Shown here: piece after piece, positions 1 through 64,000 of the stretch
Position numbering within the stretch: position 1 is the first letter of the stretch
Layout of the letters: each line of letters starts with the position of its first letter
From: a virus
Lineage: Duplodnaviria > Caudoviricetes
Virus record (IMG/VR): IMGVR_UViG_3300037484_000235
Coordinates: 96,001-160,000 of that record
Direction: 5' to 3' (one strand)
DNA: 64,000 nucleotides
Translations under genes and position numbers: made by a program
The notes under the pieces: generated by a model
Told to the model about the DNA's origin: nothing
Database searches by the model: none
The model's input: the letters and a program-made list of their open reading frames with translations, nothing else

Positions 1-34
1 GGCAGAGCCCCTGGGAAAGACTGCGGCGAAGGAA

Positions 35-307
35 ATGGATGACGCGGAGTTCCAGAAGCTCATCAAGAAGATCGCGAAGTTGACAGACGAGAATGCCCAC
101 ATGGAAGCACTACAAATTCTCGCCGAGTCGTTCTTCTCGAAGAAGTTGGTGGGTGCCATGGATGCAATCAAGACCCTCCACGATTTCTTCGGGGACATTC
201 CCTCAGGACTTCGCAAGGTTATCAATGAGCTGACCGATGGTATGTGGAGTGATCTAAAGCTCCGGCTTCCACCGGAACAGTATGCAGCTCTCCACGGAGT
301 GTTCTGA
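35..307 (+). CDS. hypothetical protein
   Basis: 90-aa ORF with protein-like helical composition, abutting the next gene. Confidence 0.6.
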   Translation: MDDAEFQKLIKKIAKLTDENAHMEALQILAESFFSKKLVGAMDAIKTLHDFFGDIPSGLRKVINELTDGMWSDLKLRLPPEQYAALHGVF

Positions 308-308
308 G

Positions 309-1184
309 ATGAAAGTCGACCTGAGCAAGCTGGTCAGGGATTTTGTCCAAGACGGTATCTTCCCTGCGGACGTGAATCTACCGGCTTCCAGACAGAGATT
401 GGGACTCTCGGTTGACTTCGTCAATTCGGAGTCAGAGCTTCGAAAAGAGCTGTTCAACTCTGACGGATCAACCAATTTCGTTGGGATTTGGACGTTTCCA
501 GATCACATGGACAAGAACAGTGGTGGAGGGATAACTACTGATGATTGGTCCAGATCCCTCATCAACAAGTTCCTGAGGAGATTCCCTGGAACAGAAACGC
601 TATTGGCTAAGGAGTTCACTGAGAAAGTGCGCCAACAGTGGGGCTTTCACATTCAGCACGAGGTTGAGGATTGGTTCAGGACTCAAACAGAGAAGCCGTT
701 CAGTCAACTGGTGGGTTATCGGGAGTCCCAGGAATGGATCCCTACCACTCTCGTTAGAGTCTTGTCCTCAATCGTCGGTGACAACCCCTCATGGACCAGG
801 AACAACGGCCTGGTGATGCCTTTCCGTGTGAAGGCCATAATCCAGGCCACCAAGAAGAAGCCAGTGGGCCACTCTGTCGGGCCATTTTCCAACATGTCTG
901 ATCAGGAGTTGAATGTGTGGATCCTCGTGTGGAAAGAGGATGCTCCAGAGAACTTCTGGATGGACGGAGAGCTTCGTTTGACACTGAACCATGCCATTGC
1001 ATTCTACCGGAAACAGTGGCGTGCGAAGACTCCCAGAGAGCAGACAAACCTTCTAGAGTCACTCATGTCGTCGGGTCACCGTGTGGCGTCCCCCAAGAGA
1101 GTCGCCACACGGTTTGAGACAACGCGGGAGCCGGGGGTCAGTCGATCACATCTTCCTTACGAAGGAACTCTCGGATCTTCGTGA
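309..1184 (+). CDS. hypothetical protein, C-terminal RVATRF motif
   Basis: Long ORF; ATG at 309 directly after the upstream stop. Confidence 0.7.
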   Translation: MKVDLSKLVRDFVQDGIFPADVNLPASRQRLGLSVDFVNSESELRKELFNSDGSTNFVGIWTFPDHMDKNSGGGITTDDWSRSLINKFLRRFPGTETLLAKEFTEKVRQQWGFHIQHEVEDWFRTQTEKPFSQLVGYRESQEWIPTTLVRVLSSIVGDNPSWTRNNGLVMPFRVKAIIQATKKKPVGHSVGPFSNMSDQELNVWILVWKEDAPENFWMDGELRLTLNHAIAFYRKQWRAKTPREQTNLLESLMSSGHRVASPKRVATRFETTREPGVSRSHLPYEGTLGSS

Positions 1185-2418
1185 GCATCACGGCCATCTG
1201 ACTGCGGGATACCCCAGCCTGAGCCGCCAGACCAGTCCGCTTCTCCCCGTCAAGGGCAGCATCGAACAGGGCCATATATTTGGCCCCATTTCCCATCTTG
1301 CGGAGAATCAGACTGCGAGCATTCTCGATGGTTTCGGCGGAGATGATCTTGTCTTCCGCACTCTGGAGATTGGGATTGTAGAGTTCACCCACGAATTCGC
1401 CATCCTCGATCTCGTACCGACGCTCGATGACGCTGTCCACCGAGTGAATGACCACCGTGGGGAGCTTCCCTGCGTCAGCCATACGATCGCGATTGGTCTT
1501 GGCACCTCGTGAGGTTCGCAGACTAGCGTCCACACCCCAGCTACGCATCTCAGTGCAGGCAGAGTGATATGCCCAAACACGGAGCACGCCAATCTGGACC
1601 TTCTTGCCAGCCATCAGGTAGGGGGCGAGAGTGTCCCGCTCGATGAGCCGAAGGAGAAACACCTGAACGTGGTCCTTGATCACTCCCATTCGACGTGACA
1701 TTTCAAGCTTGCAGATCAGGTGCTGGACCAGGATGGGACCCAGATCATGGTGTTCGGCGATCCACCTGGAGGTAAGGTTTCTACGGTCGATTGCCTTGAA
1801 GACTGCCTTCCCCAAGTCACTCTGCACGTACTTGCTCAGGCCGTAGCCCTCGTCAGAAAATCCAGCGAGAAACTCTTGATCCTCCCGGAGGAAATCCGTA
1901 AGAGCCGATCGAACTGTGACCTCAGGATCCTTTGGATCCACCACGATTGCAGTGGTGGGAAGGGACATCTCAGGAACGACAGGTGCCGTTTCAGCCTGAA
2001 TGGGGGTGGGGGCGGTGACAGTCTTGGTGACCTTGGGCTCCCGAGGTGCCTTGGGGGCAGCCTTCCGTGTTCCCTTCAGGGCTGGGAACTTCGTCTCCCA
2101 ATCTGTCAGGGTGTCCCACCCAAGAGCCGTCAGCTTCGTTGCTGGGCTACCGACGAGAATCCCCATCTTTCGGAGATCTTGGGCGGCATTGCTCACCGCG
2201 TGAAGCACAGAGGGACGCCCGTTTCGGGTGCCCATGCAATCGATCGAGAGACCCTCAGCGGCTAGCACGCGCGCTGAGTACACTGCGTAGAGATGAACAG
2301 CCTCCTTGTCTCCCTTGCTGAGTTCCGCCAGAGCGGTACAGATTGGCCTGAGCAGGTCTGCGCTCAGGACTGTCTTCGTTACGACCCCCGAAAATGAGGA
2401 ATTCCCACGCTGTGACAT
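1138..2418 (-). CDS. sigma-70-like/HTH transcription factor with extra N-terminal domain
   Basis: C-terminal region-4-like HTH (YMALFDAALDGEKRTGLAAQAGVSRSQMAVMLTKIREFL); region-2-like LRVWAYHSACTEMR. Confidence 0.55.
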   Translation of the reverse strand: MSQRGNSSFSGVVTKTVLSADLLRPICTALAELSKGDKEAVHLYAVYSARVLAAEGLSIDCMGTRNGRPSVLHAVSNAAQDLRKMGILVGSPATKLTALGWDTLTDWETKFPALKGTRKAAPKAPREPKVTKTVTAPTPIQAETAPVVPEMSLPTTAIVVDPKDPEVTVRSALTDFLREDQEFLAGFSDEGYGLSKYVQSDLGKAVFKAIDRRNLTSRWIAEHHDLGPILVQHLICKLEMSRRMGVIKDHVQVFLLRLIERDTLAPYLMAGKKVQIGVLRVWAYHSACTEMRSWGVDASLRTSRGAKTNRDRMADAGKLPTVVIHSVDSVIERRYEIEDGEFVGELYNPNLQSAEDKIISAETIENARSLILRKMGNGAKYMALFDAALDGEKRTGLAAQAGVSRSQMAVMLTKIREFLRKEDVID

Positions 2419-2587
2419 TTTGAATCTCCGGTTTGGACCCTGAAGTCGAAGACTTACGGGTTAGGTTGGTGACCCACTCGCGTGGGCTGCCGGATGTATA
2501 CACGAGCCCCCAGGGGGAAGTAAAGGAGAAAGTTCGCCCCCCATGTCGATTTTTTTCACCCTATGAACCCAACACTTTCGGAACCCC

Positions 2588-4228
2588 ATGATGCACAATC
2601 TGAAAATCGCCGGTACCTGGGACGAGATGGACGTTGTGGCTCGGGCACAATTCTTCGAAGGCTACCTGCATGTACGCCCATTTGGCCTGATTCGAGGCGC
2701 CAAGGGCAAGACCCAGCTCCTGAGGATGATTGAGAAGTCGCTTCAAGAGGTGGGTGGGACCCCCAATCCGGAGTGGACCTCCAAGCTCGACACCAAGTTG
2801 TACAGGGCCGTGTTCAACTCCGTCAATAAGGTCATCCGGTCTCAGGGCGGAGAACGCTCAATGGAGTCGACGGACGTCCTTCAGAACATGATGGGCCTGA
2901 GCGGTTGGGAGGACGAAGAAGGTGAGACGATTGAGATGGGTGGCAAGTCTCCCTTCTGGCTGGCTGGGAAGTACATCTCGGAGCACAGCCCTGAGAATCT
3001 CTTGTCCGGGAAGATGACACCTAATGATGCGGCTGGTCTTGCGATCAAGATTGCATACCGTCGGGCATTGGATGTGGTCCGTCAAGAATCGGACCGCACT
3101 AAGAAGCGTCAGGAGAATGAGGAGACGATCCTCGATGAGACTACTGGCCTTTCGGATTCGGATGATGATGACTGGAGTCAGGTCGTCAATGCCATCTTTG
3201 CAAATCCGGACAATCAGATTTCCAAGCGCTTCTTCACTTGGCTCACGAACAAAATTTCAGTGATCATGCGTCGGGGTGAAGGTGCACGACTCATCACTCA
3301 GTACCTTGAGCTATTGAAGGCTGGGGTCGTGAAGACGGATACCGAAGCCGCAGAGGCCCTGGGGACATCTTCGTCTGGGATTTCCAACACCAAGAAGGTG
3401 TTCACCGAATCCATGATGGTGTACCTCAAGAACAATCCACAGGCTCGGGAAGAGCTAGAAGATATGTTCTCGGATGCGCAGTTCTTCAGTAAGCTCTTCC
3501 GTGGAGATGTTGGGTACAATCCAGCCAACTCCGCTCGAAGGTTCGAGCATCGGATGGCCAAGAAGATTGCAGCCAGGTATATGGCGCAGCTTGCTGAAAA
3601 GACCGCAGCGGACAGCTTCGAGCTGGTGTACTCAACCGGCGGCCATGGGGGTCCCTACCACAGTGAGAAGGAAGCCAAGGACCGAGCCGAGAAACTCCTT
3701 AAGGGTGGCCAGGACCGATGGATTGCGGTAGTCCCAGCAGCGCAAGTCACGAACTTGACCAAGGCCAAGGCGGCGTGGATTCTCTATCGTGACAAGGGAT
3801 GGAAGAAGGGCCCAGATCAACTTCCAAATGTGTCCTCACGGGACCACAACCGAGAGCAGGATTTGAAGTCGGCTTCCCAGAATTTCACACAGCACACAGG
3901 GAAGGTCTACAAGTTCAATAGGGATGTCAGACTCAAGGATACATCTACCATCCCCAAGGGCTGGGAAGTCACTGTCGAGTATGATGGTCGTTCGACAGAC
4001 ATTGCTTTGGTCTCAACTGTGGTCCCTTTCCTGGCGTCTCCCGTGAGGATGAAGATCACCACGCTCTCTAAGGTGCTCGATGGGTATCCAAAGATGCCAA
4101 GCGTATCTGCGTTGGAGAAGATGTCCATGAAGGGAACGGCAACGACCCCCTCAGGAAAGCGCACGGATCCGGATGGATTTGCGGACGACGGCTCGCCCAG
4201 CTGGCTTCTCGTTGCTGGCGTAATCTGA
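2588..4228 (+). CDS. multidomain protein with sigma-like core and appended small domains
   Basis: AIKIAYRRALDVVRQE and TDTEAAEALGTSSSGISNTKK resemble sigma regions 2/4; KKIAARY..EKTAA linker; C-terminal PDG..SPSWLL domain. Confidence 0.5.
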   Translation: MMHNLKIAGTWDEMDVVARAQFFEGYLHVRPFGLIRGAKGKTQLLRMIEKSLQEVGGTPNPEWTSKLDTKLYRAVFNSVNKVIRSQGGERSMESTDVLQNMMGLSGWEDEEGETIEMGGKSPFWLAGKYISEHSPENLLSGKMTPNDAAGLAIKIAYRRALDVVRQESDRTKKRQENEETILDETTGLSDSDDDDWSQVVNAIFANPDNQISKRFFTWLTNKISVIMRRGEGARLITQYLELLKAGVVKTDTEAAEALGTSSSGISNTKKVFTESMMVYLKNNPQAREELEDMFSDAQFFSKLFRGDVGYNPANSARRFEHRMAKKIAARYMAQLAEKTAADSFELVYSTGGHGGPYHSEKEAKDRAEKLLKGGQDRWIAVVPAAQVTNLTKAKAAWILYRDKGWKKGPDQLPNVSSRDHNREQDLKSASQNFTQHTGKVYKFNRDVRLKDTSTIPKGWEVTVEYDGRSTDIALVSTVVPFLASPVRMKITTLSKVLDGYPKMPSVSALEKMSMKGTATTPSGKRTDPDGFADDGSPSWLLVAGVI

Positions 4229-4233
4229 TCCGT

Positions 4234-4704
4234 ATGCAGCCAAGTGCACGGCGCGTAGCAGCCCGTCACCTGGCTGCTGAGGCAGAGGATGCGGAGCAGT
4301 TCCTGGAGGGATTTCTCCGTAGGCACCCTGTGATGCGCACCCTTGTGCCAAAGAGGGTACGGAACAAGATGCCAACATCGAGCCATCATCACCCAGAAGC
4401 GTCTCAGGAGGGTTTGGAGATCTGGCTCTTCCCGAAGTTCTGGGCCCTGGACAAATCCACCAGAGACTTCGTGATGGCCCATGAAATAGGCCACTTTGTC
4501 CTTTCTGAAAGAGGCGGCCTCATCAAGTTGGTCCCAACAGGGGCCGACCTCGGTCTAGATCTGTGGGACACGTCATCCCTTCCATTTGGTCAGGAAAACA
4601 TGGAAGAGGCATTTGCAGACTCTTTCGCGACGTACTACCTAGCTCGACAGGAACTCGCGCGGCGGTACCCTTTGTGGGTGAAACTCATTGAGGCCACGGT
4701 CTGA
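4234..4704 (+). CDS. zincin-like metallopeptidase (HExxH)
   Basis: MAHEIGH plus downstream EEAFADSFATYY. Confidence 0.7.
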   Translation: MQPSARRVAARHLAAEAEDAEQFLEGFLRRHPVMRTLVPKRVRNKMPTSSHHHPEASQEGLEIWLFPKFWALDKSTRDFVMAHEIGHFVLSERGGLIKLVPTGADLGLDLWDTSSLPFGQENMEEAFADSFATYYLARQELARRYPLWVKLIEATV

Positions 4705-5459
4705 GGATGCCCCCGGCTGCTCGTAAGGCACCCAGATAGGCGGTCAGACGAGCTTGGACCACCAAGCAGTACCCATACGGATCGTCTACGGTTCTGGAGG
4801 CCCCTAGGGGCTCAGACGAATTTCGCACAAATTTCTGGACAGGTGCCGAAAGCTCCCGTATACAGGCATCGGTTCTCTCACCTGACTTCGCCCAACAGGG
4901 GGTTGCCAGGTAGCGAAATTCCCTCCCGGCTGGATCTTCCCCTTGATTTATCAAGGAAACGAATAGCCCGGGGTCAGATGAGCACCCTTCCAACAGGGAC
5001 TCTATGGGGTTCGGACCCGAAAGGGTTGCAGAGGTCAGTACCAATCCTGACCAGGGCGCTGCCGATAGAGCTTCCCGTCTGAGAAATCGTTCTCCAGGGG
5101 ATCACCACAAAGGACCCGTGACGAGATGGCCTACGTAAGAGGCCCTCAGAGGTAGTCCCTCTGGTTCTTCGGGACAGACCTGTCGCAGCTGTCAACCTCC
5201 CACTCCTGTTGGTGGTCCAACTCCCCTGAAAAGGAGAACAGACCAGAAGGAAAAGGGTCTTACCGTAAGGAAGACCCAGAAGGGAAGAAAGGTAGATAGT
5301 TGATCGTGTTAAGCCACTATGTGAATCCTGATTCGAATCCACATACCTACTCATATACCTCTTCCTCTTGTAGTAGCCACACACGCAACACGCCTTCAAC
5401 AAGCTGCATTCATCACACGTGGGATTCGAATAGCCTGTTAGTAGAGTCCTGTTAGCAGA

Positions 5460-5786
5460 ATGAGCCCTTACCGGTCGAACATCTCGTTTCTCAGACTGGC
5501 TACAGACTGCTGGGAGATCCTGCAAGAGAACAGGGAAGCCTCATTTCCTCATGGGAGTCGAGCAGCACCCTCACGAGTGGTCTTCGTGTTTCCCAGATTT
5601 GACATGGGGTACCCATGGGATTTCTGGGATCAAGTGATCGTACCAGTCCTCACGGCGCTGAAAGCGGATACACCTCCCTACTTGGGTGGGTGGGGTAACC
5701 CAGACAGTAAGACCCTCGTGGAAGCCGCACTCCTGTCAGCGATCGATTCTTCGACCTGGTCTGCCAAGGTAGACCGCACTTCTTGA
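5460..5786 (+). CDS. hypothetical protein
   Basis: 108-aa ORF, plausible composition. Confidence 0.5.
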   Translation: MSPYRSNISFLRLATDCWEILQENREASFPHGSRAAPSRVVFVFPRFDMGYPWDFWDQVIVPVLTALKADTPPYLGGWGNPDSKTLVEAALLSAIDSSTWSAKVDRTS

Positions 5787-5975
5787 GGTTTTTCAGAAAT
5801 CGTAGAGCAGATCGTGAAAGGGTACGGACCTCGTCCGTTAGCTAAATGAAGGAGAGAAGTAGCCCACTTTTACGAGGGGTGCACTTTTTCTCGAATAGTT
5901 CGGACAGAAGAGTGTAAGGTAGATGCGGGTCGAATCCCCCGCGAGAATCCACGGGCCGAAAAAAGATCGCACCTC

Positions 5976-6188
5976 ATGTCGATTTTTCTGGACAGCCCTC
6001 AAGAAGTCATCCAAGCTCCCATCCAGGTCAGAACAGCTACCGCAGCAGACGCCATGAAACCATCGTTCCAAATAAAGCCCACGCATTCGTATCCAGCGAC
6101 CTCGCTGAATACAATGGTGTGGTGCGCCTTGTCCGCAGAAGGATTCTCAGATAGCATTGAGAACCTCCGTCAGGGTACCACCGGGTGA
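5976..6188 (+). CDS. small hypothetical protein
   Basis: 70-aa ORF followed by a terminator; could be spurious. Confidence 0.3.
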   Translation: MSIFLDSPQEVIQAPIQVRTATAADAMKPSFQIKPTHSYPATSLNTMVWCALSAEGFSDSIENLRQGTTG

Positions 6189-6220
6189 ACTAGAACTACA
6201 TCTACCATAGATGAGAACTA

Positions 6221-6251
6221 GGCCACCCAGCGGAAGCAGGGTGGCCTTTTT
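6221..6251 (+). terminator. rho-independent terminator
   Basis: GGCCACCC-loop-GGGTGGCC followed by TTTTT. Confidence 0.75.
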
Positions 6252-6335
6252 CGTTCCATGGGTCGAAAATCAAATCTCTCCGAATCGTGTAAAGGGTCTA
6301 CAGCCAATCGTTACCAAGCAGAAGTTCAACTCCAT

Positions 6336-6420
6336 GGATCAGACGTAGCACTGGGAGCTACACCGGCCTGTAACACCGGCGCCTTCGGGCAAGTAGGTTC
6401 GATTCCTACCTGATCCACCA
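6336..6420 (+). tRNA. tRNA-Tyr(GTA)
   Basis: ggatcag/ctgatcc acceptor, ccggc-ctGTAac-accgg, long variable arm, CCA. Confidence 0.9.
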
Positions 6421-6506
6421 ACCACTACAACCCACGTTCCCTACAGAAATACGAGGCATCGATGATCAGCGACATTCCAAAAACCAGCGGTTCCGTGTTT
6501 CTATAC

Positions 6507-6581
6507 GGGATCGTAGCTCAGCGGTAGAGCAGACGGCTTTTAACCGTACGGTCGAGGGTTCAATCCCCTCCGATCCCACCA
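6507..6581 (+). tRNA. tRNA-Lys(TTT)
   Basis: cloverleaf, ctTTTaa loop, CCA. Confidence 0.9.
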
Positions 6582-6604
6582 GGAGATGTCAGGTTCACGT
6601 TCAT

Positions 6605-6680
6605 GCTGCGGTAGCTCAGCTGGAAGAGCATTCGGCCCTTACCCGAAACGTCATGGGTTCGACCCCCATCCGCAGCACCA
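6605..6680 (+). tRNA. tRNA-Lys(CTT), C33
   Basis: ttcgg-ccCTTac-ccgaa, CCA. Confidence 0.8.
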
Positions 6681-6706
6681 AGCTCTAGTTCGGTTCGTGT
6701 TTCGAT

Positions 6707-6777
6707 TCGGGAATCGTCCAATGGCAGGACAGCGGCCTCTGACGCCGTGAATAGGAGTTCGACTCTCTTTTCCCGAA
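6707..6777 (+). tRNA. tRNA-Gln(CTG)
   Basis: gcggc-ctCTGac-gccgt; no encoded CCA. Confidence 0.85.
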
Positions 6778-6904
6778 CTGCTGACTGGGTCTCTGACAAC
6801 TGAATAGGATTCCTTCAGGCGGTCCACCGAGGCCGCAGGATCAGGACTCGTCCGAGCGTTCAAGCCATCTTCATGGCGCGCTCGGACGAGGGCCTGTCCA
6901 CTTT

Positions 6905-6980
6905 TCCAGGGTAGCTCAGTGGAAGTAGCGTCCGGCTGTTAACCGGATGGTCGCAGGTTCGATCCCTGCCCCTGGAGCCA
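6905..6980 (+). tRNA. tRNA-Asn(GTT)
   Basis: tccgg-ctGTTaa-ccgga, CCA. Confidence 0.9.
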
Positions 6981-7053
6981 AGACGAATGCTCGGTCGGGA
7001 GTACATCAATCTTCGATACCCCCTCTCGGCCACTAAAATTGTCGTCTGTCTTT

Positions 7054-7122
7054 AGGTCGGATGCCGTGGCGGCAAACGAGATTCCAACACTCGTGGACAG
7101 GGTTCGATTCCTTGCCGACCTG
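7054..7122 (+). tRNA. tRNA-Trp(CCA), atypical
   Basis: aggtcgg/ccgacct acceptor, short D arm, loop ttCCAac. Confidence 0.7.
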
Positions 7123-7286
7123 CCGCGTGGTGACCGAAAGGGACTCTTACCGGGGTCTCGGCTTTGGTTGCTCGTAGGGCGAATGCCGCTGAGAACTACA
7201 TTCTCCAAATCAGAAGGGCTTGCCGGAAGGCTGGCTCGGGTCGTCGCAAGACGGCCACTGTTTTCAGCACTCTTGTCGCTCGAAAT

Positions 7287-7360
7287 GCCTCATGATGCGC
7301 TTGGAGCGCAGCCTCTCTGTCTAAGAGGTGAAGCCGGTTCGATTCCGACATGGGGCGCCA
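7287..7360 (+). tRNA. tRNA-Asp(GTC)
   Basis: cctct-ctGTCta-agagg, CCA. Confidence 0.85.
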
Positions 7361-7516
7361 AGATTTCGTCGGACGCCAATCCGATTGGGCCTTAGACCAC
7401 GACCCTTGGCGGGGTGAAACAGCACGCAGGGCTCACTGCCCTGTTGTCCGAGATGGTCGCTCGGTGGTTGGGTGTAACAGCCCGCGCCATGATGTAAAGG
7501 GCCCGAGATCTTGACT

Positions 7517-7592
7517 GCCATCCAAGCTAATCTGGTGAAAGCGCCGGTCTGAAGAATCGGAGAGCCTGGATCAAAACCAGGGGATGGCACCA
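7517..7592 (+). tRNA. tRNA-Phe(GAA)
   Basis: ccggt-ctGAAga-atcgg; T loop ATCAAAA atypical; CCA. Confidence 0.8.
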
Positions 7593-7679
7593 TGCGTTGG
7601 TCGTCTAAATGCCGTAAAGACGCTAGGCACTGATCCGGATCGGTGCCTGGAAATGCAGTCTCGCAAACTGCACGACGCA
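7593..7679 (+). ncRNA. tRNA-like RNA with closed, extended anticodon arm
   Basis: tgcgttg/cgacgca acceptor; D-like and T-like arms; middle arm ctaggcactgatc/gatcggtgcctgg. Confidence 0.6.
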
Positions 7680-7685
7680 GAAAAT

Positions 7686-7760
7686 GTCCTGTTCGGCTAA
7701 CGGAAGGCCCTCTGACCCTCAATCAGATGACGGTGGGTTCAACTCCCCCATGGGACGCCA
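7686..7760 (+). tRNA. tRNA-Glu(CTC), C33
   Basis: tctga-ccCTCaa-tcaga, CCA. Confidence 0.85.
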
Positions 7761-7762
7761 AT

Positions 7763-7837
7763 GCACTCGTAGCTCAGTGGAAGAGCTTCCGGCTTCGAAC
7801 CGGATGGCCGGGGGTTCAAATCCCTCCGGGTGCGCCA
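7763..7837 (+). tRNA. tRNA-Arg(TCG)
   Basis: tccgg-ctTCGaa-ccgga, CCA. Confidence 0.9.
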
Positions 7838-7849
7838 GTAGTGATCGAT

Positions 7850-7922
7850 GTCTTTGTAGCTCAGTGGATAGAGCAGGCGTTTCCTAAACGCAAGATCGGA
7901 GGTTCGATCCCTCCCAAAGACG
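7850..7922 (+). tRNA. tRNA-Arg(CCT)
   Basis: gcgt-ttCCTaa-acgc. Confidence 0.85.
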
Positions 7923-7925
7923 CTA

Positions 7926-8057
7926 GGGCAGATGCGGTGAGGACTACATAACAGGAACTCGGGGTCGCTGGTTCAAGTCCAGCCTGCCATCCTGGATGGC
8001 AGTAGCTCAGTCTGGTAGAGCACGAGTAAAAACCAATCTTCGCTAACCTTGCTGCCC
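7926..8057 (+). ncRNA. YrlA-type Y RNA (circularly permuted tRNA mimic)
   Basis: order: T arm (gctgg-TTCAAGT-ccagc), hairpin-closed acceptor (ctgccat/atggcag), D arm (gctc-agtctggta-gagc); actcg/cgagt stem leads to outer gggcag/ctgccc stem. Confidence 0.85.
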
Positions 8058-8066
8058 GAACTTTAT

Positions 8067-8142
8067 GGTGGCTGTAGCACAACGGTAGTGCGCCCGGCTG
8101 TGAACCGGGTTACGGAGGGTTCAACTCCCCCCAGTCACCCCA
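8067..8142 (+). tRNA. tRNA-His(GTG)
   Basis: cccgg-ctGTGaa-ccggg, G-1, CCA. Confidence 0.9.
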
Positions 8143-8149
8143 GATGTAT

Positions 8150-8224
8150 TGGCTCGTAGCTCAACGGGAGAGCACCCGGCTGATAACCGGGAGGTCGTGG
8201 GTTCGACTCCCACTGGGCCAACCA
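8150..8224 (+). tRNA. tRNA-Ile(GAT)
   Basis: cccgg-ctGATaa-ccggg, CCA. Confidence 0.9.
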
Positions 8225-8233
8225 GTTCGTTTG

Positions 8234-8306
8234 TGCGATGCGGCGGGGACGCCGTCCAGGCCTCATAAGCCAGGAATGCCAGGTTCAACTCCTGGGATCG
8301 CAACCA
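8234..8306 (+). tRNA. tRNA(CAT), atypical D arm
   Basis: ggc-ctCATaa-gcc, T arm, CCA. Confidence 0.7.
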
Positions 8307-8312
8307 AGTGAT

Positions 8313-8387
8313 TGCCCTGTAGCTCAACGGAAGAGCGCTGTCTCGACAAGGCAGAGGCCGTGGGTTCAACTCCCACTAGGGCAACCA
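8313..8387 (+). tRNA. tRNA-Val(GAC), C33
   Basis: ctgtc-tcGACaa-ggcag, CCA. Confidence 0.85.
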
Positions 8388-8391
8388 ACGA

Positions 8392-8462
8392 TGTTCTGTC
8401 TAGTTGGAAGGGGGCCCTAATCGCGAGGGGCCGCGCAGGTTCAAGTCCTGCCAGAGCAGCCA
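8392..8462 (+). ncRNA. degenerate tRNA-like RNA
   Basis: tgttctg/cagagca acceptor, intact T arm and CCA; no D stem, non-canonical anticodon loop. Confidence 0.5.
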
Positions 8463-8528
8463 AGCTCGCCTACCATGTGTGGGTGGAGTAACGGGGTCGT
8501 GTCCTCACGGGGACGGCCCCAGCTTTAT

Positions 8529-8603
8529 CGCGGGATGGAGAAGTGGTATCTCGTCGGGCTCATAACCCGGAGAACGCCGGTTCAAATCCGGCTCCCGCAA
8601 CCA
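8529..8603 (+). tRNA. initiator tRNA-fMet(CAT)
   Basis: C1:A72 mismatch, GGG/CCC anticodon stem, CCA. Confidence 0.9.
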
Positions 8604-8606
8604 AAT

Positions 8607-8683
8607 GGGGTCGTAGCTCAGTTGGGAGAAGCGCCTGCATCGCAAGCAGGAGGTCGTGAGTTCAAATCTCACCGATTCCACCA
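8607..8683 (+). tRNA. tRNA-Ala(CGC)
   Basis: G3:U70, cctgc-atCGCaa-gcagg, CCA. Confidence 0.9.
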
Positions 8684-8740
8684 TGTTTTAATAGTGGTTG
8701 ACTTACCATACTGAATGGTTCAACCTTCACCGTATCCACC

Positions 8741-9322
8741 ATGCTAGACACAGATCACCCTGAGGAAATTGTTTCCTCATCTTGGGATGGCCGTCCTCGA
8801 AGACTTGTTGCCAATCTTTGTGGTCATTGTCATGGCAGGTTCTTTGCCCCGAGACACACAACTGCAAAGTTCTGTTCTAAGACATGCTCCGACGAGTCAC
8901 AGAAGAACAAGACCGTTCTTGTTTGTGCCCAATGTAAAAGGTCTTTTGAGCGTGTTCCCAGTACCTTGAAGAACTCCCGGAGTGGGGTGAGATTCTGTCA
9001 GAGATCCTGTAAGGATGAGGCTCAAAGACTTGAGGGTCTCAAGGCCATACACCCTTCTCACTACGGGAGTGACATCACCCACAAGAAAGCTCTGATTAGG
9101 GATAGGGGACACAAGTGCGAGGTGTGTGGTTTCTCTCGGTGGCAAGGCAAGCCAATATCTCTGCACGTCGATCATGTCGACGGAAACCCTTATGACCACT
9201 CCCTAAGCAACCTTCGATTGATCTGTCCAAACTGTCATACCCAGACGCCAACTTATGGCGGCAGGAATAGAGGAAGGGGGAGAAAGTCGCGAAAGCTTCC
9301 GGATTGGAGTGACGTGAGGTGA
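8741..9322 (+). CDS. HNH endonuclease with Zn-ribbon N-terminus
   Basis: CEVC..LHVDHVDGN..NLRLICPNCH. Confidence 0.9.
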   Translation: MLDTDHPEEIVSSSWDGRPRRLVANLCGHCHGRFFAPRHTTAKFCSKTCSDESQKNKTVLVCAQCKRSFERVPSTLKNSRSGVRFCQRSCKDEAQRLEGLKAIHPSHYGSDITHKKALIRDRGHKCEVCGFSRWQGKPISLHVDHVDGNPYDHSLSNLRLICPNCHTQTPTYGGRNRGRGRKSRKLPDWSDVR

Positions 9323-9334
9323 TGGGGTGTTTTT

Positions 9335-9407
9335 CGGGGTGTAGCTCAAATGGGAGAGCTTTGGCGAACAGCCAAAGATCAGGGTTCGAATCCCTGCTAC
9401 CCGGCCA
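9335..9407 (+). ncRNA. tRNA-like RNA with 5-nt anticodon loop
   Basis: D arm gctc/gagc, tttggc-gaaca-gccaaa, T arm cagggTTCGAATccctg, CCA. Confidence 0.6.
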
Positions 9408-9541
9408 GTGTTGTGGAAATACTCGATGGGGATTACATTACCTGCTAAGTAATCGATCTGGGTTCGACTCCCAGGCGCTCCCGTAAGGGGGCGAGCCAGG
9501 GGCTAGAAAAACATCTCTGTCATCACTTGTTTCACAGCACT
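9407..9541 (+). ncRNA. YrlA-like RNA 2
   Basis: outer stem agtgttgtgg/tcacagcact; T arm ctggg-TTCGACT-cccag; acceptor closed by GTAA tetraloop; minimal D-like hairpin. Confidence 0.65.
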
Positions 9542-9551
9542 ACTTCTTTTC

Positions 9552-9692
9552 GTGGTGAATACCGCAGTGACTACATGGAAAACGGTTGCCGAAAGGCGTG
9601 TGGGCTTCGATACCCACCTCAGCCTCGCAAGGGCTGAGTGGCGGAATGGCAGACGCGACTGCAAATGTCACTGTGACCCCTCTTGTCACCAC
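9552..9692 (+). ncRNA. YrlA-like RNA 3 (class II tRNA-derived)
   Basis: gtggtga/tcaccac and cgcagtgac/gtcactgtg stems; variable arm gccGAAAggc, T arm, closed acceptor ctcagcc/ggctgag, Leu-type D arm. Confidence 0.8.
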
Positions 9693-9833
9693 ACTAACTT
9701 CGCATGGGCCCTACGGGGTCCATGTGCAGACGGGTCTCGTAGGTCGCGCCAGGCCCTACGAGCTGGAAGATAGGGGACGCCACCCGCGAAAGCGATCAGC
9801 GGCCCCGAGTCCTGTCCGTGTTCCTGGTATTCT

Positions 9834-9908
9834 GGGGCTGTAGCTCAGTTGGGAGAGCGTCTCCATGGCATGGAGAAGGTCAAGGGTTCGATTCCCTTCA
9901 GCTCCACC
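9834..9908 (+). tRNA. tRNA-Ala(GGC)
   Basis: G3:U70, tctcc-atGGCat-ggaga. Confidence 0.9.
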
Positions 9909-10067
9909 GTAAGGGTAGTTCAAGTTGCGGTCGCGTACCGCACGGGGACGTAGGACAACCACAAGTCTGTGCACAGGTCGGTGGGAAGATCACGCGACGT
10001 GAGAGCTGCCTTCCAATAGAAGGTGAACGCAGGCGGAAACCCTGCCCCTTACGACAATTTCAAACAT

Positions 10068-10143
10068 GGGGACGTAGCTCAGCTGGGAGAGCGCGGGCTT
10101 TGCAAGCCTGAGGTCGCAGGTTCAATCCCTGTCGTCTCCACCA
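10068..10143 (+). tRNA. tRNA-Ala(TGC)
   Basis: cgggc-ttTGCaa-gcctg, CCA. Confidence 0.9.
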
Positions 10144-10144
10144 A

Positions 10145-10238
10145 GGTGTAGGATTGCTAATCGGTAGGCAGGGAGGCTACAGGCTGACGAGCCTGGTACG
10201 GCCACCCGTATTGCAGGTTCAACTCCTGCCCAGCACCC
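10145..10238 (+). ncRNA. long-variable-arm tRNA-like RNA without canonical anticodon loop
   Basis: acceptor ggtgtagg/ccagcacc, caggct-gacg-agcctg, variable arm gtacgg/ccgtat, T arm. Confidence 0.55.
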
Positions 10239-10243
10239 CGTGT

Positions 10244-10318
10244 GCCCTCGTAGCTCAGTGGGAGAGCACCACATTGGTAATGTGGGGGTCGCCGGTTCAA
10301 TCCCGGCCGAGGGCTCCA
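10244..10318 (+). tRNA. tRNA-Thr(GGT)
   Basis: ccaca-ttGGTaa-tgtgg, CCA. Confidence 0.9.
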
Positions 10319-10328
10319 AGTTCGTTTT

Positions 10329-10399
10329 GCGGGCATGGTCAAGTGGCTTGGCCCTAGGCTTCCAACCTAGAGACGCGAGTTCGATTCTCGCTGCCCGCT
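10329..10399 (+). tRNA. tRNA-Gly(TCC)
   Basis: ctagg-ctTCCaa-cctag. Confidence 0.9.
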
Positions 10400-10514
10400 C
10401 AAATGTTCGTTCCGTTCGGAGGTGGTTTGATCAGGCCAAGTGACGCAAGACTAGCTCCGGGGCTATGATCTCGGTGCGTTACCGATTGAGCTACCTCCGA
10501 ACGGAACGACGAGT

Positions 10515-10589
10515 GCGGGTGTGGCGCAGTGGTAGCGCATCAGCTTCCCATGCTGAATGTCGCGGGTTCGACTCCCGCCACCCGCTCCA
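10515..10589 (+). tRNA. tRNA-Gly(CCC)
   Basis: tcagc-ttCCCat-gctga, CCA. Confidence 0.9.
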
Positions 10590-10680
10590 GGTTGAATGCC
10601 ACGTCGGGAGTACATCCCTATACGATAAACCCTCTCGACAACCGTGCAGACTAGTGCTGCACACCTTGTCAACCTTTCAC

Positions 10681-10755
10681 GACGCGGTCCTTCTGGCGGA
10701 AGGCAGCAGATTGCAACCCTGCTTGAGGTGAGTTCGATTCTCACCCGCGTCTCCA
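10681..10755 (+). tRNA. tRNA-Cys(GCA)
   Basis: loop ttGCAac, U73, CCA. Confidence 0.85.
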
Positions 10756-10760
10756 CCAAT

Positions 10761-10837
10761 GCGGCAATAGCTTAGTGGGAGAGCTACCCTGTCCTGAATA
10801 GGCGAGGGTGACATGGGTTCGATCCCCGTTTGCTGCA
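10761..10837 (+). ncRNA. tRNA-like RNA with extended anticodon arm
   Basis: gcggcaa/ttgctgc acceptor, D and T arms normal; accct/agggt encloses 14 nt. Confidence 0.6.
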
Positions 10838-11246
10838 TCGGTTTCAACTATGGGGGCAGGGAGACCTGCTACCCTAGACACCGCCCTTAACTGGGCCAGC
10901 CTAGTTAGCAACTAGGTGGTGGTGTATGCTGGACGGTTGTGGGAGTACTAGTCCAGGGGAGAGCATGAACCCAACGAAGAGGATCGGGTAGACTCTGGTC
11001 CGCACAAGTTTGTATGGCGTGCGTCTCGGGGAACACCCAGGCAGATGCCTCCTGGCACGGTGATACACACCCTAGACGTGCCATCTAACGCCGTTCCCCT
11101 TCGGGGGTTCATGGAACCGAGTCCGTCTTCGGGCGGCTTGGGTGCGAGCGGATTCGCATAGGAAAAGATTCGAAGCGCCGCTGCTGTCGAAGACACAGGT
11201 CGGGGTGTCGACCGAGCCCTGACACGTAGCTAAAGAGTCGGTCTAT

Positions 11247-11321
11247 GCACTCGTAGTTCAGGGGAAGAACTCCCGTCTTCTAAGCGGGTTGTCGGGGGTT
11301 CGAATCCTCCCGGGTGCGCCA
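11247..11321 (+). tRNA. tRNA-Arg(TCT)
   Basis: cccgt-ctTCTaa-gcggg, CCA. Confidence 0.9.
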
Positions 11322-11331
11322 CAAGGTCAAT

Positions 11332-11407
11332 GTCCGTATAGTGAAACTGGATATCACGCATCTCTACGAAAGATGTATTGCAGGTTCGAATCCTGCTATG
11401 GGCGCCA
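11332..11407 (+). tRNA. tRNA-Arg(ACG)
   Basis: catct-ctACGaa-agatg, CCA. Confidence 0.9.
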
Positions 11408-11409
11408 AT

Positions 11410-11485
11410 GTCTCTGTAGTGAAACGGATCATCACGCGGGCCTCCGAAGCCCTTATTGCTGGTTCGAATCCAGCCAGAGACGCCA
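11410..11485 (+). tRNA. tRNA-Arg(CCG)
   Basis: gggc-ctCCGaa-gccc, CCA. Confidence 0.9.
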
Positions 11486-11493
11486 AGTACAAT

Positions 11494-11568
11494 CCCTCCG
11501 TCCAGCGGGTCTGGGGACGCGCTTCATAAGCGTGCTTGCGAGCGGTTCGAGTCCGCCCGGTGGGACCA
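11494..11568 (+). tRNA. tRNA(CAT) Met/Ile2
   Basis: cgcgc-ttCATaa-gcgtg, CCA. Confidence 0.75.
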
Positions 11569-11903
11569 TTCTCTGTGCAGAGCCGCTGACGACACGTCAG
11601 CATGGCGCAGTACAAGTCTGCATAGACGGGTGTGGAACTCGGACTGGTCGGATGCTGGTGAGAAGACCAGCTAAGCGCAGAGGATGAACACGTTTGAGTG
11701 CGTCTTGACTGATTCAAGTTCAAGACAGCCTGCCAGCAATCAGTTGCTGACTGTCAACCTGCCGATCTCATACAAGGGACACCTAGTGTCGGCCTTCAGA
11801 TGCGTCGCTTTGCGGCTCCTCTGACTGGAAGCGTACTAGGGCGGTCACACAGTGACCGGGTGAGTGTTGTCTCAATCTATCCTAGATCATTCTCGGGATC
11901 TTT

Positions 11904-11978
11904 CGGGGTGTAGCGCAGTGGTAGCGCGTCTGTTTCGGGAACAGAAAGTCGTCGGTTCGATCCCGGCCACCCCGACCA
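11904..11978 (+). tRNA. tRNA-Pro(CGG)
   Basis: tctgt-ttCGGga-acaga, CCA. Confidence 0.9.
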
Positions 11979-12077
11979 CAACATCGTCAGCCACTTCAGC
12001 GCCCCTCGGGGAAGTCTGTTGCGTGTTGATGATGGGTCACCCCCTGGGCGCGTCCGGGCTAGGGTGACTGTGTTTCT

Positions 12078-12152
12078 CTGGGTGTAGCGAAGTGGTATCG
12101 CGCTCGGTTTGGGGCCGAGAAATCGCTGGTTCGATCCCAGCCACTCAGACCA
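12078..12152 (+). tRNA. tRNA-Pro(TGG)
   Basis: ctcgg-ttTGGgg-ccgag, CCA. Confidence 0.9.
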
Positions 12153-12180
12153 CAACATCGCTCTCACCTCGGTTTGGGCG

Positions 12181-12249
12181 GTGGGCTTCACCTCTGTGTC
12201 GGCCGCACGGGGTGGGCTTCACCTCTGTGTCGGCCGCACGGGGTGGGCT
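12181..12249. repeat. 31-bp tandem repeat (2 full copies + partial)
   Basis: gtgggcttcacctctgtgtcggccgcacggg x2 then gtgggct. Confidence 0.9.
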
Positions 12250-12259
12250 GTGATTTTCT

Positions 12260-12334
12260 CGGGGCGTGGCGAAGTGGTATCGCGCTCGGCTGGGGGTCGA
12301 GAGATCGCAGGTTCGATCCCTGTCGCCCCGACCA
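12260..12334 (+). tRNA. tRNA-Pro(GGG)
   Basis: ctcgg-ctGGGgg-tcgag, CCA. Confidence 0.9.
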
Positions 12335-12585
12335 CTCTGGTTCGATTGGATCCTCGACCAGAGCCCAACCCTGTCAGGAGTCTGCCGTTAGGAGACGGCA
12401 CAGAACAAGCCGGGACATAGTGTACGGCAACACAATCCGGCAAGTCCGGATAAAAGCGATTCAATTCCGCGCGTCTCGGGGAAGTCTGAGGTGTGTGCTA
12501 CACACCTGACGGGGAAGGGAACTTTTTGCTGGTGAATCATGTAATCTCCCGGGGGTCATCCGTTACACTGGTGAAGGAAGCAACC

Positions 12586-12747
12586 ATGAAGCCCTACGAC
12601 ATCGACCGAAAGCGCCACGAGACTTGCCGCTACGGGTGCTGCACGAACCCTCAGGGCAGCAAGAAGCACCTCGCGACACGTCGCCGTCAGAAGCGGTCTT
12701 CCAGGGCGCATGGGCGCCAGGAGATCCGGGAGACCACGGCGTCATGA
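12586..12747 (+). CDS. small basic protein
   Basis: SD GAAGGAAG, MKPYDIDRKRHETCRYGCC.., ATGA-coupled to next ORF. Confidence 0.6.
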   Translation: MKPYDIDRKRHETCRYGCCTNPQGSKKHLATRRRQKRSSRAHGRQEIRETTAS

Positions 12748-13073
12748 ACAACGACCGACCCACGACACTTGCAGAGTGGCTCGTTTCCGAAGAGAAGGCG
12801 CCTGACCAAAGTAAGCTGGCTGCGTGGCTCGTCTCTGACGAGGACGAGACGCCTGACCAAAGCAAGCACGCGTTCCACATGGGGTGGGTCCGGGCAGGTT
12901 GCTTGAAGAAGCATGGCATCACAGCAGCCACCCGGCGCCAGGCCCGTAAGGCTGCGGCCCGGTGCGAGGCAACGGACTTCATGGCCGGATGGTACGTCCG
13001 GCAGCTCGCTGACTTCCTGGGATGCTGGGGACCAATCTCCCAACTCGATGTACGGGGCGTGAACCGCTCCTGA
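12744..13073 (+). CDS. hypothetical protein with internal duplication
   Basis: LAEWLVSEEKAPDQSK / LAAWLVSDEDETPDQSK repeat. Confidence 0.6.
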   Translation: MNNDRPTTLAEWLVSEEKAPDQSKLAAWLVSDEDETPDQSKHAFHMGWVRAGCLKKHGITAATRRQARKAAARCEATDFMAGWYVRQLADFLGCWGPISQLDVRGVNRS

Positions 13074-13102
13074 ACCGCTCCTGACGTGTTCGGATGTTCC
13101 AT

Positions 13103-13323
13103 ACCTCTGTAGCGCAACGGAAGCGCGTCGGAAAAACGAAGCCGATATCGTAAAAGACGCCGTACCACCTGCTACCCTGAATCCAAATGGGATAGGGGGT
13201 GTGGGGAACCCCCAAAGGTTGCAGAAGCACCGAATGGCTTGGAGACAGGTCACTAGGGAAGCGCGGTTTCCTAAGAAGGGGGTTTGGGTGTGGATGAAGT
13301 GGGTTCGACTCCCACCAGGGGTG
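13103..13323 (+). ncRNA. tRNA frame with large insert replacing anticodon arm
   Basis: acctctg/caggggt acceptor, gcgc-aacggaa-gcgc D arm, gtggg-TTCGACT-cccac T arm separated by about 170 nt. Confidence 0.65.
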
Positions 13324-13330
13324 CTAAAAA

Positions 13331-13406
13331 CCGCTCTTAGTTCAATCGGACTCAGAACCCCCGTCTCATAAACGGGTATGTCTCGGTTCGAATCCGGGAG
13401 AGCGGA
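13331..13406 (+). tRNA. tRNA(CAT) Met/Ile2
   Basis: cccgt-ctCATaa-acggg. Confidence 0.85.
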
Positions 13407-13419
13407 CAAATAGGGTGCT

Positions 13420-13614
13420 GTGATGATCGACTTCAATGCAGAGTACAGGCATCGACGGAAGGGTTTCCGTGTGATCGTAGGGGAGCCCGCTTGGTGGGAC
13501 ACCATGGAAGCTAACCGGGTTGTGGTCTACAAGTTGGGGGCCATGTCTGGACCTCTGCACTGGGTGATGAAACGATCGTCGTTCGAGCGGTTGTACGAAG
13601 TCATGCGCGCGTAA
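13420..13614 (+). CDS. small hypothetical protein
   Basis: 64-aa ORF; stop codon lies inside tRNA-Val. Confidence 0.55.
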   Translation: MMIDFNAEYRHRRKGFRVIVGEPAWWDTMEANRVVVYKLGAMSGPLHWVMKRSSFERLYEVMRA

Positions 13615-13679
13615 CTCAGTGGAAGAGTGTCTCCTTTACACGGAGAATGTCGGGGGTTCGATCCCCTCCGCGCGTACCA
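13605..13679 (+). tRNA. tRNA-Val(TAC)
   Basis: tctcc-ttTACac-ggaga, CCA. Confidence 0.9.
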
Positions 13680-13764
13680 AAAGACCACCCTTTGGTGGCA
13701 AAGTACCGGACGGGAGGTAGGTCTCCGGGGAATACCTCGGGGACTCCTTCCGATCTTGGAACAT

Positions 13765-13849
13765 GTGAGAGTGGTGGAATGGCAGTCACGCTGGGCTAAG
13801 GACCCAGTGCCCCCAACGGGGCGTGCGGGTTCGACTCCCGCCTTTCACA
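13765..13849 (+). tRNA. tRNA-Leu(AAG)
   Basis: ctggg-ctAAGga-cccag, long variable arm. Confidence 0.85.
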
Positions 13850-13867
13850 CAAAGTGCAGTGCAACAT

Positions 13868-13955
13868 GCTGGGGTGGCGAAATGGCAGACGCACCAGGTT
13901 CAGAACCTGGCGGGGTTTAAACCTCATGGGGGTTCAAGTCCCCCCCTCAGCACCA
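13868..13955 (+). tRNA. tRNA-Leu(CAG)
   Basis: ccagg-ttCAGaa-cctgg, CCA. Confidence 0.9.
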
Positions 13956-13967
13956 AAGAGTACACAT

Positions 13968-14052
13968 GCAAGATTGGCGAAACTGGCAGACGCTACGGGC
14001 TGAGAGTCCGTCGGGTAATACCGTGAGGGTTCGACTCCCTCATCTTGCACCA
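13968..14052 (+). tRNA. tRNA-Leu(GAG)
   Basis: acggg-ctGAGag-tccgt, CCA. Confidence 0.9.
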
Positions 14053-14059
14053 GTAGTGA

Positions 14060-14135
14060 GGGAGCGTAGCCCAACGGCAGAGGCAGTGCATTTAGGGTGC
14101 ACTCAGTGTGGGTTCGAATCCCACCGTTCCTACCA
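14060..14135 (+). tRNA. tRNA-Leu(TAG), short variable loop
   Basis: gtgca-ttTAGgg-tgcac, 5-nt variable loop, CCA. Confidence 0.85.
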
Positions 14136-14138
14136 AAT

Positions 14139-14223
14139 GCCCCGGTGGCGAAACGGCAAACGCGGTGGATTTAAAATCCGCTGCCGAAAGGTGTTGCGGG
14201 TTCGACTCCCGCTCGGGGCACCA
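14139..14223 (+). tRNA. tRNA-Leu(TAA)
   Basis: gtgga-ttTAAaa-tccgc, CCA. Confidence 0.9.
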
Positions 14224-14231
14224 AGATGTAT

Positions 14232-14317
14232 GCGGGCGTGGCGGAATGGCAGACGCACTGGTTTCAAAAATCAGCGGGGGAAACCTCATGAGGGTCCGAC
14301 TCCCTCCGCCCGTACCA
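14232..14317 (+). tRNA. tRNA-Leu(CAA)
   Basis: ctggt-ttCAAaa-atcag, CCA. Confidence 0.9.
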
Positions 14318-14416
14318 ATCTTTCTCTGGGGTATCATGTAATGGGCCTATCCTCATCCGTTAGTTGAGTGAGGATTCAACAGTCAACGTTCGTCACAAAG
14401 GAAAGGCAGGTAGACA

Positions 14417-14947
14417 ATGCATAAGACGCTTGTTCTCGATCAGGGCTACCAGCCTCACCGCGTGGTGAGTTGGCAGCGAGCCGTCACGATGTGGTGGGAC
14501 GGCAAGTGTGAGATCGTCGAGGAGTATGACGAAGACATCCGGAGCGTGACCTTCACGATCAAGATGCCTGCTGTAGTCAGACTTCTTCAGCGGGTTCGGG
14601 GGAAGAAGCAGGCTGTCAAGTTCTCGCGGATCAACGTCGCGACACGGGACAACATGACTTGTCAGTACTGTTCTGACAAGCTTCCGCTCTCGAAGCTCAC
14701 CTACGATCACGTTGTCCCAAGATCTCAGGGTGGAAAGACTCTGTGGGAGAACATCGTGATGGCCTGTTACGGCTGCAACGAGAAGAAGGCCGACCGCACT
14801 CCTGCTCAGGCGAAGATGCCTTTGAAGAAGGTGCCGGTGAAGCCAGCCTTCCTTCCGGTGATCTCGATGCGTTTCGAGACGGGTTCCTGCCCGGATCTGT
14901 GGCGCTCTTGGATCTACTGGAACACCGCCCTCGAAGAGGGCAGCTAG
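14417..14947 (+). CDS. HNH endonuclease (McrA/HNH_5-like)
   Basis: TLVLDQGYQP..RDNMTCQYC..TYDHVVPRSQGG..WENIVMACYGCNEKK. Confidence 0.92.
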   Translation: MHKTLVLDQGYQPHRVVSWQRAVTMWWDGKCEIVEEYDEDIRSVTFTIKMPAVVRLLQRVRGKKQAVKFSRINVATRDNMTCQYCSDKLPLSKLTYDHVVPRSQGGKTLWENIVMACYGCNEKKADRTPAQAKMPLKKVPVKPAFLPVISMRFETGSCPDLWRSWIYWNTALEEGS

Positions 14948-15173
14948 GGAGTTTGGGCCTGACATGGTAGGCCCCAGGCAGGACGGTGTCTGCGCTCTGC
15001 AAAACCTGTGGGCCTCATGATCCCACGGGTCCGTCATACAACTTGGAGGTCCGGCTAGGTCCGGACAGCCTCTGCTGGATAAGGCATCGTGGGCGATGGT
15101 AGGAGCCACACGAAGACCCAGCCCCTTTTCAGATCTTCTGGCCCCCCGATGAATTCTGGGGTCCGTACAAAAT

Positions 15174-15250
15174 CGGAGTGTGGCGCAGCCTGGTAGCGCA
15201 TCTGCTTTGGGAGCAGAGGGTCGCAGGTTCAAATCCTGTCGCTCCGACCA
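15174..15250 (+). tRNA. tRNA-Pro(TGG), second copy
   Basis: tctgc-ttTGGga-gcaga, CCA. Confidence 0.92.
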
Positions 15251-15259
15251 ACGTTGAAT

Positions 15260-15347
15260 GGAAACTGAACTAGACTGGGTCTGGGCCCGCTTGGAAAGCG
15301 GTGAGATATCGCAAGGTGTTGAGGTTCAATTCCTCCGGTTTCCGCCA
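15260..15347 (+). tRNA. tRNA-Ser(GGA)
   Basis: ccgc-ttGGAaa-gcgg, long variable arm, GCCA. Confidence 0.85.
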
Positions 15348-15348
15348 T

Positions 15349-15468
15349 GAGTCGTGCTTGGTGCTTGGGAAGCTAGCTCCCACCTTCGGGTTCGATTCCC
15401 GACGGGTAAGGCAAATGGGGCCCTACTTAGAACTGGTAAGGAAGAGGGTTCGATCCCCTCGCGACTCA
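15349..15468 (+). ncRNA. tRNA-like RNA with two T arms
   Basis: gagtcgt/gcgactc closes tcggg-TTCGATT-cccga and gaggg-TTCGATC-ccctc. Confidence 0.55.
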
Positions 15469-15579
15469 CCCAACTAGAAAGGTTCCAGCATCCGTATTCC
15501 AAAATATTCGAGAATACGTTGGAAAGGGCTCATGAAAACACCTTGCCCCTGGATCAGATAGGGGTTAGCATGCGGAGGT

Positions 15580-15966
15580 ATGCCGTATGCTAACCCAACC
15601 CAACAGCGAGAGTACCAGGTAAGGTGGCTGAGAAAGCGACGCGAGGAATGGTTGAAGGCTCACGGACCCTGCGTGGCTTGTCGCTCTACGGTTGATTTAG
15701 AGGTCGATCATGTAGATCCAAACCTGAAGCTCGACCATAACGTGTGGTCGTGGTCAGAGTGCCGCAGGGCAGAGGAGTTGGCGAAGTGTCAAATCCTCTG
15801 CAAACGGTGCCACATGAAGAAGACACTTGAGCAAAGACCTAGTACTCAGCACGGATGTGCTCAGATGTATCAGAAGTACAAGTGTCGGTGTGATGTCTGC
15901 CGCTCATGGAAACAGGCTTCAGACGCAAGATACAGAAGTGTTCGAAAATCGAAGTTCGGAAGATAA
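15580..15966 (+). CDS. HNH endonuclease
   Basis: CVACRSTVDLEVDHVDP..CQILCKRCH plus C-terminal CRCDVC. Confidence 0.9.
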   Translation: MPYANPTQQREYQVRWLRKRREEWLKAHGPCVACRSTVDLEVDHVDPNLKLDHNVWSWSECRRAEELAKCQILCKRCHMKKTLEQRPSTQHGCAQMYQKYKCRCDVCRSWKQASDARYRSVRKSKFGR

Positions 15967-16047
15967 ATCAGCCAGGGGCTGAACCTGCTTTGAACACAGT
16001 GTGGGCCTGTCAAAGGGTCTGGGTTTCGAGTACTCTGTCTTCCGCCA
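15958..16047 (+). tRNA. tRNA-Ser(TGA)
   Basis: ggaagat/gtcttcc acceptor, loop ttTGAac, long variable arm; weak anticodon stem. Confidence 0.75.
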
Positions 16048-16049
16048 AC

Positions 16050-16229
16050 ATGCCAGTCGAATTCAAATGTGTGGGTGGGGCCCATCTCCCGGTGGGGTGC
16101 GGGGCTGTATTCACATGGCCTGAGCCACCGCCGCACAGCGATCGGTACTGCCACAAGTGCGGCAACCTCTACGTCCAGTGGGTGAACTACGAGAAGTGGA
16201 TTGCCTGGCTGGCCAAGTCCGGTGGTTGA
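16050..16229 (+). CDS. small Zn-finger protein
   Basis: CxxxxxxxxxC..YCHKCGNLY. Confidence 0.6.
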   Translation: MPVEFKCVGGAHLPVGCGAVFTWPEPPPHSDRYCHKCGNLYVQWVNYEKWIAWLAKSGG

Positions 16230-16286
16230 TCCGCCTTTGTTGTGGTCATACCTGTGCAGAGCCACAGGACTACCGAAACGCGTGAG

Positions 16287-16571
16287 TTACAGAATAGGTA
16301 GTTCCGTTACAGGATCTTGAAACTCTATCCTGAAGTCAGAGAGTTCCGATTCCGTGAGAACGGTGAGAAGCTGTGTTAGTGCACCCTGTTGGAGGGTAGA
16401 CATCTCACGTTTGTTCGGGAATTCCCGAGCTATGAAGATTCGGCTGCTAGATTCAGAGAAGGTTCTCTCAAACCTGGCAGTAATCAAAGCTTGTGATTCT
16501 CTGGATAGAGAGTAGGTGTCCCCGTCCCGATTGGAGGATGTGTAGATAACGAGGGTCTCTTTTGTCGCCAT
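16287..16571 (-). CDS. hypothetical protein
   Basis: MATKETLV.. start chosen outside the tRNA-Ser overlap. Confidence 0.55.
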   Translation of the reverse strand: MATKETLVIYTSSNRDGDTYSLSRESQALITARFERTFSESSSRIFIAREFPNKREMSTLQQGALTQLLTVLTESELSDFRIEFQDPVTELPIL

Positions 16572-16587
16572 GGGAGACCATACCTTT

Positions 16588-16676
16588 GGAAGGTGAATCG
16601 GCCAGGGGCCGAGCTGGTTTCGAAAGCCATGCGGGCCCATCAAGGGTCTGGGGATCAAGACCTCCGCCTTCCGCCA
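16588..16676 (+). tRNA. tRNA-Ser(CGA)
   Basis: tggt-ttCGAaa-gcca, long variable arm, GCCA. Confidence 0.85.
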
Positions 16677-16873
16677 ATGTAACACCTGCGCTTTTCCCTG
16701 AGTTGAAGCTCATCGCAAAGCACCATGTAGGCTCCGTGGTAAGCGGTGTCCGGGGTGGTGTTCTCGTCTTCAGGCAAGTCATCGTCATCCATTTCGGAAC
16801 GGGGCCTGCCCCCTTCGAGGTGTGAGACTAGGGCTTCGATTGTGGCCTTGAGTTGATTCTTGGTGAGTCGCAT
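16655..16873 (-). CDS. small acidic hypothetical protein
   Basis: 72-aa ORF with protein-like composition. Confidence 0.45.
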   Translation of the reverse strand: MRLTKNQLKATIEALVSHLEGGRPRSEMDDDDLPEDENTTPDTAYHGAYMVLCDELQLREKRRCYIGGRRRS

Positions 16874-16929
16874 ACTCTCTCATGCGCGTGAGCACGGCTC
16901 TGGTTGCAGGAGGGCGTAAGTAAAAGTTC

Positions 16930-16990
16930 GGGGAGGTGCTCGCGGGAGCTAGTGCACTAAAGCCAGATTCGACTTCTGGCCTCTCCACCG
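16930..16990 (+). ncRNA. mini tRNA-Ala-like RNA lacking anticodon
   Basis: ggggagg/cctctcc with G3:U70, A73; D and T arms; anticodon arm reduced to tagtgcacta. Confidence 0.65.
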
Positions 16991-16992
16991 TT

Positions 16993-17079
16993 GGAAGCTG
17001 AATTGGTGATGGCACCAAGCTTGATTGCTAATCAATGCGTGCCTACGGGCATGGGGTTCGAATCCTCCGGTTTCCGCCA
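16993..17079 (+). tRNA. tRNA-Ser(GCT)
   Basis: ttga-ttGCTaa-tcaa, long variable arm, GCCA. Confidence 0.85.
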
Positions 17080-17134
17080 AGCAATCGTGTAAGAAGTCCT
17101 CTCCCGGCCGTTAGTGGGGTGAGGAAAGAACATC

Positions 17135-17300
17135 GGGGATTTAGCACAATGGTAGTGCTCTCCAACCGGGTGATACCGGCAGGGGTGGTCTAGAGGCGAG
17201 GAGATCCGACGGAGGGGTAGCTGCCCGAGTCGACTCCAAGAATCTAGGGCGGTGGGGCGAAAGCTCCACGGAGTGGGTTCGAGTCCCACAATCTCCACCA
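17135..17300 (+). ncRNA. Ala-identity tRNA frame with ~105-nt insert
   Basis: ggggatt/aatctcc (G3:U70), ACCA end, D arm gcac/gtgc, ctcc/ggag stem enclosing the insert. Confidence 0.7.
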
Positions 17301-17459
17301 CGAGATCAGACGTGCATCACTCTTAATGGTGTACTGAGGAGTGGGGTGCCGCTAGCGTACTACGTTGGCTTGGAGGGAACTGATCATCCTTCTGGGCCAT
17401 CGCGGACAGGCCGATGGCTGACGTTTAGGGACATCTTGTTTGCGGTCTCGTGCTTTTCG

Positions 17460-17571
17460 CGTTCGGTTCGGGGAGAGCTTCGATTGAGCTGGTTTGTACA
17501 GACTAGGTGAAATAGTCCGACGCTCAGGGATACCAGGGCGTTGCTTGATCAGTCTCTCCCCCAACCGAACG
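17460..17571 (+). ncRNA. long-stem RNA, Y-RNA candidate upstream of rsr
   Basis: cgttcggtt/aaccgaacg, ggggagag/ctctcccc and gattgagc/gcttgatc stems with two apical hairpins. Confidence 0.5.
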
Positions 17572-17578
17572 ACAGTTT

Positions 17579-17653
17579 GCGGCTGAGGTGCCTACGGTAG
17601 CACGCGGCGTTGCCAATGCTGAGGCGCGGGTTCGACTCCCGCCAGCCGCTCCA
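17579..17653 (+). tRNA. tRNA-Gly(GCC)
   Basis: cggcg-ttGCCaa-tgctg, CCA. Confidence 0.9.
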
Positions 17654-17691
17654 CGAAGGAATCCTGTTCAGTTGTCAGTGGCACAGATCAG

Positions 17692-19359
17692 ATGAAAGAG
17701 GGGAATTACATCATGGCAAATCGAAAGCTTTTCGCGTCCGCTCCGGCTGGTCGGGTAGCACCGCCCACCGACACTGTGAACTCTGCTGGTGGTCGAGCCT
17801 ACAAGGCTGGTCCGAAGGAGGCGCTCGCCCAGTACGTGGCGACCGGCTGCCTTGGGGCAACCTTCTACGCTTCGGCTGAGGAGCAGCTCGATGAGATCCT
17901 CAAGCTCGCGTCCGACGTGAGCCCGGAGTTCGTCGCACAGGCGGCCGTCTACGGACGTCGGTCTGCGTTCATGAAGGACACTCCGGCGCTTCTGCTCGCG
18001 CACCTGGCGACCCGTGGTCCAGAGGGTCTTGCTGCGCTCAAGGCGGCATTCAACCAGGTCGTAGACAACCCGAAGATGCTCCGCACCTTCGTGCAGATCA
18101 TGCGCTCGGGCAAGGTCGGCCGGAAGTCACTCGGCACCGCACCCAAGACCCTGGTCAAGGCGTGGTTCGATGCACGTTCTGACGTGCAGCTCTTCCGTGC
18201 GACCGGTGACAAGCCGTCGCTTGCGGACGTGATCAAGATGGTCCACCCCAAGCCCCAGAACGCGGCTCGGAAGGCCCTCTACGCCCTCCTGGTGGGCAAG
18301 AGCTACGACCTCGATGCGTGCGATGCACTCGTCCAGGAGTTCGAGGCGTGGAAGAAGGATCCGTCGCGGCCAGTACCGGACGTTCCCTTCCTCATGCTCA
18401 CGAACGTCCAGCTCGACAAGAAGCAGTGGGTGGCTATCGCCCGGTCGGCTTCCTGGCAGACCGCACGCATGAACCTCAACACGTTCCTGCGTCACGGTGT
18501 GTTCGAGGACAAGGCAATGATCAAGGTCATTGCGGCCAAGCTGCGGGATGAGTCGGAGATTGCTCATGCACGGGTCTTCCCGTACCAGCTTCTCGTCGCG
18601 TACCGGAACGTCTCTGGCGTTCCGATGGAGATCCAGAGCGCCCTCCAGGACGCGATGGAGATCGCAACGAAGAACGTTCCTGTGATCGATGGGACCGTCG
18701 CTGTCTTCCCAGACGTGTCGGGTTCCATGTGCAGCCCGGTCACGGGTGCACGGGGTTCCGCAACCACCAAGGTCGAGTGCAAGGACGTAGCGGCGCTAGT
18801 GGCCGCTACGATTCTCCGGCGCAACCCTGGTGCGCGCGTGGTTCCCTTCAAGGAGGACGTGATCAACCTTCGGCTCAACCCGAAGGACAGCATCGTCACC
18901 ATCGCGGAGCAGATCGCGAAGTGTGGCTCGGGCGGCACCAACTGCTCGGCACCACTGCGCCTCCTGAACTCTGAGAAGGCCAAGGCGGACCTTATCGTCT
19001 ACGTCTCAGACAACGAGTCGTGGATGGATCCAAACGTCTCCCTCAACTCGTACTCCTCGGGGTACACCAGCTCGCCAACGAGCATGATGGCGGAGTGGGA
19101 GAAGTTCCGCGTCCGCAACCCGGCGGCAAAGCTCGCCTGCATCGACCTCGCGCCCAACGGTTCTCGTCAGGCACCAACTCGCAAGGACATCCTGAATGTC
19201 GGAGGCTTCTCTGACGAGGTCTTCACCCTGCTCTCCGAGTTCCACAAGGGCTCGGGAGGCGACCACTGGGCGAAGAAGATCGGGAGTGTTCAGCTCGGTC
19301 GTGAAGTCCCAGTCGCACCCGTGAAGCCCACGGGTGGAACTGATTGGGTGACCCTCTAA
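17692..19359 (+). CDS. rsr: Ro60/TROVE-VWA RNA-binding protein
   Basis: DTVNSAGGRAY..TGCLGATFYASAEEQL TROVE N-terminus; SWQTARMNLNTF; VWA MIDAS DVSGSM; GGTNCSAP; SDNESW. Confidence 0.95.
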   Translation: MKEGNYIMANRKLFASAPAGRVAPPTDTVNSAGGRAYKAGPKEALAQYVATGCLGATFYASAEEQLDEILKLASDVSPEFVAQAAVYGRRSAFMKDTPALLLAHLATRGPEGLAALKAAFNQVVDNPKMLRTFVQIMRSGKVGRKSLGTAPKTLVKAWFDARSDVQLFRATGDKPSLADVIKMVHPKPQNAARKALYALLVGKSYDLDACDALVQEFEAWKKDPSRPVPDVPFLMLTNVQLDKKQWVAIARSASWQTARMNLNTFLRHGVFEDKAMIKVIAAKLRDESEIAHARVFPYQLLVAYRNVSGVPMEIQSALQDAMEIATKNVPVIDGTVAVFPDVSGSMCSPVTGARGSATTKVECKDVAALVAATILRRNPGARVVPFKEDVINLRLNPKDSIVTIAEQIAKCGSGGTNCSAPLRLLNSEKAKADLIVYVSDNESWMDPNVSLNSYSSGYTSSPTSMMAEWEKFRVRNPAAKLACIDLAPNGSRQAPTRKDILNVGGFSDEVFTLLSEFHKGSGGDHWAKKIGSVQLGREVPVAPVKPTGGTDWVTL

Positions 19360-19367
19360 CCAAATGG

Positions 19368-19468
19368 TGGTCTTTTTCGTCCCCTACACAAGTCGAAGTC
19401 ACAACTCCAAGTGACGCCACGCCAGAAGTCGAGCCTGGGGCGGTTTGTGTGGGGGGCGAAGAAGGTCA
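19368..19468 (+). ncRNA. Y RNA candidate downstream of rsr (YrlB position)
   Basis: about 26-bp terminal stem followed by GTCGAAG (GNCGAAN0-1G motif) and two apical hairpins. Confidence 0.7.
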
Positions 19469-19473
19469 TCTAT

Positions 19474-19548
19474 GCCGGTGATGCTCCATGGCGGGGCACC
19501 CATTTCGTACGTGGGACTCAGAGGGTTCGATTCCCTCCATCGGCTCCA
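19474..19548 (+). tRNA. tRNA-Thr(CGT)
   Basis: cccat-ttCGTac-gtggg, CCA. Confidence 0.85.
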
Positions 19549-19694
19549 AAGCAAACAGAAGGGATCTACATGCAACGCCGCCTAAGGTTCGCGCTCCTCA
19601 CTACACCACTGCCACGTCTTCTCGTACTCGTCCTAGCGCCCCTTGCTGGACTTCGACTTGACTGGGCCATTGGTAAGTTCTAGACATTGCATAC

Positions 19695-19766
19695 GCCCTC
19701 TTAGCTCAGTGGTAGAGCACCGGTTTTGTAAACCGGGGGTCGTGGGTTCAATTCCCATCGAGGGCT
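19695..19766 (+). tRNA. tRNA-Thr(TGT)
   Basis: ccggt-ttTGTaa-accgg. Confidence 0.9.
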
Positions 19767-19778
19767 CCGAGTTAGTGT

Positions 19779-20552
19779 TCATGCTTCCGCAGGCTCGTAG
19801 GAGTGGGCCATCTGATTTTCACTCAGATTGTAGCGGGTTCGAATCCCGTCGGGAGTACCAAGATGAGGGACGGATCGCGGCTTTGAGGGCTTCGTCGTGA
19901 AGGTGGGTTCCGAAAAGTGTTCGGCGTCTCCTTTGAGAGCGAGTTGCATCCACACTTCGAGTTTCTGCCGTAGTTCGGTCCCCTTTCGTACACCTAGACT
20001 TCCAGTTCCTTTTGTTTGTGTTCTTCGTGTGGACTTAGAAACTGTAGCTTTGGTCATTTGAATTTGGTCCTCACTCAAGCCTAGAGTCTCGGACCACCAT
20101 TTTGGTATCTCAGGAGAAGGCTCGTGAACCTTGACTTTGAACACAATTCTGTCTTTGGGGATACCCACGATCTCCAAGAAGCGTATAAAGGCACGGTGGA
20201 CGAGAGGGTCACAATTTGAGATGCTTGCATCTGCTGGACTCATCTTGCTCCCTTCCCCAATATACAGACCAAGACCCAACATGAAATCACTTCTTAGAGA
20301 GAAACTGGACCAATCTTCTCTCGCCTTGGTGTAGTATGCCTCCCACCTTTGAACCCTGTTACTCTGTACGACTTCCAGTGCTCGTTCGAGGTTTCCAACA
20401 TTGCGCTCTTCCGGAGACCTGCTAGTCTCTACATCTCTTACCCAGACAGAAACCGAAGACTTGGATACCCCAAGCCGGGCTGCAATGTACCCCAGGCTGA
20501 AATCTTGGGCTCTTAGTTCTCTGGCACATTCTCTAGCAATGCCTTTTGTCAT
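19779..20552 (-). CDS. HTH plus LAGLIDADG-like endonuclease
   Basis: SLGYIAARLGVSKSSVSVWVR HTH; GLGLYIGEGSK..ISNCDP..VFKVKVHE. Confidence 0.7.
   Translation of the reverse strand: MTKGIARECARELRAQDFSLGYIAARLGVSKSSVSVWVRDVETSRSPEERNVGNLERALEVVQSNRVQRWEAYYTKAREDWSSFSLRSDFMLGLGLYIGEGSKMSPADASISNCDPLVHRAFIRFLEIVGIPKDRIVFKVKVHEPSPEIPKWWSETLGLSEDQIQMTKATVSKSTRRTQTKGTGSLGVRKGTELRQKLEVWMQLALKGDAEHFSEPTFTTKPSKPRSVPHLGTPDGIRTRYNLSENQMAHSYEPAEA
19783..19860 (+). tRNA. tRNA-Glu(TTC)
   Basis: tctga-ttTTCac-tcaga, CCA. Confidence 0.85.
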
Positions 20553-20627
20553 GTGGTGAACATAAGTCGAACCCTGGTTACTGTCAAGGACGCGTCGCAA
20601 ATAGAACCTCAAGGCCAAGGTAGTTGA

Positions 20628-20702
20628 TCGGGAGTAGAACAATGGCAGTTCAGCGGCCTTTGAAGCCGTCTGTTGGGGGTTCGAATCCCTCCTCCCGAAC
20701 CA
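20628..20702 (+). tRNA. tRNA-Gln(TTG)
   Basis: gcggc-ctTTGaa-gccgt, CCA. Confidence 0.9.
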
Positions 20703-20854
20703 AGATGGAAAAGGAACCACACGTGGAAGAAGCACACCCAATCCTAGTGGGGAAAGGGTTCGTCTACGTGCCATTCCCTTTCGTGGAATGGTTATGTGTT
20801 CCTGAGGAAGAGGTTTTTCAGAAGAGGTTTCCTCTTGTGGGCCCAAGTTTCCGA

Positions 20855-20928
20855 TCGGGGATAGATCAACGGTAGATCAGCGTCCTTTGAAGTCGCGTAT
20901 GAGGGTTCGATTCCCCCTCCCCGAACCA
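20855..20928 (+). tRNA. tRNA-Gln(TTG), second copy
   Basis: loop ctTTGaa, CCA. Confidence 0.85.
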
Positions 20929-20947
20929 AGCGGCGTAAGGTGTCGAA

Positions 20948-21640
20948 GTGAAACACTTCAAGAATGCCCACGCCATCCTGCCAGTTGTCCATGTGCAGGA
21001 CGAAGCCCAGGCCATCCGCATGTCCCTCATGGTGCAATCGGCTGGAGCCGATGGTGTCTTTCTGATTGGACATGGTATGGGGTCCAAAGAACTGGCAGGG
21101 ATCTTGTGTACCGTGCGTCAGCACCTTCCGGATTTCTGGTTGGGTGTCAATTTCCTCGATTTGGATCCCTTCGGTGCCTTTCGACAAATTGAGACCCTCC
21201 TTACGGGTGGCACTCAGATCGATGGGGTGTGGACGGACCAGAGCTTCACCCGTCCGGACTACATTGTAAGGCTGGACGCAGTCCGGGCCCGGCTTCCCCA
21301 TGTGTGCTACTTCGGAGGGACTGCATTCAAATACCAGCCACAGCCCAAGGACGTAGAGAGTGCGGCACGTACGGCGTCTGAGCGCATGGACTTCGTGACG
21401 ACGTCTGGGCCCGGTACGGGTCAGGCTGCGAACATCAGCAAGATGCAGGCGATGAAAAGTGGTGTTGGGACGGGCTCCCTTGCTCTCGCAAGTGGTATCA
21501 CACCGGAGAACGTTACTCAGTATCTGCCGTACGTGGATGCCCTCTTGGTTGCGACGGGCATCAGCCTCAACTTCCGAGAGTTTGACCGGGCAAAGCTCGA
21601 TCAGTTGGTGACAAACGTGCGTGGTTGGAAATTCGCATGA
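20948..21640 (+). CDS. BtpA/SgcQ-family TIM-barrel protein
   Basis: ILPVVHV..GADGVFLI..VTTSGPGTG..ASGITPENVTQYLPYVDALLVATG. Confidence 0.75.
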   Translation: MKHFKNAHAILPVVHVQDEAQAIRMSLMVQSAGADGVFLIGHGMGSKELAGILCTVRQHLPDFWLGVNFLDLDPFGAFRQIETLLTGGTQIDGVWTDQSFTRPDYIVRLDAVRARLPHVCYFGGTAFKYQPQPKDVESAARTASERMDFVTTSGPGTGQAANISKMQAMKSGVGTGSLALASGITPENVTQYLPYVDALLVATGISLNFREFDRAKLDQLVTNVRGWKFA

Positions 21641-21692
21641 AGCCCTGATTATTCCAGGTAGTTTAGACACCTAAGGTGTAAGGTGTCGGGCG

Positions 21693-22340
21693 ATGAATCA
21701 GCACGGGGGTTCTTCAGCCATCTTGTTTCACGGCCCTGGGGCCGAGAGCGCGGCTCACACCGCAGCTAAACTACATGGCCTCGTGGTGCCCTTTGGGGCC
21801 TCTGGAGAGGCTTTGAAGAAGGATGACGCCCGAGAGCTGGTTGCATTGCTTACGCAGACTCCAGTGGGGTCTAGGGCCTGGGCAGTGGCCGTTGGGCCCT
21901 TGGACGAGATTTCCCCGGCAGTAGCTGATGTGCTTCTCAAGACGCTTGAGGACTTCAACCCAGCTGGTATTCGTCCATTCCTGTGGGCTTGGGACTTGGG
22001 TGGGGTCATTCCCACGATTCGATCCAGGTGCTTGCAGGAGTTTGTGCCTGGTGAGGATGAACGCATTGTATCCAGTCGGACCCAAGCTGAAAAGCTCGTC
22101 TCGGCATACATCCAGAAAAACTGGACTGACCTGGTGACTGAGCTGAAGGAATCCAAGGGGGACGAGGAATTCGTGCTGCTGGCCACCGTGGAAGTCCTCC
22201 AATCCAGACTGGGGGAAGAGCCCATCAAGGAAGATCTCCTTCGTCTTTGGGGATCCCTCCGCAATGTCTTCATGACGCGGGAAGCCCCATTCACACCCGC
22301 TCGTGTGCTGTCTGCGTTCATGGTGGGACTCAAAACATGA
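21693..22340 (+). CDS. holB: DNA pol III delta-prime-like subunit
   Basis: ADVLLKTLED..IPTIRSRC (sensor/SRC motif). Confidence 0.75.
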   Translation: MNQHGGSSAILFHGPGAESAAHTAAKLHGLVVPFGASGEALKKDDARELVALLTQTPVGSRAWAVAVGPLDEISPAVADVLLKTLEDFNPAGIRPFLWAWDLGGVIPTIRSRCLQEFVPGEDERIVSSRTQAEKLVSAYIQKNWTDLVTELKESKGDEEFVLLATVEVLQSRLGEEPIKEDLLRLWGSLRNVFMTREAPFTPARVLSAFMVGLKT

Positions 22341-23299
22341 GCGAGGAGAACACCACACCCGTTCTTCTCGTGGGCGGTTCCGATGAGTATCAGCGTCGAA
22401 GGCTGGTCAACAAGGTCGTAAGCACTCGGCGTGGCGAGGGGTGGAGCGTCATGCCTGTCGACGGCAAGGAAGAGGGGGCGTTGAACCCCGTGTTCGCCAT
22501 GTCTTCGATGTTCGAGGGGTCGACCTTGTGTGTGGTGAGCAATCCAGAGAAGCTTCCGGTGGCCGTTGTAGCCGACCACATACAGTCCCCGGATCCTAAG
22601 GTGGTGTTGCTCCTGGTGGCTGAGGGCGACAAGCTTTCCGGACCCATCTTTGATCTGGTGCCCAAGGGGTGTGTGAAGACCTTTGCCCTTCCCCCGTTCT
22701 ACAAGCTCGACGAACATGCTGCGGCCTTCGTGCAGAACGAGGTAAAGGCCCGGGGGAGCAAGATCGAATCGGGGCTGGCTTCCTCCTGGGTTCGACGCGT
22801 CGGGAATGACCTTGGGGTGTTGTCGTTTGAGGTGCAGAAGGCCGTGCTGTTTGCGGGTGATGGGGTTGAACTAACTGCTTCCCACCTGAGAGAGACCCTC
22901 GCGGCTCTTTCAGAGACGGATGGATCTGCGGTCTTGGAAGCTCTTGGAAGGAAAGATTCTAAGCACCTATCCATGGAGATGCAGAAGTACCGTCAGTCCA
23001 GGGGCGGGGACCCTACGATCGAGCTGTGTGGACGTACTTTGACTCCGTCCCTTACTCGTTGGCTTCAAGCTGCACACCTTGCCCAAGCCGGAATGTCCTC
23101 GGCAGCAGCAGCTGGAAGTGTGGGGGCAAACCCTTGGTACTGGGAGCACAAGATTCTTCCTTACGCAATGCGTTCTGGGGTCGTTGGGTGTGCTCGCATG
23201 CTCGGTATCGTGGCAGACGCACAGACCCTGGTCTTCCGTGGCGGGATCAATCCGTTTGCCTATCTGGAAGCCTCTTTTCTGGCCTTTTTTCAGGGGTGA
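22337..23299 (+). CDS. holA: DNA pol III delta-like subunit
   Basis: LLVGGSDEYQRRR..RVGNDLGVLSFEVQKAVLF..AVLEALGRKD. Confidence 0.75.
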   Translation: MSEENTTPVLLVGGSDEYQRRRLVNKVVSTRRGEGWSVMPVDGKEEGALNPVFAMSSMFEGSTLCVVSNPEKLPVAVVADHIQSPDPKVVLLLVAEGDKLSGPIFDLVPKGCVKTFALPPFYKLDEHAAAFVQNEVKARGSKIESGLASSWVRRVGNDLGVLSFEVQKAVLFAGDGVELTASHLRETLAALSETDGSAVLEALGRKDSKHLSMEMQKYRQSRGGDPTIELCGRTLTPSLTRWLQAAHLAQAGMSSAAAAGSVGANPWYWEHKILPYAMRSGVVGCARMLGIVADAQTLVFRGGINPFAYLEASFLAFFQG

Positions 23300-23513
23300 C
23301 GGTTCTCCCTCTCATTTTCCTATAGACCTCCCTTCTTACGAACCCAGTGCCGAGTTCGGGGTGTCAGCCTGGTGCAGTTCTCTTGGAGTGGCGGAGAGAA
23401 CTGCGGCTGAGATTCAGATGACAACGCCACGATTCCGCATCCGCACAAATGGAGCCCCCATGAGCGACGCAGGTTCTCTTTTCCCTAATCTCCAAATCGC
23501 AAACGGGGTTCAC

Positions 23514-25445
23514 ATGAAGAGCGATGGTGCGTTTTCGTTTCCCAATCTCTTGAGTGAGTTTGTCTACACTCGAACGTATGCACGATGGATGGAGTCGGAA
23601 AAGAGGCGGGAGAATTGGCCCGAGACGGTGGACCGCTACGTCGATTGGATCTTCCGGGGAAAGAACGTTCCCAGCTACCTTCCAGAGCGGGTGCGTCACG
23701 CGATCTTGAACCTCGATGTGCTCCCCTCGATGAGAGCTTTGTGGTGTGCTGGAGAGGCGATGGAGCGAGACAACACCTGCGGGTACAACTGCTCATTCCT
23801 TCCAATCGACAATCTCAAGGCATTCAGTGAGGCACTCTACATTCTCATGCAGGGTACAGGGATTGGCTACTCTGTCGAGAGCACTTTCATCGACAATCTC
23901 CCAGTGATATCGGAGTCCACTGGGGAGTCCGTCGACTACATGATCGGGGACTCCACTGAGGGTTGGGCGGATTCAGTGTACTTCGGTATCACTGCTTTCC
24001 ATCGTGGTCAGGACGTCAAGTTCCATTACGACAAGATCCGACCCAAGGGCTCACGTCTCAAGATCAAGGGCGGCCGTGCATCGGGCCCTGAGCCCCTTAA
24101 GAGGGTTCTCGATTTCGCGAAGGCTACGATTCAGGGTGCTGCGGGCCGTCACCTCAAGCCAATCGAAGCACATGACATCATGTGCATGATTGCAGAGATC
24201 GTGATGGTTGGTGGATTCCGTCGTGCAAGTCTGATCTCGTTCTCGGATCCAGATGATACCGAGATGCGTCATGCGAAGGATTGGAGCCTTGGGCAGTTCC
24301 CAGAGATTCGCTACATGGCGAACAACTCCGCTCTCTACACGGAGAAGCCCACCCGAGAGCAGTACGACCGGGATTGGAAGGCTCTTGCAGAGAGTGGTAG
24401 TGGCGAGCGCGGGTTCTACATCGCTTCGGAGGAAAAACGCCAGAAGCGGGGTGGTGATTTCCGGAGCAATCCATGTGGTGAGATCCTTCTCCGCTTCAAG
24501 CGTGCCAATGACCCCTGGACCGGTGAGGGTGGTGGGGGCCAGTTCTGCAACCTGGCAGCTACGGTTATGCGTGCCCACGACACGTTGGAGACCATGGCCG
24601 AGAAGGTCAAGCTTGCGACTTGGATTGGCGCAGTCCAGTCGAGCTACACACACTTCCCGTACCTTCGCCCTGCTTGGGCGGATCTGTGCAACGAGGACCG
24701 CCTCCTTGGTGTAGATATCACGGGCCAGTGTGATAACCCGGCCCTCTCTGGCGACGAAGAGGCGATGAGCTACCTGAACGCCACGGCGCGTGCTACAGCG
24801 ATCATCGCTGCGGATGCCCTTGGCATCAATCGTCCTGCGGCAGTTTCGTGTGGTAAGCCCAGCGGCAACAGCTCCCAGTTCGTGGACTGTGCGAGTGGGT
24901 TCCACTCTCGCTACTCGAAGTTTTATCATCGGCACGTTCGGATCTCAGCAAAGGATCCTCTCTTCCATCTCATCCGTGACGCGGGTGTGCCCGTCTTCAA
25001 GGAAAACGGTCAGGCTCATTTGGAGGATCACGAGGTCGATGTCTGGGTGGCTAGATTCCCTGTGAAGGCCCCTGAATCGGCCATGACTCGGAATGACGAG
25101 AAGACCCTGGAACAGCTCGAACGCTACCTGAAGATCATGCGTTCGTGGTGTGGTGACAAAGGTCACAACCAGTCCGCTACAATCTACGTCCGTGAAGGCG
25201 AGTGGGAAGCGGTTGGGGAGTGGCTGTGGGAGCACTTCGATGAGGTGACGGGCCTGTCGTTCCTTCCGTATGATGGCGGAAATTACACTCTCGCTCCCTA
25301 CGAGGAACTCACAGAAGCTGAGTACCTCCAGTCGGTTTCGGAGATGCCCAATCTCAACTTCAAGAAGCTAGCTCGATACGAGGCAATGGACTTGGGCGAA
25401 GGTGCTCAGGAGCCCGCGTGCATGGGTGGAGCTTGTCTAATCTAG
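23514..25445 (+). CDS. nrdJ: class II (B12-dependent) ribonucleotide reductase
   Basis: VYTRTYAR, PSMRALW, YNCSF, SNPCGEI, FCNL, KPSGNSSQ, C-terminal ACMGGAC. Confidence 0.93.
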   Translation: MKSDGAFSFPNLLSEFVYTRTYARWMESEKRRENWPETVDRYVDWIFRGKNVPSYLPERVRHAILNLDVLPSMRALWCAGEAMERDNTCGYNCSFLPIDNLKAFSEALYILMQGTGIGYSVESTFIDNLPVISESTGESVDYMIGDSTEGWADSVYFGITAFHRGQDVKFHYDKIRPKGSRLKIKGGRASGPEPLKRVLDFAKATIQGAAGRHLKPIEAHDIMCMIAEIVMVGGFRRASLISFSDPDDTEMRHAKDWSLGQFPEIRYMANNSALYTEKPTREQYDRDWKALAESGSGERGFYIASEEKRQKRGGDFRSNPCGEILLRFKRANDPWTGEGGGGQFCNLAATVMRAHDTLETMAEKVKLATWIGAVQSSYTHFPYLRPAWADLCNEDRLLGVDITGQCDNPALSGDEEAMSYLNATARATAIIAADALGINRPAAVSCGKPSGNSSQFVDCASGFHSRYSKFYHRHVRISAKDPLFHLIRDAGVPVFKENGQAHLEDHEVDVWVARFPVKAPESAMTRNDEKTLEQLERYLKIMRSWCGDKGHNQSATIYVREGEWEAVGEWLWEHFDEVTGLSFLPYDGGNYTLAPYEELTEAEYLQSVSEMPNLNFKKLARYEAMDLGEGAQEPACMGGACLI

Positions 25446-25502
25446 TCACGTGACTGAGGAACGACCAAGAGGGTCCGGCTATCAGTCGGATCCCTCTTCT
25501 CG

Positions 25503-26846
25503 TCAGGACCACTTTGTCTCTGCAATCTCAAGAAGCATATTTTCCCTCTCCCCATATGGGTCCCCAACGCTTCTTATTTTGCTCTCCAGTTTTGCCAAAC
25601 TCTTGATTGGAATGGCGTCCTGGGTCAACCAGGCATAGTCATCCTTCTGTTCAACATGTGGGGTTCCCTCCAACTCCAATGTGTCACCGTAGCCAGAACC
25701 TACATACAGCTTTTCCCCTTCATCTTTGGCCATCTGCAAAGCAATCAGATTTACCTGCTGTTGGTAGGATCTCTCGTAGTCTATCCGGTAGAGGAATAGC
25801 CCCACGTGTGGGTTGTCCCGGAAGAATCCGTATCCAAGGATGTACTTCTCATCCGGATCGTTGAGGAACTCGGATTTGTAGACTACAAATACGGAATCCT
25901 TGGCATACAGAAGAGTCTTGTCCCCATTCATTGGCTTCGGAGTCTCCAATGGGGTCTCAACTGGTTTGGTTCCTCTCAATCCGGAGAGGATTTCTTTGAC
26001 TTGATTTGTGGTGAGTCTCTTTTGACGGATCAATTCGGAATACCATCCGCGTGATAGGAACTCCCGAACTCGGTCTTCCCATAGACGAATGGCGTTTCTC
26101 TCTCCACTTTGAGTGAATCCTCCAGAGGTGAAGGATGGGTTCAATTCGTACCAGGTTCGTCCAATCACTTGCCCGAGTCCGAGCTTCCGGTACTCCTGAG
26201 CTACAGTGAGAAGGGTGGCGCCCCACTCGTTGGTGGCTCTGGCTACGATCTCTCCAAGAGGGTTGAGTATCGCGATGGCCACGCCAGCATCCTGAGTGGG
26301 GGTACCTTCCGATCTGATTTGGAGTGGGCTCCCCTTGATCAGGATGTTTTGCAAAAGGTGGTTGTAGGTTTTTCTGTTGTAGTCAGCTATCTTGCTCACT
26401 AGCGGGACATACTCACCAATGTATTTGACCAGTTTCGATTTCTTGATCTCTTCGGGACTCTTTCCCTTTGTGTACTCCCAGATGATCCGGCTCTTGATTT
26501 GGTCCAGTCGTATCTTGCTGGTGTAGTAAATTACCCCGTTGGATATCACAGCTACTGGGGTATCCTCTTGTTCAATGACCTTCCCATCACTGGTCGGGGA
26601 GGCCAGGACCCGGTATTTGTACCCGTCTATGGTGAACGAGTTGGTGATAGGATACAGGCTCGGATTCAATCCAACCAATGTGTAGTCGTAGGACTCATTG
26701 GGGTGGTGCTTATCCTTTGGGTTCCTGAACTTGAGGAAGATCTCTTTGGTCATCAGCCCTGTTTCATTTGCAGGAAACGACTTGGGCAGAGGGGTTGTAA
26801 CAGCCTCTATAAATCTTTGGGACACTCTGATTGCACTTGGAACCAT
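25503..26846 (-). CDS. hypothetical protein with GNAT-like segment
   Basis: LTVAQEYRKLGLGQVI..TSGGFTQSG resembles an acetyl-CoA-binding motif; N-terminal RVSQRF. Confidence 0.6.
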   Translation of the reverse strand: MVPSAIRVSQRFIEAVTTPLPKSFPANETGLMTKEIFLKFRNPKDKHHPNESYDYTLVGLNPSLYPITNSFTIDGYKYRVLASPTSDGKVIEQEDTPVAVISNGVIYYTSKIRLDQIKSRIIWEYTKGKSPEEIKKSKLVKYIGEYVPLVSKIADYNRKTYNHLLQNILIKGSPLQIRSEGTPTQDAGVAIAILNPLGEIVARATNEWGATLLTVAQEYRKLGLGQVIGRTWYELNPSFTSGGFTQSGERNAIRLWEDRVREFLSRGWYSELIRQKRLTTNQVKEILSGLRGTKPVETPLETPKPMNGDKTLLYAKDSVFVVYKSEFLNDPDEKYILGYGFFRDNPHVGLFLYRIDYERSYQQQVNLIALQMAKDEGEKLYVGSGYGDTLELEGTPHVEQKDDYAWLTQDAIPIKSLAKLESKIRSVGDPYGERENMLLEIAETKWS

Positions 26847-26920
26847 ATCTGTGGTTCTCGATAGTCGGATTCTTGTGTTGTCTCATAAGGCGTAAGGTAC
26901 TTCTGGGCACCTGAATAGCT

Positions 26921-29305
26921 ATGATTCTAGACGACTCCAATTACTTCTCCGGTCGGGTTCACAGCATTGTTTTCGAGAACGAGTCCAAGGCATTCTACAT
27001 CCTAAGGCTCATTTTGGACGGCGGACTTGAGGCACCGGAACTCGATGGCATAGATAAGAATGGGGCCGTCACGGTCCGTGGAGATGTCCCTGGTCTCCCT
27101 ATTGATGTTGGGACATGGTTCGGGTTTGAGGGTAGCTGGGTTACCAATCCTAAGTATGGGAGACAGATTCAGATCACTCGTGCTCCCGTCATGAAGAAGG
27201 ATTGGGATGCTGATACCGCAGAGAAGATCCTTCTGTCCAATGGCATCGGGCTGACCATTGCAGCAAAGCTCAAGGCGCACTTTGGAGAAGACCTTACTGC
27301 TGCTCTTATGGATCCGGAGAAGATTCGTTCCGTTCCAGGAATGACTGAGTTCACTGCCCTTCACGTTCACAACAAATGGCAGGCAGCCAGAGCCCACTTC
27401 CTAGCCTTAGAATTTCTGAATGACCTTGGACTCCCACAGGGTCGTGTTCGTCAGATATGGTCTACGTTCGGAGACCAGGCCCAGGAGATCTTGTCAGTCA
27501 ATCCGTGGGCTCTAGTACGTATTGAAGGTGTGACGTTTCGCGATGCGGACGTGGTGGCCCAGAGGCTTCACCTAGACACGTCGGCTACAAACATGGCTCG
27601 TATCGAGGGGGCGGTACTTCACGCTTGTCGATCGGGTAGGGGCTTCGGGCATCTCTACTCTTCAAGTGGCGAGATGCTGGGGGCAGTTCGTGCAATCGAC
27701 TTTGACTTCTTGGACAAAGATGTGGCTACAGCGGTCAGGAATCTTGCGGACCAGGATTTACTCATTGTGGACCGTTCTGTCCAACATGGGACCACTGCGA
27801 TTTATGATCCTTGGTCATTCAAGATTGAGTCAGAGTCAGCGGAGATCTTGCTGGAACGGCAGACACAGGCTCGTATCACACCAGACAATTGGAAGATCTA
27901 CTCCCGTAATCTCTCCAGCGGTGAAGGCGAGGGGTCGCTTCTGAATGCTGTGAATCTTGCCCTTAGTCGTTTGAGTACGTCTGGGACAATAACGCTTTCT
28001 TCGGCGCAGTCCCAGGGTGTTCGTAATGCTCTGTGTGAGCCCATATCAATCATCTCTGGTCTACCTGGTACGGGAAAGACCAGGAGCCTTCGTGTGGCTG
28101 TAGATATGCTCAGAGACGCAGAGATCCCGTTTCTTCTTGTGGCACCGACCGGCATTGCGGCTAAACGGGCGTCTTCCGTAACTGGAGAACCAGCATTCAC
28201 GATCCACAGGGCATTCAAGGCCAAGGGCAGCTCCGACAACGATCGAGAGTCCACCTATGCTGGGATCGTCGGGGACAGTGATGGACTCTCTGGGTTGGAT
28301 GGGGCGTCAGAGATGTGGGGTTACTCAGAAGCGAATCCACATCCTGCTGAGGTCATCATTTGTGATGAGAGTTCGATGGTGGATCAGCACCTCCTCTACA
28401 GGATCCTGACCTGTACCCGGAAGGATGCCAGGCTCGTGTTTGTAGGGGACGCAGCCCAGCTCCCCTCTGTTGGCCCAGGCAATGTGCTCAGGGACCTGAT
28501 TGCCTCTAAGTTGTTTCCGACGGTGTCCCTGACAGAGATCTACCGTCAGGCAGACACGTCTCCCATTGTCCATGCGGCACACGCTATTCATCGGGGGGAT
28601 ACGCCCGACGCCCCAGCGGGAAGTGACTTCTCTCTTATCGAGGTTTCCGATGAGGAAAAGGTCGCTGCGGTAGTCATCTCAGCTGCGACCAAGCTATTCA
28701 AGTCACACGACAAAACCTTTCAGGTGTTGTCCCCACGTCATTCAGGGAATGTCGGTGTGACTGCACTCAACGCTAAACTCAGGGAGATCCTCAATCCGAA
28801 AAAGGCTTCTCTTCACGAGATGAGGATTGGGTCGGAGGTTCTTCGAGAGGACGACCGCATCATGGTTGTCCGCAATGACTACAAATTGGGCGTCTTCAAC
28901 GGAGACGTTGGTAAGGTAGCCACAATTGACAAGAGGAACAAAGAGGTGGAGATCAAAATTCACGGCCCCCCGGTCATGAACTTTAGGATCCCATTCGCCA
29001 AGGCCCCCGCACTTCTTCGGCTCGCATACGCAGTTACCGTGCACAAATCACAGGGGCAAGAATTCGATGTGATTGTGATGCCTATTGTCAACTCGTTCAG
29101 TCATCAGCTACAGAGAAACCTTCTCTACACAGCGATTACACGTGCTCGTAAGAAGGTGATTCTGATCGGTACCAGATCTGCTTTGGTTCGAGCTGTAGCC
29201 AATGAGAGGGAGAGTTCCAGAAACACGCTCCTCAAACAGAGGTTGCTTGAGGAGTCTGCATCGGAAGGCGTAGTACATACCGAGGCCGACCATGAGCAAC
29301 GATGA
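26921..29305 (+). CDS. recD2: RecD2-like SF1B helicase
   Basis: GLPGTGKT, APTGIAA, TIHR, DESSM, GDAAQLPSVGPG, YAVTVHKSQGQE, YTAITRA; HhH N-terminus. Confidence 0.93.
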   Translation: MILDDSNYFSGRVHSIVFENESKAFYILRLILDGGLEAPELDGIDKNGAVTVRGDVPGLPIDVGTWFGFEGSWVTNPKYGRQIQITRAPVMKKDWDADTAEKILLSNGIGLTIAAKLKAHFGEDLTAALMDPEKIRSVPGMTEFTALHVHNKWQAARAHFLALEFLNDLGLPQGRVRQIWSTFGDQAQEILSVNPWALVRIEGVTFRDADVVAQRLHLDTSATNMARIEGAVLHACRSGRGFGHLYSSSGEMLGAVRAIDFDFLDKDVATAVRNLADQDLLIVDRSVQHGTTAIYDPWSFKIESESAEILLERQTQARITPDNWKIYSRNLSSGEGEGSLLNAVNLALSRLSTSGTITLSSAQSQGVRNALCEPISIISGLPGTGKTRSLRVAVDMLRDAEIPFLLVAPTGIAAKRASSVTGEPAFTIHRAFKAKGSSDNDRESTYAGIVGDSDGLSGLDGASEMWGYSEANPHPAEVIICDESSMVDQHLLYRILTCTRKDARLVFVGDAAQLPSVGPGNVLRDLIASKLFPTVSLTEIYRQADTSPIVHAAHAIHRGDTPDAPAGSDFSLIEVSDEEKVAAVVISAATKLFKSHDKTFQVLSPRHSGNVGVTALNAKLREILNPKKASLHEMRIGSEVLREDDRIMVVRNDYKLGVFNGDVGKVATIDKRNKEVEIKIHGPPVMNFRIPFAKAPALLRLAYAVTVHKSQGQEFDVIVMPIVNSFSHQLQRNLLYTAITRARKKVILIGTRSALVRAVANERESSRNTLLKQRLLEESASEGVVHTEADHEQR

Positions 29306-29693
29306 GATCCGTGATTTGGTGAAACGGGTTAGGGCCGGTTTGAGAATCACAAAGGTGGTTGCAACCCGTTCTGTAAAGGGCAAGAATGGGGACACGTTCG
29401 TTGGGTTCTCCGCCGCCTGGGATACAGTGCAGGAAGACTCAGGGCATGACCTGCTGCCAACATCTGACGTGGATGACTCTCACAACATGGGAACCATGAC
29501 CATGAGGGAGGCCATTGTGGCTTCCTGCCTATTGGCGCGAGAAGCTGATTTGGCGGCCTATCGAAATGCTATGGCTGGTGGCAACATCAGTCCACAGCAC
29601 TGCGTAGACGCTACTGCGGCCATCAAATCTAACTACTCCAAGCTCATCGTAGAGGCCCTTTCTGAGGGTGGGCCTGACAAGGCTAGGGAATGA
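29292..29693 (+). CDS. hypothetical protein
   Basis: coupled ORF in the replication operon. Confidence 0.7.
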   Translation: MSNDEIRDLVKRVRAGLRITKVVATRSVKGKNGDTFVGFSAAWDTVQEDSGHDLLPTSDVDDSHNMGTMTMREAIVASCLLAREADLAAYRNAMAGGNISPQHCVDATAAIKSNYSKLIVEALSEGGPDKARE

Positions 29694-29706
29694 GGTATTG
29701 TAAACC

Positions 29707-30498
29707 ATGAGTGACGCCCCCTCAGTAGAACCATCTCGCATCGAGAGGTTCTATCAGGAACTCGCGGATATGCAGGTAGTGCTTGACGCAGACCCGCTTG
29801 CGCTTGGTCCAAAACGGATGAACGCAAAGACGGCGGAATGCCGGGCTCTGCTTTCGCGCACAGAGCGAATCTTTCTGGAGGTCTCCCAAGATCTGTACTG
29901 GTATAAACGGGAGCATCGCCGGGCTCTTGCTGACTTCGAGCTAGCGGTTAAGGACTTGCTGTCTAATGACCCCGTGGTTCGGTCCAACAGGAGCGCTACT
30001 GATCGAGAGGCCGTGTGCCATACAAAGCTTCGTACAGACAAGGAGAAGATCAGCACCCTCCAGTTTGCATGCGAGGATTTGGAAGCGGTTCTGTCGGTTG
30101 TGAAGACGAAACGAAACGACTTGAAAGACATTGCATCACGATTGCGAGACCAGCTCAAAATCTGTCAGGAGGAGATTGGACTCGGGGCCAGGTGGAGTCG
30201 TGGTAAGTCCAGAGATACAGAATCCCATGGTTCTGAATCCACACCCAACTCTTCTACAGATAGTGTGGTGGCTGCCATGGATGAGATTCTTGCTAGGATG
30301 GACACATCTGTGACTACGGAAGAACTTGAAGCCTCCGACGATGAGGGGTCAGATCCTATACCTCCTGTCACAACCCAGAGTGACCAGGAGATTGACTCTT
30401 TTCTGGGTAACATTACTGACAGCATTCAGGAGCCTGATATTGTGGTACCAAAAATCGACCTTCACCTAGACGAATTACTGGACCTTTTTGACTCTTGA
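29707..30498 (+). CDS. coiled-coil protein, possibly UvsY-like mediator
   Basis: helical coiled coil next to SSB/RecA; family call is a guess. Confidence 0.5.
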   Translation: MSDAPSVEPSRIERFYQELADMQVVLDADPLALGPKRMNAKTAECRALLSRTERIFLEVSQDLYWYKREHRRALADFELAVKDLLSNDPVVRSNRSATDREAVCHTKLRTDKEKISTLQFACEDLEAVLSVVKTKRNDLKDIASRLRDQLKICQEEIGLGARWSRGKSRDTESHGSESTPNSSTDSVVAAMDEILARMDTSVTTEELEASDDEGSDPIPPVTTQSDQEIDSFLGNITDSIQEPDIVVPKIDLHLDELLDLFDS

Positions 30499-30595
30499 AG
30501 GTGTAAGGAATACCATCCTCACTCACACGGGGATCCACACACTGTCTGTCACTCGTTAGAGACGACCATCACATCAACATTAGGAGACGGCGACC

Positions 30596-31333
30596 ATGAG
30601 CAATAACATGCAAGAGTTCGGGTTTGGAGACGGCGACGAGAAGGTTGGTGCCAAGAGCAAGCGCTTCAAGGCCAAGGAAGGCGAGAAGTATCGCGTCTCT
30701 TTCGTTTGGTGGCCGGAGGTTGATGGAAAACCCAACATGGACGCGCCTACTCCCAAGTTCATTGGTTGTAAGCGCCTGTACCTTCAGGGTGTGGGTTACT
30801 TCATCGACAAGGGCGCAGAGTTTACGAAGCTCGCTGGTGCACAATCAAAGATGTATGCCGCGACTCTGATTTGCCTGTGGCCTGTTGACCAGAATGGCGA
30901 GCTTGACAAGGGTCGTTTCCAGAGTGGTGAGTTCCACGTTGTTCCCTGGGTCATGTCCATCGACAAGTACAGGACTATCGAGCAAAACCACAATGAGTTT
31001 CCTCTTGGGACGCATGATCTCAAGCTCACTTGCACGGATACCACGTACCAGAAGCTCACCATGTCCCCAGCCCGTGAGAATCTTCTTCGGAGGCTTTACG
31101 AGAGTGAGAAGCCTGCGACGAAGGAGATCGTTGCCGCAATCCTTGCAGCAACCAAGGAAGGCATCTCTGAGATTGGTGGCGAGCTAGCTCAGGATCTGAC
31201 CATCGAGGAGATTCGAGAGCGCCTTGGTCGTCAGGCGGGCGGCGCAGGTGGACATGGACCCGGGCCTGGGAGTGCTGTCACCCAATCGGATAACAAGCAG
31301 TTCGACTCAATGCTGGACGATATTCTCGGATGA
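30596..31333 (+). CDS. putative ssDNA-binding protein (gp32-like)
   Basis: RFKAKEGEKYRVSF OB-like start, DLKLTC, acidic tail DSMLDDILG. Confidence 0.65.
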   Translation: MSNNMQEFGFGDGDEKVGAKSKRFKAKEGEKYRVSFVWWPEVDGKPNMDAPTPKFIGCKRLYLQGVGYFIDKGAEFTKLAGAQSKMYAATLICLWPVDQNGELDKGRFQSGEFHVVPWVMSIDKYRTIEQNHNEFPLGTHDLKLTCTDTTYQKLTMSPARENLLRRLYESEKPATKEIVAAILAATKEGISEIGGELAQDLTIEEIRERLGRQAGGAGGHGPGPGSAVTQSDNKQFDSMLDDILG

Positions 31334-31460
31334 TCCTCGTCTCCCGTTGCGGTCTGCAACGGACTCGGATACGAGTGAAGAGGGCGCCCCCTCAACAGAC
31401 CAATCTTGTGGTACCCAATTCTCTAGATCGGGTACCTCGCCCGCCATCTGAGGTGACCTC

Positions 31461-32111
31461 TTGCTTTGCCTCGGGCTGGATCCCTCACTTACGGCGTACG
31501 GTTGGGCTCTACACGACTCCGATGCCAAGGGGTCAGCTAGATGTACCCAACGAGGTCGGTTCGCTACCAAGGCGAGCATGACCTTCGTGGACCGTTACGC
31601 GTCCATGCGGGAGTCCCTTCGCCAATTGATTCAAAAAACCAAACCAGACAAGGTTGGCATTGAGTCACCGATCTTCAACGATCTGTTTTCGGAGGGAATG
31701 TACGGGTTGTTTCTGTACTCCAATGAAGCCCTTCGGATCGAACAGAAGGACGTGGTTTTCTTCTCACCTGGGCAGGGTAAAGCACATGCTCGGGAGTCCT
31801 TGAAACGACCCAAGGGTTGGAAGATGCTCAAGGCTGACATGGTTGCGGCTGCAAAACATGATGCTGGTCTAGGGAAGTGGAATCACAACGAGGCTGATGC
31901 CTACTTGATTGCTCGTCTGGCAGCTAGGTTCTGGGACTTCTATGCTGGCGCGATTCAAGAGGAAACACTCACTCCTGTAGAGCTTGCTCAGTTCACTCTG
32001 ATACACACATTTCAGCGTGGTAAACGTGCGGGTCAGGTAGTCAAGAAGGGGCTCCTTTACAGAGAGTCCGATCGGTTCTTCCGCTGGTCTCTAGTTCCAC
32101 CTGAGCTTTAA
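31461..32111 (+). CDS. ruvC: RuvC-like Holliday junction resolvase
   Basis: LGLDPSLTAYGW, VGIESP, HNEADA. Confidence 0.85.
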   Translation: MLCLGLDPSLTAYGWALHDSDAKGSARCTQRGRFATKASMTFVDRYASMRESLRQLIQKTKPDKVGIESPIFNDLFSEGMYGLFLYSNEALRIEQKDVVFFSPGQGKAHARESLKRPKGWKMLKADMVAAAKHDAGLGKWNHNEADAYLIARLAARFWDFYAGAIQEETLTPVELAQFTLIHTFQRGKRAGQVVKKGLLYRESDRFFRWSLVPPEL

Positions 32112-32135
32112 CACGTAACCCAATTCATAGGTCTA

Positions 32136-33461
32136 ATGATGTCTACAGAGAAAAAGCCGCCAGCATCTACCAAGAAGTCCAAGATCGTTCCCGCCAAGAA
32201 TCTCAGTGCCCTTACAAGGGCCCGAGCGGCTCTCAAGGTGGTGTTGAAGGAGGACCATGTCACTCCGCTGTCAGACAACATCTTCAAGACCTCGATGCCT
32301 CACATCCCTACGGGGTCACTTATCATTGACTATTTGATTGGTGGGCGCCCAAATCAGTTTGGGGTTGCACCGTGTCCTGGGACACCTAGAGGCCGTATCC
32401 TCAACCTCTATGGGAATCCGGGTGCTGGAAAGACAACTCTTGCACTCACGACCGCAGCTTCGATCTGCAACGTGGGGGGCACGTGCGTGTATATTGACTG
32501 GGAAAATGAGGTGGAGCCGAGATATGCTGCGGCCCTCGGAGTTCCGGTGCAGGACGAGTCGCGATTCCTCCTCATGCAGCCCAACACGATGGAAGAGGGC
32601 ATGAAGATCATGGTCCAGATGGCGAGTGAGGGTGTGGACCTCATTGTCGTAGACTCTGTCGGAGCAGGTGTACCCGAAGACCTTTACAACCGTGCCGTGG
32701 ATGATGAGGGCAAGGTTACCCGAATCGGTCTGGTGGCAGCGAAGTGGAGCCAGTTCCTCCCCAAGTTCAAGTCCCTAGCGGCTAAGTCCAATACAGCTGT
32801 CATTGGTATCTCCCAGCTTCGTAAGACCATCGACAAGTCTGGACACGGTCCGGACTCCGCTGCTCAGGGTGGGGAAGCGTGGAAGTACTACTCCGCCGTT
32901 CGAATGATGCTTCGCGTCTACTCGAAGGATAAGGTCAAGCAGTTCAATGCCATTACTGGCAAGCCGGAAGACATTGTGGTGGGCACAACTGTTGTCGCCA
33001 AGCTGGACAAGTGCAAGGTGAGTGACAGCGTTCACCACGAGCAGAAGTTCTACCTCAAGAGCGGTAAGGGGATTGACAACAACCGATCCGTCGTAGACCT
33101 GGCCGTGACCTACAAGATCATCACCAAGAGTGGGTCTTGGTATGAGTGGCCAGCAGCTCCGGGAGGTTCGATCCGTGGACAGGGTATGGACGGGGTGATC
33201 AAGTTGATTTCTGAGAGAAAGGGTGCACTACAGACTCTCTTCTCCCAGGTCATCCCCAAGCTTACGTCTACGCCTACGGCAGAACAGCTTGCCTCCCTCG
33301 AAGAGGAAGAGGTGTCTGATGACATCTTTGAGGGAATCGTGCCGGCTACAAAGGCCCAGACGGAAAAGACAGGCGATGCCTCTCTGGATGAAGCGGAAGA
33401 TGAAGATCTTCCGGCTGCGTTCCGAACGGAACTGGAGCCAGAGTCCGAAGAGAACGACTGA
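32136..33461 (+). CDS. recA: RecA recombinase
   Basis: GNPGAGKTT, YIDWENEVEPRYAAALGV, IVVDSV, ISQLR, GGEAWKYYSAVR. Confidence 0.95.
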   Translation: MMSTEKKPPASTKKSKIVPAKNLSALTRARAALKVVLKEDHVTPLSDNIFKTSMPHIPTGSLIIDYLIGGRPNQFGVAPCPGTPRGRILNLYGNPGAGKTTLALTTAASICNVGGTCVYIDWENEVEPRYAAALGVPVQDESRFLLMQPNTMEEGMKIMVQMASEGVDLIVVDSVGAGVPEDLYNRAVDDEGKVTRIGLVAAKWSQFLPKFKSLAAKSNTAVIGISQLRKTIDKSGHGPDSAAQGGEAWKYYSAVRMMLRVYSKDKVKQFNAITGKPEDIVVGTTVVAKLDKCKVSDSVHHEQKFYLKSGKGIDNNRSVVDLAVTYKIITKSGSWYEWPAAPGGSIRGQGMDGVIKLISERKGALQTLFSQVIPKLTSTPTAEQLASLEEEEVSDDIFEGIVPATKAQTEKTGDASLDEAEDEDLPAAFRTELEPESEEND

Positions 33462-33508
33462 AAGGGCTCCCGCACCCCCTGCAAAAGAGGGTGCGAATTG
33501 GAACAAAC

Positions 33509-34735
33509 ATGCCTTTCAGCATCCGGGTCCGTGATTTTCAGAGCATCGAGGACGCTACTATTGAAGTGGCTGGCCTCACCGTTGTCACTGGCCAGAACAA
33601 CGGAGGCAAGACGGCCCTAATCCGTTCTGTCTTCGGAGCCTTCACTAACGCTCGTGGAACCAAGTTCGTTCGTCACGGAAAGGACAGCACCCAAGTGGGG
33701 CTGTCCTTTTCGGACGGGCGGTCCCTCCTTTGGGAGAAGGGGGAGAAGGTCAACCGATATGAGCTTGACGGGAAGAAACTCAATCGAGTCGGACAGGGTG
33801 TGCCACCTGAGATTGAGACTCTGGGTGTAACCGCTGTTGAGGCGGCTGGAGTCGAACTGTGGCCGCAGTTTGCCCATCAGTTTGTTGGGCAGGTCTTTCT
33901 TCTCGACAAGCCCGGTTCCCTCCTTGCTGAGGCCGTGGCCAATGTGGACAAGGTGGGGGTGTTGAATGAAAGTCTTCGGCTTGCGACTTCTGATCGGAGA
34001 TCCGCAGCCTCCGAACTCAAGGTTAGACTTGAGGATGTAGGGAAGATCGAGGATTCACTTCTTCGGTTCGGGGGCCTGGATGAGGCGGTATCCCATGTCC
34101 GGAAGGTTGGCGTGATTCAAACGCAAACAGTTGAGGATCAAAAATCTCTAGACCTGGTCCTAGAGGTAAGAACTCGATGGGTTTCGCTCACGGGGGCGAG
34201 GAAGGCTCTCCTCCCGGTGCGCACGCTCCCCACAGTGGATGAAGCTCTTGTAGGACGGGTCGGAAAGATGCAGAAGGCCATTGAGTGGGCTGTTCCGATC
34301 TCGATTCGGGTAAAGAGAGTCCTGGTGGAGAGAGAGCGGGCTGCGCTTGCGGCCAAGGCAGCGAGGTCTGTGGTCCTTCCGGACCCACAGCCCATTGCAG
34401 AAGCCCACCAGTGCCTGGGGATGACCCAAGCACTCTCTTCTAGGGTCCAACGAGCCAAGAAGGAACGGGACCAGGCGTCTGGTGCGGCCACGGCTGCCAA
34501 GGGAATGGTCCTCCCTGACCCACAGCCGGTCCGGGACGCCCTCCAGAGATTGGAGGCAGCCAAGGCCATGTCTAGAAAGCTGGCAGCCCTACGAGGCACG
34601 GTGGACGACTTGCGGGCCACCCTTGCCAAGACCCAGGCCGCACACTCCGATTCCGCGGTATGGGTAGAGTCTCTCTTCAACGAGGCCGGTCAATGTCCCT
34701 TCTGTGGAGCTGCGCATGAAACAAGCTGTAGTTAG
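33509..34735 (+). CDS. SbcC/Rad50 N-terminal half (Walker A, coiled coil, zinc hook)
   Basis: VRDFQSI..TGQNNGGKTALIR, Q-loop, ends CPFCG. Confidence 0.85.
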   Translation: MPFSIRVRDFQSIEDATIEVAGLTVVTGQNNGGKTALIRSVFGAFTNARGTKFVRHGKDSTQVGLSFSDGRSLLWEKGEKVNRYELDGKKLNRVGQGVPPEIETLGVTAVEAAGVELWPQFAHQFVGQVFLLDKPGSLLAEAVANVDKVGVLNESLRLATSDRRSAASELKVRLEDVGKIEDSLLRFGGLDEAVSHVRKVGVIQTQTVEDQKSLDLVLEVRTRWVSLTGARKALLPVRTLPTVDEALVGRVGKMQKAIEWAVPISIRVKRVLVERERAALAAKAARSVVLPDPQPIAEAHQCLGMTQALSSRVQRAKKERDQASGAATAAKGMVLPDPQPVRDALQRLEAAKAMSRKLAALRGTVDDLRATLAKTQAAHSDSAVWVESLFNEAGQCPFCGAAHETSCS

Positions 34736-34961
34736 CCTGGCTGTAATCCTCACCCTTAGTGGCTGCCCACAACTGCCTCCGCCAAGCGGATGTGAACCCC
34801 GTGCGTCAACATGCCTAGAAGATAGACCATACATCTGTTCAGGTACGCAGAGGTGGACTCCTGTAGGAGATACAACCTGTGCCGCAGTGGGCGCGGTTTG
34901 CTGCATGACGGCAGAGGCGGTTCATGCGTGTGTTCCCCAGTCCATCTGTATTGGAGAGTGA
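34716..34961 (+). CDS. small Cys-rich lipoprotein-like protein
   Basis: signal peptide with lipobox LSGC; multiple Cys. Confidence 0.6.
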   Translation: MKQAVVSLAVILTLSGCPQLPPPSGCEPRASTCLEDRPYICSGTQRWTPVGDTTCAAVGAVCCMTAEAVHACVPQSICIGE

Positions 34962-34964
34962 CCC

Positions 34965-35567
34965 ATGACTGACCTCAACAAGATAGCTCAGACTTTCTCC
35001 GCTCACATGTGCTCGAAGTTTGGAGCCACGGTCCACCACAAGGAAGACGCCACCGAGATGAAAGCCATCGCTTGGGGGATGGACCTTGGACGTTGGGCGG
35101 GAATCGGCGGGCTCGCATCGAGTTCCGACTTCATGACCCACTACACGACGACGATCGGCACGGCGATCTACATGCCGGAGTCACATCGGAGTCGGCCCCT
35201 CACGTTCATTGAGGTCTTGACCCACGAGTGCCAGCACGTCTTGCAGTTCAAGGAGTCGGGGATCAAGTTCGCGTGGCTCTACCTTAAGGAGCCAGAGGCC
35301 CGGGTCAAGTACGAAGTGGATGCCTATGCAGCGGGGGCCGCGATTCAACAGTGGTTCACTGGAACTCTTGATGGGTCCGATCGAATCGTGTCTCTGCTGG
35401 TGGCTGGGTACCATCTTCGTCAAGAGGATGCGGACCTTGCAGCGGACATGCTCAAGTCACACTTGGTGTCCCTCAAGAATGGGATTGTGATGGCTGGGTC
35501 CGCCCGTGAGGCAATCGCCTTTTTCAAGGAAAACTATCCAGAGCTGTATGGGACTGTTCGCCAGTAA
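34965..35567 (+). CDS. HExxH metallopeptidase-like protein
   Basis: VLTHECQHVLQ..KYEVDAY. Confidence 0.7.
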   Translation: MTDLNKIAQTFSAHMCSKFGATVHHKEDATEMKAIAWGMDLGRWAGIGGLASSSDFMTHYTTTIGTAIYMPESHRSRPLTFIEVLTHECQHVLQFKESGIKFAWLYLKEPEARVKYEVDAYAAGAAIQQWFTGTLDGSDRIVSLLVAGYHLRQEDADLAADMLKSHLVSLKNGIVMAGSAREAIAFFKENYPELYGTVRQ

Positions 35568-35583
35568 GGCGTAACAACTCACC

Positions 35584-37683
35584 ATGACTGACTCTCCTTG
35601 GGTGCTGCATCACGAAGACTGTCTGGTAGCAATGGCATCTATGGAGTCTGATTCCATGGATGCCATCGTTTGTGATCCTCCGTATGAATTATCGAACGAC
35701 GGCAAGGCAAGCCCCTACAGGGTCTTTGCGGAATTCATGTTCCCACAGGATGCGAAGATCAATCCCATGCTTGGAAGCGAGGACGAGCTTCCTTTCCTCG
35801 TAAATGAGGTTCTTCAATTGCGTGGTATTGGCGTTGTCCCAACTCCAGCGACCCCCGTGCCAGTAAGTTCCGTGACACTCGATGACGAGGCGTCTCACGG
35901 GGACGAGGATATCAAAAACGCATGTGAATGTGCCATTCCCTCGACGAATACTGACTTGAGTGAGAAGGTCGAATCCGAGAGTGCGAAGTACTTGGGCTGC
36001 TTTGCTTTCGAACTTGCTGACTTTGGATCCCTCTGTCAAACGCTTGATTGCGTCGGCGCGGGCTTTATCTCTGGCGGTCTCGGGATAGGGTTTCGGATTA
36101 GCCCTGCGAGTGCACCAAGCCTTCTTGGATGCTGCGATGCGATCTACAATAGCGACCATGGCGTAGGGGGCCGAGACGATGCGCTTACGCAACTTGTAGG
36201 CATGCTCTCGCGAGCAGAACATGTCCCCGTGACGAGACTTCACTTGACACGGGGATCGTTGGAATGTTTTGCCACAGACAGCGCACTGGTATTCCTTGCT
36301 GTTTTCCTTCTCAGTGGCGCGAAGTTGGTACGAGCAGATGCGGCTGCAAGTCGTTTGCCTTCCATGCTTGAGACGCGTCGGATCCGCGTTGTAGATGCGA
36401 TGACAAACAGGGCACTCACGTTCGACTTGGTCCTTCATCCAACAACCATAACATCATTCGGATTTATGGGCAAGGAGTGGGATGGCCAGAAGGTGGCTTT
36501 CAATGTGGACCTGTGGAAAGAGGCTCTGCGTGTCGCAAAGCCTGGTGCCTATCTCCTCGCGTTTGGCGGGACACGAATGGTTCATCGTCTTGCATGTGCG
36601 ATTGAAGACGCAGGCTGGGAGATTCGTGACACAATCGCGTACATGTACGGTGTTGGATTTCCAAAGAGTCTTGACGTAAGCAAGGCGATCGATAGAGAAT
36701 TGGGGGTCCCCCAAGAAGTGTCCGGCAAGGGTCAAGCAGTTGACCGTATTGCGTTGGACTACGGTGGCGCAACAGGTAAAGCAAAGAATGGACTCAAGTC
36801 TGAGTTTTCCACGAGCAGCGAGTGCAATACGGATGCAGCCAGTCAATGGGTTGGTTGGGGCACTGCGCTCAAGCCAGCCCACGAGCCGATCATCTTGGCG
36901 CGTAAGCCTCTGATCGGCACGGTCGCCGCGAACGTGCTTGCACACGGCACAGGTGGGATCAACATCGACGGGTGTAGGATCGCTGGGTCTGTTCCAAGTG
37001 TGACTGGGCAGGGGTTTAAGACTGGCAAGTACGGTGGACAGATTGGACGTGGTGATCCTACACTTACTGGGCAAGCGTGGGAAGGTAATAAGGATGGGCG
37101 TTGGCCCGCGAATGTGGTTCTTGGCTGCGCGTGCGAAACGCCGCACGAGCCTGACTGCGCAGTGGCACTGCTAGACGCGCAGACTGGCACTCTTGGGAGT
37201 TCTTACCGACCAGATAGGGCCCCCCTAAAGTCCATGGGATTTTACGGTGGAAATGGGGAAGCTGTTAGGGATGGATTTGATGACGTAGGAGGAGCTTCCC
37301 GATTCTTCTACTGCGCCAAAGCCTCGCGCTCGGAGCGCACGCACGGCGGACAGGTAGTCAATCTACACCCCACCGTCAAACCCATCTCACTCATGAGGTG
37401 GCTCTGCCGATTGGTGACCCCTCCCGGAGGAACCGTCCTTGATCCCTTCACGGGCTCTGGCTCCACTGGAGTAGCTGCTATCCTCGAAGGATTCCTCTTC
37501 GTCGGCTGTGAGAAGGAATCGGAGTCCGTCGAGACATCCAGGTCACGACTTGAAATGGCTACCCTCGTCGCAACCGGTGGTGTCAAGAACCCCTGGGAGG
37601 ATGATCCACGGGAGCCTACTACCGTGAAAGATACTCTGCCCATTTCCTCGATTGAAGACCTGTTTGGCTTCGGGGATGCGTAA
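35584..37683 (+). CDS. beta-class N4/N6 DNA methyltransferase with ~256-aa insert
   Basis: DPPYEL..GFMGKEWD..KPGAYLLAFG..HPTVKP..VLDPFTGSGSTG. Confidence 0.9.
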   Translation: MTDSPWVLHHEDCLVAMASMESDSMDAIVCDPPYELSNDGKASPYRVFAEFMFPQDAKINPMLGSEDELPFLVNEVLQLRGIGVVPTPATPVPVSSVTLDDEASHGDEDIKNACECAIPSTNTDLSEKVESESAKYLGCFAFELADFGSLCQTLDCVGAGFISGGLGIGFRISPASAPSLLGCCDAIYNSDHGVGGRDDALTQLVGMLSRAEHVPVTRLHLTRGSLECFATDSALVFLAVFLLSGAKLVRADAAASRLPSMLETRRIRVVDAMTNRALTFDLVLHPTTITSFGFMGKEWDGQKVAFNVDLWKEALRVAKPGAYLLAFGGTRMVHRLACAIEDAGWEIRDTIAYMYGVGFPKSLDVSKAIDRELGVPQEVSGKGQAVDRIALDYGGATGKAKNGLKSEFSTSSECNTDAASQWVGWGTALKPAHEPIILARKPLIGTVAANVLAHGTGGINIDGCRIAGSVPSVTGQGFKTGKYGGQIGRGDPTLTGQAWEGNKDGRWPANVVLGCACETPHEPDCAVALLDAQTGTLGSSYRPDRAPLKSMGFYGGNGEAVRDGFDDVGGASRFFYCAKASRSERTHGGQVVNLHPTVKPISLMRWLCRLVTPPGGTVLDPFTGSGSTGVAAILEGFLFVGCEKESESVETSRSRLEMATLVATGGVKNPWEDDPREPTTVKDTLPISSIEDLFGFGDA
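35689..36438 (-). mobile_element. antisense Zn-finger plus Vsr/DUF559-like endonuclease nested in the MTase
   Basis: CPVC/CAVC fingers; SKFE..FDILVPVRRLVIECHGTYWH..LRILWEHE. Confidence 0.85.
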
Positions 37684-37691
37684 GGTACATC

Positions 37692-37964
37692 GTGTCAGAC
37701 ATGAAGACCCGAATCGAAGTTGCGATCAAGAAGCGCGATGAATTGAATGCTCAGAAAGAGCGCATGCTTGGCCGACTAGAAGAGGCCGAGAAGAATCTCG
37801 AAGCTCTTCGTACTGAGTGTCGCGCAAAGAATGTGGATCCAGACAGCCTGGATGACACTGTTTCCAAACTAGAGAAGGGTCTAGCAGATTCCCTCACCGC
37901 ATTGGAATCCCAAATTGTAGTGGCAGAGAATGCCATCAAACCGTACACACAACCGCAAGAGTGA
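37692..37964 (+). CDS. small coiled-coil protein
   Basis: heptad pattern, SD TAAGG. Confidence 0.7.
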   Translation: MSDMKTRIEVAIKKRDELNAQKERMLGRLEEAEKNLEALRTECRAKNVDPDSLDDTVSKLEKGLADSLTALESQIVVAENAIKPYTQPQE

Positions 37965-39115
37965 GTCCCAACATGATTTTCAGCGTATCCAAGCGTGATT
38001 TAGAAACCGCTCTTAAGGTGGTCAAGAGCACTGTCTCCATGGGTGGCAGTGACATCTCTTCCCATTACCTCTTTCGGCAAACGGAAGCTGGGTCTAAGTC
38101 TCTAGAAATTCTTTCCTATGATGGGAGGGTCTTCGCATCATGCCCCGTAGTGGCATCCTTTGAGGAAGAGGGCAAACCATTCACTGTAGAGGCGAAGCGC
38201 GTCCACGCCTTACTTGAGGCCGTGGCTGATGATGCAGTGTTGAAGGTTTCAAGTGTTGGGGTTGGTGAGGTCACCATTAGCGCTGGTCGCGGGAAGAACA
38301 CCTTCGCCAGCCTTGATCCGGATCTTTTCCCCTACTGGGATGAGGTTCTTGGTCTGTCCACAAGGACTGCGACCCTTCCCGCAGATCGCCTCAATGAGGC
38401 CCTCACACACGCCAAGGCATTCATCTACGACCAGGAGTCCAAGGCGCCGCAACTGTGCGTGGCAGAGTTCCGGAAGGGATGCCTATACTCGACTGACCAG
38501 ATGGCTATGAGTGTCGTCAAGGTTTCTGGCATGGAAGAGTCTGCAATCCGTATCTACGGCAAGGATTGTGGGTCTATCGTGAGCTTCTTGGCTACCTTCA
38601 AGGACTCTCCTGTTGAAATTTGGGAGGAAGATCGGGCCATGTTTCTCAAGCGTGCCGACGGGGCTGTTCTCGGCGAGAGCAGGAACGCCAATCGATTCCC
38701 GGACATCGCAGTAGACTGGACCATTGAGGATGATCATTGGATTGATCTCCCTAAGGTGGAGGTTGCGAATGCGGTGAAGTTCCTTGCCGCCGGAGCCAAG
38801 TGGGAGGAAACCAAAATCAAGATGATCGTGGGGGACGGAAACGTAACGCTACTCATGGACGCAGCGAACGGGAAGCCCATCTCCTTGGAGGTAAAGGCCA
38901 TTGGACAGGGGTTCAAGAGTGTAGATGCGCCTTCTCTTCCCAAGGATGGATTTCCGATTTCCAAGATCTATGTCTTGAATCTCTTGGAGCACCACTCGGG
39001 TGAGACCATTCGATTCGGTATCTCGAAGAAGGGCAAAGGGGGCTGGATTCGTGTGAAGGATGAAAGGGGTCCTGACACCTATCTCACCACTGTGGCCTGG
39101 TTGAAGGCATCCTAA
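37961..39115 (+). CDS. dnaN: DNA pol III beta sliding clamp
   Basis: 384 aa, three-domain clamp pattern (FSVSKRDLETALKVV..DPDLFP..YSTD..RFPD). Confidence 0.8.
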   Translation: MSPNMIFSVSKRDLETALKVVKSTVSMGGSDISSHYLFRQTEAGSKSLEILSYDGRVFASCPVVASFEEEGKPFTVEAKRVHALLEAVADDAVLKVSSVGVGEVTISAGRGKNTFASLDPDLFPYWDEVLGLSTRTATLPADRLNEALTHAKAFIYDQESKAPQLCVAEFRKGCLYSTDQMAMSVVKVSGMEESAIRIYGKDCGSIVSFLATFKDSPVEIWEEDRAMFLKRADGAVLGESRNANRFPDIAVDWTIEDDHWIDLPKVEVANAVKFLAAGAKWEETKIKMIVGDGNVTLLMDAANGKPISLEVKAIGQGFKSVDAPSLPKDGFPISKIYVLNLLEHHSGETIRFGISKKGKGGWIRVKDERGPDTYLTTVAWLKAS

Positions 39116-39140
39116 GGCAGCCACCCGAAAAGGTGCTGAA

Positions 39141-39773
39141 TTGATCGAAGATCGATTGAGACTTTTGACCGAGGAAACTTCACGGATCCTCGGTCGTAGG
39201 GATGCTGCACAAGATAGTCTGAAAGCTGCTCGTGTGGCTTCTCAGGCGTTGACAGATCGTGTGGAGCTTCTTGACCTCGTGGCGATCCTGATCCGATCCC
39301 TCATTGACATGGAGATTACCGAGGGGGTAAAAGCCATCGAGACTCTTCAGACTGAGGGATTGCGCGCTGTTTTTGACGACCAAGAGATCAGCGTCCGTGC
39401 TGAGGTAGAGATTCTTCGAGGGAAGGTGAGTGTCTCTCTAGTCACTCTTCAGAAGAAAGAGAATGGGGACATGATCGAGGGTGGGAGCCTTGAAGGATTC
39501 GGTGGGGCTGTCTCCACAGTTCAATCGGTTCTTCTTCGACTGGCTCTTATCATACGGCGTGGGTTACGCCCGGTACTGTTTCTAGACGAGAGTTTACCGG
39601 CCTTTGACGAGCGGTACGTTCTGAACATGGCTTCGTTCCTGAAGACCTTGTGTGCTCGGATGGGTGTGGATATCCTCCTCGTGACACATAACCCTGTTCT
39701 GGTGGAGGCAGCGGATCGTGCCTACCGAATTCGTCGAGAACACGGACATTCCTCTTTCCACAAGATCCGGTAA
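39141..39773 (+). CDS. SbcC/Rad50 C-terminal half (signature, Walker B, H-loop)
   Basis: GFGGAV signature-like, VLFLDESLPAFD, ILLVTHN. Confidence 0.85.
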   Translation: MIEDRLRLLTEETSRILGRRDAAQDSLKAARVASQALTDRVELLDLVAILIRSLIDMEITEGVKAIETLQTEGLRAVFDDQEISVRAEVEILRGKVSVSLVTLQKKENGDMIEGGSLEGFGGAVSTVQSVLLRLALIIRRGLRPVLFLDESLPAFDERYVLNMASFLKTLCARMGVDILLVTHNPVLVEAADRAYRIRREHGHSSFHKIR

Positions 39774-39779
39774 CCTCCA

Positions 39780-40616
39780 ATGAAGTCCGAAGGACAGATC
39801 AAGCACAAGCTCTCCCAGGTTCGCTTCAGACACCTGAAGCGAGAGCTGCGTACGGGCCTGTCTCGGAAGTCTTTGAACTGCCAGTTCAATGGGACGGTTG
39901 ATCTTCCTGGTAGGGCCTGCCTCGGGGTGTGTCTTTACAAGGCAGAAGATCCATCTGTCTGGAACGGGGGTGCCTGCGATGAGTCCATTAGCGACCGTGC
40001 TTCCAGGTGCCCACTCTTTGAGTGCCTAAACACGAAAGATCTCATCCGGGATGAGTTCGACTCTTTCTTGGAGAAGGCAGACCGGGCTCAAATCGCAGCC
40101 AGGTACCCAGACATGGCAGCTCTTCTGTGGGCCCTTGACCTTGAGAAGGCAGAGGACATTCCAGGGCTCGAAGAGGAAGATGACGAGCAGTATGGGGTGC
40201 CGCCACCGGAGCCTGAGGTGCCCCACAGTTTCGGGCTTGTGGGTGGCCGTGTCGTCGTGGTCAATGTCCCGGCCTCCCTGCTCTCCAAAGAGTCCCCTCT
40301 GCCCAACACCCCTCTGTCGGAGCACGAGAGGGCACTCTATGAGCATGAGATGGCACTCTCCCCGGAGTCTCGGGCCCTCCTCCAAGAGGGGATTGCCGAC
40401 GTTCGTAAGGGGCAAGTCCGCGTCATGTCCCCGGATGAACTTGAGGGAGACCTTGCGAGAGTCGAACCTTGGGTGGCGATTCCAACTCCGGTCCCACCCG
40501 TTATGACTAGTATTGGTACCTACACTGCCTCTATCAAAGACACCCCCAAGCGGAGTCTTTGGTCAAAGCTGATTCAGATTTGGTCTTATCTCGTGAGGGT
40601 CTTCCGACATGAGTGA
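39780..40616 (+). CDS. hypothetical protein
   Basis: Cys-containing N-terminus, long ORF. Confidence 0.7.
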   Translation: MKSEGQIKHKLSQVRFRHLKRELRTGLSRKSLNCQFNGTVDLPGRACLGVCLYKAEDPSVWNGGACDESISDRASRCPLFECLNTKDLIRDEFDSFLEKADRAQIAARYPDMAALLWALDLEKAEDIPGLEEEDDEQYGVPPPEPEVPHSFGLVGGRVVVVNVPASLLSKESPLPNTPLSEHERALYEHEMALSPESRALLQEGIADVRKGQVRVMSPDELEGDLARVEPWVAIPTPVPPVMTSIGTYTASIKDTPKRSLWSKLIQIWSYLVRVFRHE

Positions 40617-41139
40617 CCTTGTTCAAGTTCTTCTTCTGCCTCCGTCGGCCTCCAACAAGGCACCTATGATGATCGAGGTTCCGGTCAATGGGGGAGGGGG
40701 ACCTTTCCTTGTCAGTGGGATTCGACAGGAGTGGGTTTGGATATCGAATGCCAAGACTGGAATCCTAAGAGCCGCAGTTCGTCCGGGACCGGTTCCAGAT
40801 GACATTTTCGTTCGGATCGTAACTGAGATTGCAGCCCGTGGTACCAAGAATCTGTGGGAGAACTGCTACCCGTACACAGATGTTGGGCTCAGTGGAGCTG
40901 TTGAGTACGTCACATCGTTTGGGATCAAACAAGTCGAGGCGCTTGTCCCTAAAGATTCAACACTTTCGGTACCGGGGGGAGTAACTCTTTCCGAGTCCGA
41001 ATGGATACCACAGGGCAGAGCAGTAGTGATCCCATTGGACCGCACCTATCTCGGAATGATTGGGGTGTTGGGCGCGGAGTATCACATGGTAGTCATTCAC
41101 AACCCCAGTCGAGGGATGGCGGTTCTAGGAATCTGGTGA
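40609..41139 (+). CDS. hypothetical protein
   Basis: coupled ORF. Confidence 0.7.
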   Translation: MSDLVQVLLLPPSASNKAPMMIEVPVNGGGGPFLVSGIRQEWVWISNAKTGILRAAVRPGPVPDDIFVRIVTEIAARGTKNLWENCYPYTDVGLSGAVEYVTSFGIKQVEALVPKDSTLSVPGGVTLSESEWIPQGRAVVIPLDRTYLGMIGVLGAEYHMVVIHNPSRGMAVLGIW

Positions 41140-41864
41140 CACCCATCGCGTCGTGGTTGGTGAACCATTTCCAATCCCTGTCCCTCTCTGAAGAGGCTGA
41201 GGGATACTTGTTGGGTCGTGGGGCTACCCCAGAGGCGATTCAGAGGTTGGGATTTGTGGAATGGGCTCCTGCCGTTACAGAGTCACCAAGTACCATGTTC
41301 AAAAAACGGTACCGAGCACGGGGTGAGTCTCTGTCTGGTATGCTCGCGTACCCACTTCGTTCTCCAGCCGGAGACTTGATTGGATTTGAAGCCCGGTCCA
41401 TGGAAGTGAAGTTGATCAGTGAGTTTCGAACGCCAGAGGCTGAGTGGAATCCGGTCCTGGTCAATGCACCGGAGGCCGCCAGAAAGCTTTGGGCGGGAGG
41501 CTCAATCTGGATCACTGAGGGCGTGTTTGACGAGCTGGCATTGGAGCTGGTAGTGCCTGTAGAGGACGTGGTCATCTCTACGCTCCGGGCTGGGATCTCA
41601 AGAAGACACGTGGACTTCATCTCCAGATTTTGTCGGAATCGAGTCTACATGGTCTACGATAATGATGAGACAGGGCGTAAGGCTACTCTCGGTTGGAAAG
41701 ATGCAACGACCGGGAAGTACAGGATGGGGGCCCTAGATCTTTTTCGGAAGGCTGGTATCCCTGTCATTGACTTTCGGTACAGAGGCAAAGATCCCGGTGA
41801 GGTCTGGTCTTCAGGTGGGATTCGTAAACTGCGGAATGTGTTTCTGATAGGAGCTAACAAATGA
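41136..41864 (+). CDS. DnaG-like primase catalytic (TOPRIM) domain
   Basis: YLLGRG..YPLRS..LIGFEAR, ITEGVFD, YDNDETG, KDPGE. Confidence 0.85.
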   Translation: MTPIASWLVNHFQSLSLSEEAEGYLLGRGATPEAIQRLGFVEWAPAVTESPSTMFKKRYRARGESLSGMLAYPLRSPAGDLIGFEARSMEVKLISEFRTPEAEWNPVLVNAPEAARKLWAGGSIWITEGVFDELALELVVPVEDVVISTLRAGISRRHVDFISRFCRNRVYMVYDNDETGRKATLGWKDATTGKYRMGALDLFRKAGIPVIDFRYRGKDPGEVWSSGGIRKLRNVFLIGANK

Positions 41865-42379
41865 GCAACGATGTATGGGAAGCGGGCCAAGACGTACGTG
41901 ACATTATGAAGTACCATGTCGCCAACAATCACCCCAGTCTGGCGTCGGTGGACAAGGACATTGCGATCCTTTTCCGGAGCAAGGCAGCAAAGAGGGGCGG
42001 ACAGGTAATCCTTGGCACGAGTCGTAAGGCACCCCCGATCCTCGATGTGCTCGGGAAGGGTGACTACAAGTTCATCCTGGAGATTGGATCCGATGAATGG
42101 GCTCTTCTCTCGGAAGCTCAGAAGTCGGCACTCATCGATCATCTGCTCTGCGCATGCAAGGTTGAAGAGGACCCGAAGAGCGGGGAGCTGAAGTTCAGCA
42201 TCGCCCCCCCTGACGTCCAGTTCTACTGGGACGAGCTGTCCCGTCATGGTGACTGGCGTCCACGCCCTCAGCAGGAAGCGGGCGCTAGTATGGATCTCGA
42301 AGAGATGATCGGAAGCAAGGGCAAGAGCAAGCCCACCGATGCAGCCTCTGACATGGTTTCCGACGACCTAGACGCTTGA
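41861..42379 (+). CDS. putative phage metallopeptidase family protein
   Basis: FILEIGSDEW..QKSALIDHLLCAC (HExxH degenerate). Confidence 0.65.
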   Translation: MSNDVWEAGQDVRDIMKYHVANNHPSLASVDKDIAILFRSKAAKRGGQVILGTSRKAPPILDVLGKGDYKFILEIGSDEWALLSEAQKSALIDHLLCACKVEEDPKSGELKFSIAPPDVQFYWDELSRHGDWRPRPQQEAGASMDLEEMIGSKGKSKPTDAASDMVSDDLDA

Positions 42380-42423
42380 GTCTGGTCCAACTTTGCGTGG
42401 GACCTTCACGCGGATAGGAAATT

Positions 42424-43785
42424 GTGTCCTTAGATACGAAGTACAGGCCGCATACGTACGACGGGGTTCTGGGCCAGACCAGTACGGTTCAGATCCTTCG
42501 TCAGTATGTGAAGTCAGGGGCCGGATTCTCTCAGTCGTACCTCTTCGCGGGCCCGTGGGGCAGCGGTAAGACAACGATTGCGAGAGTCCTTGCCAGGTCG
42601 CTTCTTTGTGCGTCCCCTGTTGACGGGGCCGCCTGCGACCAGTGTGTTTCGTGTCAGTCGATCCTCATGGGGGGTTCCTCCGAGAACTTCTTTGAGATCG
42701 ACGCCGCTACGAACAGCGGGAAGGACTCAATCCGCAAGATCGTGGATGAAATCCAGTACTCCACCTTCTCTGGAAACCGCCGATTGTATCTTTTCGACGA
42801 GAGCCACCGTCTCTCGACTGACGCACTAGACGCGCTTTTAAAACCAATGGAAGACTGTGTCCCTGGTTCCCAGGACAAATCTCTAGTCTGTATCTTCTGT
42901 ACGACAGAGCCAGAAAAGATGCGGGCAACCGTTCTTTCTCGGTGCGCCCCAGCGTTCGTCATCAAGCCTGTCACCCCTGATCAGATCCGAGACCGGCTTG
43001 TGGTTGTATGCGACTCGGAGGGAATCCCCTACGAGATTGACGCCCTCAAGCTCATAGGTGAGTTGACGGAGTGTCACATCCGAGACGCCCTAAAAGCAGT
43101 AGAGGGCGTCTCGATGCTTGGGATGGTGGACAAGGTGAACGTAGCCAAGTACCTGCATTTGGACTCACACCTTCTTGTCCTTGACATCCTAAGTCTGATT
43201 CTCAATGATCTTCCAGGGGCCCTCCGTAAAACCTCTGAGCTTTTGGCGATGACGAGTCCAACGACTTGCTACGAGAGTCTTACTGACATGGCGATGCTGG
43301 CCTATCGTGTCGGTATAGGGGCAGCCACACCCCCAAGCTACCTGAGTGTTCAGACCGTTCAGGAAATCGGAACTGGGGTGGGAGCGCGGTTGCTTTCCTA
43401 CGCAAGCCGATTTTCATCACGTCCAGGAAGGCCCTCAGCTTCGATGCTTCTGTGTGATGTGGCTCAGCTCCATCAAGAGGCCGTGGCCCCGCTTCCATTC
43501 CATTCTGTTGCTCAAAATCCTGTGACACCTGAACGCGTGGGTAATGTAAAGCTGGACAAGCCACAGATGGTGGATGGCGTGTACGTTGATCCACGAGCCA
43601 TTAACCAACCAACTGAGACTGTCGTAGCCACTGCGCCCCCTTCCGAGCTTTCACCCTTGGTGTTCTTTGATCTTGTGCGGAAACGCGCAACCGAGCTGAA
43701 GGAATCGCAACAGGATGGACGTTCGGGACAAGATGACTTGGGTAGCTCTGGAGCTAACCAAAGCGGGGGAGCTGAAGGCGATTGA
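42424..43785 (+). CDS. dnaX: DNA pol III gamma/tau
   Basis: KYRP, GPWGSGKTT, CDQCVSC, EIDAA, DESH, ALLKPME, SRC. Confidence 0.93.
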   Translation: MSLDTKYRPHTYDGVLGQTSTVQILRQYVKSGAGFSQSYLFAGPWGSGKTTIARVLARSLLCASPVDGAACDQCVSCQSILMGGSSENFFEIDAATNSGKDSIRKIVDEIQYSTFSGNRRLYLFDESHRLSTDALDALLKPMEDCVPGSQDKSLVCIFCTTEPEKMRATVLSRCAPAFVIKPVTPDQIRDRLVVVCDSEGIPYEIDALKLIGELTECHIRDALKAVEGVSMLGMVDKVNVAKYLHLDSHLLVLDILSLILNDLPGALRKTSELLAMTSPTTCYESLTDMAMLAYRVGIGAATPPSYLSVQTVQEIGTGVGARLLSYASRFSSRPGRPSASMLLCDVAQLHQEAVAPLPFHSVAQNPVTPERVGNVKLDKPQMVDGVYVDPRAINQPTETVVATAPPSELSPLVFFDLVRKRATELKESQQDGRSGQDDLGSSGANQSGGAEGD

Positions 43786-44317
43786 AGGCACACTAGCCTC
43801 TACTCTTTGCGCCAGTTTGTGTGTTCCTGAGTCCTATCCTGTTTTTGTCCCTTACGCCTCTTACTCAAAGGGCGGCAGGAGTGTCTCAGTCCGACTCATA
43901 GAGGGCTACGCCTTCGTTGGTTCCGGGTTGGAGGAAACAAAGTATTTTGCATTGGAGCGCGGACCGTACGTGGGGCGCGTGATGTCTTCTAGGGGCGCCC
44001 ACAACATGCGCGTTCTTCAGACGGTTCCGGACCAGCGTATTCAGGCATTGATGACTCAGTTGCGGGAGCAAGTGGCTTCTGATCTGGAGATCGGAACGAA
44101 TGTTCGGATCACTGGCGGAAACTACTTGCACCTGGAAGGTGTCATTGTGGACTTGACCGATGACAGAGCTGCGGTCAGGATAAAACTTAGATCTCGTGAT
44201 GTGGTTGCTTTTCTACCGAAGGTTTTCATTGACGCGGTTACCGATGCGGCAGAAGATAGTGTTGAGATTGACGCCCTTGACGTAGCTATTGGTCCGGAGT
44301 TCATCCCGGAAGACTAG
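43715..44317 (+). CDS. nusG: NusG-family transcription factor
   Basis: NGN-like LIEGYAFV; KOW GTNVRITGGNYLHLEGVI. Confidence 0.75.
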   Translation: MDVRDKMTWVALELTKAGELKAIEGTLASTLCASLCVPESYPVFVPYASYSKGGRSVSVRLIEGYAFVGSGLEETKYFALERGPYVGRVMSSRGAHNMRVLQTVPDQRIQALMTQLREQVASDLEIGTNVRITGGNYLHLEGVIVDLTDDRAAVRIKLRSRDVVAFLPKVFIDAVTDAAEDSVEIDALDVAIGPEFIPED

Positions 44318-44332
44318 GATTACAGGCCCCTC

Positions 44333-44938
44333 ATGAATAGTCCATCCAGTGCATCATCTAATGGGTCTTTGAGCCCTACCTCCATTTTTTCAGAAGAGGA
44401 CTCACTTTCCTTTTTTGGGTCTGTTTTCACGGAACCCGATGAAGACGACCTCAAGATGATGGAGAAGGTCCGCCTAATGTTGGACCTGTTGCCCCCAGTT
44501 GAGGCCGATTTCGTTGAGATGTACTTCTTCAAGCACATCAAGCAAACTGACATAGCGTCAATCTTTAACGTCAGCCAACCAACAGTCTGCTATCGGTTGT
44601 ATCGAGCCATTGACCGCATCAAGTTCCTTCTGATCCTGCCCAAGGTCGATACAATCAAGATGAGATCTGATCTCTCCCAGTTCATGTCCGATCCAATGGA
44701 CATAGACATCATGATGCACATGTACGAGACTACATGCCAGAGTGAGAGCGCAAAGCGTCTCAATGTCTCTCAGGGATTGGTTCGACACCGATTCATCCGG
44801 TCGATCAAAAAGATGCAGAACTTTGAGTCAATGCAGCTCTATTTTGGCATTTTCTCGATGATTGCTAGCAATCTGAACATCATGCGTGAGGTTCGCCGTC
44901 GTAAGAGTTCGGACAGCATAGATTGCGTGATCGACTGA
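44333..44938 (+). CDS. tandem sigma-region-4/HTH protein
   Basis: QTDIASIFNVSQPTVCYRL and QSESAKRLNVSQGLVRHR. Confidence 0.7.
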   Translation: MNSPSSASSNGSLSPTSIFSEEDSLSFFGSVFTEPDEDDLKMMEKVRLMLDLLPPVEADFVEMYFFKHIKQTDIASIFNVSQPTVCYRLYRAIDRIKFLLILPKVDTIKMRSDLSQFMSDPMDIDIMMHMYETTCQSESAKRLNVSQGLVRHRFIRSIKKMQNFESMQLYFGIFSMIASNLNIMREVRRRKSSDSIDCVID

Positions 44939-45010
44939 CCCCCTGTGGATTGATCTGACGAGTCTCTCGGTTAAGTACCCTATCCGCCGCAATGGTGAAG
45001 GGTATAACCT

Positions 45011-45328
45011 GTGAAGTCAGAAGTCAGAATCGCCATGGCACATACGGTTGCAAACCGTTGGCTGGACGAGATATCCAAGAAAGAGTACCGCTTCTCCGTC
45101 TTCCCTGGTTCGGGAAAGACTGAGATGGATGTTCGTCTCTTGGCCGGTAGCCTTCGATCTTGGCGTGATGGGAATACCAAGATTGCTTCAGTGCCCCTTG
45201 CATCTGATTTGGGTGTGAGGGAATCCGTCAACAACTCGATTGAGGTCTGGTCTTCGGATTGCGACACGCTTCGAAAGCTGTCGTCTTGGATGGAGTCCAA
45301 GGGCTTCGAAACTAATTTCATCTGGTGA
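45011..45328 (+). CDS. hypothetical protein
   Basis: first ORF of virion module, TVANRW motif. Confidence 0.6.
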   Translation: MKSEVRIAMAHTVANRWLDEISKKEYRFSVFPGSGKTEMDVRLLAGSLRSWRDGNTKIASVPLASDLGVRESVNNSIEVWSSDCDTLRKLSSWMESKGFETNFIW

Positions 45329-45332
45329 ACTC

Positions 45333-45761
45333 ATGGCACTTACCAGGGAAATTTTCGACTTCACCTACCGATCCGGATCCGCCGGAACGTACTACTACTT
45401 CACGATCTCCCAGGACTCAACGGGTGGGATTTCGCTCAAGAACGTCCAGACTCCGAATGGTCGGATCATCGACTCTCAGACCGGGCTGCCACAATCGGTT
45501 GTGTCCGATATTGACGCTGCCATCATACAGGTGGAGAACTTCGTGGCTCAAACCAGCGCAGTAAATGGAACACTCAGCTTTGTGGCTCAGACGAGCCAAA
45601 GCGTGACTTTCGCTACCCCCTTTGCAGGGACGACCTACCGGGTGCAGTTGGCACTGGCCGACTATATCCCGGCTCGGGTAATCTCTAAGCTTACGACCGG
45701 ATTCACCGTAGAATTGGGCGTGAGCTACACAGGAGACGTCGGGTACGACGTTTTTGTCTGA
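45333..45761 (+). CDS. putative virion structural protein
   Basis: beta-rich, Thr/Gly-rich. Confidence 0.6.
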   Translation: MALTREIFDFTYRSGSAGTYYYFTISQDSTGGISLKNVQTPNGRIIDSQTGLPQSVVSDIDAAIIQVENFVAQTSAVNGTLSFVAQTSQSVTFATPFAGTTYRVQLALADYIPARVISKLTTGFTVELGVSYTGDVGYDVFV

Positions 45762-45779
45762 GATGGATAGGAGAATTCG

Positions 45780-46967
45780 ATGACTCAGGCTCCTTTCCAA
45801 TCGGATGGTCTGCGGATTGAACCCGGCTCCGGGCAGACCCTCACGATCCTCAGGGATGCTGCTACGGGCTCGCTGCGGTTCGTGGACACCCTCGTTCCGT
45901 CCGGGATCAACCTCCTGGACATCTCGGGCTTCAACGCGATCACAGGGGCTCTGGTGGTCGGTCGGGCCGGCACCGGCGCCAAGTACACGACGGTGCAGTC
46001 CGCTATCGATGCGGTTTCCGCTGCCGCTAGTGCGGCAAACCCCTACACAATCTTTGTTCTTCCCGGTGTTTACCTGGAAAATCTCATCATTGAGAAGGAC
46101 GGGATCGCGATCGTTGCGTTGGGACAGGTTTCCATCGTAGCTGTAACAGCAACTCCGACCATCACAATTCAGGCGGGTGTGTCGACGACTCCCCTGACGA
46201 CTCTTTTTCAGGGGATCAAGATCCAAACGTCCAACGCGGGCTTGGAGTGCGTGCTGATTTCTGGTGGTGCAGCGTCCACCGTCGGCAGCGGTGGGATCGT
46301 CTTCAAGGATTGCAACTTTGCGGCCCTCGGCGTCGGCTCGTACACCGTGCGGGCTGACACCGTGAACTCGGTAGCTCTCTACGGGTGTCGGTCGGACGAG
46401 AGTGCGGTTACCGCTGTGCAGAAGGCCGTGCAGTGCGCGTCCTACCTCATCTCGGGGGGAACGGCACCCGCCACGCAGTTGGATTACACTACTGCGCTAC
46501 CTCTTCCGGCAACGGCTGGTTCCGTCTACTCGATTGAGGACTGCCGAACCGTGGGGAACGTGCTCTCGACTCTCACGAGCGGGGGCTCCCTTGGAATCAA
46601 GGGGTGCCTCACGGTCGGAAACGTCACCCTCAACGGGAACCGCACAGGACTCATTCAGTCTTCCACGGTGGGCAACATCACTGTGGGCGGGACTTCCGCC
46701 ATGACCCTGGTTTCCTCGAAGAGGGGAACGGCTGCGGGGGCTGGTACCCTGGACGAGCCTCTTACGGGGTCTACAGGGTTCATTGGGAGCGCCAGCGAAG
46801 CGGTGCTGTTCTCTGTTCTCCGGCCAAATGCCACCTACGGGGTGGTGCTGGATACAGGGAGCTTGGACCCTGTTGCTGTCACCCCCAAGGCCAACTCCGG
46901 ATTCACGATTAGCTTTGGGATTATCGTGCAGACTACCACTGTTTACTGGTCCGTTTTTGGCACCTAA
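45780..46967 (+). CDS. putative tail fibre/spike, beta-helix-like
   Basis: AKYTTVQSAIDA..IFVLPGVYLEN pectin-lyase-like start. Confidence 0.6.
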   Translation: MTQAPFQSDGLRIEPGSGQTLTILRDAATGSLRFVDTLVPSGINLLDISGFNAITGALVVGRAGTGAKYTTVQSAIDAVSAAASAANPYTIFVLPGVYLENLIIEKDGIAIVALGQVSIVAVTATPTITIQAGVSTTPLTTLFQGIKIQTSNAGLECVLISGGAASTVGSGGIVFKDCNFAALGVGSYTVRADTVNSVALYGCRSDESAVTAVQKAVQCASYLISGGTAPATQLDYTTALPLPATAGSVYSIEDCRTVGNVLSTLTSGGSLGIKGCLTVGNVTLNGNRTGLIQSSTVGNITVGGTSAMTLVSSKRGTAAGAGTLDEPLTGSTGFIGSASEAVLFSVLRPNATYGVVLDTGSLDPVAVTPKANSGFTISFGIIVQTTTVYWSVFGT

Positions 46968-47014
46968 TCTGTCACCCGCTTTGATTCCACTATAGGACTC
47001 CGGTAGCAAAGAGA

Positions 47015-47560
47015 TTGAACATGAGCACTTTCTGGGATGAACTGACGCAAGGGATGCACAAGGAGGCGTCGTCTTTGGACGCTCATCTTGGCGGACGTGT
47101 GCGCTCTGAGGGCATCCGCAATCTAACGGATAAGTTCCGGGCTGCTAACGCCCTGGACCTGACTGCCGGTGCAGGAACTCGTGTGTCCTTCGCGGACAAC
47201 CTTGGTGCTCTCATCTCGTACCCAGATCCCCCACAGGGTGGGTCCGAGGGCACCGTGGTTACCGTGCGGTCGGCTTCTGGGGACGTGACTCACGTAGACA
47301 GTCTCATGTTCGTGAAGTGGGATAACGGTTCATTCATGCCCGTGCACGCCGAGCACCTACGTCGTGCGTCCGACACGCGGATTGCATCGTCCTACTCGAT
47401 CCGGGTCTCGTCTTTGGGGGACCTCACGGATTTCATGAAGACTTCGAGTGAAGACCTGGTTCACAAAGCCACCAAGGACTTGTGGGCCGTGAAAAATGTC
47501 GGCGGTGAGTATCTCATCGAGCGTCTCTTTGATGAGACAGGGGCTCCGCTAAAGGTATGA
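47015..47560 (+). CDS. putative head-associated protein
   Basis: KEA/KAT motifs, DLW..IERLFD. Confidence 0.6.
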   Translation: MNMSTFWDELTQGMHKEASSLDAHLGGRVRSEGIRNLTDKFRAANALDLTAGAGTRVSFADNLGALISYPDPPQGGSEGTVVTVRSASGDVTHVDSLMFVKWDNGSFMPVHAEHLRRASDTRIASSYSIRVSSLGDLTDFMKTSSEDLVHKATKDLWAVKNVGGEYLIERLFDETGAPLKV

Positions 47561-48144
47561 CCAACATGCGCAAAGCGAGTCCAGAGCGGGTAGCCAAGCG
47601 TGCGATGATTCGCACGGCGGGTGAAGTCCGTTTCATCAAGGACAAGAGCAATGACGCCAGCCAGTGGGCGTGGAATGACTCCGGTCCTCAAGAGCGGAAG
47701 ATCACTCCGGACTTCGCGTTCAATCCCAAGAACACCAAGCCCCTAGCGAAGGTGTTGCGCTCTACGAATGCCTCTCTGGGTCATGCGATGGCGGCCTATG
47801 CGCTCTTCACGAAGTTGAAGTCGGCGGACATCTCTCCGGATGGCGCACTCGGCGGCAAGGGTTACATCCAGAAGATCGCAGAGATGCGTCGGGCATACAT
47901 GAACTTGGTCGAGGCGCTCTCTGCGCTTTCTGACACGCTCTACGATGAGATCCGGGCCCCACACTGGGCTGCAATCTCTCGGCAGGAAGATCCTGAGGAC
48001 CGCGAAGAGGTAGAGCAGATCGTTGAAGATGCTGTCGATATCAAGGCGGACCCAGAGGGCTGGGCTGAGGATCAAGAAGAGCAGATGGACGAGGAGAACG
48101 CCAACATCACGAAGCGTGCCTCTTTTAAACCGAGGGTCCGCTGA
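47557..48144 (+). CDS. putative head-associated protein
   Basis: RVAKRAMIRTAGE motif. Confidence 0.65.
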   Translation: MTNMRKASPERVAKRAMIRTAGEVRFIKDKSNDASQWAWNDSGPQERKITPDFAFNPKNTKPLAKVLRSTNASLGHAMAAYALFTKLKSADISPDGALGGKGYIQKIAEMRRAYMNLVEALSALSDTLYDEIRAPHWAAISRQEDPEDREEVEQIVEDAVDIKADPEGWAEDQEEQMDEENANITKRASFKPRVR

Positions 48145-50303
48145 TGTCAAAATCTTCTCAACTACCGGATGGTGGACACATGCCAACCCTTGGCTCCAAC
48201 TACATGATGGACGGCTTCGACTTCGACTCAGAGTACGGGGACGGGCCGGATGCTGCCCGCAAGGATCCGGAGCTTCCTCGTTCGTCTCGGGGACTTGCGG
48301 GTCTTCCCGATGGATTCATGGGTAGAGACGAGCCGGAGGAAGAGTTTGACTTCCGGATGGTTGAGGGCGGCGACGAGCACGGTCTTGGCGATTTGAGCGA
48401 GATGTTCAAGGAGGCGACCCCTCTCATGGACTTGGCGTGGCTTGAGAGTGCAGAGCAAGATCCTGCCCGTCTTCCTGAGTCCATCAATCAGATCGAGCCC
48501 ACTCTCTCGGATCTCTACCAGACGGAGTTCGCGGATGTTCCTGGAACCGGGACCGTCAATGAGCTTGAGCAGGCGTGGGGCGTGAATCGTCGCACAGACG
48601 GACAGAATATTGTCCCCAACATCGTGTATCCGCGTCCGGTTACGGGACCGACCTCGGCGCTGCCACAGGACTTGCATCGAACCGTTGTGGCCCATGCCAT
48701 GCGGAAGTCTGCCTTTGGGGAGAGCTTCGAGAATATCACGCGTGATGTTCTGGCATTCTTCGGGGATGACATCTCGAAGGTTCAGGGGACACCGGCGTTC
48801 AAGAAGTTCTCTGCGGCTATCCGCTCAGTCCGTGCTGAGCACGGTCTGGTGGGCAACGTCTACGTGCGGGACTCCGCTTTCCCAGGACTTCACACAGGGA
48901 AGTGGGACGCCGCGATCAAGCGTAGGTGTGCATCCGCCAGGTACATCCTGACGAGTCCTGGGTCCAAGATCTCGGCCCTACAGAACTACATTGGCAAGCA
49001 GGTTGTGACCTCGATCCCTTGGGGCGAAGCCCTTGACCACTATCGCCCCATGATTGAGGCAAGCGGCAAGCGCATCGCCTCTGGGGACCCACGCAAGGCC
49101 CTCCAGGCGGCCTTCACGCAACAGGCTCCTCAGACACGTCGCGGGGCAACCACTTTCCCCACTCATGAGATGCCAACGGTTTCCAGCAAGGAGGCGCATG
49201 AAGCGTTCTCTAAGGCACCAACACAAGAGCGTGGCGTCATCTCGCGAGATGACGGGCATGCAGCCCAGGCCAAGAATGCCAGCGGGAGAATCGACCGCTG
49301 GGTGAAGGCGGGGCTGGTCACTGCAACAAGAGTGGCTCAGATTCGAGCACAGGTCTTGGATCCCTCGGACCTTCTTCGCACAGTGGCTTCTGAGATCTCG
49401 TCTACCAAGAAGGCTGCCTACACTGGCGTCGGGCTTGAGGCCAACAAGGCTCGTGAGTTCGTGACCACGAAAGACGCAGCTTGGACCTCCGATCAGAACA
49501 AAGAGATTGATCGGGTTGTCCTGGAGCGCGCACGCGCAGTAGTCGCCAACCTCGTGACCTCTGGGAAGATCTCGCAGCAGAATGCCAACACGGTCCTGAA
49601 GGTGTCCAGTGCGGAAGGGATGCTCCGTCTTGCGGCCAAGTACGTCGCAGGTCCGAAGTCCGCAGACTACAGTGGCACATCCTTTCAGGCAAACGTAGCA
49701 ACGAAGAAGGCTCAGGACATGAGCCCCATTCTCCCGATTGAAGTGCGGAAGCTTCTTCGTTGGGCTTCTGTCCAGATGAACGAGGGTGCTGCGGGCAAAG
49801 ATCTGGACTACTTGCTGTCTGCCAGGTTCTCGAATGAACTCCGCAAGACGGCTTCTGAACCCCTCACCCAGCTCCGCAAGAAGCACGAGGGCCTATCTGG
49901 TCACATGTATGTCGACGCGAGCGCTTATGCGTCCACGACAGGTACAGAGGGGTGTGATAAGGGTGCCCTTATCCACCGGGCAAACCAGCTCAAGATGGTC
50001 TTGGGGATGGATCGTTGTGCCTCGTGCGTTTCGAACGTCGAGTCACACTGCCAGAAGTACAGCAAGGTGATCGTTTCTGCAATCCCAGAGAAGCAGGCCA
50101 ATCGGTACCAGACGGAGATGATCCGCTTGGCAAATGCTAGTGACTCTGAGACCACAGCCTCCTTCTTCACCTCTCAGGGTGAGGGTGGATACGACCTACA
50201 GAATGAGGTGCTTGACAACATTGAGTATGACAGCACCCCACCTGTTGAAGAACTCGGCGGGATTCTCTTCGACGGTTTGACCCTAGACGCTGACGAGGAG
50301 TGA
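48144..50303 (+). CDS. large hypothetical virion protein
   Basis: 719 aa, Cys cluster near C-terminus. Confidence 0.7.
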   Translation: MSKSSQLPDGGHMPTLGSNYMMDGFDFDSEYGDGPDAARKDPELPRSSRGLAGLPDGFMGRDEPEEEFDFRMVEGGDEHGLGDLSEMFKEATPLMDLAWLESAEQDPARLPESINQIEPTLSDLYQTEFADVPGTGTVNELEQAWGVNRRTDGQNIVPNIVYPRPVTGPTSALPQDLHRTVVAHAMRKSAFGESFENITRDVLAFFGDDISKVQGTPAFKKFSAAIRSVRAEHGLVGNVYVRDSAFPGLHTGKWDAAIKRRCASARYILTSPGSKISALQNYIGKQVVTSIPWGEALDHYRPMIEASGKRIASGDPRKALQAAFTQQAPQTRRGATTFPTHEMPTVSSKEAHEAFSKAPTQERGVISRDDGHAAQAKNASGRIDRWVKAGLVTATRVAQIRAQVLDPSDLLRTVASEISSTKKAAYTGVGLEANKAREFVTTKDAAWTSDQNKEIDRVVLERARAVVANLVTSGKISQQNANTVLKVSSAEGMLRLAAKYVAGPKSADYSGTSFQANVATKKAQDMSPILPIEVRKLLRWASVQMNEGAAGKDLDYLLSARFSNELRKTASEPLTQLRKKHEGLSGHMYVDASAYASTTGTEGCDKGALIHRANQLKMVLGMDRCASCVSNVESHCQKYSKVIVSAIPEKQANRYQTEMIRLANASDSETTASFFTSQGEGGYDLQNEVLDNIEYDSTPPVEELGGILFDGLTLDADEE

Positions 50304-51301
50304 TCATGCAACCATGCGCGCCACGAAAGTTCAACATCCTCGTTGCGGCTCTCAAAACGCCGAGTGACCCGAGTCGCGGTACGATTGGAAATCCCACAGT
50401 TTCACGTACTGGATTCACCCTTCAACAGACAGTCCTGGAGAATGGGACCACCCGCATTGGTGGTCCCGTCACCAAGCCACCTGCGGTGGGTGCCGCAAAT
50501 CACACTGCGGCGATCAAGGTCGTGACCGCACTTTACTTTGACCCATTGGCCAAGACCGCATCCACCGGTACCCTGACTTTTGGTGGGGCACCTGTTGCTG
50601 CTGAGACCGTCACGATTGGTGGCAAGCCCTACACGTTCCGAGCGGTCATCGACGGCGCGTCAGTAGACGGAGACGTTTTGAATGAAGTGGCGGCGACAGA
50701 CGCTCTCGACAACCTGATTGCAGCCATCATGCTGGGTGCCGGTGGTGGGGTGAAGTATGCAGCAGCAATGACCCTATCACCTACCGTGACGGCTGCTGCC
50801 GGTGCTGGTGACACCATGGTGGCTACCGCCAAGGTATTGGGTGACGCCGGAGCTGTGGGTACAACTTCTACTGTGACTCTTGGGACTTGGGCTGCGATCA
50901 CTCTTACGGGGCAGACTGACGGGACACCACCGCCTTTCTACTTCAAGGATGAGATTGCGATCTTCGACCGATACGTTACAGCTGGCGAGGAGTTTGGTTC
51001 TGGATTGGGCACAGGGATTGGACCTGTTGCAACGATTGCGACTCAGCTGGCCACTGCGCTCAATGCCTTTTCGGATCTTGAGGCGACGGCTGTGGCGGAT
51101 ACCGTGTACATCACGTCGCTTCGGCCCGATGCAACCATGCCCATCAAAGTGACGAACGACGAGAGCACTGTTTTGGGTGGCTTGTTCTTCACGGTGTATG
51201 GTCCAGGAGCGGTTCTTCTGTCGGTTACCCCAAAGTACCGACAGACGTACTTCGTCCCGAAGACTGCAAAGACTCAATCGCCTCCAGTGTCCCTTCCATA
51301 A
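50300..51301 (+). CDS. structural protein (sheath/decoration-like domain)
   Basis: ASTGTLTFGGAPVAAETVTIGGKPYTF..DNLIAAI. Confidence 0.6.
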   Translation: MIMQPCAPRKFNILVAALKTPSDPSRGTIGNPTVSRTGFTLQQTVLENGTTRIGGPVTKPPAVGAANHTAAIKVVTALYFDPLAKTASTGTLTFGGAPVAAETVTIGGKPYTFRAVIDGASVDGDVLNEVAATDALDNLIAAIMLGAGGGVKYAAAMTLSPTVTAAAGAGDTMVATAKVLGDAGAVGTTSTVTLGTWAAITLTGQTDGTPPPFYFKDEIAIFDRYVTAGEEFGSGLGTGIGPVATIATQLATALNAFSDLEATAVADTVYITSLRPDATMPIKVTNDESTVLGGLFFTVYGPGAVLLSVTPKYRQTYFVPKTAKTQSPPVSLP

Positions 51302-51330
51302 GAGGGGAGGAGGCACCTAGGTGATGACCC

Positions 51331-52074
51331 ATGAGTGGTGGCCCAGAGATCGATGATGTAGATGATGCCATGAATGTGGCAAACGAGACGGCTGCAAACA
51401 GACCTGTGGTTGCCAGGATAGTCAAGGGATTCGTTGTCCCAGATGGGGCACGTCGAGTTCGGGTGACAGACGAGAAAAGCAAATGTTGTTGGCGTAGTCT
51501 GGATGAAGTTCTCAACTCTGACGTTCTTGATTTGACACCCCAGGGTCAACCTCAATGGATGTTTGGTGCGGTGGGTCGTCCTAAACAACACCGAACCATA
51601 AGCGAGGTTGCGGATCCAGTATCCGAGCTTGTTGGGAACCTGATGGTCATCAAACAGGCCAACCTCCGATCGGATTCTGTGACCCTCGCCGCCGAGTCCA
51701 CCCCTGAATCACCGGAGGTGCTCAATCAGGTGATCCTGGCCATTGCGGAAGAAGCAGCGAGTCTTCGATTTGAACGGCAAGAAGCTGAGCGCAAGGGGGT
51801 GGACACCTCCGTATTTTCCATGCGTAGAGTCCAAGCCCTTAAGGCCATTGGGGATACGTGGATAAAGCGCAAGGAGCAGATTCAACAACAATCTGTGGAC
51901 ATGGATAGCCCAGCATTCAGTGAACTGTTCAGGTTTATCAGTGAGACGTTCGCTAAAGCCATGGAAGCTGCGGGTGTTCGTCAAGAACTGTCGGACACTG
52001 TGTTTGCCCAGTTTTCAAAATTGCTCAATGAGGATGATTGGAAGACGGAAGCAAAATCCAGGATGACGAAGTAA
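51331..52074 (+). CDS. hypothetical protein, possible terminase small subunit
   Basis: immediately upstream of terL; helical C-terminus. Confidence 0.5.
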   Translation: MSGGPEIDDVDDAMNVANETAANRPVVARIVKGFVVPDGARRVRVTDEKSKCCWRSLDEVLNSDVLDLTPQGQPQWMFGAVGRPKQHRTISEVADPVSELVGNLMVIKQANLRSDSVTLAAESTPESPEVLNQVILAIAEEAASLRFERQEAERKGVDTSVFSMRRVQALKAIGDTWIKRKEQIQQQSVDMDSPAFSELFRFISETFAKAMEAAGVRQELSDTVFAQFSKLLNEDDWKTEAKSRMTK

Positions 52075-52080
52075 GTTCCA

Positions 52081-53922
52081 ATGAGTCTTGGAAACCTCGC
52101 TATGTCAGGTGCTCGGGCCGCCTCTACGGGGTTCAAGTCCAGACCCATTGCCACTATCACGGAGTTCATCGAGGAGTCGTGGGGACTCTCGATGCGGCTC
52201 TTCCCTGTGCAGAAGGTCATCCTCAAAGCCCATTATGGCATTGAGTTGGATGACAAGACTCCGTTTCAGATCTCCGATTGGCGTCGAGAGAAGTTCATGC
52301 AGGTGACTGAAAAGCAGTACCTGGAGTATCTTTTCAACGAGGGTCGGTCGAACATCAAAGAGGTCATCCCGGGGGACGACCGCCGAGAGATGATCCTTTC
52401 AGTGGGCAGACGCAGCGGGAAAACTACAATCAGTGCCTGTGTTGCTGCCTACGAGACGTACAAGCTGATCAGCAAGGGAGACCCACAGGGGTACTACGGT
52501 CTCCCAGCTTCCAACATGATCCAACTGATCTCTGTCGCTACAGACAAGGAACAGGCTGGATTGCTCTATCAAGAGGTGTCGGGACATTATCGAGGGTGCG
52601 CTTTCTTTGCGCCCTACACTGCCAACAACACACTGTCCTACGCTCGTTTCCAGACGCCAAAGGACGTGGAACGCTACGGGCCTTACGTTGAGAATCCAAA
52701 CGCTAAGGCGACCATCAAGATTACGTTCCGTTCCTGTATTGCAAAGGGGTTGCGTGGTGCCGGTAACATCGTCGTCATTCTAGACGAGGTGGCCCACTTT
52801 ACGGACAAGGGACAGTCATCTGCGGATGCTGTTTACAACGCGGTTGTCCCCTCTACGTCTGCGTACTCTCCGAAGGACATAAATGACACACGGGTCCCGA
52901 CGGGTCCAGTTGAAGCCCGCGTCATCCTGATCTCGTCCCCTCTTGGACGTCAGGGCCTCTTCTACAAGCTCTTCCAGATGGGGATGGGCGGCGGGAACGT
53001 CGGTAAGAACATGCTTTGTATCCAGGCGCCGTCCTGGGAAGTGAACCCGACAATCCCAGCCTCCGAGTTCGAGAAGAACTACCTCAAGGATCCCGCAGTC
53101 TTCTTCACAGAGTATGGCGGCGAGTTCACCGATCGTACTAGAGGTTGGCTTGAACGAGAAGAGGATCTGATCATTTGCATAGATCCCAATATGCGTCCTC
53201 AGTTGCGTGGGATTCCACGTAAACCGCATTTCCTTGGGTTGGACTTGGGTCTCAAGGGTGACGGTACAGCCATCGCAGTTGGACACGTTGACGACTCAGG
53301 GAAAATCAAGGTGGACTTGGTTGATCAAATCAAGGCGGGTGAGGGAAAATACGTTGATGTGGAGCGTCTGGATTTCGACACGGTGGCAGACTGGGTTAAG
53401 GAAATAGGGGACAGATTTTACCTCGTCGAAGGACTCTTCGACCAACACATAGGAATCCCCTTGGAACAGGCCCTCGCGAAGAGAGGGATGTCTCAAATGA
53501 AGTCCTATCTTCCTACGAAGGTACTGACATCCCAGATATTCCAGAACTTCAAAGATATGCTTTGGGATAAGAGGCTCCTTCTTTACGACTTCCCAATCAT
53601 ATCCCCAGAGAAACATTGCACTTACATTCTTGAGCTTCTGGAGCTTCAAGCACGTTATCATTCGAAGTACATTACGACCGTTGAGGCACCGGCTGTCGAT
53701 GGGAAACACGACGACTTGTCGGACGCCTTGGTACGAATGGTGTGGGTTGCTTCCAATCGGTTGAACAAGCAACCTCATATTGCACGATCTGGGATGCAAG
53801 GCCCCGCTAGCCCGTTTGGGTCTATGGCCTCCGCTCGTAAGAGGCTCCTTCGTAGCGGGAGTCACGAGTCAAGGATGGTTCCCAGAGGAAACTCCAGGGG
53901 ACCAAGAGGACGCACACGGTGA
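52081..53922 (+). CDS. terL: terminase large subunit
   Basis: GRRSGKT, VILDEVAH, ISSP, TEYGGEF, GLDLG, HDDLSDAL. Confidence 0.92.
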   Translation: MSLGNLAMSGARAASTGFKSRPIATITEFIEESWGLSMRLFPVQKVILKAHYGIELDDKTPFQISDWRREKFMQVTEKQYLEYLFNEGRSNIKEVIPGDDRREMILSVGRRSGKTTISACVAAYETYKLISKGDPQGYYGLPASNMIQLISVATDKEQAGLLYQEVSGHYRGCAFFAPYTANNTLSYARFQTPKDVERYGPYVENPNAKATIKITFRSCIAKGLRGAGNIVVILDEVAHFTDKGQSSADAVYNAVVPSTSAYSPKDINDTRVPTGPVEARVILISSPLGRQGLFYKLFQMGMGGGNVGKNMLCIQAPSWEVNPTIPASEFEKNYLKDPAVFFTEYGGEFTDRTRGWLEREEDLIICIDPNMRPQLRGIPRKPHFLGLDLGLKGDGTAIAVGHVDDSGKIKVDLVDQIKAGEGKYVDVERLDFDTVADWVKEIGDRFYLVEGLFDQHIGIPLEQALAKRGMSQMKSYLPTKVLTSQIFQNFKDMLWDKRLLLYDFPIISPEKHCTYILELLELQARYHSKYITTVEAPAVDGKHDDLSDALVRMVWVASNRLNKQPHIARSGMQGPASPFGSMASARKRLLRSGSHESRMVPRGNSRGPRGRTR

Positions 53923-54179
53923 CTAATCGGACAGCCAAGGATGATCCCATCAGGGCAGATTACAGGATCTTGAAGAAGATCCTGGAGTCCTCTTCGTTTA
54001 AGGTGGTTCACCTGCCGGAGGAGTACGACCTAATCCTTTCTGTGTTCAAGAGAGCCGGGGGGAGCTGGGAGAATCTCTTTGATGGATCTTCGGGTGACAT
54101 ACATCTGCTCAAGAAGATCGCCAAGATCGCTTTCAAGCACAAGTATCTGACTCCCGCTCCAGTGTGGGATCCCCGGTAA
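53919..54179 (+). CDS. hypothetical protein
   Basis: coupled ORF. Confidence 0.6.
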   Translation: MTNRTAKDDPIRADYRILKKILESSSFKVVHLPEEYDLILSVFKRAGGSWENLFDGSSGDIHLLKKIAKIAFKHKYLTPAPVWDPR

Positions 54180-54191
54180 GGTATCCAGACC

Positions 54192-54515
54192 ATGAGCCGT
54201 CTTCGCATTCAACTATCCAAGTCTGACATCGACAGGAAGGTAGCTACCGCTATGGAGTCGGCGGAGCGCCTCATCCTGTCAACTTTGCGGAGTTGTGAGG
54301 TTTACATGCGGACAACCGAAAATCCTCAGGAATCTCGACGGGCTCGGATTGTGGTTCGGGATTTGAAAAGAGCCCTGGGATCTGTCACTGGAGTTCGCAG
54401 AGTTAGCTCAATCTATGACGCTGGGGACCCTGACTTGGAAGTGGATCCAGCTCCGAAGCTGCGACCCGCCGCTTCTCCTATTGCAGCCCCAGTAAGAGCA
54501 CCTGAATCCACATGA
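54192..54515 (+). CDS. hypothetical protein
   Basis: SD TAAGG, coupled to portal. Confidence 0.6.
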   Translation: MSRLRIQLSKSDIDRKVATAMESAERLILSTLRSCEVYMRTTENPQESRRARIVVRDLKRALGSVTGVRRVSSIYDAGDPDLEVDPAPKLRPAASPIAAPVRAPEST

Positions 54516-56212
54516 GAACAAGCAAACAAGCACAGAACGCGGACGCGCGTGAGGTCCGGAAAGTTCCGAAGCGGGCGAACGTCGAAACGGGGCGCCCTCG
54601 GCGCATTATGACTAGCTCGCTTCGATCGAAGGTAGCATTTCCACAATCCGGTGGAACGATTGGGGCAAGTGGTGGAAACTTCTACTCTCCAGAGCTATCC
54701 ACTGACTTCCTAGAACTCCCGCAATCAGCGGACGAGAAGCGGAATTACTACCGATTCTTCTACACTTCGGATCCTTTCGTAGGGCAGGCAGTAGACCTCC
54801 ATACGGAGCTGCCCCTCTCGAAGATTCGGCTGGGGCACCCCAAGGCCAAGAACAGAGAGATTGCAGATGCCTCACTGGCTTTCTGCACGGCATGGTCCAA
54901 GAAGGTTGGCCTTTTGCACCGGATGATTGAAATCGTCCACGAATACAATCTCCTCGGGGAGGTCTTTGTCTTCTGTGAAGACAACTCCCCTGACATGCCT
55001 GATGAGATCGAGAATGAACTAATCCGTGAGATCGACGAGTCAGGGCACCCTGTAGAACGTCAGAAGCGTCGCACAGATTGGGCTGAGCGAACTTCCAAGT
55101 GGCTCAAAAAGAACTACCTCGGCTGGTCTGCTATCCGTGTTCTGCCACCCGAGCAGATTCACATGGAAGGCTTCCCATTCACGGATGAAAAGCTCATTGA
55201 GTTGATCCCAGACAGCAAGACCAAGGACGTGATTGCCCGTGGCGACTCGGGTGACATCTACGCCTCCAGAGTCGTTGAATCCATGCCCTCTGAGGTTGTC
55301 TCATCTATTCGCAGTGGCGGAAATATCCCCCTCAATACTGACCCAAATGCTGGTAGTTTCGTTTACTACATGGCCAGGAAGAAGTCACAGTACGAGCCCC
55401 GTGGACACTCGATTCTTGAGCGCTGCATGCGAGTTCTTGTCTACCGAGATAAGTTGAGACAGGCACAAACTTCGATTTCGTCTCGGCACATGACGCCCAT
55501 CCGGCTCATCTGGGCAGAGGATGCAGCGGCCACAGACGTGGATTTGATTCGAGAACAGGTTGAGCTAGCTCTTCAAGACCCAGACTACTCAATCATCACC
55601 AACTTTGAAGTTCACTGGGAAGAGATGGGAAGTCAGCAACGCCTTCTGGAGTTGACGGGCGAATACGAGATGACCGATCGGCAGTTGTATGCTGGATTGG
55701 GTGTCACGGAGTCCCTTCTGTCCGGGGAATCAAGTTACTCCGGTGACCGGATCAACCTGGAAGTGATCAACACTCGGTATATGCTTCTGAGGGAGGTTCT
55801 TCAAGACATGATTGAGAACAACTTCCTCCGTCCGATGTGCGCACGTATGGGGTTCATCGAAAAGGATGACGACGGCAACGAGACTGTGATTGTACCTACT
55901 CTGTCGTTCACTCGACTTGCTCTGCGGGATAACGCGGACACATTCGACGCCCTCTTCAACCTTTACCAGAAGGGCTCTCTGGATATCGATACCATCTTGG
56001 ATCTTCTGAACATCGATCCCCACACCACGGCTGAAAAGCTCAAGCGGGACATGTTCACGCCCAATGACAGCAAGTTCAATGACGTGCTCGGAGCGATCTA
56101 CACTGAAGTCGGACGCGCCCTGGCAGAGAACAGCGATGTAGCCGAGAAGGTCGCCAAGGCCCTCGGTTTGAAGTACGAGAAACCAGCTGAAAAGGAAGAG
56201 GGGAGATTCTAA
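54512..56212 (+). CDS. portal protein
   Basis: YRFFYTSDPFVGQAVDLHTELPLS..YEPRGHSILERC; position after terL. Confidence 0.8.
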   Translation: MRTSKQAQNADAREVRKVPKRANVETGRPRRIMTSSLRSKVAFPQSGGTIGASGGNFYSPELSTDFLELPQSADEKRNYYRFFYTSDPFVGQAVDLHTELPLSKIRLGHPKAKNREIADASLAFCTAWSKKVGLLHRMIEIVHEYNLLGEVFVFCEDNSPDMPDEIENELIREIDESGHPVERQKRRTDWAERTSKWLKKNYLGWSAIRVLPPEQIHMEGFPFTDEKLIELIPDSKTKDVIARGDSGDIYASRVVESMPSEVVSSIRSGGNIPLNTDPNAGSFVYYMARKKSQYEPRGHSILERCMRVLVYRDKLRQAQTSISSRHMTPIRLIWAEDAAATDVDLIREQVELALQDPDYSIITNFEVHWEEMGSQQRLLELTGEYEMTDRQLYAGLGVTESLLSGESSYSGDRINLEVINTRYMLLREVLQDMIENNFLRPMCARMGFIEKDDDGNETVIVPTLSFTRLALRDNADTFDALFNLYQKGSLDIDTILDLLNIDPHTTAEKLKRDMFTPNDSKFNDVLGAIYTEVGRALAENSDVAEKVAKALGLKYEKPAEKEEGRF

Positions 56213-56485
56213 ATGAAACTCAAGATTACACGTCCAGATGGAACGCTCATTGAGGCAGAGGGCACCGTTGAGGAGTGCGAGCGTTTGATGGGGGCACCGC
56301 TCCCGATCAAGTACGTCTTTACTCCTATTCAGATTACGGTGCCGGTGTACCCACAACCGATCCCGATTACGCCACAGTATCCGATGTATCCAATCAATCC
56401 TGTGTACCCCTGGAATCCGGAACCCTGGTATGTCCCAACGTGGACAGTGACTTCGTCGGCGGACATTACACTGACGGCAGACTGA
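56213..56485 (+). CDS. small Pro/Tyr-rich protein
   Basis: MKLKITRPDG.. then P/Y/W-rich tail. Confidence 0.6.
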   Translation: MKLKITRPDGTLIEAEGTVEECERLMGAPLPIKYVFTPIQITVPVYPQPIPITPQYPMYPINPVYPWNPEPWYVPTWTVTSSADITLTAD

Positions 56486-56514
56486 CCTTTTCTAGGCTAT
56501 AGTGGGCGGATGTC

Positions 56515-56814
56515 ATGACCACACTTCGAAATCGTGTAATCCGCCTCGCCCACAACAAGCCTGAACTCAGGGCTGCGCTGCTTCCGATTTTGAAGGAGGC
56601 AATCTCGAAGGAAGATGCTAAGAAGACGAGGGTGTCTGATACTGCAATCCGTACCGCCTACTATAAGGCGAGTGACGGTCTGGGTGCCCTGGTAGACGCA
56701 GTACGTGATGAGCCTGCCACCGGTAAGGACGCCAAGCTGAAGAAGGCTGTGGCGGATGCCAAGGCTGCTTTTGACAAGGTCGACGAGGCGCTGAAGCCGT
56801 ACGCTTGGGACTGA
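56515..56814 (+). CDS. small putative head-internal protein
   Basis: LRNRVIRLAHNKPELRAALLPILKEA leader. Confidence 0.65.
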   Translation: MTTLRNRVIRLAHNKPELRAALLPILKEAISKEDAKKTRVSDTAIRTAYYKASDGLGALVDAVRDEPATGKDAKLKKAVADAKAAFDKVDEALKPYAWD

Positions 56815-57584
56815 GTCGGGCGGCTGGCGGTTCTGTCACTATCGCAATCCCTCTGGTAAGACCCCAGATGCTTACTCGACGCATTGCAGCGGACCTCTTG
56901 CCCATCATGCATCCCCTCTACAATCTGAGGGAGATTTGCAAGCAGTCTGCTTTGCTAGAGGATCACCTCAACAACGAACAGAAGCGTTGTGAGGATTGCA
57001 TTCGGAAGCACTTCCTGACTATCGAGGCTCTGTTGGAGGAGGCCCTCTCGCTTGACACCAAGCAGAAGTGGTTTGACCTCATTGAAGGCAAGCCCGAGCT
57101 GGTGCGGGAACTTCAAGAGAAGTGGATTGACGGTGGGGACATGTCCGAGATTGCTCAGGGGTTACGCGAACTCCGCAAGGATTTTGCTCCCGTGTGCTTC
57201 GATCTCCGAGAGATGACCGAAGAGTCTAGACTGGCATCGGGTCGGATGACTCTTGCTTCGCACGTGGCTGACGTGCACTTCGAGCGTACAACGCACAACG
57301 CTATCGACTTTGGGCGAAAGATCTCTCCTGGTGGATTTGATTTCACCAAGAAGACGCCACCCAGGGATCTTCTCAATCTAGTTGGGGAGCTACAGGAAGT
57401 CGCCAAGCTCTTTGACAGGGGCCTACTTCAGGGAAAGCCGGGTTCAAGCCGGAAGGTACTGGAGTTGGCTGGTTTGATCTCCAATGGGGACATGGAGAAA
57501 GCCCTGAGGCTCGCGAAGAGTCTGACCGACCTCCCAGGTCTCCCACCGGATCTGTTTGCGACCCTGTATCGGTATGGGGACTGA
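56805..57584 (+). CDS. hypothetical protein
   Basis: LLEDHL..CEDCIRKH. Confidence 0.65.
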   Translation: MGLSRAAGGSVTIAIPLVRPQMLTRRIAADLLPIMHPLYNLREICKQSALLEDHLNNEQKRCEDCIRKHFLTIEALLEEALSLDTKQKWFDLIEGKPELVRELQEKWIDGGDMSEIAQGLRELRKDFAPVCFDLREMTEESRLASGRMTLASHVADVHFERTTHNAIDFGRKISPGGFDFTKKTPPRDLLNLVGELQEVAKLFDRGLLQGKPGSSRKVLELAGLISNGDMEKALRLAKSLTDLPGLPPDLFATLYRYGD

Positions 57585-57590
57585 CGCGTC

Positions 57591-60500
57591 ATGTTCTATA
57601 CTAAACTGGCAGTGTTCGATTTCGATAAGACGCTGTTTCTCAGCCCAGAGAAGCCGACGTGGTGGGAGGGTGGTTGGTGGGGGAACCTGAATTCCCTCCA
57701 CACGCCATGCGTTCCGGAACGTCCATCCTCGGACTGGTGGAACGAGTCTGTCGTCAATGCCGCAAAGCAGGCGATCAGCAACCCAGAAGTGCTGGCAGTG
57801 CTCCTCACGGGTCGTATTCCGAAGTTCTCTCTTCGGCTCAAAGAACTGTTGGGACAAGTAGGGTTGCACTTCGATCACCCTCCGTACATGGCGACCGGGG
57901 GTCCCACTGAGTCCTTCAAGATGAAGGTCATCAAAGATCTTCTCGATTCGAACCCCACCATTCGTGGCGTAGCCATCTGGGAAGACCGTGCCAATCACCT
58001 TCGGATGATGTCCGACTGGGTGGAGTCCAACGGGAGAGCCTGTACCCCCCACCTCATCACGGTCTCTTCTCACGAGTCGGATTGCAGGCCCACCAAGTCT
58101 GCGAAGTTCAAGTCCAAGAAGAAGATCAAGACCAAGGACGGCGATGATACCACGGTGTATGAGTACTCAGAGCGCCAGGTCTCAAATCGGAACAACCAGA
58201 AGGCAGAGCGTGTTGAGAAGCTCCGCAAGGACATTTCGAGTCTTAGGTCCAAGGTCAACAAGGACATCGCCTCAAAGGAGCCTGAGACTCGTCTATCGGC
58301 CCTAGCGGTCGCTCTGCTCGACGAGACGTGCGAACGGGTAGGGAACTCGGGTAGCGCAGCGGACGGCCATTTTGGAGTCACTGGGTGGCTCGTGAAGCAC
58401 CTCTCCTTCAAGGGTGGCGAGGCCACGTTCACCTACGTCGGGAAGTCCGGGGTCAAGCACGAGAAGGTCGTGTCCAAGGCGCCTGTCGTGAAGGCCCTCA
58501 AGCAGCTCGTTAAGGGCAAGGCCAAGGGCGACCTCATCCTGGAGCAGGACGGATTTTCGGTCAAATCTGAGGCTGTGAACGCCTACTTGAAGACTTTCGA
58601 GATCACTGCGAAAGACATCCGTGGGTTCCGAGCCAATCAGGAGATGTGCAAGGCTCTGCGAGAGGCCCGGAGAGAGGGCCCGGACCTTCCACACGCTCGG
58701 AAGAAGCGCGATGAGATTCTTAAGGGGGAGTTCAAGGACGCCCTCGAAGAGGTGGCGGAGATCGTGGGTCACACTACTTCGATCCTTCGAGAATCCTACC
58801 TAGTGCCCGGATTGGAGGATTCGTACGTAAAGGATGGGACCATTCTTGCGACATTCAAGGGTGCCTCGTTAGAGCATGAGGCAACGAAGACAGACTCGGA
58901 AAAAGAGGATGAAACTGTTTCGGATCTCATCAAGCCAAATCCCAAGAAGAAGCCACCACGTGAGGACTTGAAAAAGCATCGGGTAGACTTGGGCGACGAT
59001 GATTTGAACACGGAGGATGACGACCTCTCTCGCAACTACAAGAAGGTTGCGGTCCGTGTGGCTATGGCTGTCAGGGTCTCGACTCGGTATCTTCTGAGTG
59101 ACTTTGCAGAGGACTACGAGAAGTCGAAATCCGATGAGAACGAGACCTCCAAGAAGGAAGACGCCTCTTTTCTGGAAGCCGTTGAAGGGAAGACATTCAC
59201 GTCTTCTAAATCAAAACTGAAGGTTCAGTTTGGTAGCTTGCCGCCAGAAGACCAGGCTGAAATTCGTGCAGCTTGGAAAGAGCACCAGTCCAAGTCTGAC
59301 GATAAAGCGAAGACTGAGAAGGAAGACTCCGACGAAGAAGAGCAGGGACGCGTCAAGGAAGTGAAGGGCGGCCTTCGGGAGAAGGCAAAGGCCTTGGAGG
59401 ATTCCCCTGCTTTCGATGATGAGACAGGAGATCAGGTTGGGGAGGTTCTAGACTCTATCCTCAGCACGATGCCAGAGAGTGACGCTTCGGAGTTCGTGGA
59501 TTCGATCGTCTCGGCTCGTGATGCGGGCATTGATTCCCTGGCCAAGGGGAAGTCCACGGCCAAGAACCCACCGGACAAGGCGAGCCTTGATCGGGACGTC
59601 TCGAAGTACAATAAGCTGGACTCCAAGATTGAGAGTTACCAGCGGGACTTGGACTCTGGGCGCGTCTCGGAAGAGAAGGCCAAGTCAATCAAGTCCAAGA
59701 TTGAGTCTCTCTCCAAAGATCGTGATGAGGCCCGTGCCGAGCTTCAAAAGAGTTTCACCAAGTTCTACACCCATGCTGCGTTGCAATCTGCGATGCGGAA
59801 TCCGATGACCTACGTCAAGGATGCGAAGAAGCCTCTCGACAAGAGCAGCGTGGGAGATCGAGCCAGTGCTAGCATTGAGCGTTTCAGTGGTCTGACCTCG
59901 GAAGACCGGGTTGAGACTGCGAAGAATTTCAAGAAGGTCATGAAGAAGTCTCAGGACAGGGTCACTGAGCTAGAGCGGAAGCTCACCTCAGGTGAGGCTG
60001 GGGACGAAGATCAGCGCGCAAAGGACCAAGCGGAGCTGGAAGAGACGAAGAACAGAGTCGAGTATCTCGACGCTGATTGGAGATCTTTGGAAATCTCCTC
60101 CATCATCAATGGTGACGAGAAGTCGGAGTCCCGAATCCCCAAGGGTAGTGGAGTGCTCATTAAGGCCCTTCACGATAGCGGGCAGGACGTATCCGAAATC
60201 GTGGCGGCCGGGATAGGTATTCACGGGGTGCCTCCTGAAAAGGAAGTGATCTCCAATCTACTTCGTCGGATGAAGCCTGATCAGATGGAGACGGCCCTCA
60301 AGGAAGTGGACCCCTCTGGGAAACTGGCAGAGTCGTGGCGGAAAATCTACGATGCTGATGACAGCTCGGACTACGTTTGGCCTATCAGTGCCATCAAGGA
60401 CAAAGAGCAACGTGGTAAGATCGAGAACGCTCACGATGTGTTTGTTCAAATGCTCACGGGCGTTGTGATTGAGGATTCGAAGAACACGAGTCCCACGGAT

Positions 60501-60965
60501 CCAAGTGAGGGTCCACCTAAGAAGAACAAGTCTAAGGCGGAACCTAGTGAGGTTGAGGGGCCTGAGGAAGAAGAGACGCCTCAGTACGAGAGCCCTATGG
60601 CTGAGGCCATTGGAAAGATGGTAGATTTGGACATAGATACAGGCACTTCCGCCAAGAAGGTGGCTGCCAAATTCACAGCATTCCAATTGGAGAACAAGGC
60701 TAAGGAAGCCAGTCTAAAGGCTGAAAGGGCGCTTGCTTCTGTGGGTCTCACAAAGCAGGACATTGGTCCTTACATGCTCAGTGCCTCAGAGATTTACACA
60801 CGAGCTGCGGAGCTATCGGTCAAGTTTGGTTTCAAGCAAGAACGGTTAGTGCACGCAATCAAGTTCTATCAAGAGAACGCCACTAAAGGTGAGCGTTTGA
60901 TGGGCTTGGCTGTCAAGTCTAGATTTGGGGAATACGGGAGGGGTGAGTCAGAGATTCGCGTTTAG
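57591..60965 (+). CDS. HAD (RNA-repair-like) / DNA topoisomerase IB / acidic-domain fusion
   Basis: VFDFDKTLF, LLTGR, IWEDR; CERVGN, GKSG, KDIR, GHT, ESYL. Confidence 0.85.
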   Translation: MFYTKLAVFDFDKTLFLSPEKPTWWEGGWWGNLNSLHTPCVPERPSSDWWNESVVNAAKQAISNPEVLAVLLTGRIPKFSLRLKELLGQVGLHFDHPPYMATGGPTESFKMKVIKDLLDSNPTIRGVAIWEDRANHLRMMSDWVESNGRACTPHLITVSSHESDCRPTKSAKFKSKKKIKTKDGDDTTVYEYSERQVSNRNNQKAERVEKLRKDISSLRSKVNKDIASKEPETRLSALAVALLDETCERVGNSGSAADGHFGVTGWLVKHLSFKGGEATFTYVGKSGVKHEKVVSKAPVVKALKQLVKGKAKGDLILEQDGFSVKSEAVNAYLKTFEITAKDIRGFRANQEMCKALREARREGPDLPHARKKRDEILKGEFKDALEEVAEIVGHTTSILRESYLVPGLEDSYVKDGTILATFKGASLEHEATKTDSEKEDETVSDLIKPNPKKKPPREDLKKHRVDLGDDDLNTEDDDLSRNYKKVAVRVAMAVRVSTRYLLSDFAEDYEKSKSDENETSKKEDASFLEAVEGKTFTSSKSKLKVQFGSLPPEDQAEIRAAWKEHQSKSDDKAKTEKEDSDEEEQGRVKEVKGGLREKAKALEDSPAFDDETGDQVGEVLDSILSTMPESDASEFVDSIVSARDAGIDSLAKGKSTAKNPPDKASLDRDVSKYNKLDSKIESYQRDLDSGRVSEEKAKSIKSKIESLSKDRDEARAELQKSFTKFYTHAALQSAMRNPMTYVKDAKKPLDKSSVGDRASASIERFSGLTSEDRVETAKNFKKVMKKSQDRVTELERKLTSGEAGDEDQRAKDQAELEETKNRVEYLDADWRSLEISSIINGDEKSESRIPKGSGVLIKALHDSGQDVSEIVAAGIGIHGVPPEKEVISNLLRRMKPDQMETALKEVDPSGKLAESWRKIYDADDSSDYVWPISAIKDKEQRGKIENAHDVFVQMLTGVVIEDSKNTSPTDPSEGPPKKNKSKAEPSEVEGPEEEETPQYESPMAEAIGKMVDLDIDTGTSAKKVAAKFTAFQLENKAKEASLKAERALASVGLTKQDIGPYMLSASEIYTRAAELSVKFGFKQERLVHAIKFYQENATKGERLMGLAVKSRFGEYGRGESEIRV

Positions 60966-61068
60966 TTCCTTATGGGAGTCACTATCGGGTAGGGTGCATT
61001 GTACCCAACTAGGAATCATCGTCTGAGGCCCCGATATAGATTTCGAGGGTCTGCACCGGAGGAAATCC

Positions 61069-61665
61069 ATGACCGTTCGCAGCAAAAAGGCAACTGTACA
61101 GGGCGCTCGGCGGGTAACTGCCGGACTCGACAACTTCGCTTCGCTCTTTCAGAGCAATCACGAAGCTCTCGGGATTCCACAGAAGGTAGCGATGGATTTC
61201 GCACTTCGCTGTGACATGCTATCTGACGCTATCGAGCGTGGATTTAGCATTAGGAACGCGGCCTTCGATCCATCTTCGATCGGCAAGGAAGTTCCAGGTC
61301 CGCTGGTCTCTGACTCGAACAACCCATTCATGACTGGTGAGTTCACTCAGGAGCGTTTCAATGCTCTTGCTCAGAAGCAGATGAGCGGAGAACTTGCGTC
61401 GAACGCCGCCGGTCAGACAGCTGATCCCAAGCTCGCGGCATACGTTGCCAAGGAAGCTGCCAAGCTTGCCTTCACGATCCTCAAGGACCGTGCAGCAAAG
61501 CAGGCCGCTGAGAAGGCTGATGAGCCCAAGGAGGAAGAGGCTCCCAAGAAGGAAGCCAAGAAGTCCGAAGACGATGCAGAGACCAAGGACGATGAGTCCA
61601 AGGAAGACGAGTCCGAGGAAGCTGATAAGTCGGCTTCGTCTTTCGGTCTCTTCGATTCGAAGTAA
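61069..61665 (+). CDS. scaffold-like/head protein
   Basis: K/E/A-rich C-terminus with KxA sites. Confidence 0.55.
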   Translation: MTVRSKKATVQGARRVTAGLDNFASLFQSNHEALGIPQKVAMDFALRCDMLSDAIERGFSIRNAAFDPSSIGKEVPGPLVSDSNNPFMTGEFTQERFNALAQKQMSGELASNAAGQTADPKLAAYVAKEAAKLAFTILKDRAAKQAAEKADEPKEEEAPKKEAKKSEDDAETKDDESKEDESEEADKSASSFGLFDSK

Positions 61666-61735
61666 CCCCTTACGATCTTTCGTGCCCGACCCCCTCGCTA
61701 AAGGGGTGTGAATTGGAACGAAGGGAGCATTCGAA

Positions 61736-62323
61736 TTGAAGCGAAAGGGAAACTACGCTGACTTTCAGGCACGGGCTTCTGCCTTTTCGGTGGGAGACCG
61801 TGTATACGCTATGGCCGGAGGCAATCCGGCTTTAGGCGGAACTGTCGTTGCAGTGTTTCCTGCAATCGGAATGGTCGATGTGCAACTCCCTCACGGTGCC
61901 GTTCGGTATCCTGTGGAAGATCTTGCCATAGATACATCCGATAACTTCGAGAATCTCACGGACTACCAAGCCGATTCCGTTCCCGGTGGCACCCCCACCG
62001 TTTCGGTTCCTGGTGGTCCGGATACTCTTGCGAAGGACGTGCGAGACCCCCTTACTCAGGAGTTCCTTGACCGTGAGGCGAGTGCAAGCCGCGTCCTAGA
62101 GGCGTACGTCAAGACAGCACTCTATTGGAATGCTCCTGACCGCAAGTACCGCATGTGTAAGGTGGACTTGGCGGCTGGTGTTCCTTCGTGTCCCCGATGC
62201 GAAGGTACTCCCCTACGCAAGGTGATTTACAAGCGTGAGGATGGCCGCAACGAGAAACTCCATGCGTGTCCAGAGTGTCTTTTCATGATCAAGAGCAGTG
62301 ACATCATCGGAATGGAAGGGTGA
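61736..62323 (+). CDS. SH3-like plus Zn-ribbon hypothetical protein
   Basis: FSVGDRV..GTVVAVFP..VDVQ; CPRC..CPEC. Confidence 0.6.
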   Translation: MKRKGNYADFQARASAFSVGDRVYAMAGGNPALGGTVVAVFPAIGMVDVQLPHGAVRYPVEDLAIDTSDNFENLTDYQADSVPGGTPTVSVPGGPDTLAKDVRDPLTQEFLDREASASRVLEAYVKTALYWNAPDRKYRMCKVDLAAGVPSCPRCEGTPLRKVIYKREDGRNEKLHACPECLFMIKSSDIIGMEG

Positions 62324-62326
62324 GTC

Positions 62327-63844
62327 ATGCCTTTCATGCGATATGCTAATGCCCGTTCAATCAACCCTCGCGTACAGGGGACGGCTTGGGACAACATTCG
62401 TATTGCCTCTGGCAAGCCACGGATGGATCGAAGTCTTGTAGACCAAGCCAGTAAGATTCTCAAAGCAGAGTTTGACCCGTCCAAGTTCTTGCTCACGCAT
62501 GCCACAATCGTTGCAAGCGTGGATACGATCCCTGGACCTAGCACAAGGCTCGGGGCCGTCACTGAGGACGGTAAGAAGATCGTTCGCAAGACAGCTAACT
62601 ACCGCATCAAATCCGGTTGTGATCGGTATGCAAATAACAATCTTGATGCGTGGGCACGATCGGTTCTTCTCAAGTCCTACAAAACATTCATCGGAGCAAA
62701 CTCTTTCGTTGAACACGTTCAGATTCAAGAGATGTCCAAGGGGCGCATCATTGACGCTGTGGCACGGGACATCGGAGATTCGGTCTACGTAGACATTCTG
62801 ATTGCCAATGACCGGAAACACGCGAGTCTGATCAAGGACATCGAGAGTGGAAAACTTTCCACTCTGAGCATGGGATGCAGTATAGATGGCTCGACGTGCA
62901 CGAAGTGCGGTCATTGGGCTGCCGATGAGACAGAGTTCTGCGACCATGTCCGCCATGAGAAGGGCAACACCTTCTATGGTGAGGATGGGCAAAAGTATCG
63001 GGTAGCAGAGCTTTGCGGTGACGAGAGCCTTGACCCCACTGGCGGGGTAACATTCATCGAGGCCTCTTGGGTTGAGACACCTGCGTTCACAGGTGCCGTT
63101 GCCCGGAACGTTCTCACTGTAGATTCCAAGTCCGAGAAAAAGGCTGCCAAGAGGATCCAGACAGTGTTCGAATCACCATCCCCACAGGTCAATCCTGCGG
63201 CCATGAAAAAGGCTGCTTTCGATTTGTCGGCAGATATGTTTGATGAGGAGCCGGAGACTCCTAATGAACTCCCAGTAGAGAAGCCGGAAGCCCCGGCTGA
63301 GACCCCGTCTGATGAGACCCCTGCGGCACCGGCCACAAAGGAGCCATCGGCCCTATCTGGGATCCAGGATGACCTCAAAAAGTTCGTTCTGGATTCGGTT
63401 CAAGATCAGTTGAAGTCAGAATTGGAGAAGTCGAAGATCAGGGATCAGGCGGGCCTACCATCTTCCGATGCCCCCAATGACACTGTGGTCAAGCAAGCTC
63501 GGGTTCAACGTAGAGCGGGGATGAAGAGGGCGTACAGTGCTTCTCTTCGGGAAATCCTTGCTACGTCTGGAACGGATGCTGATTTGATGAATCGAGTAGC
63601 CACCCTTAATATGGAAATCGGGATCCAAGTTCCCGTTTCTGTCTATAGAGGAGCGCTAAAGGTTGGAGCCCGAAATTCTTATCGGGATGTCAATCTGTTT
63701 CTGAGAGCTGCTTCAAAAGCTCTTGGACATCAACCTACCCCCAACGAGGCGCGAACGATGATTCGTCTGGCGTCCCTGTTGGAGGCACATCGGTACACTC
63801 GGCGTCACGCCGACCAGAATCGTTCGAAGGAGAATCTCAAATGA
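62327..63844 (+). CDS. putative prohead (capsid maturation) protease
   Basis: FVEH, IESGKLSTLSMGC, CTKC..FCDH, FIEASWVETPAF. Confidence 0.7.
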   Translation: MPFMRYANARSINPRVQGTAWDNIRIASGKPRMDRSLVDQASKILKAEFDPSKFLLTHATIVASVDTIPGPSTRLGAVTEDGKKIVRKTANYRIKSGCDRYANNNLDAWARSVLLKSYKTFIGANSFVEHVQIQEMSKGRIIDAVARDIGDSVYVDILIANDRKHASLIKDIESGKLSTLSMGCSIDGSTCTKCGHWAADETEFCDHVRHEKGNTFYGEDGQKYRVAELCGDESLDPTGGVTFIEASWVETPAFTGAVARNVLTVDSKSEKKAAKRIQTVFESPSPQVNPAAMKKAAFDLSADMFDEEPETPNELPVEKPEAPAETPSDETPAAPATKEPSALSGIQDDLKKFVLDSVQDQLKSELEKSKIRDQAGLPSSDAPNDTVVKQARVQRRAGMKRAYSASLREILATSGTDADLMNRVATLNMEIGIQVPVSVYRGALKVGARNSYRDVNLFLRAASKALGHQPTPNEARTMIRLASLLEAHRYTRRHADQNRSKENLK

Positions 63845-64000
63845 CCCGACGCGTGCGCATGACATGGTCCGATAAGAAGGCTTCGGCCGCTCCGGCAACC
63901 CCTCAGGGAGAGTCTGATCATCCTGCTACGCAGCCTGATCCAGAGGCCGACGACTACATGAATGGTAGTCCCTCTTCGTGGGCAGAAGACCCAACGAAGG
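63841..64000 (+). CDS. partial ORF, probable scaffold/capsid precursor
   Basis: MTRRVRMTWSDKKASA.., runs off the window. Confidence 0.5.
   Translation, partial: MTRRVRMTWSDKKASAAPATPQGESDHPATQPDPEADDYMNGSPSSWAEDPTK

What the first reader, a model, noticed from the sequence alone, without database searches (positions are those of the whole stretch)
7926..19468. Phage Ro60 (rsr) with an expanded family of Y RNAs and tRNA mimics
Seen: a full TROVE-VWA gene inside the tRNA island, three circularly permuted tRNA-like RNAs (7926, 9407, 9552), a long-stem RNA with the GTCGAAG motif right after rsr, another long stem just before it, and about eight tRNA frames with no usable anticodon. Known: bacterial Rsr binds Y RNAs, YrlA RNAs mimic tRNA with the anticodon arm replaced by the Ro-binding stem, and rsr-yrl loci are linked to RNA decay and repair (PNPase, RtcB). 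Inference: this phage encodes a multi-adaptor Ro60 RNP system in which each Y RNA recruits or decoys a different tRNA-recognising host factor (PNPase, anticodon nucleases, synthetases, uncharged-tRNA sensors). I know of one or two Y RNAs per locus, so this many would be unusual.
Basis: partly seen in the sequence, partly recalled or inferred. Interest (0 to 1): 0.92.

Follow-up and report, generated by a model that had tools for sequence, protein, structure and literature searches.

The report
Phage Ro60 with six Y RNAs
A large environmental phage carries a Ro60 (Rsr) gene and, scattered through its 50-gene tRNA array, six small RNAs that share the Ro60-binding stem of bacterial Y RNAs, three of them mimicking different kinds of tRNA. 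This is more copies and more variety than the one or two Y RNAs described for any phage or bacterium in the papers I could read.

Summary
**Verdict:**
- **Rsr:** window 17692-19359 encodes a genuine Rsr/Ro60.
- **tRNA mimics:** all three claimed permuted tRNA mimics (7925, 9408, 9552) are YrlA-type Y RNAs.
- **Extra members:** a clade-specific covariance model adds three shorter RNAs with the same stem but no tRNA module (6981, 7176, 10590), giving six in all.

**Evidence for the family**
- The shared stem is 96% paired over 63 sequences, with compensatory changes at all 7 pairs.
- Five of the six have positional orthologs in a syntenic relative.
- Related rsr-encoding phages carry 2-11 members. 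Rsr phages outside the clade give 0-2.
- Complete relatives without rsr keep only 1-2 ("orphan" Y RNAs).

**Not supported**
- The two long stems flanking rsr are strongly structured, but they occur only in this genome and lack the family signature.
- Most "tRNA frames without anticodon" are tRNA-Ser genes (GGA, UGA, CGA, GCU), three of them drawn by ARAGORN with an 8-bp acceptor and 4-bp T stem.
- One real oddity remains: a 166-nt Ala-type tRNA with about 97 nt replacing the anticodon region.

**Untested:** the multi-adaptor mechanism. No RtcB or Rnl ligase gene was found, and no RNA-seq run holds the sequence.

The scan had already noted this same stretch in an overlapping window of the same genome, not on other DNA. 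This is a new variant of a known system.

The parts
17692..19359 (+). rsr: Ro60/Rsr protein, 555 aa (TROVE + Ro60-type vWA)
   Evidence: Pfam vWA_Ro60 65.4 bits and TROVE 30.9 bits, both above their cut-offs. PDB: D. radiodurans Rsr 2NVO at 1e-20 and phage phiLo Ro60 9KOP at 7e-19. 45% identical to Myxococcus phage Mx1 Rsr.
6981..7047 (+). Y-a: minimal Y RNA (67 nt). It has the outer stem, GACGAAUGC, helix 2 and GUACAU, then a loop, and closes with UUGUC and the outer stem. No tRNA module.
   Evidence: R1 25.9 bits, E 3e-4, and not in the training set. Folds as stem, internal loop, stem (z = -2.2). Starts 0 nt after tRNA-Asn and ends 6 nt before tRNA-Trp. Ortholog at L011:4239-4310. Class covariation.
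7176..7282 (+). Y-b: Y RNA (107 nt) with the Ro-type stem (GGGCGAAUGC...CUACAU...CUUGUCGC) and a two-hairpin module in place of the tRNA mimic
   Evidence: R1 32 bits, E 1e-5, and not in the training set. Fold z = -2.65. Ends 4 nt before tRNA-Asp. Syntenic R1 hit at L011:4395-4533.
7925..8058 (+). Y-c: canonical YrlA-type Y RNA. It has the Ro stem, T arm, closed acceptor hairpin and a class I D arm.
   Evidence: Rfam YrlA full model, 59 bits, E 2e-11. R1 106 bits. Orthologs in every related rsr phage. Lies 1 nt after tRNA-Arg(CCT) and 9 nt before tRNA-His.
9408..9541 (+). Y-d: YrlA variant. It keeps an anticodon-arm mimic (5-bp stem, 7-nt loop) and has a T arm, a GNRA-closed acceptor hairpin and a reduced D element.
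   Evidence: R1 57 bits. Fold z = -3.3. Four orthologs show covariation in the extra arm, while its loop sequence is not conserved. Starts 0 nt after tRNA-Val(AAC).
9552..9692 (+). Y-e: YrlA variant built on a class II (Leu-like) tRNA. It has a V-arm hairpin, T arm, closed acceptor hairpin and a Leu-type D arm.
   Evidence: R1 67.6 bits. Fold z = -2.6. The D-arm region is closest to the phage's own tRNA-Leu(CAA). Leu-type D arms are also seen in the G006 members at L057 and L058.
10590..10675 (+). Y-f: short Y RNA (86 nt). It is the minimal core plus one extra hairpin.
   Evidence: R1 20.3 bits, E 6e-3. Fold z = -3.3. Lies between tRNA-Gly(CCC) (0 nt) and tRNA-Cys (5 nt). Orthologs in the same slot at L011:6362-6429 and in the rsr-less G016.
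19368..19468 (+). Long-stem RNA immediately 3' of rsr, containing GUCGAAG. Most likely a 3' stabiliser or processing hairpin. Y RNA status is not supported.
   Evidence: z = -6.0. Not hit by R1. Close relatives have a plain GC hairpin at this position. No homolog in any fetched locus.
17460..17572 (+). Long-stem RNA upstream of tRNA-Gly and rsr. Function unknown; possibly a processing site.
   Evidence: z = -5.65. Not hit by R1. The equivalent regions of L010 and L011 are not structured. No homolog found.
17135..17300 (+). Ala-type tRNA-like RNA (G3-U70, A73, encoded CCA, normal D and T arms) in which about 97 nt of structured RNA replaces the anticodon and variable region
   Evidence: Rfam tRNA 38 bits against a gathering score of 29, with a 97-nt insertion. 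tmRNA model only 26.8 bits against 47. No Ro-stem signature. No homolog found.
15260..17079 (+). Four tRNA-Ser genes: GGA 15260-15347, UGA 15958-16047, CGA 16588-16676 and GCU 16993-17079. The last three are drawn with an 8-bp acceptor and 4-bp T stem. Small ORFs lie between them, including an HNH-like ORF.
   Evidence: ARAGORN at relaxed thresholds, with structure drawings for the UGA, CGA and GCU genes. tRNA-Sec model about 33 bits for the GGA and GCU genes. BLAST homologs in L010 and L011.
6336..20928 (+). tRNA array: 46 tRNAs at default stringency, all on the + strand, into which the Y RNAs and rsr are embedded
   Evidence: ARAGORN and Rfam tRNA.

Best explanation
The phage encodes its own Ro60 (Rsr) and six Y RNA genes. 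All six share one protein-binding module: the YrlA-type closing stem. Its 5' strand carries the outer stem, (G)NCGAAUGC, then helix 2 ending in GAC, then UACAU. Its 3' strand carries helix 2', then CUUGUC, then the outer stem.

The RNAs differ in what that stem carries:
- Y-c: a class I tRNA mimic.
- Y-e: a class II, Leu-like tRNA mimic.
- Y-d: a nearly complete tRNA mimic that keeps an anticodon arm.
- Y-b: a two-hairpin module.
- Y-a and Y-f: almost nothing.

The genes sit flush between tRNAs in one long + strand array. They are most likely transcribed with the tRNAs and released by the enzymes that trim tRNAs (RNase P at the downstream tRNA, and 3' processing of the upstream tRNA).

Each mature RNA is inferred to bind Rsr through the shared stem. 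This would give a set of Rsr particles in which the variable module either tethers Rsr to a tRNA-binding partner such as PNPase, as shown for bacterial and phiLo Y RNAs, or merely gates the Rsr cavity (the minimal forms).

Shown here: the gene, the RNA family, its structure, its conservation, its copy number and its link to rsr. Inferred: co-transcription, processing, Rsr binding and partner specificity.
For: - **Rsr identity:**
- **Rfam support:** YrlA full-model hit for Y-c. The Rfam consensus shows the same stem motifs (CgaAUGC, CUAc, cUuGucG) as the phage family.
- **Model hits:** R1 finds six full-model hits in the window and none elsewhere in the 252-kb genome. Three of them were not in the training set.
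- **Covariation, model-based alignment:** outer stem 95.7% paired with 7 of 7 pairs showing compensatory changes, and helix 2 82.6% paired. The score is 0.381 against at most 0.074 when partners are slid.
- **Covariation, independent MAFFT alignment of 18 minimal members:** 92% paired, score 0.63 against at most 0.22.
- **Synteny:** five of the six have positional orthologs in G001.
- **Conserved distinct modules:**
- **Placement:** 0-1 nt after the upstream tRNA (Y-a, Y-c, Y-d, Y-f) and 4-9 nt before the downstream tRNA (Y-a, Y-b, Y-c, Y-f). The same flush layout occurs in G017.
- **Link to rsr:** 17 rsr-encoding records have 2-11 members (median 6), against 1-2 in four complete rsr-less genomes (Mann-Whitney p = 0.002).
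- **Literature:** bacterial YrlA binds Rsr and is handled by RNase P, the CCA enzyme and tRNA-modifying enzymes (PMC4201824). Phage phiLo Ro60 binds two phage Y-like RNAs and host PNPase (PMC12135203).
Against: - There are no expression data. No RNA run holds the sequence.
- Only Y-c is seen by Rfam, and it scores below the gathering threshold (59 against 69).
- The GNCGAAN0-1G motif is exact only in Y-a and Y-b. It varies in the other four.
- The RNAs lie 7.0-10.6 kb from rsr, not within the 4 kb typical of bacteria (PMC4201824).
- Family members occur in complete phage genomes without rsr, so phage Rsr cannot be their only possible partner.
- No RtcB or Rnl-type ligase was found.
- The rsr-positive versus rsr-negative contrast is confounded by relatedness, genome size and how the two groups were ascertained.
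- R1 was trained on this clade, so counts in outgroup phages may be underestimates.
Confidence: 0.65

Rival explanations
1. The six RNAs are real Y RNAs but functionally redundant. They would be copies made by duplication inside a recombination-prone tRNA array (HNH endonucleases are present) and kept only for dosage, with no division of labour.
For: - Tandem arrangement: Y-d and Y-e are 10 nt apart.
- HNH endonuclease ORFs lie inside the array.
- Copy number varies widely among relatives, from 2 to 11.
Against: - The paralogs are old and distinct.
- Each class has orthologs in phages whose Rsr is only 50-83% identical.
- The different module designs (class I, Leu-like class II, anticodon-arm-bearing, minimal) are themselves conserved.
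Confidence: 0.17
2. The RNAs act mainly on host factors rather than through the phage Rsr. They could be decoys or sponges for host Rsr, PNPase, anticodon nucleases or other tRNA-recognising defence enzymes. The phage rsr would then be an accessory to this system.
For: - Four complete phage genomes carry 1-2 family members, including a 115-bit YrlA, with no TROVE or vWA_Ro60 gene.
- The tRNA mimics copy different tRNA classes.
- PMC12135203 proposes that phiLo Ro60 and its Y-like RNAs hijack host PNPase.
Against: - Large families of 3-11 members are seen only where the phage also encodes Rsr.
- The part conserved across all members is the Ro-binding stem, not the tRNA-like part.
Confidence: 0.13
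3. The elements are only cis-acting spacers or processing signals of the polycistronic tRNA transcript and have no function once released.
For: They sit flush against tRNA ends.
Against: - The conserved sequence motifs are those of the Rfam YrlA Ro stem.
- The tRNA-mimic domains keep the invariant D-loop and T-loop residues.
- The family is linked to rsr.
- Most tRNA junctions in the same array have no such element.
Confidence: 0.05

Closest known systems
Bacterial Rsr with YrlA and YrlB (Salmonella Typhimurium, Mycobacterium smegmatis; Rfam RF02553; Chen et al. 2014, PMC4201824)
   Same: - Both have a Ro60 ortholog and Y RNAs on the same strand.
- The closing stem carries the GNCGAAN0-1G motif.
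- In YrlA the stem carries a permuted tRNA mimic: T arm, closed acceptor hairpin, D arm.
- A second, shorter Y RNA lacks the full mimic.
   Different: - There are six RNAs here rather than two.
- There are three different tRNA-mimic designs, including class II Leu-like and anticodon-arm-bearing forms.
- The genes are embedded in a tRNA array 7-10.6 kb from rsr instead of adjacent to it.
- There is no rtcBA operon.
- Y-c scores below the Rfam gathering threshold.
Mycobacteriophage (Bxz1/ET08-type) Rsr with a single YrlA (Chen et al. 2014)
   Same: A phage-encoded Rsr and a YrlA-type tRNA mimic, in a large phage that also carries many tRNAs.
   Different: With the same models, ET08 gives one strong hit next to rsr and at most one weak hit. 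This phage gives six, and some relatives give up to 11.
Thermus phage phiLo Ro60 with Yrl1 and Yrl2 (PMC12135203)
   Same: A phage Ro60 binds phage-encoded Y-like RNAs found upstream of the gene. A ternary complex forms with host PNPase.
   Different: phiLo has two Y-like RNAs, identified from their structure and a CGAA motif. R1 and Rfam YrlA find nothing in phiLo. The two Ro60 proteins are only distantly related (E 7e-19).
Deinococcus radiodurans Rsr, Yrn1 and PNPase (RYPER) and vertebrate Y1-Y5 RNAs
   Same: Several Y RNAs per genome share a Ro-binding stem and differ in the rest. The Y RNA acts as a tether and as a gate.
   Different: These systems have two to four RNAs. According to PMC4201824, the D. 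radiodurans tRNA-like features evolved independently. They are not arranged in a tRNA array.

Membership tests
Ro60/Rsr (TROVE + vWA) | TROVE (HEAT-repeat ring) domain | tested here: met
   Pfam TROVE 30.9 bits against a cut-off of 23. phmmer alignment to D. radiodurans Rsr 2NVO over residues 28-465, E 1e-20.
Ro60/Rsr (TROVE + vWA) | C-terminal Ro60-type von Willebrand A domain | tested here: met
   Pfam vWA_Ro60 65.4 bits against a cut-off of 27.7, residues 341-517.
Ro60/Rsr (TROVE + vWA) | Ring with a central cavity, a MIDAS site and Y RNA binding | not tested
   I did not predict a structure. Binding needs experiments.
YrlA (Rfam RF02553) | Score at or above the Rfam gathering threshold (69 bits) | tested here: not met
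   Y-c scores 59 bits (E 2e-11, full model). Y-d and Y-e are not reported by Rfam at E <= 10. None of the relatives' copies exceed the cut-off either.
YrlA (Rfam RF02553) | Permuted tRNA-like domain: T arm, closed acceptor-like hairpin, D arm | tested here: met
   Present in Y-c and Y-e. Y-d has the T arm and acceptor hairpin but a reduced D element. T-arm pairs are 97.9% paired, acceptor 92.1% and D arm 91.8% across the family.
YrlA (Rfam RF02553) | 5'/3' closing stem with the GNCGAAN0-1G motif (PMC4201824) | tested here: inconclusive
   The stem is present in all six with strong covariation. The motif is exact in Y-a (GACGAAUG) and Y-b (GGCGAAUG). It varies in Y-f (GUUGAAUG), Y-e (GGUGAAUA), Y-c (GGCAGAUG) and Y-d.
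YrlA (Rfam RF02553) | Encoded within about 4 kb of rsr on the same strand (PMC4201824) | tested here: not met
   Same strand, but 7.0-10.6 kb upstream. In distant relatives (L018, L020, L022) a member does sit directly 3' of rsr.
YrlA (Rfam RF02553) | Bound by Rsr; substrate of tRNA-processing and tRNA-modifying enzymes | not testable with these tools
   Needs RIP, EMSA and processing assays.
YrlB (Rfam RF02565) | Score at or above the gathering threshold (97 bits) | tested here: not met
   Best hit is 6975-7052 at 22.5 bits, E 1.5. Y-a and Y-f resemble YrlB in being short, but they are not members.
tmRNA (RF00023), considered for 17135-17300 | Gathering score of 47 bits, and an mRNA-like tag reading frame | tested here: not met
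   26.8 bits, tRNA-like ends only. The tRNA model fits better, at 38 bits with a 97-nt insertion. ARAGORN found no credible tmRNA there.

The most novel reading that the evidence does not exclude
A clade of large environmental phages carries a modular 'Y RNA toolkit' of up to about 11 genes per genome. A constant Ro60-binding stem is fused to interchangeable heads: a class I tRNA mimic, a class II Leu-like mimic, a full tRNA mimic with an anticodon arm, non-tRNA hairpins, or no head at all.

Each head would direct the phage's Rsr (or, in phages that carry only the RNAs, the host's Rsr) to a different tRNA-recognising enzyme or RNA substrate during infection. The purposes could include RNA decay, tRNA quality control, or blunting tRNA-targeting defences.
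Probability: 0.35. Interest if true: 0.85.

Novelty: new variant of a known kind. Interest (0 to 1): 0.66.

Why it matters
What bacterial Y RNAs do, beyond tethering Rsr to PNPase, and why they mimic tRNA are still open questions.

This clade offers a natural series for study. One binding stem is attached to at least five kinds of head. Copy number ranges from 1 to 11. There are matched genomes both with and without rsr.

That makes specific questions testable:
- Which head binds which partner?
- Do the minimal forms only gate the Rsr cavity?
- Can phage Y RNAs act through host Rsr?

A cultured relative, Myxococcus phage Mx1, has two unannotated members, one of which is annotated as a protein. 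Bench work is therefore possible.

The finding also bears on annotation. These RNAs are missed by Rfam thresholds, and tRNA-tRNA junctions give false YrlA hits.

Tried and rejected
- **Regex scan for the stem signature:** it gave 64 and 31 hits on the two strands against about 45 in shuffles, so it was uninformative and I replaced it with a covariance model.
- **Weak Rfam YrlA and partial R1 hits (model positions about 36-105):** these are junctions of two adjacent tRNAs (the T arm of one plus the D arm of the next), not Y RNAs.
- **Post-rsr stem as a Y RNA:** it lacks the family signature, R1 does not hit it, and it has no homolog. Close relatives have a simple hairpin there. A GNCGAAN0-1G match in about 100 nt is expected by chance about 5% of the time, by my estimate.
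- **Pre-rsr stem:** same outcome.
- **tmRNA reading of 17135-17300:** rejected.
- **'Split tRNA' at 13103-13323:** no tRNA-model support.
- **RtcB and Rnl-type ligase in the genome:** none found. The record is only 57% complete, so absence is not proven.
- **Expression:** no RNA run holds the sequence, and DNA runs share only small parts, so I laid no reads.
- **DNA-level search of cultured phages:** only isolated tRNA matches.
- **Two reviews (PMC10870794, PMC6047535):** could not be read. The statement that six exceeds any described count therefore rests on the papers I could read.

Full report
**Setting**

The window is bases 96001-160000 of a 252,521-bp IMG/VR viral record that CheckV rates 57% complete. 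ARAGORN finds 46 tRNA genes between 6336 and 20928, all on the + strand, and Rfam confirms 40 of them at gathering score. No cultured phage is close at the DNA level. The nearest cultured relative by Rsr protein is Myxococcus phage Mx1, at 45% identity.

**The protein**

ORF 17692-19359 (555 aa) matches Pfam vWA_Ro60 (65.4 bits) and TROVE (30.9 bits), both above their cut-offs. It also matches solved structures: D. radiodurans Rsr 2NVO (1e-20), phage phiLo Ro60 9KOP/9L5Y (7e-19) and vertebrate Ro60. It is a Ro60/Rsr.

**The three claimed tRNA mimics**

- 7925-8061 matches Rfam YrlA over the whole model (59 bits, E 2e-11; the gathering score is 69). It has the 5' stem, T arm, closed acceptor hairpin, D arm and 3' stem.
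- Rfam does not report 9407 or 9552. Their minimum-free-energy folds nevertheless give the same architecture on their own (z = -3.3 and -2.6).
- Both share a sequence signature with 7925 and with the best Rfam hits in related phages. The 5' strand reads outer stem, (G)NCGAAUGC (or AAUAC/GAUGC), helix 2 ending in GAC, then UACAU. The 3' strand reads (A)CGUC-helix 2', then CUUGUC, then the outer stem.
- This is the same stem as in the Rfam YrlA consensus.
- In 7925 the family's GA/UC closing pairs are replaced by AG/CU, which is a double compensatory change.

**A clade-specific model**

Using Rsr as bait I fetched 15 related viral loci, with Rsr identity of 42-83%. I aligned 20 full-length YrlA-like RNAs (A2) and built covariance model R1 with a structure I specified.

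With filters off, R1 gives six full-model hits in the window:

| Coordinates | R1 bits |
|---|---|
| 7924-8059 | 106 |
| 9551-9693 | 68 |
| 9411-9537 | 57 |
| 7175-7283 | 32 |
| 6979-7049 | 26 |
| 10588-10676 | 20 |

- The last three were not in the training set. They have the stem signature but no tRNA module.
- Nothing else in the 252-kb genome qualifies.
- All remaining hits cover only model positions of about 36-105. They are junctions of two neighbouring tRNAs, an artefact that also explains the weak Rfam YrlA hits.

**Structure support**

- On the model-guided alignment of 76 hits (A3), the outer stem is 95.7% paired over 63 sequences and all 7 pairs show compensatory changes. Helix 2 is 82.6% paired, the T arm 97.9%, the acceptor hairpin 92.1% and the D arm 91.8%. 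The covariation score is 0.381, against at most 0.074 when partners are slid and 0.109 in shuffles.
- A model-fitted alignment leans towards its own structure. I therefore also aligned 18 minimal members with MAFFT alone (A5). There the outer stem is 92.1% paired, with a covariation score of 0.63 against at most 0.22.

**Conservation and diversity**

- The island is syntenic with G001 (L011). The RNAs at 6979, 7175, 7924, 9411 and 10588 have R1 hits in the matching positions there.
- The 9407 class has four orthologs. An extra arm after UACAU has a covarying 5-bp stem (UUAC/GUAA, UUGU/ACAA, UCGA/UCGA) and a 7-nt loop whose sequence is not conserved. It is an anticodon-arm mimic, not a conserved anticodon.
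- The D-arm region of 9552 is most like the phage's own tRNA-Leu(CAA), and its V plus T part is most like tRNA-Leu(UAA). Leu-type D arms recur in two members of G006, whose Rsr is 50% identical. The class II design is therefore an old subfamily rather than a recent accident.
- 7925 is a generic class I mimic.

**Placement**

- Y-a, Y-c, Y-d and Y-f start 0-1 nt after the upstream tRNA.
- Y-a, Y-b, Y-c and Y-f end 4-9 nt before the next tRNA.
- Y-d and Y-e are 10 nt apart.
- The same flush layout (minimal Y, tRNA-Tyr, YrlA) occurs in G017.
- I infer co-transcription with the tRNAs and release by tRNA-end processing. This is not shown.

**How unusual is it?**

Full-model R1 hits per rsr-encoding record are as follows.

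| Record | Full-model R1 hits | Note |
|---|---|---|
| G020 | 11 | complete, 424 kb |
| G006 | 10 | complete, 392 kb |
| G008 | 10 | |
| G025 | 10 | |
| G001 | 8 | |
| G012 | 8 | |
| G002 | 7 | |
| This genome | 6 | |
| G009 | 6 | |
| G014 | 6 | |
| G004 | 5 | |
| G003 | 4 | |
| G007 | 3 | |
| G010 | 3 | |
| G019 | 3 | |
| G005 | 2 | |
| Mx1 | 2 | cultured |

- Rsr phages outside the clade give 0-2 with the same models. ET08 has one strong and one weak hit. The Vibrio phage, FuzzBuster and Sparky have one each. phiLo and HGTV-1 have none.
- R1 is tuned to this clade, so the outgroup counts may be underestimates.
- Published systems have one or two Y RNAs per bacterium or phage. D. radiodurans has up to four candidates, and vertebrates have two to four (PMC4201824, PMC12135203).

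**Link to rsr, and orphan Y RNAs**

- A pattern scan for the minimal-class signature found 23 sites in viral contigs. R1 confirms them as family members.
- Seven of the 16 searchable records encode Rsr.
- Four records at 90% completeness or better do not, by protein search or by the Pfam TROVE and vWA_Ro60 profiles. They are G016 (198 kb), G017 (48 kb), G023 (70 kb) and G024 (40 kb).
- These four have only 1-2 members, although G017 has a 115-bit YrlA.
- G016 has a tRNA array in the same gene order as this window. It has no YrlA between tRNA-Arg(CCT) and tRNA-His, while a minimal Y RNA remains between Gly and Cys.
- Family size is larger with rsr: median 6 against 1, Mann-Whitney p = 0.002, and p = 0.006 for complete genomes only.
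- This contrast is confounded by relatedness, genome size and ascertainment, so it is suggestive rather than conclusive.
- It also shows that these RNAs can exist without a phage Rsr. They may then use host Rsr or another partner.

**What is not supported**

- The RNA after rsr (19368-19468) is strongly structured (z = -6.0) and contains GUCGAAG. R1 does not hit it. The closest relatives have a plain GC-rich hairpin followed by a tRNA at that position. It has no homolog in any fetched locus.
- In distant relatives (L018, L020, L022) a true family member sits directly after rsr.
- The stem before rsr (17460-17572, z = -5.65) is likewise unique to this genome.
- My best reading, by inference only, is that these two stems are processing or stabilising hairpins that bracket the tRNA-Gly-rsr segment.
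- The 'tRNA frames without anticodon' are mostly tRNA-Ser(GGA, UGA, CGA, GCU), three of them drawn with an 8-bp acceptor and 4-bp T stem, plus a likely tRNA-Val(CAC). The Ser genes have homologs in relatives.
- 17135-17297 is a real oddity. It passes the tRNA model (38 bits) with Ala identity elements and an encoded CCA, but about 97 nt of structured RNA replaces the anticodon region. It has no Ro stem and no homolog.

**Context**

No RtcB or Rnl-type ligase gene is found in the incomplete record. A CCA-adding-family gene is present. HNH endonuclease ORFs interrupt the array. No RNA-seq run holds the sequence.

**Verdict**

This is a genuine phage Rsr with a family of six Y RNAs of at least five architectures, embedded in a tRNA array. 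The trait is shared and further expanded across a clade of large uncultured phages. It is a new variant of the known Rsr-Y RNA system. The multi-adaptor mechanism is plausible but untested.

Noticed in passing
Loci L135 (G016), L140 (G017), L147 (G023), L148 (G024): Complete or near-complete phage genomes carry 1-2 Y RNAs of this family, including a 115-bit YrlA in G017, but have no Rsr, TROVE or vWA_Ro60 gene. These are 'orphan' phage Y RNAs that may use host Rsr.
   Followed up: partly
window 15260-15347, 15958-16047, 16588-16676, 16993-17079: A full set of tRNA-Ser isoacceptors (GGA, UGA, CGA, GCU). ARAGORN draws the last three with a non-standard 8-bp acceptor and 4-bp T stem, long variable arms and encoded CCA. 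Default ARAGORN misses all four, and two of them hit the tRNA-Sec model at about 33 bits. Homologs exist in related phages.
   Followed up: partly
window 17135-17300: A 166-nt Ala-type tRNA-like RNA (G3-U70, A73, CCA, normal D and T arms) in which about 97 nt of structured RNA replaces the anticodon and variable region. It is not a tmRNA by score, and it is unique to this genome among the loci fetched.
   Followed up: partly
genome C1 50876-65147, 82433, 84448 (upstream of the window); window 12546 and 56541 on the minus strand: About 20 copies of a bipartite motif, CTCACC..GTAACG, then about 12 nt, then GATTACACGATT. It looks like a phage-specific promoter.
   Followed up: no
L001 (Myxococcus phage Mx1), record positions 45168-45295 and 45520-45625: Two unannotated Y RNA family members lie about 11.6 kb upstream of Mx1 rsr. 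The second overlaps a 123-nt 'hypothetical protein' CDS (45524-45646), which is probably a mis-annotation.
   Followed up: partly
window 9731-9832; L012 2673-2775: A roughly 100-nt hairpin-rich stretch just after Y-e is 73% identical to a stretch in G002 that follows the G002 ortholog of Y-d. It may be another conserved small RNA. It lacks the Ro-stem signature.
   Followed up: no
L012 5017-5425: The related phage G002 encodes a bona fide tmRNA (95.9 bits). No tmRNA passes threshold in this window.
   Followed up: no
window 8741-9322, 14417-14947, 15580-15966: HNH endonuclease ORFs are interspersed in the tRNA array. They are likely mobile elements that could drive rearrangement and duplication of tRNA and Y RNA genes.
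   Followed up: no
G012:1600-3252, G018:7436-9058, G019:17349-19016: Rsr homologs in three related records are read through one in-frame stop (TAA or TAG) or are split into two adjacent pieces. Possible causes are recoding, a frameshift, an insertion or decay.
   Followed up: no
window 10146-10239: A 94-nt type II tRNA-like element is inserted between tRNA-Ala(UGC) and tRNA-Thr relative to G001. Its acceptor stem is imperfect and ARAGORN calls an implausible ACA anticodon. Its status is unclear.
   Followed up: partly

What the first reader, a model, noticed from the sequence alone, without database searches (positions are those of the whole stretch)
7926..8057. Textbook circularly permuted tRNA (YrlA-type) RNA
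The tRNA 3' half comes before the 5' half: actcg-gggtc-T arm (TTCAAGT), then the acceptor closed as a hairpin (ctgccat-cctgg-atggcag), then U8A9, D arm (agtctggta) and cgagt. The anticodon stem continues into an outer stem ending gggcag/ctgccc. All canonical D- and T-loop residues are kept, but there is no anticodon and no free CCA. tRNA scanners would miss or mis-call it.
Basis: partly seen in the sequence, partly recalled or inferred. Interest (0 to 1): 0.85.

Follow-up and report, generated by a model that had tools for sequence, protein, structure and literature searches.

The report
Phage YrlA-type Y RNA in tRNA array
This is a real small RNA of the known YrlA class, a tRNA look-alike on a stem that binds the Ro60/Rsr protein, encoded between two tRNA genes of a very large uncultivated phage that also carries its own Rsr gene; it is a new example of a known kind, not a new kind.

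Summary
Rfam's YrlA model matches it full length at 59 bits (E 7e-14 in the 252-kb phage record). That is below Rfam's 69-bit cut-off but far above tRNA-tRNA junction artefacts (at most 21 bits). A full-length Rsr/Ro60 gene lies 9.6 kb downstream on the same strand (17692-19359). Homologous elements occur in 11 of 15 related Rsr-carrying phage contigs. All 13 pairs of the non-tRNA stem covary, and 94.6% of cells pair against 39-52% in slid controls. In the closest relatives it occupies the same slot, tRNA-Arg(CCU) | YrlA | tRNA-His. A model built from the phage copies finds genuine bacterial YrlAs in an rtcR-rsr-yrlA-rtcBA operon. The reading is therefore supported, as a divergent YrlA member. 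Five further Y-like RNAs with the same Rsr-binding stem lie in the same tRNA island. No RNA data could be found, so expression and Rsr binding remain inferred. This scan has noted similar phage Ro60/Y-RNA modules on other DNA (about 610 unchecked notes, at least 391 genomes). Interest is modest.

The parts
7925..8061 (+). YrlA-type Y RNA (extent of the full-length Rfam RF02553 match). The helix-closed core is 7926-8057.
   Evidence: Rfam YrlA: 59 bits, model 1-114. Own model R1 (built with this sequence among 8, so a self-match by construction): 118 bits. MFE fold.
7926..7931 (+). P1 5' strand, GGGCAG. Pairs with 8052-8057 (CUGCCC). Outer helix of the presumed Rsr-binding stem.
   Evidence: All 6 pairs covary in relatives, 99% of cells paired.
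7932..7935 (+). 5' side of the conserved internal loop (AUGC). Opposite AACCUUG at 8045-8051.
   Evidence: (G)AAUGC and CUUGU are conserved in all relatives.
7936..7943 (+). P2 5' strand, GGUGAGGA. Pairs with 8037-8044 (UCUUCGCU).
   Evidence: All 7 modelled pairs covary, 94% of cells paired.
7944..7956 (+). Single-stranded linker starting with the conserved CUACAU.
   Evidence: UACA is invariant in 16 of 16 aligned elements. It is shared by all six Y-like RNAs of the window.
7957..8027 (+). Circularly permuted tRNA-like module: AS stem 7957-7961/8023-8027, V loop 7962-7966, T arm 7967-7983, closed acceptor hairpin 7984-8002, U8A9 8003-8004, D arm 8005-8021, A26 8022.
   Evidence: T, acceptor and D helices covary in relatives.
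8037..8057 (+). 3' strands of P2 (8037-8044) and P1 (8052-8057), with the loop AACCUUG (8045-8051) between them.
7850..7923 (+). Upstream tRNA-Arg(CCU). Its discriminator G7922 is followed by CUA, not CCA, and then directly by P1.
   Evidence: The same neighbour is found in relatives G002, G003 and G005.
8068..8142 (+). Downstream tRNA-His(GUG), with G-1 encoded at 8067. The RNase P site here would set the Y RNA's 3' precursor end (inferred).
   Evidence: The same neighbour is found in relatives G002, G003, G004 and G005.
17692..19359 (+). rsr: phage Ro60/Rsr ortholog, 555 aa, the presumed protein partner.
   Evidence: Pfam vWA_Ro60 7.7e-18 and TROVE 2e-7. D. radiodurans Rsr 2nvo 1e-20 and phage phiLo Ro60 9kop/9l5y 7e-19. 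Thousands of Ro60 homologues.
6981..7047 (+). Short Y-like RNA: Rsr-type stem only, YrlB-like. Starts right after the CCA of tRNA-Asn.
   Evidence: R1 19.4 bits. Rfam YrlB 22.5 bits, weak. Fold. Signature scan.
7177..7281 (+). Y-like RNA: the same stem with GGGCGAAUGC and CUACAU, but a three-hairpin non-tRNA module.
   Evidence: R1 28.5 bits, E 5e-5. Fold z -3.2..
9413..9535 (+). YrlA-like paralog with a T arm and closed acceptor hairpin. The D arm is reduced.
   Evidence: R1 38 bits, E 2e-7..
9553..9691 (+). YrlA-like paralog whose permuted tRNA module carries an extra variable-arm hairpin (class II-like).
   Evidence: R1 40.9 bits, E 4e-8..
10590..10674 (+). Short Y-like RNA, sister of 6981-7047. 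Starts right after the CCA of tRNA-Gly(CCC).
   Evidence: Fold z -3.05. Signature scan..

Best explanation
The element is a YrlA-family Y RNA encoded by a huge uncultivated phage.

Shown here:
- It has the two YrlA modules. One is a terminal bipartite stem (P1, conserved AUGC/CUUG internal loop, P2, then CUACAU). The other is an acceptor-closed, circularly permuted tRNA mimic that keeps all tRNA tertiary-contact residues.
- It is homologous to curated bacterial YrlAs.
- It is conserved with compensatory changes in related phages.
- The phage carries an intact Rsr/Ro60 gene in the same plus-strand tRNA island.

Inferred:
1. It is co-transcribed with the tRNAs. It lies 2 nt after tRNA-Arg(CCU)'s N-CUA and 9 nt before G-1 of tRNA-His.
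2. Its ends are made by the host tRNA end-processing enzymes: RNase P at tRNA-His, and RNase Z or another 3'-end nuclease at tRNA-Arg. This would give an RNA of about 135-144 nt.
3. The phage Rsr ring binds the P1/loop/P2 stem.
4. The tRNA-like module recruits a host effector, most likely PNPase, which the phage record does not encode. This would form a RYPER-like exoribonuclease RNP that degrades or remodels structured RNA during infection, as shown for D. radiodurans and S. Typhimurium and in vitro for Thermus phage phiLo.
For: Family match and chance controls:
- Rfam YrlA matches full length at 59 bits, E 4.9e-13 locally and 7e-14 for the genome. It is the only such match in the 252-kb record.
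- The MFE fold equals the proposed structure.
- tRNA scanners do not call it.

The protein partner:
- Rsr gene at 17692-19359: Pfam vWA_Ro60 7.7e-18 plus TROVE; PDB 2nvo 1e-20.

Conservation in relatives:
- 11 of 15 related Rsr-carrying phage contigs have full-length YrlA hits of 40-62 bits. The four misses are fragments of 6.9-24 kb.
- In an unfitted MAFFT alignment all 6 P1 pairs are kept in 8 of 8 sequences while the bases change.
- Over 47 distinct sequences, 94.6% of cells pair against 39-52% when slid. 26 of 29 pairs show double changes, and 0 of 500 shuffles reach the observed values.
- The slot Arg(CCU)|YrlA|His is conserved.

Link to bacterial YrlA:
- The nearest bacterial Rsr (57% identity) sits in rtcR-rsr-yrlA-rtcB-rtcA. 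Its YrlA scores 72 bits on Rfam and 70-75 bits on the model built from phage elements.

Gene content and transcription signals:
- No PNPase or RtcB in the phage record.
- No promoter-like or terminator-like site at the element.

Literature:
- YrlA binds Rsr and carries TruB/DusA modifications; phage YrlAs are known (PMC4201824).
- The crystal structure shows tRNA mimicry (bioRxiv 10.1101/312249).
- Phage Ro60, Yrl RNA and host PNPase form a complex in vitro (PMC12135203).
Against: - The score is below Rfam's gathering cut-off (59 against 69 bits).
- The 5'-strand motif GNCGAAN0-1G reads GGCAGAUG. The closing pair next to the loop is G-C in this element only, 1 of 41, so recognition by Rsr is not guaranteed.
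- rsr is 9.6 kb away. The 2014 survey required 4 kb or less.
- No RNA run holding the sequence could be listed, so expression, RNA ends, modification and Rsr binding are all untested.
- The MFE z-score is only -1.47.
- The phage record is about 57% complete, so the absence of PNPase and RtcB is provisional.
- The effector bound by the tRNA-like module is not known even for model YrlAs.
Confidence: 0.85

Rival explanations
1. It is a two-piece Y RNA. As in M. smegmatis, RNase P cuts the loop of the 7-bp acceptor-like stem and the CCA-adding enzyme extends the new 3' end. The active form would then be a nicked tRNA mimic with a free CCA end, still held together by the stems and bound by Rsr.
For: - The acceptor stem is 7 bp (8 with C7991-G7995), the length that Chen et al. 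link to RNase P cleavage of M. smegmatis YrlA (PMC4201824).
- After the 3' acceptor strand the sequence reads C-C, as needed for completion by 'CA' addition.
- The phage record encodes a CCA-adding/poly(A) polymerase family enzyme.
Against: - The loop is only 3-5 nt, a poor RNase P leader.
- Relatives close this stem with 3-12-nt loops, including three stable GNRA tetraloops (GAAA, GAAA, GCGA). There is no conserved NCCA, which argues that the closed hairpin is what is selected.
- S. Typhimurium YrlA is not cleaved (PMC4201824).
Confidence: 0.12
2. It is an Rsr-independent tRNA decoy. The mimic would soak up a host tRNA-binding factor, such as a tRNA-targeting defence nuclease or a modification enzyme, to protect the phage's own 46 tRNAs.
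For: - It is embedded in a tRNA array and keeps all D/T-loop identity and tertiary residues.
[quoted passage not shown] Wang et al. take this conservation to mark a binding site for an unknown factor (bioRxiv 10.1101/312249).
- A phage Ro60-like protein counters a defence system in Bas63 (PMC11482910).
Against: - There is no anticodon loop and no free 3' end, so it lacks the targets of known anticodon nucleases and 3'-end-modifying toxins.
- The conserved, covarying P1/loop/P2 stem and its co-occurrence with rsr in every relative are not explained by a pure decoy.
Confidence: 0.06
3. It is not a functional gene. It would be either the decayed remains of two adjacent tRNA genes or a tRNA-tRNA junction scored by the YrlA model.
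For: - Chen et al. warn that tandem tRNAs can mimic YrlA in searches.
- Such junctions do give partial hits in this very array.
Against: - Junction hits cover only the middle of the model and score 18-28 bits. This element matches end to end at 59 bits.
- It overlaps no tRNA call.
- The acceptor strands are joined by a 3-nt loop.
- The non-tRNA stems covary across phages whose Rsr proteins are only 42-83% identical.
- No tRNA of the array is a close source.
Confidence: 0.02
4. It is a circularly permuted tRNA gene, as in Cyanidioschyzon merolae, processed through a circular intermediate into a normal tRNA.
For: The 3' half precedes the 5' half.
Against: - There is no anticodon loop. The AS stem opens into a 13/9-nt internal loop and two further helices.
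- No CCA or processing junction exists in the 3-5-nt acceptor loop.
- The bulge-helix-bulge splicing machinery that this pathway needs belongs to eukaryotes and archaea (established knowledge, not tested here).
Confidence: 0.01

Closest known systems
YrlA (Rfam RF02553): S. Typhimurium and other bacterial YrlA RNAs (Chen et al. 2014, PMC4201824; Wang et al. 2018, bioRxiv 10.1101/312249)
   Same: - Same two-module design: a terminal Rsr-binding stem with an AAUGC/CUUGU-type loop and CUAC, plus an acceptor-closed permuted tRNA mimic with canonical T and D arms.
- Full-length covariance-model match.
- Linked to an rsr gene.
   Different: - Scores 59 bits, below the 69-bit cut-off.
- The GNCGAA motif carries a compensated GA/UC to AG/CU swap.
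- A larger internal loop separates P2 from the AS stem.
- There is no rtcR-rtcBA operon. It sits in a phage tRNA array 9.6 kb from rsr.
M. smegmatis YrlA (PMC4201824)
   Same: Seven-base-pair acceptor-like stem.
   Different: The mycobacterial RNA is known to be nicked by RNase P and extended with CCA in vivo. Nothing is known for the phage RNA. Its acceptor loop is only 3-5 nt.
Mycobacteriophage YrlAs (e.g. ET08, cluster C; PMC4201824)
   Same: Phage-encoded YrlA together with a phage Ro60 gene.
   Different: - In ET08 the YrlA match lies about 190 nt upstream of the Ro gene, not between tRNAs.
- The ET08 Ro protein is only about 23% identical to this one.
Thermus phage phiLo Ro60 with Yrl1/Yrl2 (PMC12135203; PDB 9KOP, 9L5Y)
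   Same: A phage Ro60 that binds phage-encoded Y-like RNAs and assembles with host PNPase in vitro. This is the best experimental precedent for the proposed mechanism. The protein matches at 7e-19.
   Different: Yrl1 and Yrl2 are described in that paper as stem-bulge-stem RNAs with a CGAA motif next to the gene. No tRNA-like module is reported for them.
Myxococcus phage Mx1 (OR576727.2)
   Same: - Nearest cultured phage: Rsr 45% identical, with rsr inside a tRNA island.
- It holds an unannotated homologous YrlA between tRNA genes (L048:255-380, R1 65.9 bits).
   Different: - A 170-kb genome.
- Its YrlA falls below E 1e-4 with the Rfam model.
Permuted tRNA genes of Cyanidioschyzon merolae and relatives
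   Same: The 3' half is encoded before the 5' half.
   Different: Those genes yield normal tRNAs with an anticodon and a CCA end. This element has neither.

Membership tests
YrlA (Rfam RF02553; Chen et al. 2014) | Full-length match to the family covariance model at or above Rfam's gathering score (69 bits) | tested here: not met
   59 bits, model 1-114, E 7e-14 for the genome. The match is highly significant and end to end but 10 bits short of the curated cut-off. This is an operational threshold, not a biological feature.
YrlA (Rfam RF02553; Chen et al. 2014) | Acceptor-closed tRNA-like domain: T arm with GGUUCRANUCC, D arm with AGCUCA..GGUAGAGC, U8A9, AS stem, 5-nt V loop, no anticodon, no free CCA | tested here: met
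   The helices covary in relatives.
YrlA (Rfam RF02553; Chen et al. 2014) | Terminal stem formed by the 5' and 3' ends, carrying the Ro-binding motif GNCGAAN0-1G on the 5' strand | tested here: inconclusive
   The stem is present and covaries in all 13 pairs. The motif reads GGCAGAUG: 6 of 8 positions match, and the GA to AG change is compensated by UC to CU. Five sister RNAs and all relatives keep [CUG]GAA, GAAA or CAAA before U.
YrlA (Rfam RF02553; Chen et al. 2014) | Encoded near a Ro60/Rsr gene (within 4 kb in the 2014 survey) | tested here: not met
   rsr is present on the same strand in the same tRNA island but starts 9.6 kb downstream. In more distant relatives the YrlA copies abut rsr: L009, L015, L017. 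The 4-kb rule was a search filter.
YrlA (Rfam RF02553; Chen et al. 2014) | Homology to accepted members (reciprocal recognition) | tested here: met
   A model built from 8 phage elements scores 70-75 bits on the YrlAs of a Phycisphaerales rtcR-rsr-yrlA-rtcBA operon. Rfam itself scores one of these at 72 bits.
YrlA (Rfam RF02553; Chen et al. 2014) | Bound by Rsr in vivo; pseudouridine 55 and dihydrouridine added by TruB and DusA | not testable with these tools
   No RNA run could be listed.
tRNA (RF00005) | Cloverleaf with an anticodon arm and free acceptor ends | tested here: not met
   Not called by ARAGORN or the Rfam tRNA model. There is no anticodon loop.
Circularly permuted tRNA genes | Halves that, once joined, give a complete tRNA with an anticodon loop and a CCA-accepting end | tested here: not met
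   The AS stem opens into an internal loop and two more helices. The acceptor strands are linked by 3-5 nt with no CCA.
Ro60/Rsr protein (partner gene 17692-19359) | TROVE HEAT-repeat ring plus C-terminal vWA domain | tested here: met
   Pfam vWA_Ro60 7.7e-18 and TROVE 2e-7. Aligns over residues 28-465 to D. radiodurans Rsr 2nvo, 1e-20.

The most novel reading that the evidence does not exclude
The phage uses its tRNA island as a production line for a modular set of at least six Rsr-binding Y RNAs. All share one handle (P1, RAUDC/YUUG loop, P2, UACAU). They carry different heads:
- a class I tRNA mimic (7926)
- a mimic with a variable-arm hairpin (9553)
- a mimic with a reduced D arm (9413)
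- a non-tRNA three-hairpin head (7177)
- two short YrlB-like forms (6981, 10590)

Each abuts tRNA genes so closely, starting 0-2 nt after the preceding tRNA's encoded CCA/CUA or ending about 5-10 nt before the next tRNA, that the host tRNA end-processing enzymes would release it. One phage Rsr could then be tethered to several different host partners during infection.
Probability: 0.35. Interest if true: 0.55.

Novelty: new member of a known kind. Interest (0 to 1): 0.3.

Why it matters
It extends the YrlA/Rsr pairing from bacteria and actinobacteriophages to a clade of very large environmental phages. Their nearest cultured relative is Myxococcus phage Mx1.

It also shows that standard annotation misses such RNAs, for three reasons:
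- They fall below Rfam's cut-off.
- tRNA scanners ignore them.
- The 2014 survey excluded hits overlapping tandem tRNAs or lying more than 4 kb from rsr.

The tight tRNA|Y RNA|tRNA packing predicts that tRNA-processing enzymes make the Y RNA's ends. Mx1 is cultured and carries a homologous copy, so this can be tested there. The biology itself, a Y RNA tethering Ro60 to an exonuclease, is already established, so the gain is incremental.

Tried and rejected
- Megablast of 7000-9000 against 50,697 phage records found no match.
- RNA evidence: two run searches listed only small-share DNA metagenomes (sediment, groundwater) and no RNA run. I therefore did not lay reads.
- Plain MAFFT alignments of all 16 elements put the 5' ends out of register. 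I replaced them with an 8-sequence alignment and a covariance model.
- Recent origin of the tRNA-like module from one of the phage's own tRNAs: the best matches (Thr, Ala, Lys) share only the universally conserved D/T-arm residues, so I rejected this.
- RtcB and PNPase/RNase PH domains were not found in the 252-kb record, which is about 57% complete.
- Sigma-70-like promoters and intrinsic terminators: none at the element, and counts do not exceed shuffles.
- DNA of the 473-kb contig that carries a 75%-identical Rsr could not be fetched.
- The tRNA-dimer artefact and the permuted tRNA gene were considered and rejected (see rivals).

Full report
**Setting.** The window is bases 96001-160000 of a 252,521-bp IMG/VR virus record that CheckV rates about 57% complete. 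That points to a very large phage. ARAGORN finds 46 tRNA genes, all on the plus strand, between 6336 and 20928. Rfam confirms 40 of them at its gathering score. The finding lies in the 144-nt gap between tRNA-Arg(CCU) (7850-7923) and tRNA-His(GUG) (8068-8142).

**Observation.**
- P1: GGGCAG/CUGCCC, 7926-7931 with 8052-8057.
- Internal loop: AUGC opposite AACCUUG.
- P2: GGUGAGGA/UCUUCGCU, 7936-7943 with 8037-8044.
- A 13-nt strand beginning CUACAU.
- AS stem: ACUCG/CGAGU.
- V loop: GGGUC.
- T arm: GCUGG-UUCAAGU-CCAGC.
- Acceptor strands: CUGCCAU and AUGGCAG, joined by CCUGG. This can also be read as 8 bp with a CUG loop.
- U8 A9.
- D arm: GCUC-AGUCUGGUA-GAGC.
- A26.

All residues that make the tRNA elbow and core contacts are in place. 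There is no anticodon loop and no free CCA end, and neither ARAGORN nor the Rfam tRNA model calls it. The energy z-score against shuffles is only -1.47, so thermodynamics alone would not establish the element.

**Identity.** A permissive Rfam scan matches the YrlA model RF02553 over all 114 positions at 59 bits. E is 4.9e-13 for the 401-nt stretch, 1.9e-11 for 15.5 kb and 7e-14 in the whole-record search. It is the only hit at E 0.001 or better in the 252-kb record. This is below the curated 69-bit threshold, which is why the gathering-score scan is silent.

Chen et al. warned that the T arm of one tRNA plus the D arm of the next can imitate YrlA. Such junction hits do occur here, but they cover only the middle of the model and score 18-21 bits on Rfam and 15-28 bits on my own model.

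**The partner gene.** The TROVE family search finds one gene in the record: window 17692-19359, plus strand, 555 aa.
- Pfam gives vWA_Ro60 (7.7e-18) and TROVE (2e-7).
- The best solved relatives are D. radiodurans Rsr (2nvo, 1e-20) and the Ro60 of Thermus phage phiLo (9kop/9l5y, 7e-19).
- The big protein search returns thousands of Ro60 proteins. Metagenomic proteins on large, phage-sized contigs are 62-87% identical (several shown to be phage contigs). Bacterial Ro60s (Phycisphaerales, Planctomycetales, Sandaracinaceae MAGs) are about 55-57% identical.

**Comparative evidence.** Fifteen viral contigs encode relatives of this Rsr at 42-83% identity, with rsr set among tRNA genes in those scanned. 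Rfam YrlA gives full-length hits of 40-62 bits in 11 of them. The four without a hit are fragments of 6.9-24 kb.

Single-sequence folds of 16 such elements show the same architecture in nearly all of them. In an ordinary MAFFT alignment of eight, all six P1 pairs are kept in 8 of 8 sequences while the bases change, for example GGGCAG/CUGCCC, GCGCUG/CAGCGC, GUGCCA/UGGCAC and GUCACG/CGUGAC.

I built a covariance model from these eight (R1) and aligned all matches in the window and 28 loci. Of the 77 matches, 47 are distinct. Results:
- 94.6% of cells form standard pairs, against 39-52% when the 3' partners are slid by 1-3 columns.
- 26 of 29 pairs show changes on both sides.
- No shuffle of 500 reaches the observed values.
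- All 13 pairs of P1 and P2, the part that owes nothing to tRNA, covary.

That alignment is fitted to the model, so one search is the unbiased check.

**Position.** In relatives G002 and G005 the element sits, as here, between tRNA-Arg(CCU) and tRNA-His. In G003 two copies flank tRNA-Arg(CCU), with tRNA-His next. In G004 two copies lie between tRNA-Glu and tRNA-His.

**Link to the bacterial family.**
- The 57%-identical Phycisphaerales Rsr lies in a classical rtcR-rsr-(651-nt gap)-rtcB-rtcA operon.
- The gap holds two YrlAs. One reaches 72.2 bits on Rfam, above threshold.
- Both score 70-75 bits on the model built from the phage elements.

The phage RNAs and accepted YrlAs are therefore one family.

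**Nearest cultured phages.** The nearest cultured phage by Rsr is Myxococcus phage Mx1 (45%). Its rsr is also in a tRNA island, and it has an unannotated YrlA between tRNA genes (R1 65.9 bits) that Rfam misses at E 1e-4. In mycobacteriophage ET08, one of the published phage cases, the YrlA match lies directly upstream of the Ro gene and not among tRNAs.

**Peculiarities of this copy.**
- The pair next to the internal loop is G-C here and A-U (38), G-U (2) elsewhere. The preceding pair is A-U here and mostly G-C elsewhere. The consensus GGGCGA-AUGC...CUUG-UCGCCC has thus become GGGCAG-AUGC...CUUG-CUGCCC. This is a compensated swap inside the GNCGAAN0-1G motif that Chen et al. associate with Ro binding.
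- The acceptor-like stem has 7-8 bp. [quoted passage not shown] However, relatives close this stem with short loops, three of them GNRA tetraloops, and show no conserved NCCA. I rate a nicked form as possible but less likely.
- The tRNA-like module is not a recent copy of any tRNA of the array.

**Maturation (inferred).**
- 32 of the 40 Rfam-confirmed tRNAs encode CCA.
- tRNA-Arg(CCU) ends G-CUA, and P1 starts at the next base.
- Two sister RNAs (6981, 10590) start at the base after the CCA of tRNA-Asn and tRNA-Gly.
- Downstream, 9 nt separate P1 from G-1 of tRNA-His.
- No promoter-like or terminator-like site flanks the element.

The simplest reading is one polycistronic transcript cut by RNase P and the tRNA 3'-end enzymes, which leaves an RNA of about 135-144 nt. 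The record also encodes a CCA-adding/poly(A) polymerase family enzyme about 50 kb upstream of the window.

**Function (inferred by homology).**
- In D. radiodurans and S. Typhimurium, Y RNA tethers Rsr to PNPase to form the RYPER complex (PMC4201824).
- The Ro60 of Thermus phage phiLo binds two phage Y-like RNAs and forms a ternary complex with host PNPase in vitro (PMC12135203).
- The crystal structure of the S. Typhimurium YrlA head shows a true tRNA fold. Its conserved D and T stems were proposed to bind an unknown factor (bioRxiv 10.1101/312249).
- The present record has no PNPase or RtcB, so a host partner is expected.
- A Ro60-like protein of phage Bas63 counters the Ppl defence, and its authors already suggested that some neighbouring 'tRNA genes' are Y RNAs (PMC11482910).

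**Beyond the finding.** Earlier unchecked notes of this scan claimed further Y-like RNAs in the island, and I tested that claim.
- R1 gives full-length hits at 9552-9692 (40.9 bits), 9412-9536 (38 bits), 7176-7282 (28.5 bits) and 6980-7048 (19.4 bits).
- Folds show the same handle in these and in 10590-10680.
- I scanned for a composite signature: a 6-bp helix, RAUDC, 6-14 nt, UACA, then the complementary strand preceded by YUUG-like bases. It finds exactly these six in 6981-10674. It finds one other site in the remaining plus strand, none on the minus strand, and 0.6 on average in shuffles.
- Relatives also carry 2-5 copies each, some abutting rsr.

Multiple Y RNAs per Rsr are known in bacteria (PMC4201824), so this is an enlargement of a known theme.

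**Verdict.** It is a new, divergent member of a known RNA family in a new phage lineage and genomic setting. Expression and binding are untested because no RNA data could be found. This scan has already recorded hundreds of similar phage Ro60/Y-RNA notes on other genomes. I did not use those as evidence.

Noticed in passing
window 6981-7047, 7177-7281, 9413-9535, 9553-9691, 10590-10674 (+): Five more small RNAs share the finding's handle (P1, RAUDC/YUUG loop, P2, UACAU) but have different heads. 9553 has a tRNA mimic with an extra variable-arm hairpin. 9413 has a mimic with a reduced D arm. 7177 has a three-hairpin non-tRNA head. 6981 and 10590 are short YrlB-like sisters.
   Followed up: partly
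window 19360-19473 (+): Directly after the rsr stop lies a very stable long hairpin of about 26 bp (-56 kcal/mol, z -6.4, 0 of 200 shuffles), with GUCGAAG near the top of the main stem's 5' strand. It could be another Y RNA or a transcript-end structure.
   Followed up: partly
window 15260-15343, 16992-17076, 10145-10237 (+): tRNA-like matches (Rfam tRNA-Sec model, 24-34 bits) that ARAGORN does not call. No tRNA-Ser is called in the window although relatives have several, so these may be unusual class II tRNAs or further mimics.
   Followed up: no
window 17200-17300 (+): Weak, heavily gapped tmRNA match (26.8 bits). Relatives L005 and L006 carry full tmRNA genes of about 410 nt in the same island.
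   Followed up: no
window 8741-9322, 14417-14947, 15580-15966 (+): HNH endonuclease ORFs sit inside the tRNA array. They are probably mobile insertions that have pushed the YrlA and rsr apart. 15580-15966 is a weak match only, below Pfam's cut-off.
   Followed up: partly
L048:255-380 and 607-710 (Myxococcus phage Mx1, OR576727.2:45169-45294 and 45521-45624): Mx1 has an unannotated YrlA (R1 65.9 bits). A second Y-like RNA (37.4 bits) overlaps an annotated 40-aa hypothetical CDS (WNM70101.1). Unannotated tRNAs lie at L048:385-458, 4384-4459 and 7424-7498.
   Followed up: partly
L047 (GCA_050186575.1, JBFWYI010000015.1, binned as Sandaracinaceae): On this 128-kb MAG contig, rsr is preceded by about 18 tRNA genes and two or more YrlA-like RNAs, as in the phages. 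The contig may be a phage or prophage rather than chromosome.
   Followed up: no
G000:C1:45866-46342 (-), about 50 kb upstream of the window: A CCA-adding/poly(A) polymerase family enzyme (PolyA_pol domain, 1.4e-15; open frame 547 aa) is encoded by the phage. 8 of 40 tRNAs in the window lack an encoded CCA.
   Followed up: partly
window 7984-8002 and L032 (G007b): The acceptor hairpins of this YrlA and of a distant relative both close with the palindrome CAUCCUGGAUG, which contains CCWGG. This may be coincidence.
   Followed up: no

What the first reader, a model, noticed from the sequence alone, without database searches (positions are those of the whole stretch)
9407..9541. Third permuted RNA with a GNRA-closed acceptor and an extra anticodon-like hairpin
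An outer stem of about 12 bp encloses attac-ctGCTaa-gtaat (a perfect Ser-type anticodon arm), a canonical T arm, an acceptor closed by GTAA, and a minimal D-like hairpin. It would display both an anticodon-like loop and a tRNA elbow on a Y-type stem, which makes it a plausible anticodon-nuclease decoy (inference).
Basis: partly seen in the sequence, partly recalled or inferred. Interest (0 to 1): 0.65.

Follow-up and report, generated by a model that had tools for sequence, protein, structure and literature searches.

The report
Phage Y RNA keeping an anticodon arm
This 135-base stretch in a giant phage's tRNA cluster is most likely a Y RNA, a small partner RNA of the phage's own Ro60 protein, whose head is a back-to-front copy of a whole tRNA including an anticodon-like hairpin; the kind of RNA is known, this layout is a new variant, and the proposed role as bait for tRNA-cutting enzymes is untested.

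Summary
The described structure is real. Window 9407-9541 (+) folds into a 12-bp outer stem, a second stem, a 5-bp/7-nt anticodon-like hairpin (CUGCUAA), a canonical T arm, a 7-bp stem closed by GUAA and a mini D hairpin (z = -3.2).

Five orthologues in other huge-phage contigs keep the fold (19 of 37 pairs compensatory). Across 39 homologues, 92% of cells pair and 36 of 37 pairs covary.

It is a divergent YrlA-class Y RNA:
- Its handle motifs are shared with four other Y-like RNAs in the window, one an Rfam YrlA match.
- A Ro60/Rsr gene lies 8 kb downstream.
- Ro60 occurs in 7 of 10 contigs retrieved through the RNA alone.

Rfam's YrlA model misses it: the D arm is reduced, and the handle joins at the D/anticodon junction.

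The hairpin is the 'V' stem-loop of Chen et al. 2014. It carries an anticodon-loop signature (Y32-U33-R37) family-wide, in phages and bacteria. The triplet varies, so Ser (GCU) identity is not conserved. It is not a decayed tRNA-Ser.

The decoy role is possible but untested. The scan has noted phage Y RNAs in tRNA arrays in other genomes, and this same stretch in an overlapping window.

Verdict: new variant of a known kind.

The parts
9335..9407 (+). tRNA-Val(AAC) with encoded CCA. Its last base abuts or overlaps the first base of the Y RNA outer stem, so its 3' processing probably sets the 5' end of the Y RNA.
   Evidence: ARAGORN; Rfam tRNA 45.8 bits. Orthologues also sit directly behind a tRNA.
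9407..9418 (+). Outer stem, 5' strand. It pairs with 9530-9541 (12 bp here, 8 bp in the family consensus). It carries the degenerate Rsr-type motif GUGGAAAUAC.
   Evidence: helix 1: 8 of 8 pairs with compensatory change. Motif GNCGAAN0-1G from PMC4201824.
9419..9424 (+). 5' side of the internal loop (AUACUC). It corresponds to AUGCu of the Rfam YrlA consensus.
9425..9433 (+). Stem 2, 5' strand (GA-U-GGGGAU), followed by the conserved YUAC 'kink' motif. It pairs with 9513-9521.
   Evidence: helix 2: 96% paired, 8 of 8 compensatory. Motif shared with the Rfam YrlA hit at 7925-8061.
9437..9453 (+). Anticodon-arm-like hairpin: 5-bp stem, 7-nt loop CUGCUAA, triplet GCU at 9444-9446. Equivalent to the 'V' stem-loop of YrlA.
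   Evidence: (the tRNA model aligns it as an anticodon arm).
9454..9457 (+). 4-nt linker CGAU, the length of a class I tRNA variable loop.
   Evidence: linker 4-5 nt in most phage members.
9458..9474 (+). T arm: CUGGG / UUCGACU / CCCAG.
9476..9493 (+). Acceptor-stem equivalent: 7 bp closed by the GNRA tetraloop GUAA (9483-9486).
   Evidence: helix 5: 96% paired, 7 of 7 compensatory. GNRA in 4 of 6 orthologues.
9494..9504 (+). Minimal D-like hairpin AGCC-AGG-GGCU, which keeps a GG in the loop. Its core is identical to the D hairpin core of the phage's own tRNA-Ser(UGA).
9505..9512 (+). A-rich single-stranded joiner (AGAAAAAC) between the D-like hairpin and stem 2.
9513..9521 (+). Stem 2, 3' strand (AUCUCU-G-UC).
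9522..9529 (+). 3' side of the internal loop (AUCACUUG). It corresponds to AcUuG of the YrlA consensus.
9530..9541 (+). Outer stem, 3' strand.
17692..19359 (+). Ro60/Rsr orthologue (555 aa), the presumed protein partner.
   Evidence: Pfam vWA_Ro60 7.7e-18 and TROVE 2.1e-7. PDB 2NVO Rsr 1e-20 and phage phiLo Ro60 6.9e-19.
7918..8068 (+). Paralogous canonical YrlA-type Y RNA with the same handle motifs.
   Evidence: Rfam RF02553 59 bits, E 2e-13. R1 23 bits.
9547..9702 (+). Next Y-like RNA in tandem, 5 nt downstream, with the same handle.
   Evidence: R1 21.4 bits with filters off.

Best explanation
It is a phage-encoded Y RNA of the YrlA class, the RNA partner of the phage's Ro60/Rsr protein, in a variant layout.

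Proposed mechanism:
- The paired 5' and 3' ends, the GAAU(A/G)C internal loop and the xGGGAYUAC / RUCUC stem form the handle that Ro60 binds (inferred from homology).
- The rest is a circularly permuted tRNA body. The acceptor stem is closed by a tetraloop. T arm, mini D hairpin and a complete anticodon-type stem-loop are all present. The handle enters at the D/anticodon junction, not through an opened anticodon stem as in published YrlA.
- The RNA is probably made as part of the long tRNA-array transcript and released by the enzymes that trim the flanking tRNAs (inferred from position).
- By analogy with Deinococcus, Salmonella and Thermus phage phiLo, the tRNA-shaped head then recruits a tRNA-binding or RNA-degrading partner, such as host PNPase, to the Ro60 ring during infection (inferred).
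- The anticodon-type hairpin is the family's 'V' stem-loop. Its shape (Y32, U33, A37, A38) is under selection; the central triplet is not.
For: Fold: real and conserved.

Shared handle: a model built from this RNA and five orthologues finds four further RNAs in the window with the same handle. One of them is the Rfam YrlA match at 7925-8061, 59 bits, E 2e-13.

Order of parts: T arm, then closed acceptor, then D. This is the YrlA consensus order.

Ro60 link:
- A Ro60 gene lies 8.2 kb downstream on the same strand.
- Orthologues were found in 5 Ro60-bearing contigs.
- Of 10 contigs retrieved through an RNA pattern alone, 7 encode Ro60, including all 3 that are at least 90% complete.
- Related RNAs lie in the tRNA array beside Ro60 of the cultured Myxococcus phage Mx1.

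Literature:
- YrlA has T, AS and D arms plus a fourth 'V' stem-loop upstream of T, and occurs in phages (PMC4201824).
- Phage phiLo Ro60 binds phage Y-like RNAs and host PNPase (PMC12135203).

Hairpin signature: Y32-U33-R37 in 11 of 26 phage and 24 of 45 bacterial members, against 5-7% in shuffled controls.
Against: - No expression, end-mapping or Ro60-binding data exist for this RNA.
- Rfam's YrlA model gives no match even at E <= 10.
- The near-invariant YrlA D arm and the UA joiner are missing.
- This copy's Rsr-type motif is degenerate: GUGGAAAU against GNCGAAN0-1G.
- The gene is 8 kb from Ro60, not adjacent to it.
- Three of the 10 RNA-retrieved contigs show no Ro60. Two are small fragments; the third is rated 86% complete.
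- The large alignments were fitted to the model, and their members are not phylogenetically independent.
Confidence: 0.8

Rival explanations
1. Anticodon-nuclease bait. This is compatible with its being a Y RNA. The displayed anticodon-type loop on a tRNA body competes for, or is sacrificially cut by, host tRNA-cleaving defence nucleases. That would protect phage and host tRNAs, or report the attack to the Ro60 particle.
For: - Anticodon-loop flanks (U33, A37, A38) are conserved while the triplet varies between paralogues and phages.
- Several Y-like RNAs with different loops occur per phage.
- The setting is a ~50-gene tRNA array, commonly read as a counter to tRNA-targeting defence (PMC7824862).
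- Hughes et al. proposed YrlA as a possible competitive inhibitor of an anticodon nuclease (PMC7790460).
Against: - Nothing tested here bears on cleavage or binding.
- The triplet is not conserved even among close orthologues, and 2 of 6 orthologue loops lack U33.
- The same signature occurs in bacterial chromosomal YrlA-like RNAs, where a phage counter-defence role does not apply.
- A Y-U-N-N-N-R loop is also the generic U-turn fold, so it may be selected for structure or for pairing.
- No RtcB or RNA ligase was found in the 252 kb available, which CheckV rates 57% complete.
Confidence: 0.12
2. Permuted precursor of a working, possibly two-piece, tRNA. RNase P would open the GUAA-closed acceptor, as reported for M. 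smegmatis YrlA with its 7-bp stem. The 3' end would be trimmed and given CCA, yielding an acceptor-bearing tRNA-like molecule with anticodon GCU.
For: - It has a 7-bp acceptor-type stem and a complete anticodon arm, T arm and D-like arm.
- M. smegmatis YrlA is cut by RNase P and receives CCA (10.1101/312249).
- An earlier scan note reports a CCA-adding enzyme elsewhere in this genome (not re-tested here).
Against: - The phage already has a normal tRNA-Ser(GCU) with encoded CCA at 16993-17079.
- The RNA lacks the long variable arm that class II Ser tRNAs carry.
- The loop triplet is not conserved among orthologues.
- GNRA capping in 4 of 6 orthologues suggests a stable closed stem.
- The Ro handle would remain attached at the hinge.
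Confidence: 0.03
3. Decayed tRNA-Ser or a chance tRNA-like fragment with no function of its own.
For: - It lies in a dense tRNA array with HNH endonuclease genes that could shuffle tRNA pieces.
- Its mini D hairpin core equals that of the phage tRNA-Ser(UGA).
Against: - The fold is conserved with compensatory changes across at least 10 phage contigs with the same layout.
- The anticodon-type arm matches no tRNA of the window better than 8 of 17 positions.
- The 4-nt linker is class I, not Ser-type.
- The handle motifs are those of the Y RNA family.
Confidence: 0.02

Closest known systems
YrlA (Y RNA-like A; Rfam RF02553; Chen et al. 2014, PMC4201824; structure Wang et al. 2018, 10.1101/312249)
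   Same: - Ends pair into a Ro60/Rsr-binding handle with a GAAU-type motif and a YUAC kink motif.
- Internal order is T arm, closed acceptor-like stem, D element.
- A stem-loop ('V') lies upstream of the T arm.
- It is encoded near a Ro60 gene and occurs in phages.
   Different: - No match to the Rfam model.
- The conserved 4-bp D arm with GG loop and the UA joiner are replaced by an 11-nt hairpin.
- There is no long-range 'anticodon stem' closing the junction. A local 5-bp/7-nt hairpin sits 4 nt before the T arm, exactly where a tRNA anticodon arm lies.
- The published description says YrlA lacks the anticodon loop.
Yrl1/Yrl2 of Thermus phage phiLo with phage Ro60 (PMC12135203)
   Same: Phage-encoded Ro60 with several phage-encoded Y-like RNAs upstream. 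The window's Ro60 matches the phiLo protein, 9KOP, E 6.9e-19.
   Different: As described in the passages read, the phiLo RNAs are stem-bulge-stem Y RNAs with a CGAA motif. In those passages I saw no tRNA-like head and no tRNA-array setting.
Deinococcus radiodurans Yrn1
   Same: A Y RNA for which Chen et al. modelled a potential 'anticodon arm' with a 5-bp stem.
   Different: There the loop is 6 nt and lies between the T and D elements, with the opposite orientation. No acceptor-like stem was described.
Circularly permuted tRNA genes (Cyanidioschyzon merolae and others; cited in 10.1101/312249)
   Same: The acceptor is initially closed by a loop, and all four tRNA arms are present in permuted order.
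   Different: Those are precursors processed into working tRNAs by splicing-type enzymes. Here the ends form a conserved Ro-binding handle, and the anticodon is not conserved.

Membership tests
YrlA-class Y RNA | Encoded near a Ro60/Rsr (TROVE) gene | tested here: met
   Ro60 lies at 17692-19359 on the same strand, 8.2 kb downstream. Ro60 is present in 7 of 10 contigs retrieved by RNA pattern alone.
YrlA-class Y RNA | 5' and 3' ends pair into a long stem carrying the Rsr-type motif GNCGAAN0-1G | tested here: inconclusive
   The stem is present and covaries. Many family members match the motif exactly, e.g. GGGCGAAUG and GGACGAAUG. This copy reads GUGGAAAU, which keeps GAA but not the C.
YrlA-class Y RNA | T arm with a canonical T loop | tested here: met
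   CUGGG-UUCGACU-CCCAG at 9458-9474.
YrlA-class Y RNA | [quoted passage not shown] | tested here: met
   7 bp plus GUAA at 9476-9493; 7 of 7 pairs covary.
YrlA-class Y RNA | Highly conserved D arm (GUAGCUCA..GGUAGAGC) and UA joiner | tested here: not met
   Replaced by AGCC-AGG-GGCU with a single-base joiner. This probably explains why the Rfam model fails.
YrlA-class Y RNA | Score at or above the Rfam RF02553 gathering threshold | tested here: not met
   No match at E <= 10 in 9395-9835. The canonical paralogue at 7925-8061 also stays below the threshold, 59 against 69 bits.
YrlA-class Y RNA | Physical binding to Ro60/Rsr | not testable with these tools
   Needs a pull-down or EMSA.
Functional tRNA-Ser | Free acceptor end with CCA, long variable arm, conserved anticodon | tested here: not met
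   The acceptor is closed by GUAA, the linker is 4 nt, and the triplet varies among orthologues. True tRNA-Ser genes lie at 15260-17079.
Anticodon-nuclease decoy (no defined family) | Binding to, or cleavage by, a tRNA anticodon nuclease | not testable with these tools
   Only the loop signature could be assessed.

The most novel reading that the evidence does not exclude
A subfamily of phage Y RNAs displays a complete tRNA body, including a true anticodon stem-loop, on a Ro60-binding handle. It would act as bait for host anticodon nucleases, as a competitive inhibitor or as a sacrificial substrate that hands the attack over to the Ro60 particle. The changing triplets among paralogues and phages would then be the trace of an arms race with tRNA-targeting defence systems.
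Probability: 0.12. Interest if true: 0.8.

Novelty: new variant of a known kind. Interest (0 to 1): 0.5.

Why it matters
The effector that recognises the tRNA-shaped head of bacterial and phage Y RNAs is still unknown. Published work describes YrlA as lacking an anticodon loop.

Three things follow from this RNA and its relatives:
- A sizeable part of the family, in huge phages and in bacteria, keeps a hairpin with the hallmarks of an anticodon loop. In this layout it sits exactly where a tRNA's anticodon arm sits.
- It widens the list of candidate partners to anticodon-arm binders: modification enzymes and anticodon nucleases.

It also supplies a covariance model that finds Y RNAs the Rfam model misses. 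In addition, huge phages carry four to five Y-like RNAs interleaved with their tRNA genes, which is useful for annotating these genomes.

Tried and rejected
- Rfam at gathering and permissive thresholds gave no YrlA match here. The only hit was a 16-bit partial tRNA match over the anticodon arm, variable loop and T arm.
- An exact-pattern scan of viral contigs for the window's own loop plus T arm found nothing.
- BLASTN against cultured phages found nothing.
- Decayed tRNA-Ser was rejected. Relaxed ARAGORN finds four true tRNA-Ser genes elsewhere in the window. Their anticodon stems differ, and this element is conserved with covariation.
- Recent copying of the anticodon-type arm from a neighbouring tRNA was rejected for this RNA. 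The best match is 8 of 17 in the window, no better than to tRNAs of unrelated loci. The one 17 of 17 case, in L008, may be ARAGORN calling part of the Y RNA itself; I did not check it.
- A short closing helix (YUA with UAG) around the five-way junction was rejected. The Y of YUAC covaries with the purine before UCUC instead.
- Enrichment of Ser triplets is only suggestive: 6 of 28 loops against about 9% expected. I do not rely on it.
- RtcB, Rnl2-type and T4 Rnl1-type ligase searches of the 252-kb record were negative. The record is incomplete, and the Rnl1 search had no positive control.
- Two reviews by Sim and Wolin could not be read because they are not held.

Full report
**Setting.** The window is bases 96001-160000 of a 252.5-kb IMG/VR virus record rated 57% complete, so it comes from a huge phage. 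Between 6336 and 20928 the + strand carries 46 tRNA genes by default ARAGORN. Four more tRNA-Ser genes appear when thresholds are relaxed. Three HNH endonuclease ORFs and a 555-aa Ro60/Rsr orthologue (17692-19359) lie among them. The Ro60 matches Pfam vWA_Ro60 at 7.7e-18 and TROVE at 2.1e-7. Its best solved relatives are D. radiodurans Rsr (1e-20) and Thermus phage phiLo Ro60 (6.9e-19). The closest cultured relative by Ro60 is Myxococcus phage Mx1 at 45% identity. Mx1 has the same arrangement, with Ro60 inside a tRNA array that also holds HNH genes.

**Observation.**
- a 12-bp outer stem (9407-9418 with 9530-9541);
- a second stem (9425-9433 with 9513-9521);
- the hairpin AUUAC-CUGCUAA-GUAAU (9437-9453);
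- a 4-nt linker;
- the T arm CUGGG-UUCGACU-CCCAG (9458-9474);
- a 7-bp stem closed by GUAA (9476-9493);
- the hairpin AGCC-AGG-GGCU (9494-9504).

The fold is more stable than all 200 dinucleotide shuffles (z = -3.2). The Rfam tRNA model aligns 9434-9474 as anticodon arm, variable loop and T arm at 16 bits. In the whole 252-kb record this is the only T arm followed directly by a GNRA-closed stem. The element starts at the last base of the CCA of tRNA-Val(AAC). No ORF of at least 80 codons overlaps 9407-9541. No promoter-like or terminator-like site lies in 8600-10100.

**Conservation.** The phage Ro60 protein retrieved 15 related loci from IMG/VR. BLASTN found orthologues of the element in five of them at 72-79% identity, mostly directly behind a tRNA. 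RNAalifold on the six sequences gives 37 pairs, 19 with compensatory double changes.

A covariance model (R1) then found many more members, both in those loci and in 60 loci retrieved with an RNA-only pattern. In an alignment of 39 hits, 92.2% of cells form standard pairs, against 39-51% when partners are slid, and 36 of 37 pairs show double changes. That alignment is fitted to the model, so it leans towards the structure. Ten of the 39, from ten different contigs, share the exact layout of the finding: a 7-nt-loop hairpin, a linker of at most 5 nt, a closed acceptor and a D element of at most 14 nt.

**What it is.** With filters off, R1 finds five RNAs in the window that share one handle. The handle consists of an outer stem, then GAAU(A/G)C, then a stem ending in GGGAYUAC, and on the 3' side RUCUC...CA..CUUGUC. 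The five are:
- 6972-7058 (handle only);
- 7169-7292;
- 7918-8068;
- 9405-9546 (this finding);
- 9547-9702.

The third is a match to Rfam YrlA at 59 bits, E 2e-13, below the 69-bit gathering score. The Rfam consensus has the same order of parts: handle, CUA motif, T arm, closed stem, D arm, handle. Of ten contigs retrieved through the RNA pattern alone, seven encode a Ro60 homologue, including all three that are at least 90% complete. In the cultured phage Mx1 two related RNAs lie in the tRNA array 11 kb upstream of Ro60. One of them sits under an annotated 'hypothetical protein'. I therefore read the element as a Y RNA of the YrlA class.

It fails two family features. The near-invariant D arm and UA joiner are replaced by an 11-nt hairpin. 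Probably for that reason, the Rfam model does not see it even at E <= 10. Its Rsr-type motif is also degenerate, GUGGAAAU against GNCGAAN0-1G, while many relatives match the motif exactly.

**The 'extra' hairpin.** Chen et al. [quoted passage not shown] Wang et al. 2018 state that YrlA lacks the anticodon loop. In the present family the hairpin behaves like an anticodon arm.

Of 39 phage members, 28 have at least 4 of 5 stem pairs and a 7-nt loop. In those 28 loops:
- position 32 is a pyrimidine in 24;
- position 33 is U in 21 (p 1e-7);
- position 37 is A in 24 (p 5e-12);
- position 38 is A in 23 (p 8e-11);
- the central triplet takes 16 different values.

With an independent hairpin caller, the combined Y32-U33-R37 signature occurs in 11 of 26 phage members and 24 of 45 bacterial members. 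Shuffled controls give 5-7%. The bacterial members come from 88 model hits in Sphingomonadales, Planctomycetota, Myxococcota and others.

In phage members the hairpin is mostly 4-5 nt from the T arm, the length of a class I variable loop. In bacterial members it is mostly 7 nt away. In the finding's subfamily no long-range helix closes the junction. The handle therefore enters between the D element and the anticodon-type arm, making a five-way junction. This differs from published YrlA, where the handle continues from an opened anticodon stem.

The members are not independent samples. Among the six closest orthologues only three loops show the full signature, so this is a tendency and not a rule.

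**Ser identity and origin.**
- The triplet GCU is specific to this copy. The orthologues carry UAA, GAA, GUU, GGA and CAU.
- The phage has four regular tRNA-Ser genes with encoded CCA: GGA 15260-15347, UGA 15958-16047, CGA 16588-16676 and GCU 16993-17079.
- The anticodon stem of tRNA-Ser(GCU) differs from the hairpin here, and the element has no long variable arm.
- The 11-nt D-like hairpin has the same core (AGCCAGGGGCU) as the D hairpin of tRNA-Ser(UGA).
- The anticodon-type arm matches no tRNA in the window better than 8 of 17 positions, no better than unrelated loci. It is therefore not a recent copy.

The collinearity of hairpin, short linker, T arm and acceptor strand with tRNA positions 27-72 fits the published idea that YrlA arose from a tandem tRNA transcript. 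Under that idea the V stem-loop would be the first tRNA's anticodon arm. This is inference.

**Mechanism.**
- Shown here: the fold, its conservation, the shared handle and the association with Ro60 genes.
- Inferred from the family: Ro60 binds the handle, and the tRNA-shaped head recruits another factor. In Deinococcus, Salmonella and phage phiLo that factor is PNPase.
- Inferred from position: release from the tRNA-array transcript by tRNA-end processing.
- The bait reading is compatible with this and has a published precedent as speculation (PMC7790460). Nothing here tests it. The presence of the same loop signature in bacterial chromosomal copies argues that it is not a phage-specific counter-defence trait.
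- The signature is also that of a generic U-turn loop, which could serve pairing or protein recognition.
- No RtcB or RNA ligase was found in the available part of the genome.

**Novelty and prior notes.** Phage Ro60 with Y RNAs is known from mycobacteriophages, CcrColossus, Bacillus phage G, phiLo and some jumbo phages. I found no paper among those searchable that describes this layout or the anticodon-loop signature of the V stem-loop. Two reviews could not be read.

Earlier notes of this scan describe the neighbouring Y RNAs at 7926-8057 and 9552-9692, phage Y RNAs in tRNA arrays of other genomes, and this same stretch from an overlapping window. I confirmed the first neighbour with Rfam and saw the second only as a model hit.

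Verdict: a real, conserved RNA and a new structural variant of a known kind. The Ser-specific decoy reading is not supported as stated. A general anticodon-arm-mimic function remains open.

Noticed in passing
window 15260-15347, 15958-16047, 16588-16676, 16993-17079 (+): Four tRNA-Ser genes (GGA, UGA, CGA, GCU) with encoded CCA. Default ARAGORN and the Rfam tRNA model miss them; they score only as weak tRNA-Sec-like hits. All have unusually long D hairpins (5-6 bp) with 3-nt loops (AGG, AUG, UGG).
   Followed up: partly
window 6972-7058 and 7169-7292 (+): Two further Y-like RNAs with the same Ro-type handle but no T arm. The first is handle plus a 17-nt loop and gives a weak Rfam YrlB hit. The second has two small hairpins.
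   Followed up: partly
window 9703-9833 (+): A 130-nt spacer between the tandem Y RNAs and tRNA-Ala(GGC). It folds into several GC-rich hairpins, but not significantly better than shuffles (z = -1.65). Nature unknown.
   Followed up: partly
window 8435-8462, 13299-13326, 15386-15402, 15444-15460 (+): Orphan canonical T arms outside any called tRNA. Some are followed by acceptor-like strands ending in CCA, which suggests more tRNA-like RNAs in the array.
   Followed up: no
L078:600-720 (Myxococcus phage Mx1, OR576727.2, about 45514-45634): A Y-like RNA (40 bits with R1; hairpin loop CUGGAAA) lies under an annotated 'hypothetical protein' CDS (WNM70101.1). That CDS is probably a mis-annotation. 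A second Y-like RNA lies at L078:248-390.
   Followed up: partly
L089, L117, L120, L153 (Nannocystis chromosomes): Tandem arrays of three to five YrlA-like RNAs in a row in myxobacterial chromosomes. I did not check whether an rsr gene is adjacent.
   Followed up: no
L025, L026, L048, L049, L058, L069, L075 (IMG/VR contigs): The pattern scan found a recurrent GGGAUUACA...CUUGCAA...GGGGUUCGAUUCCCC element with an Ala-type (UGC) anticodon loop. It did not score with the Y RNA model. It may be a tRNA or a different tRNA-like family.
   Followed up: no
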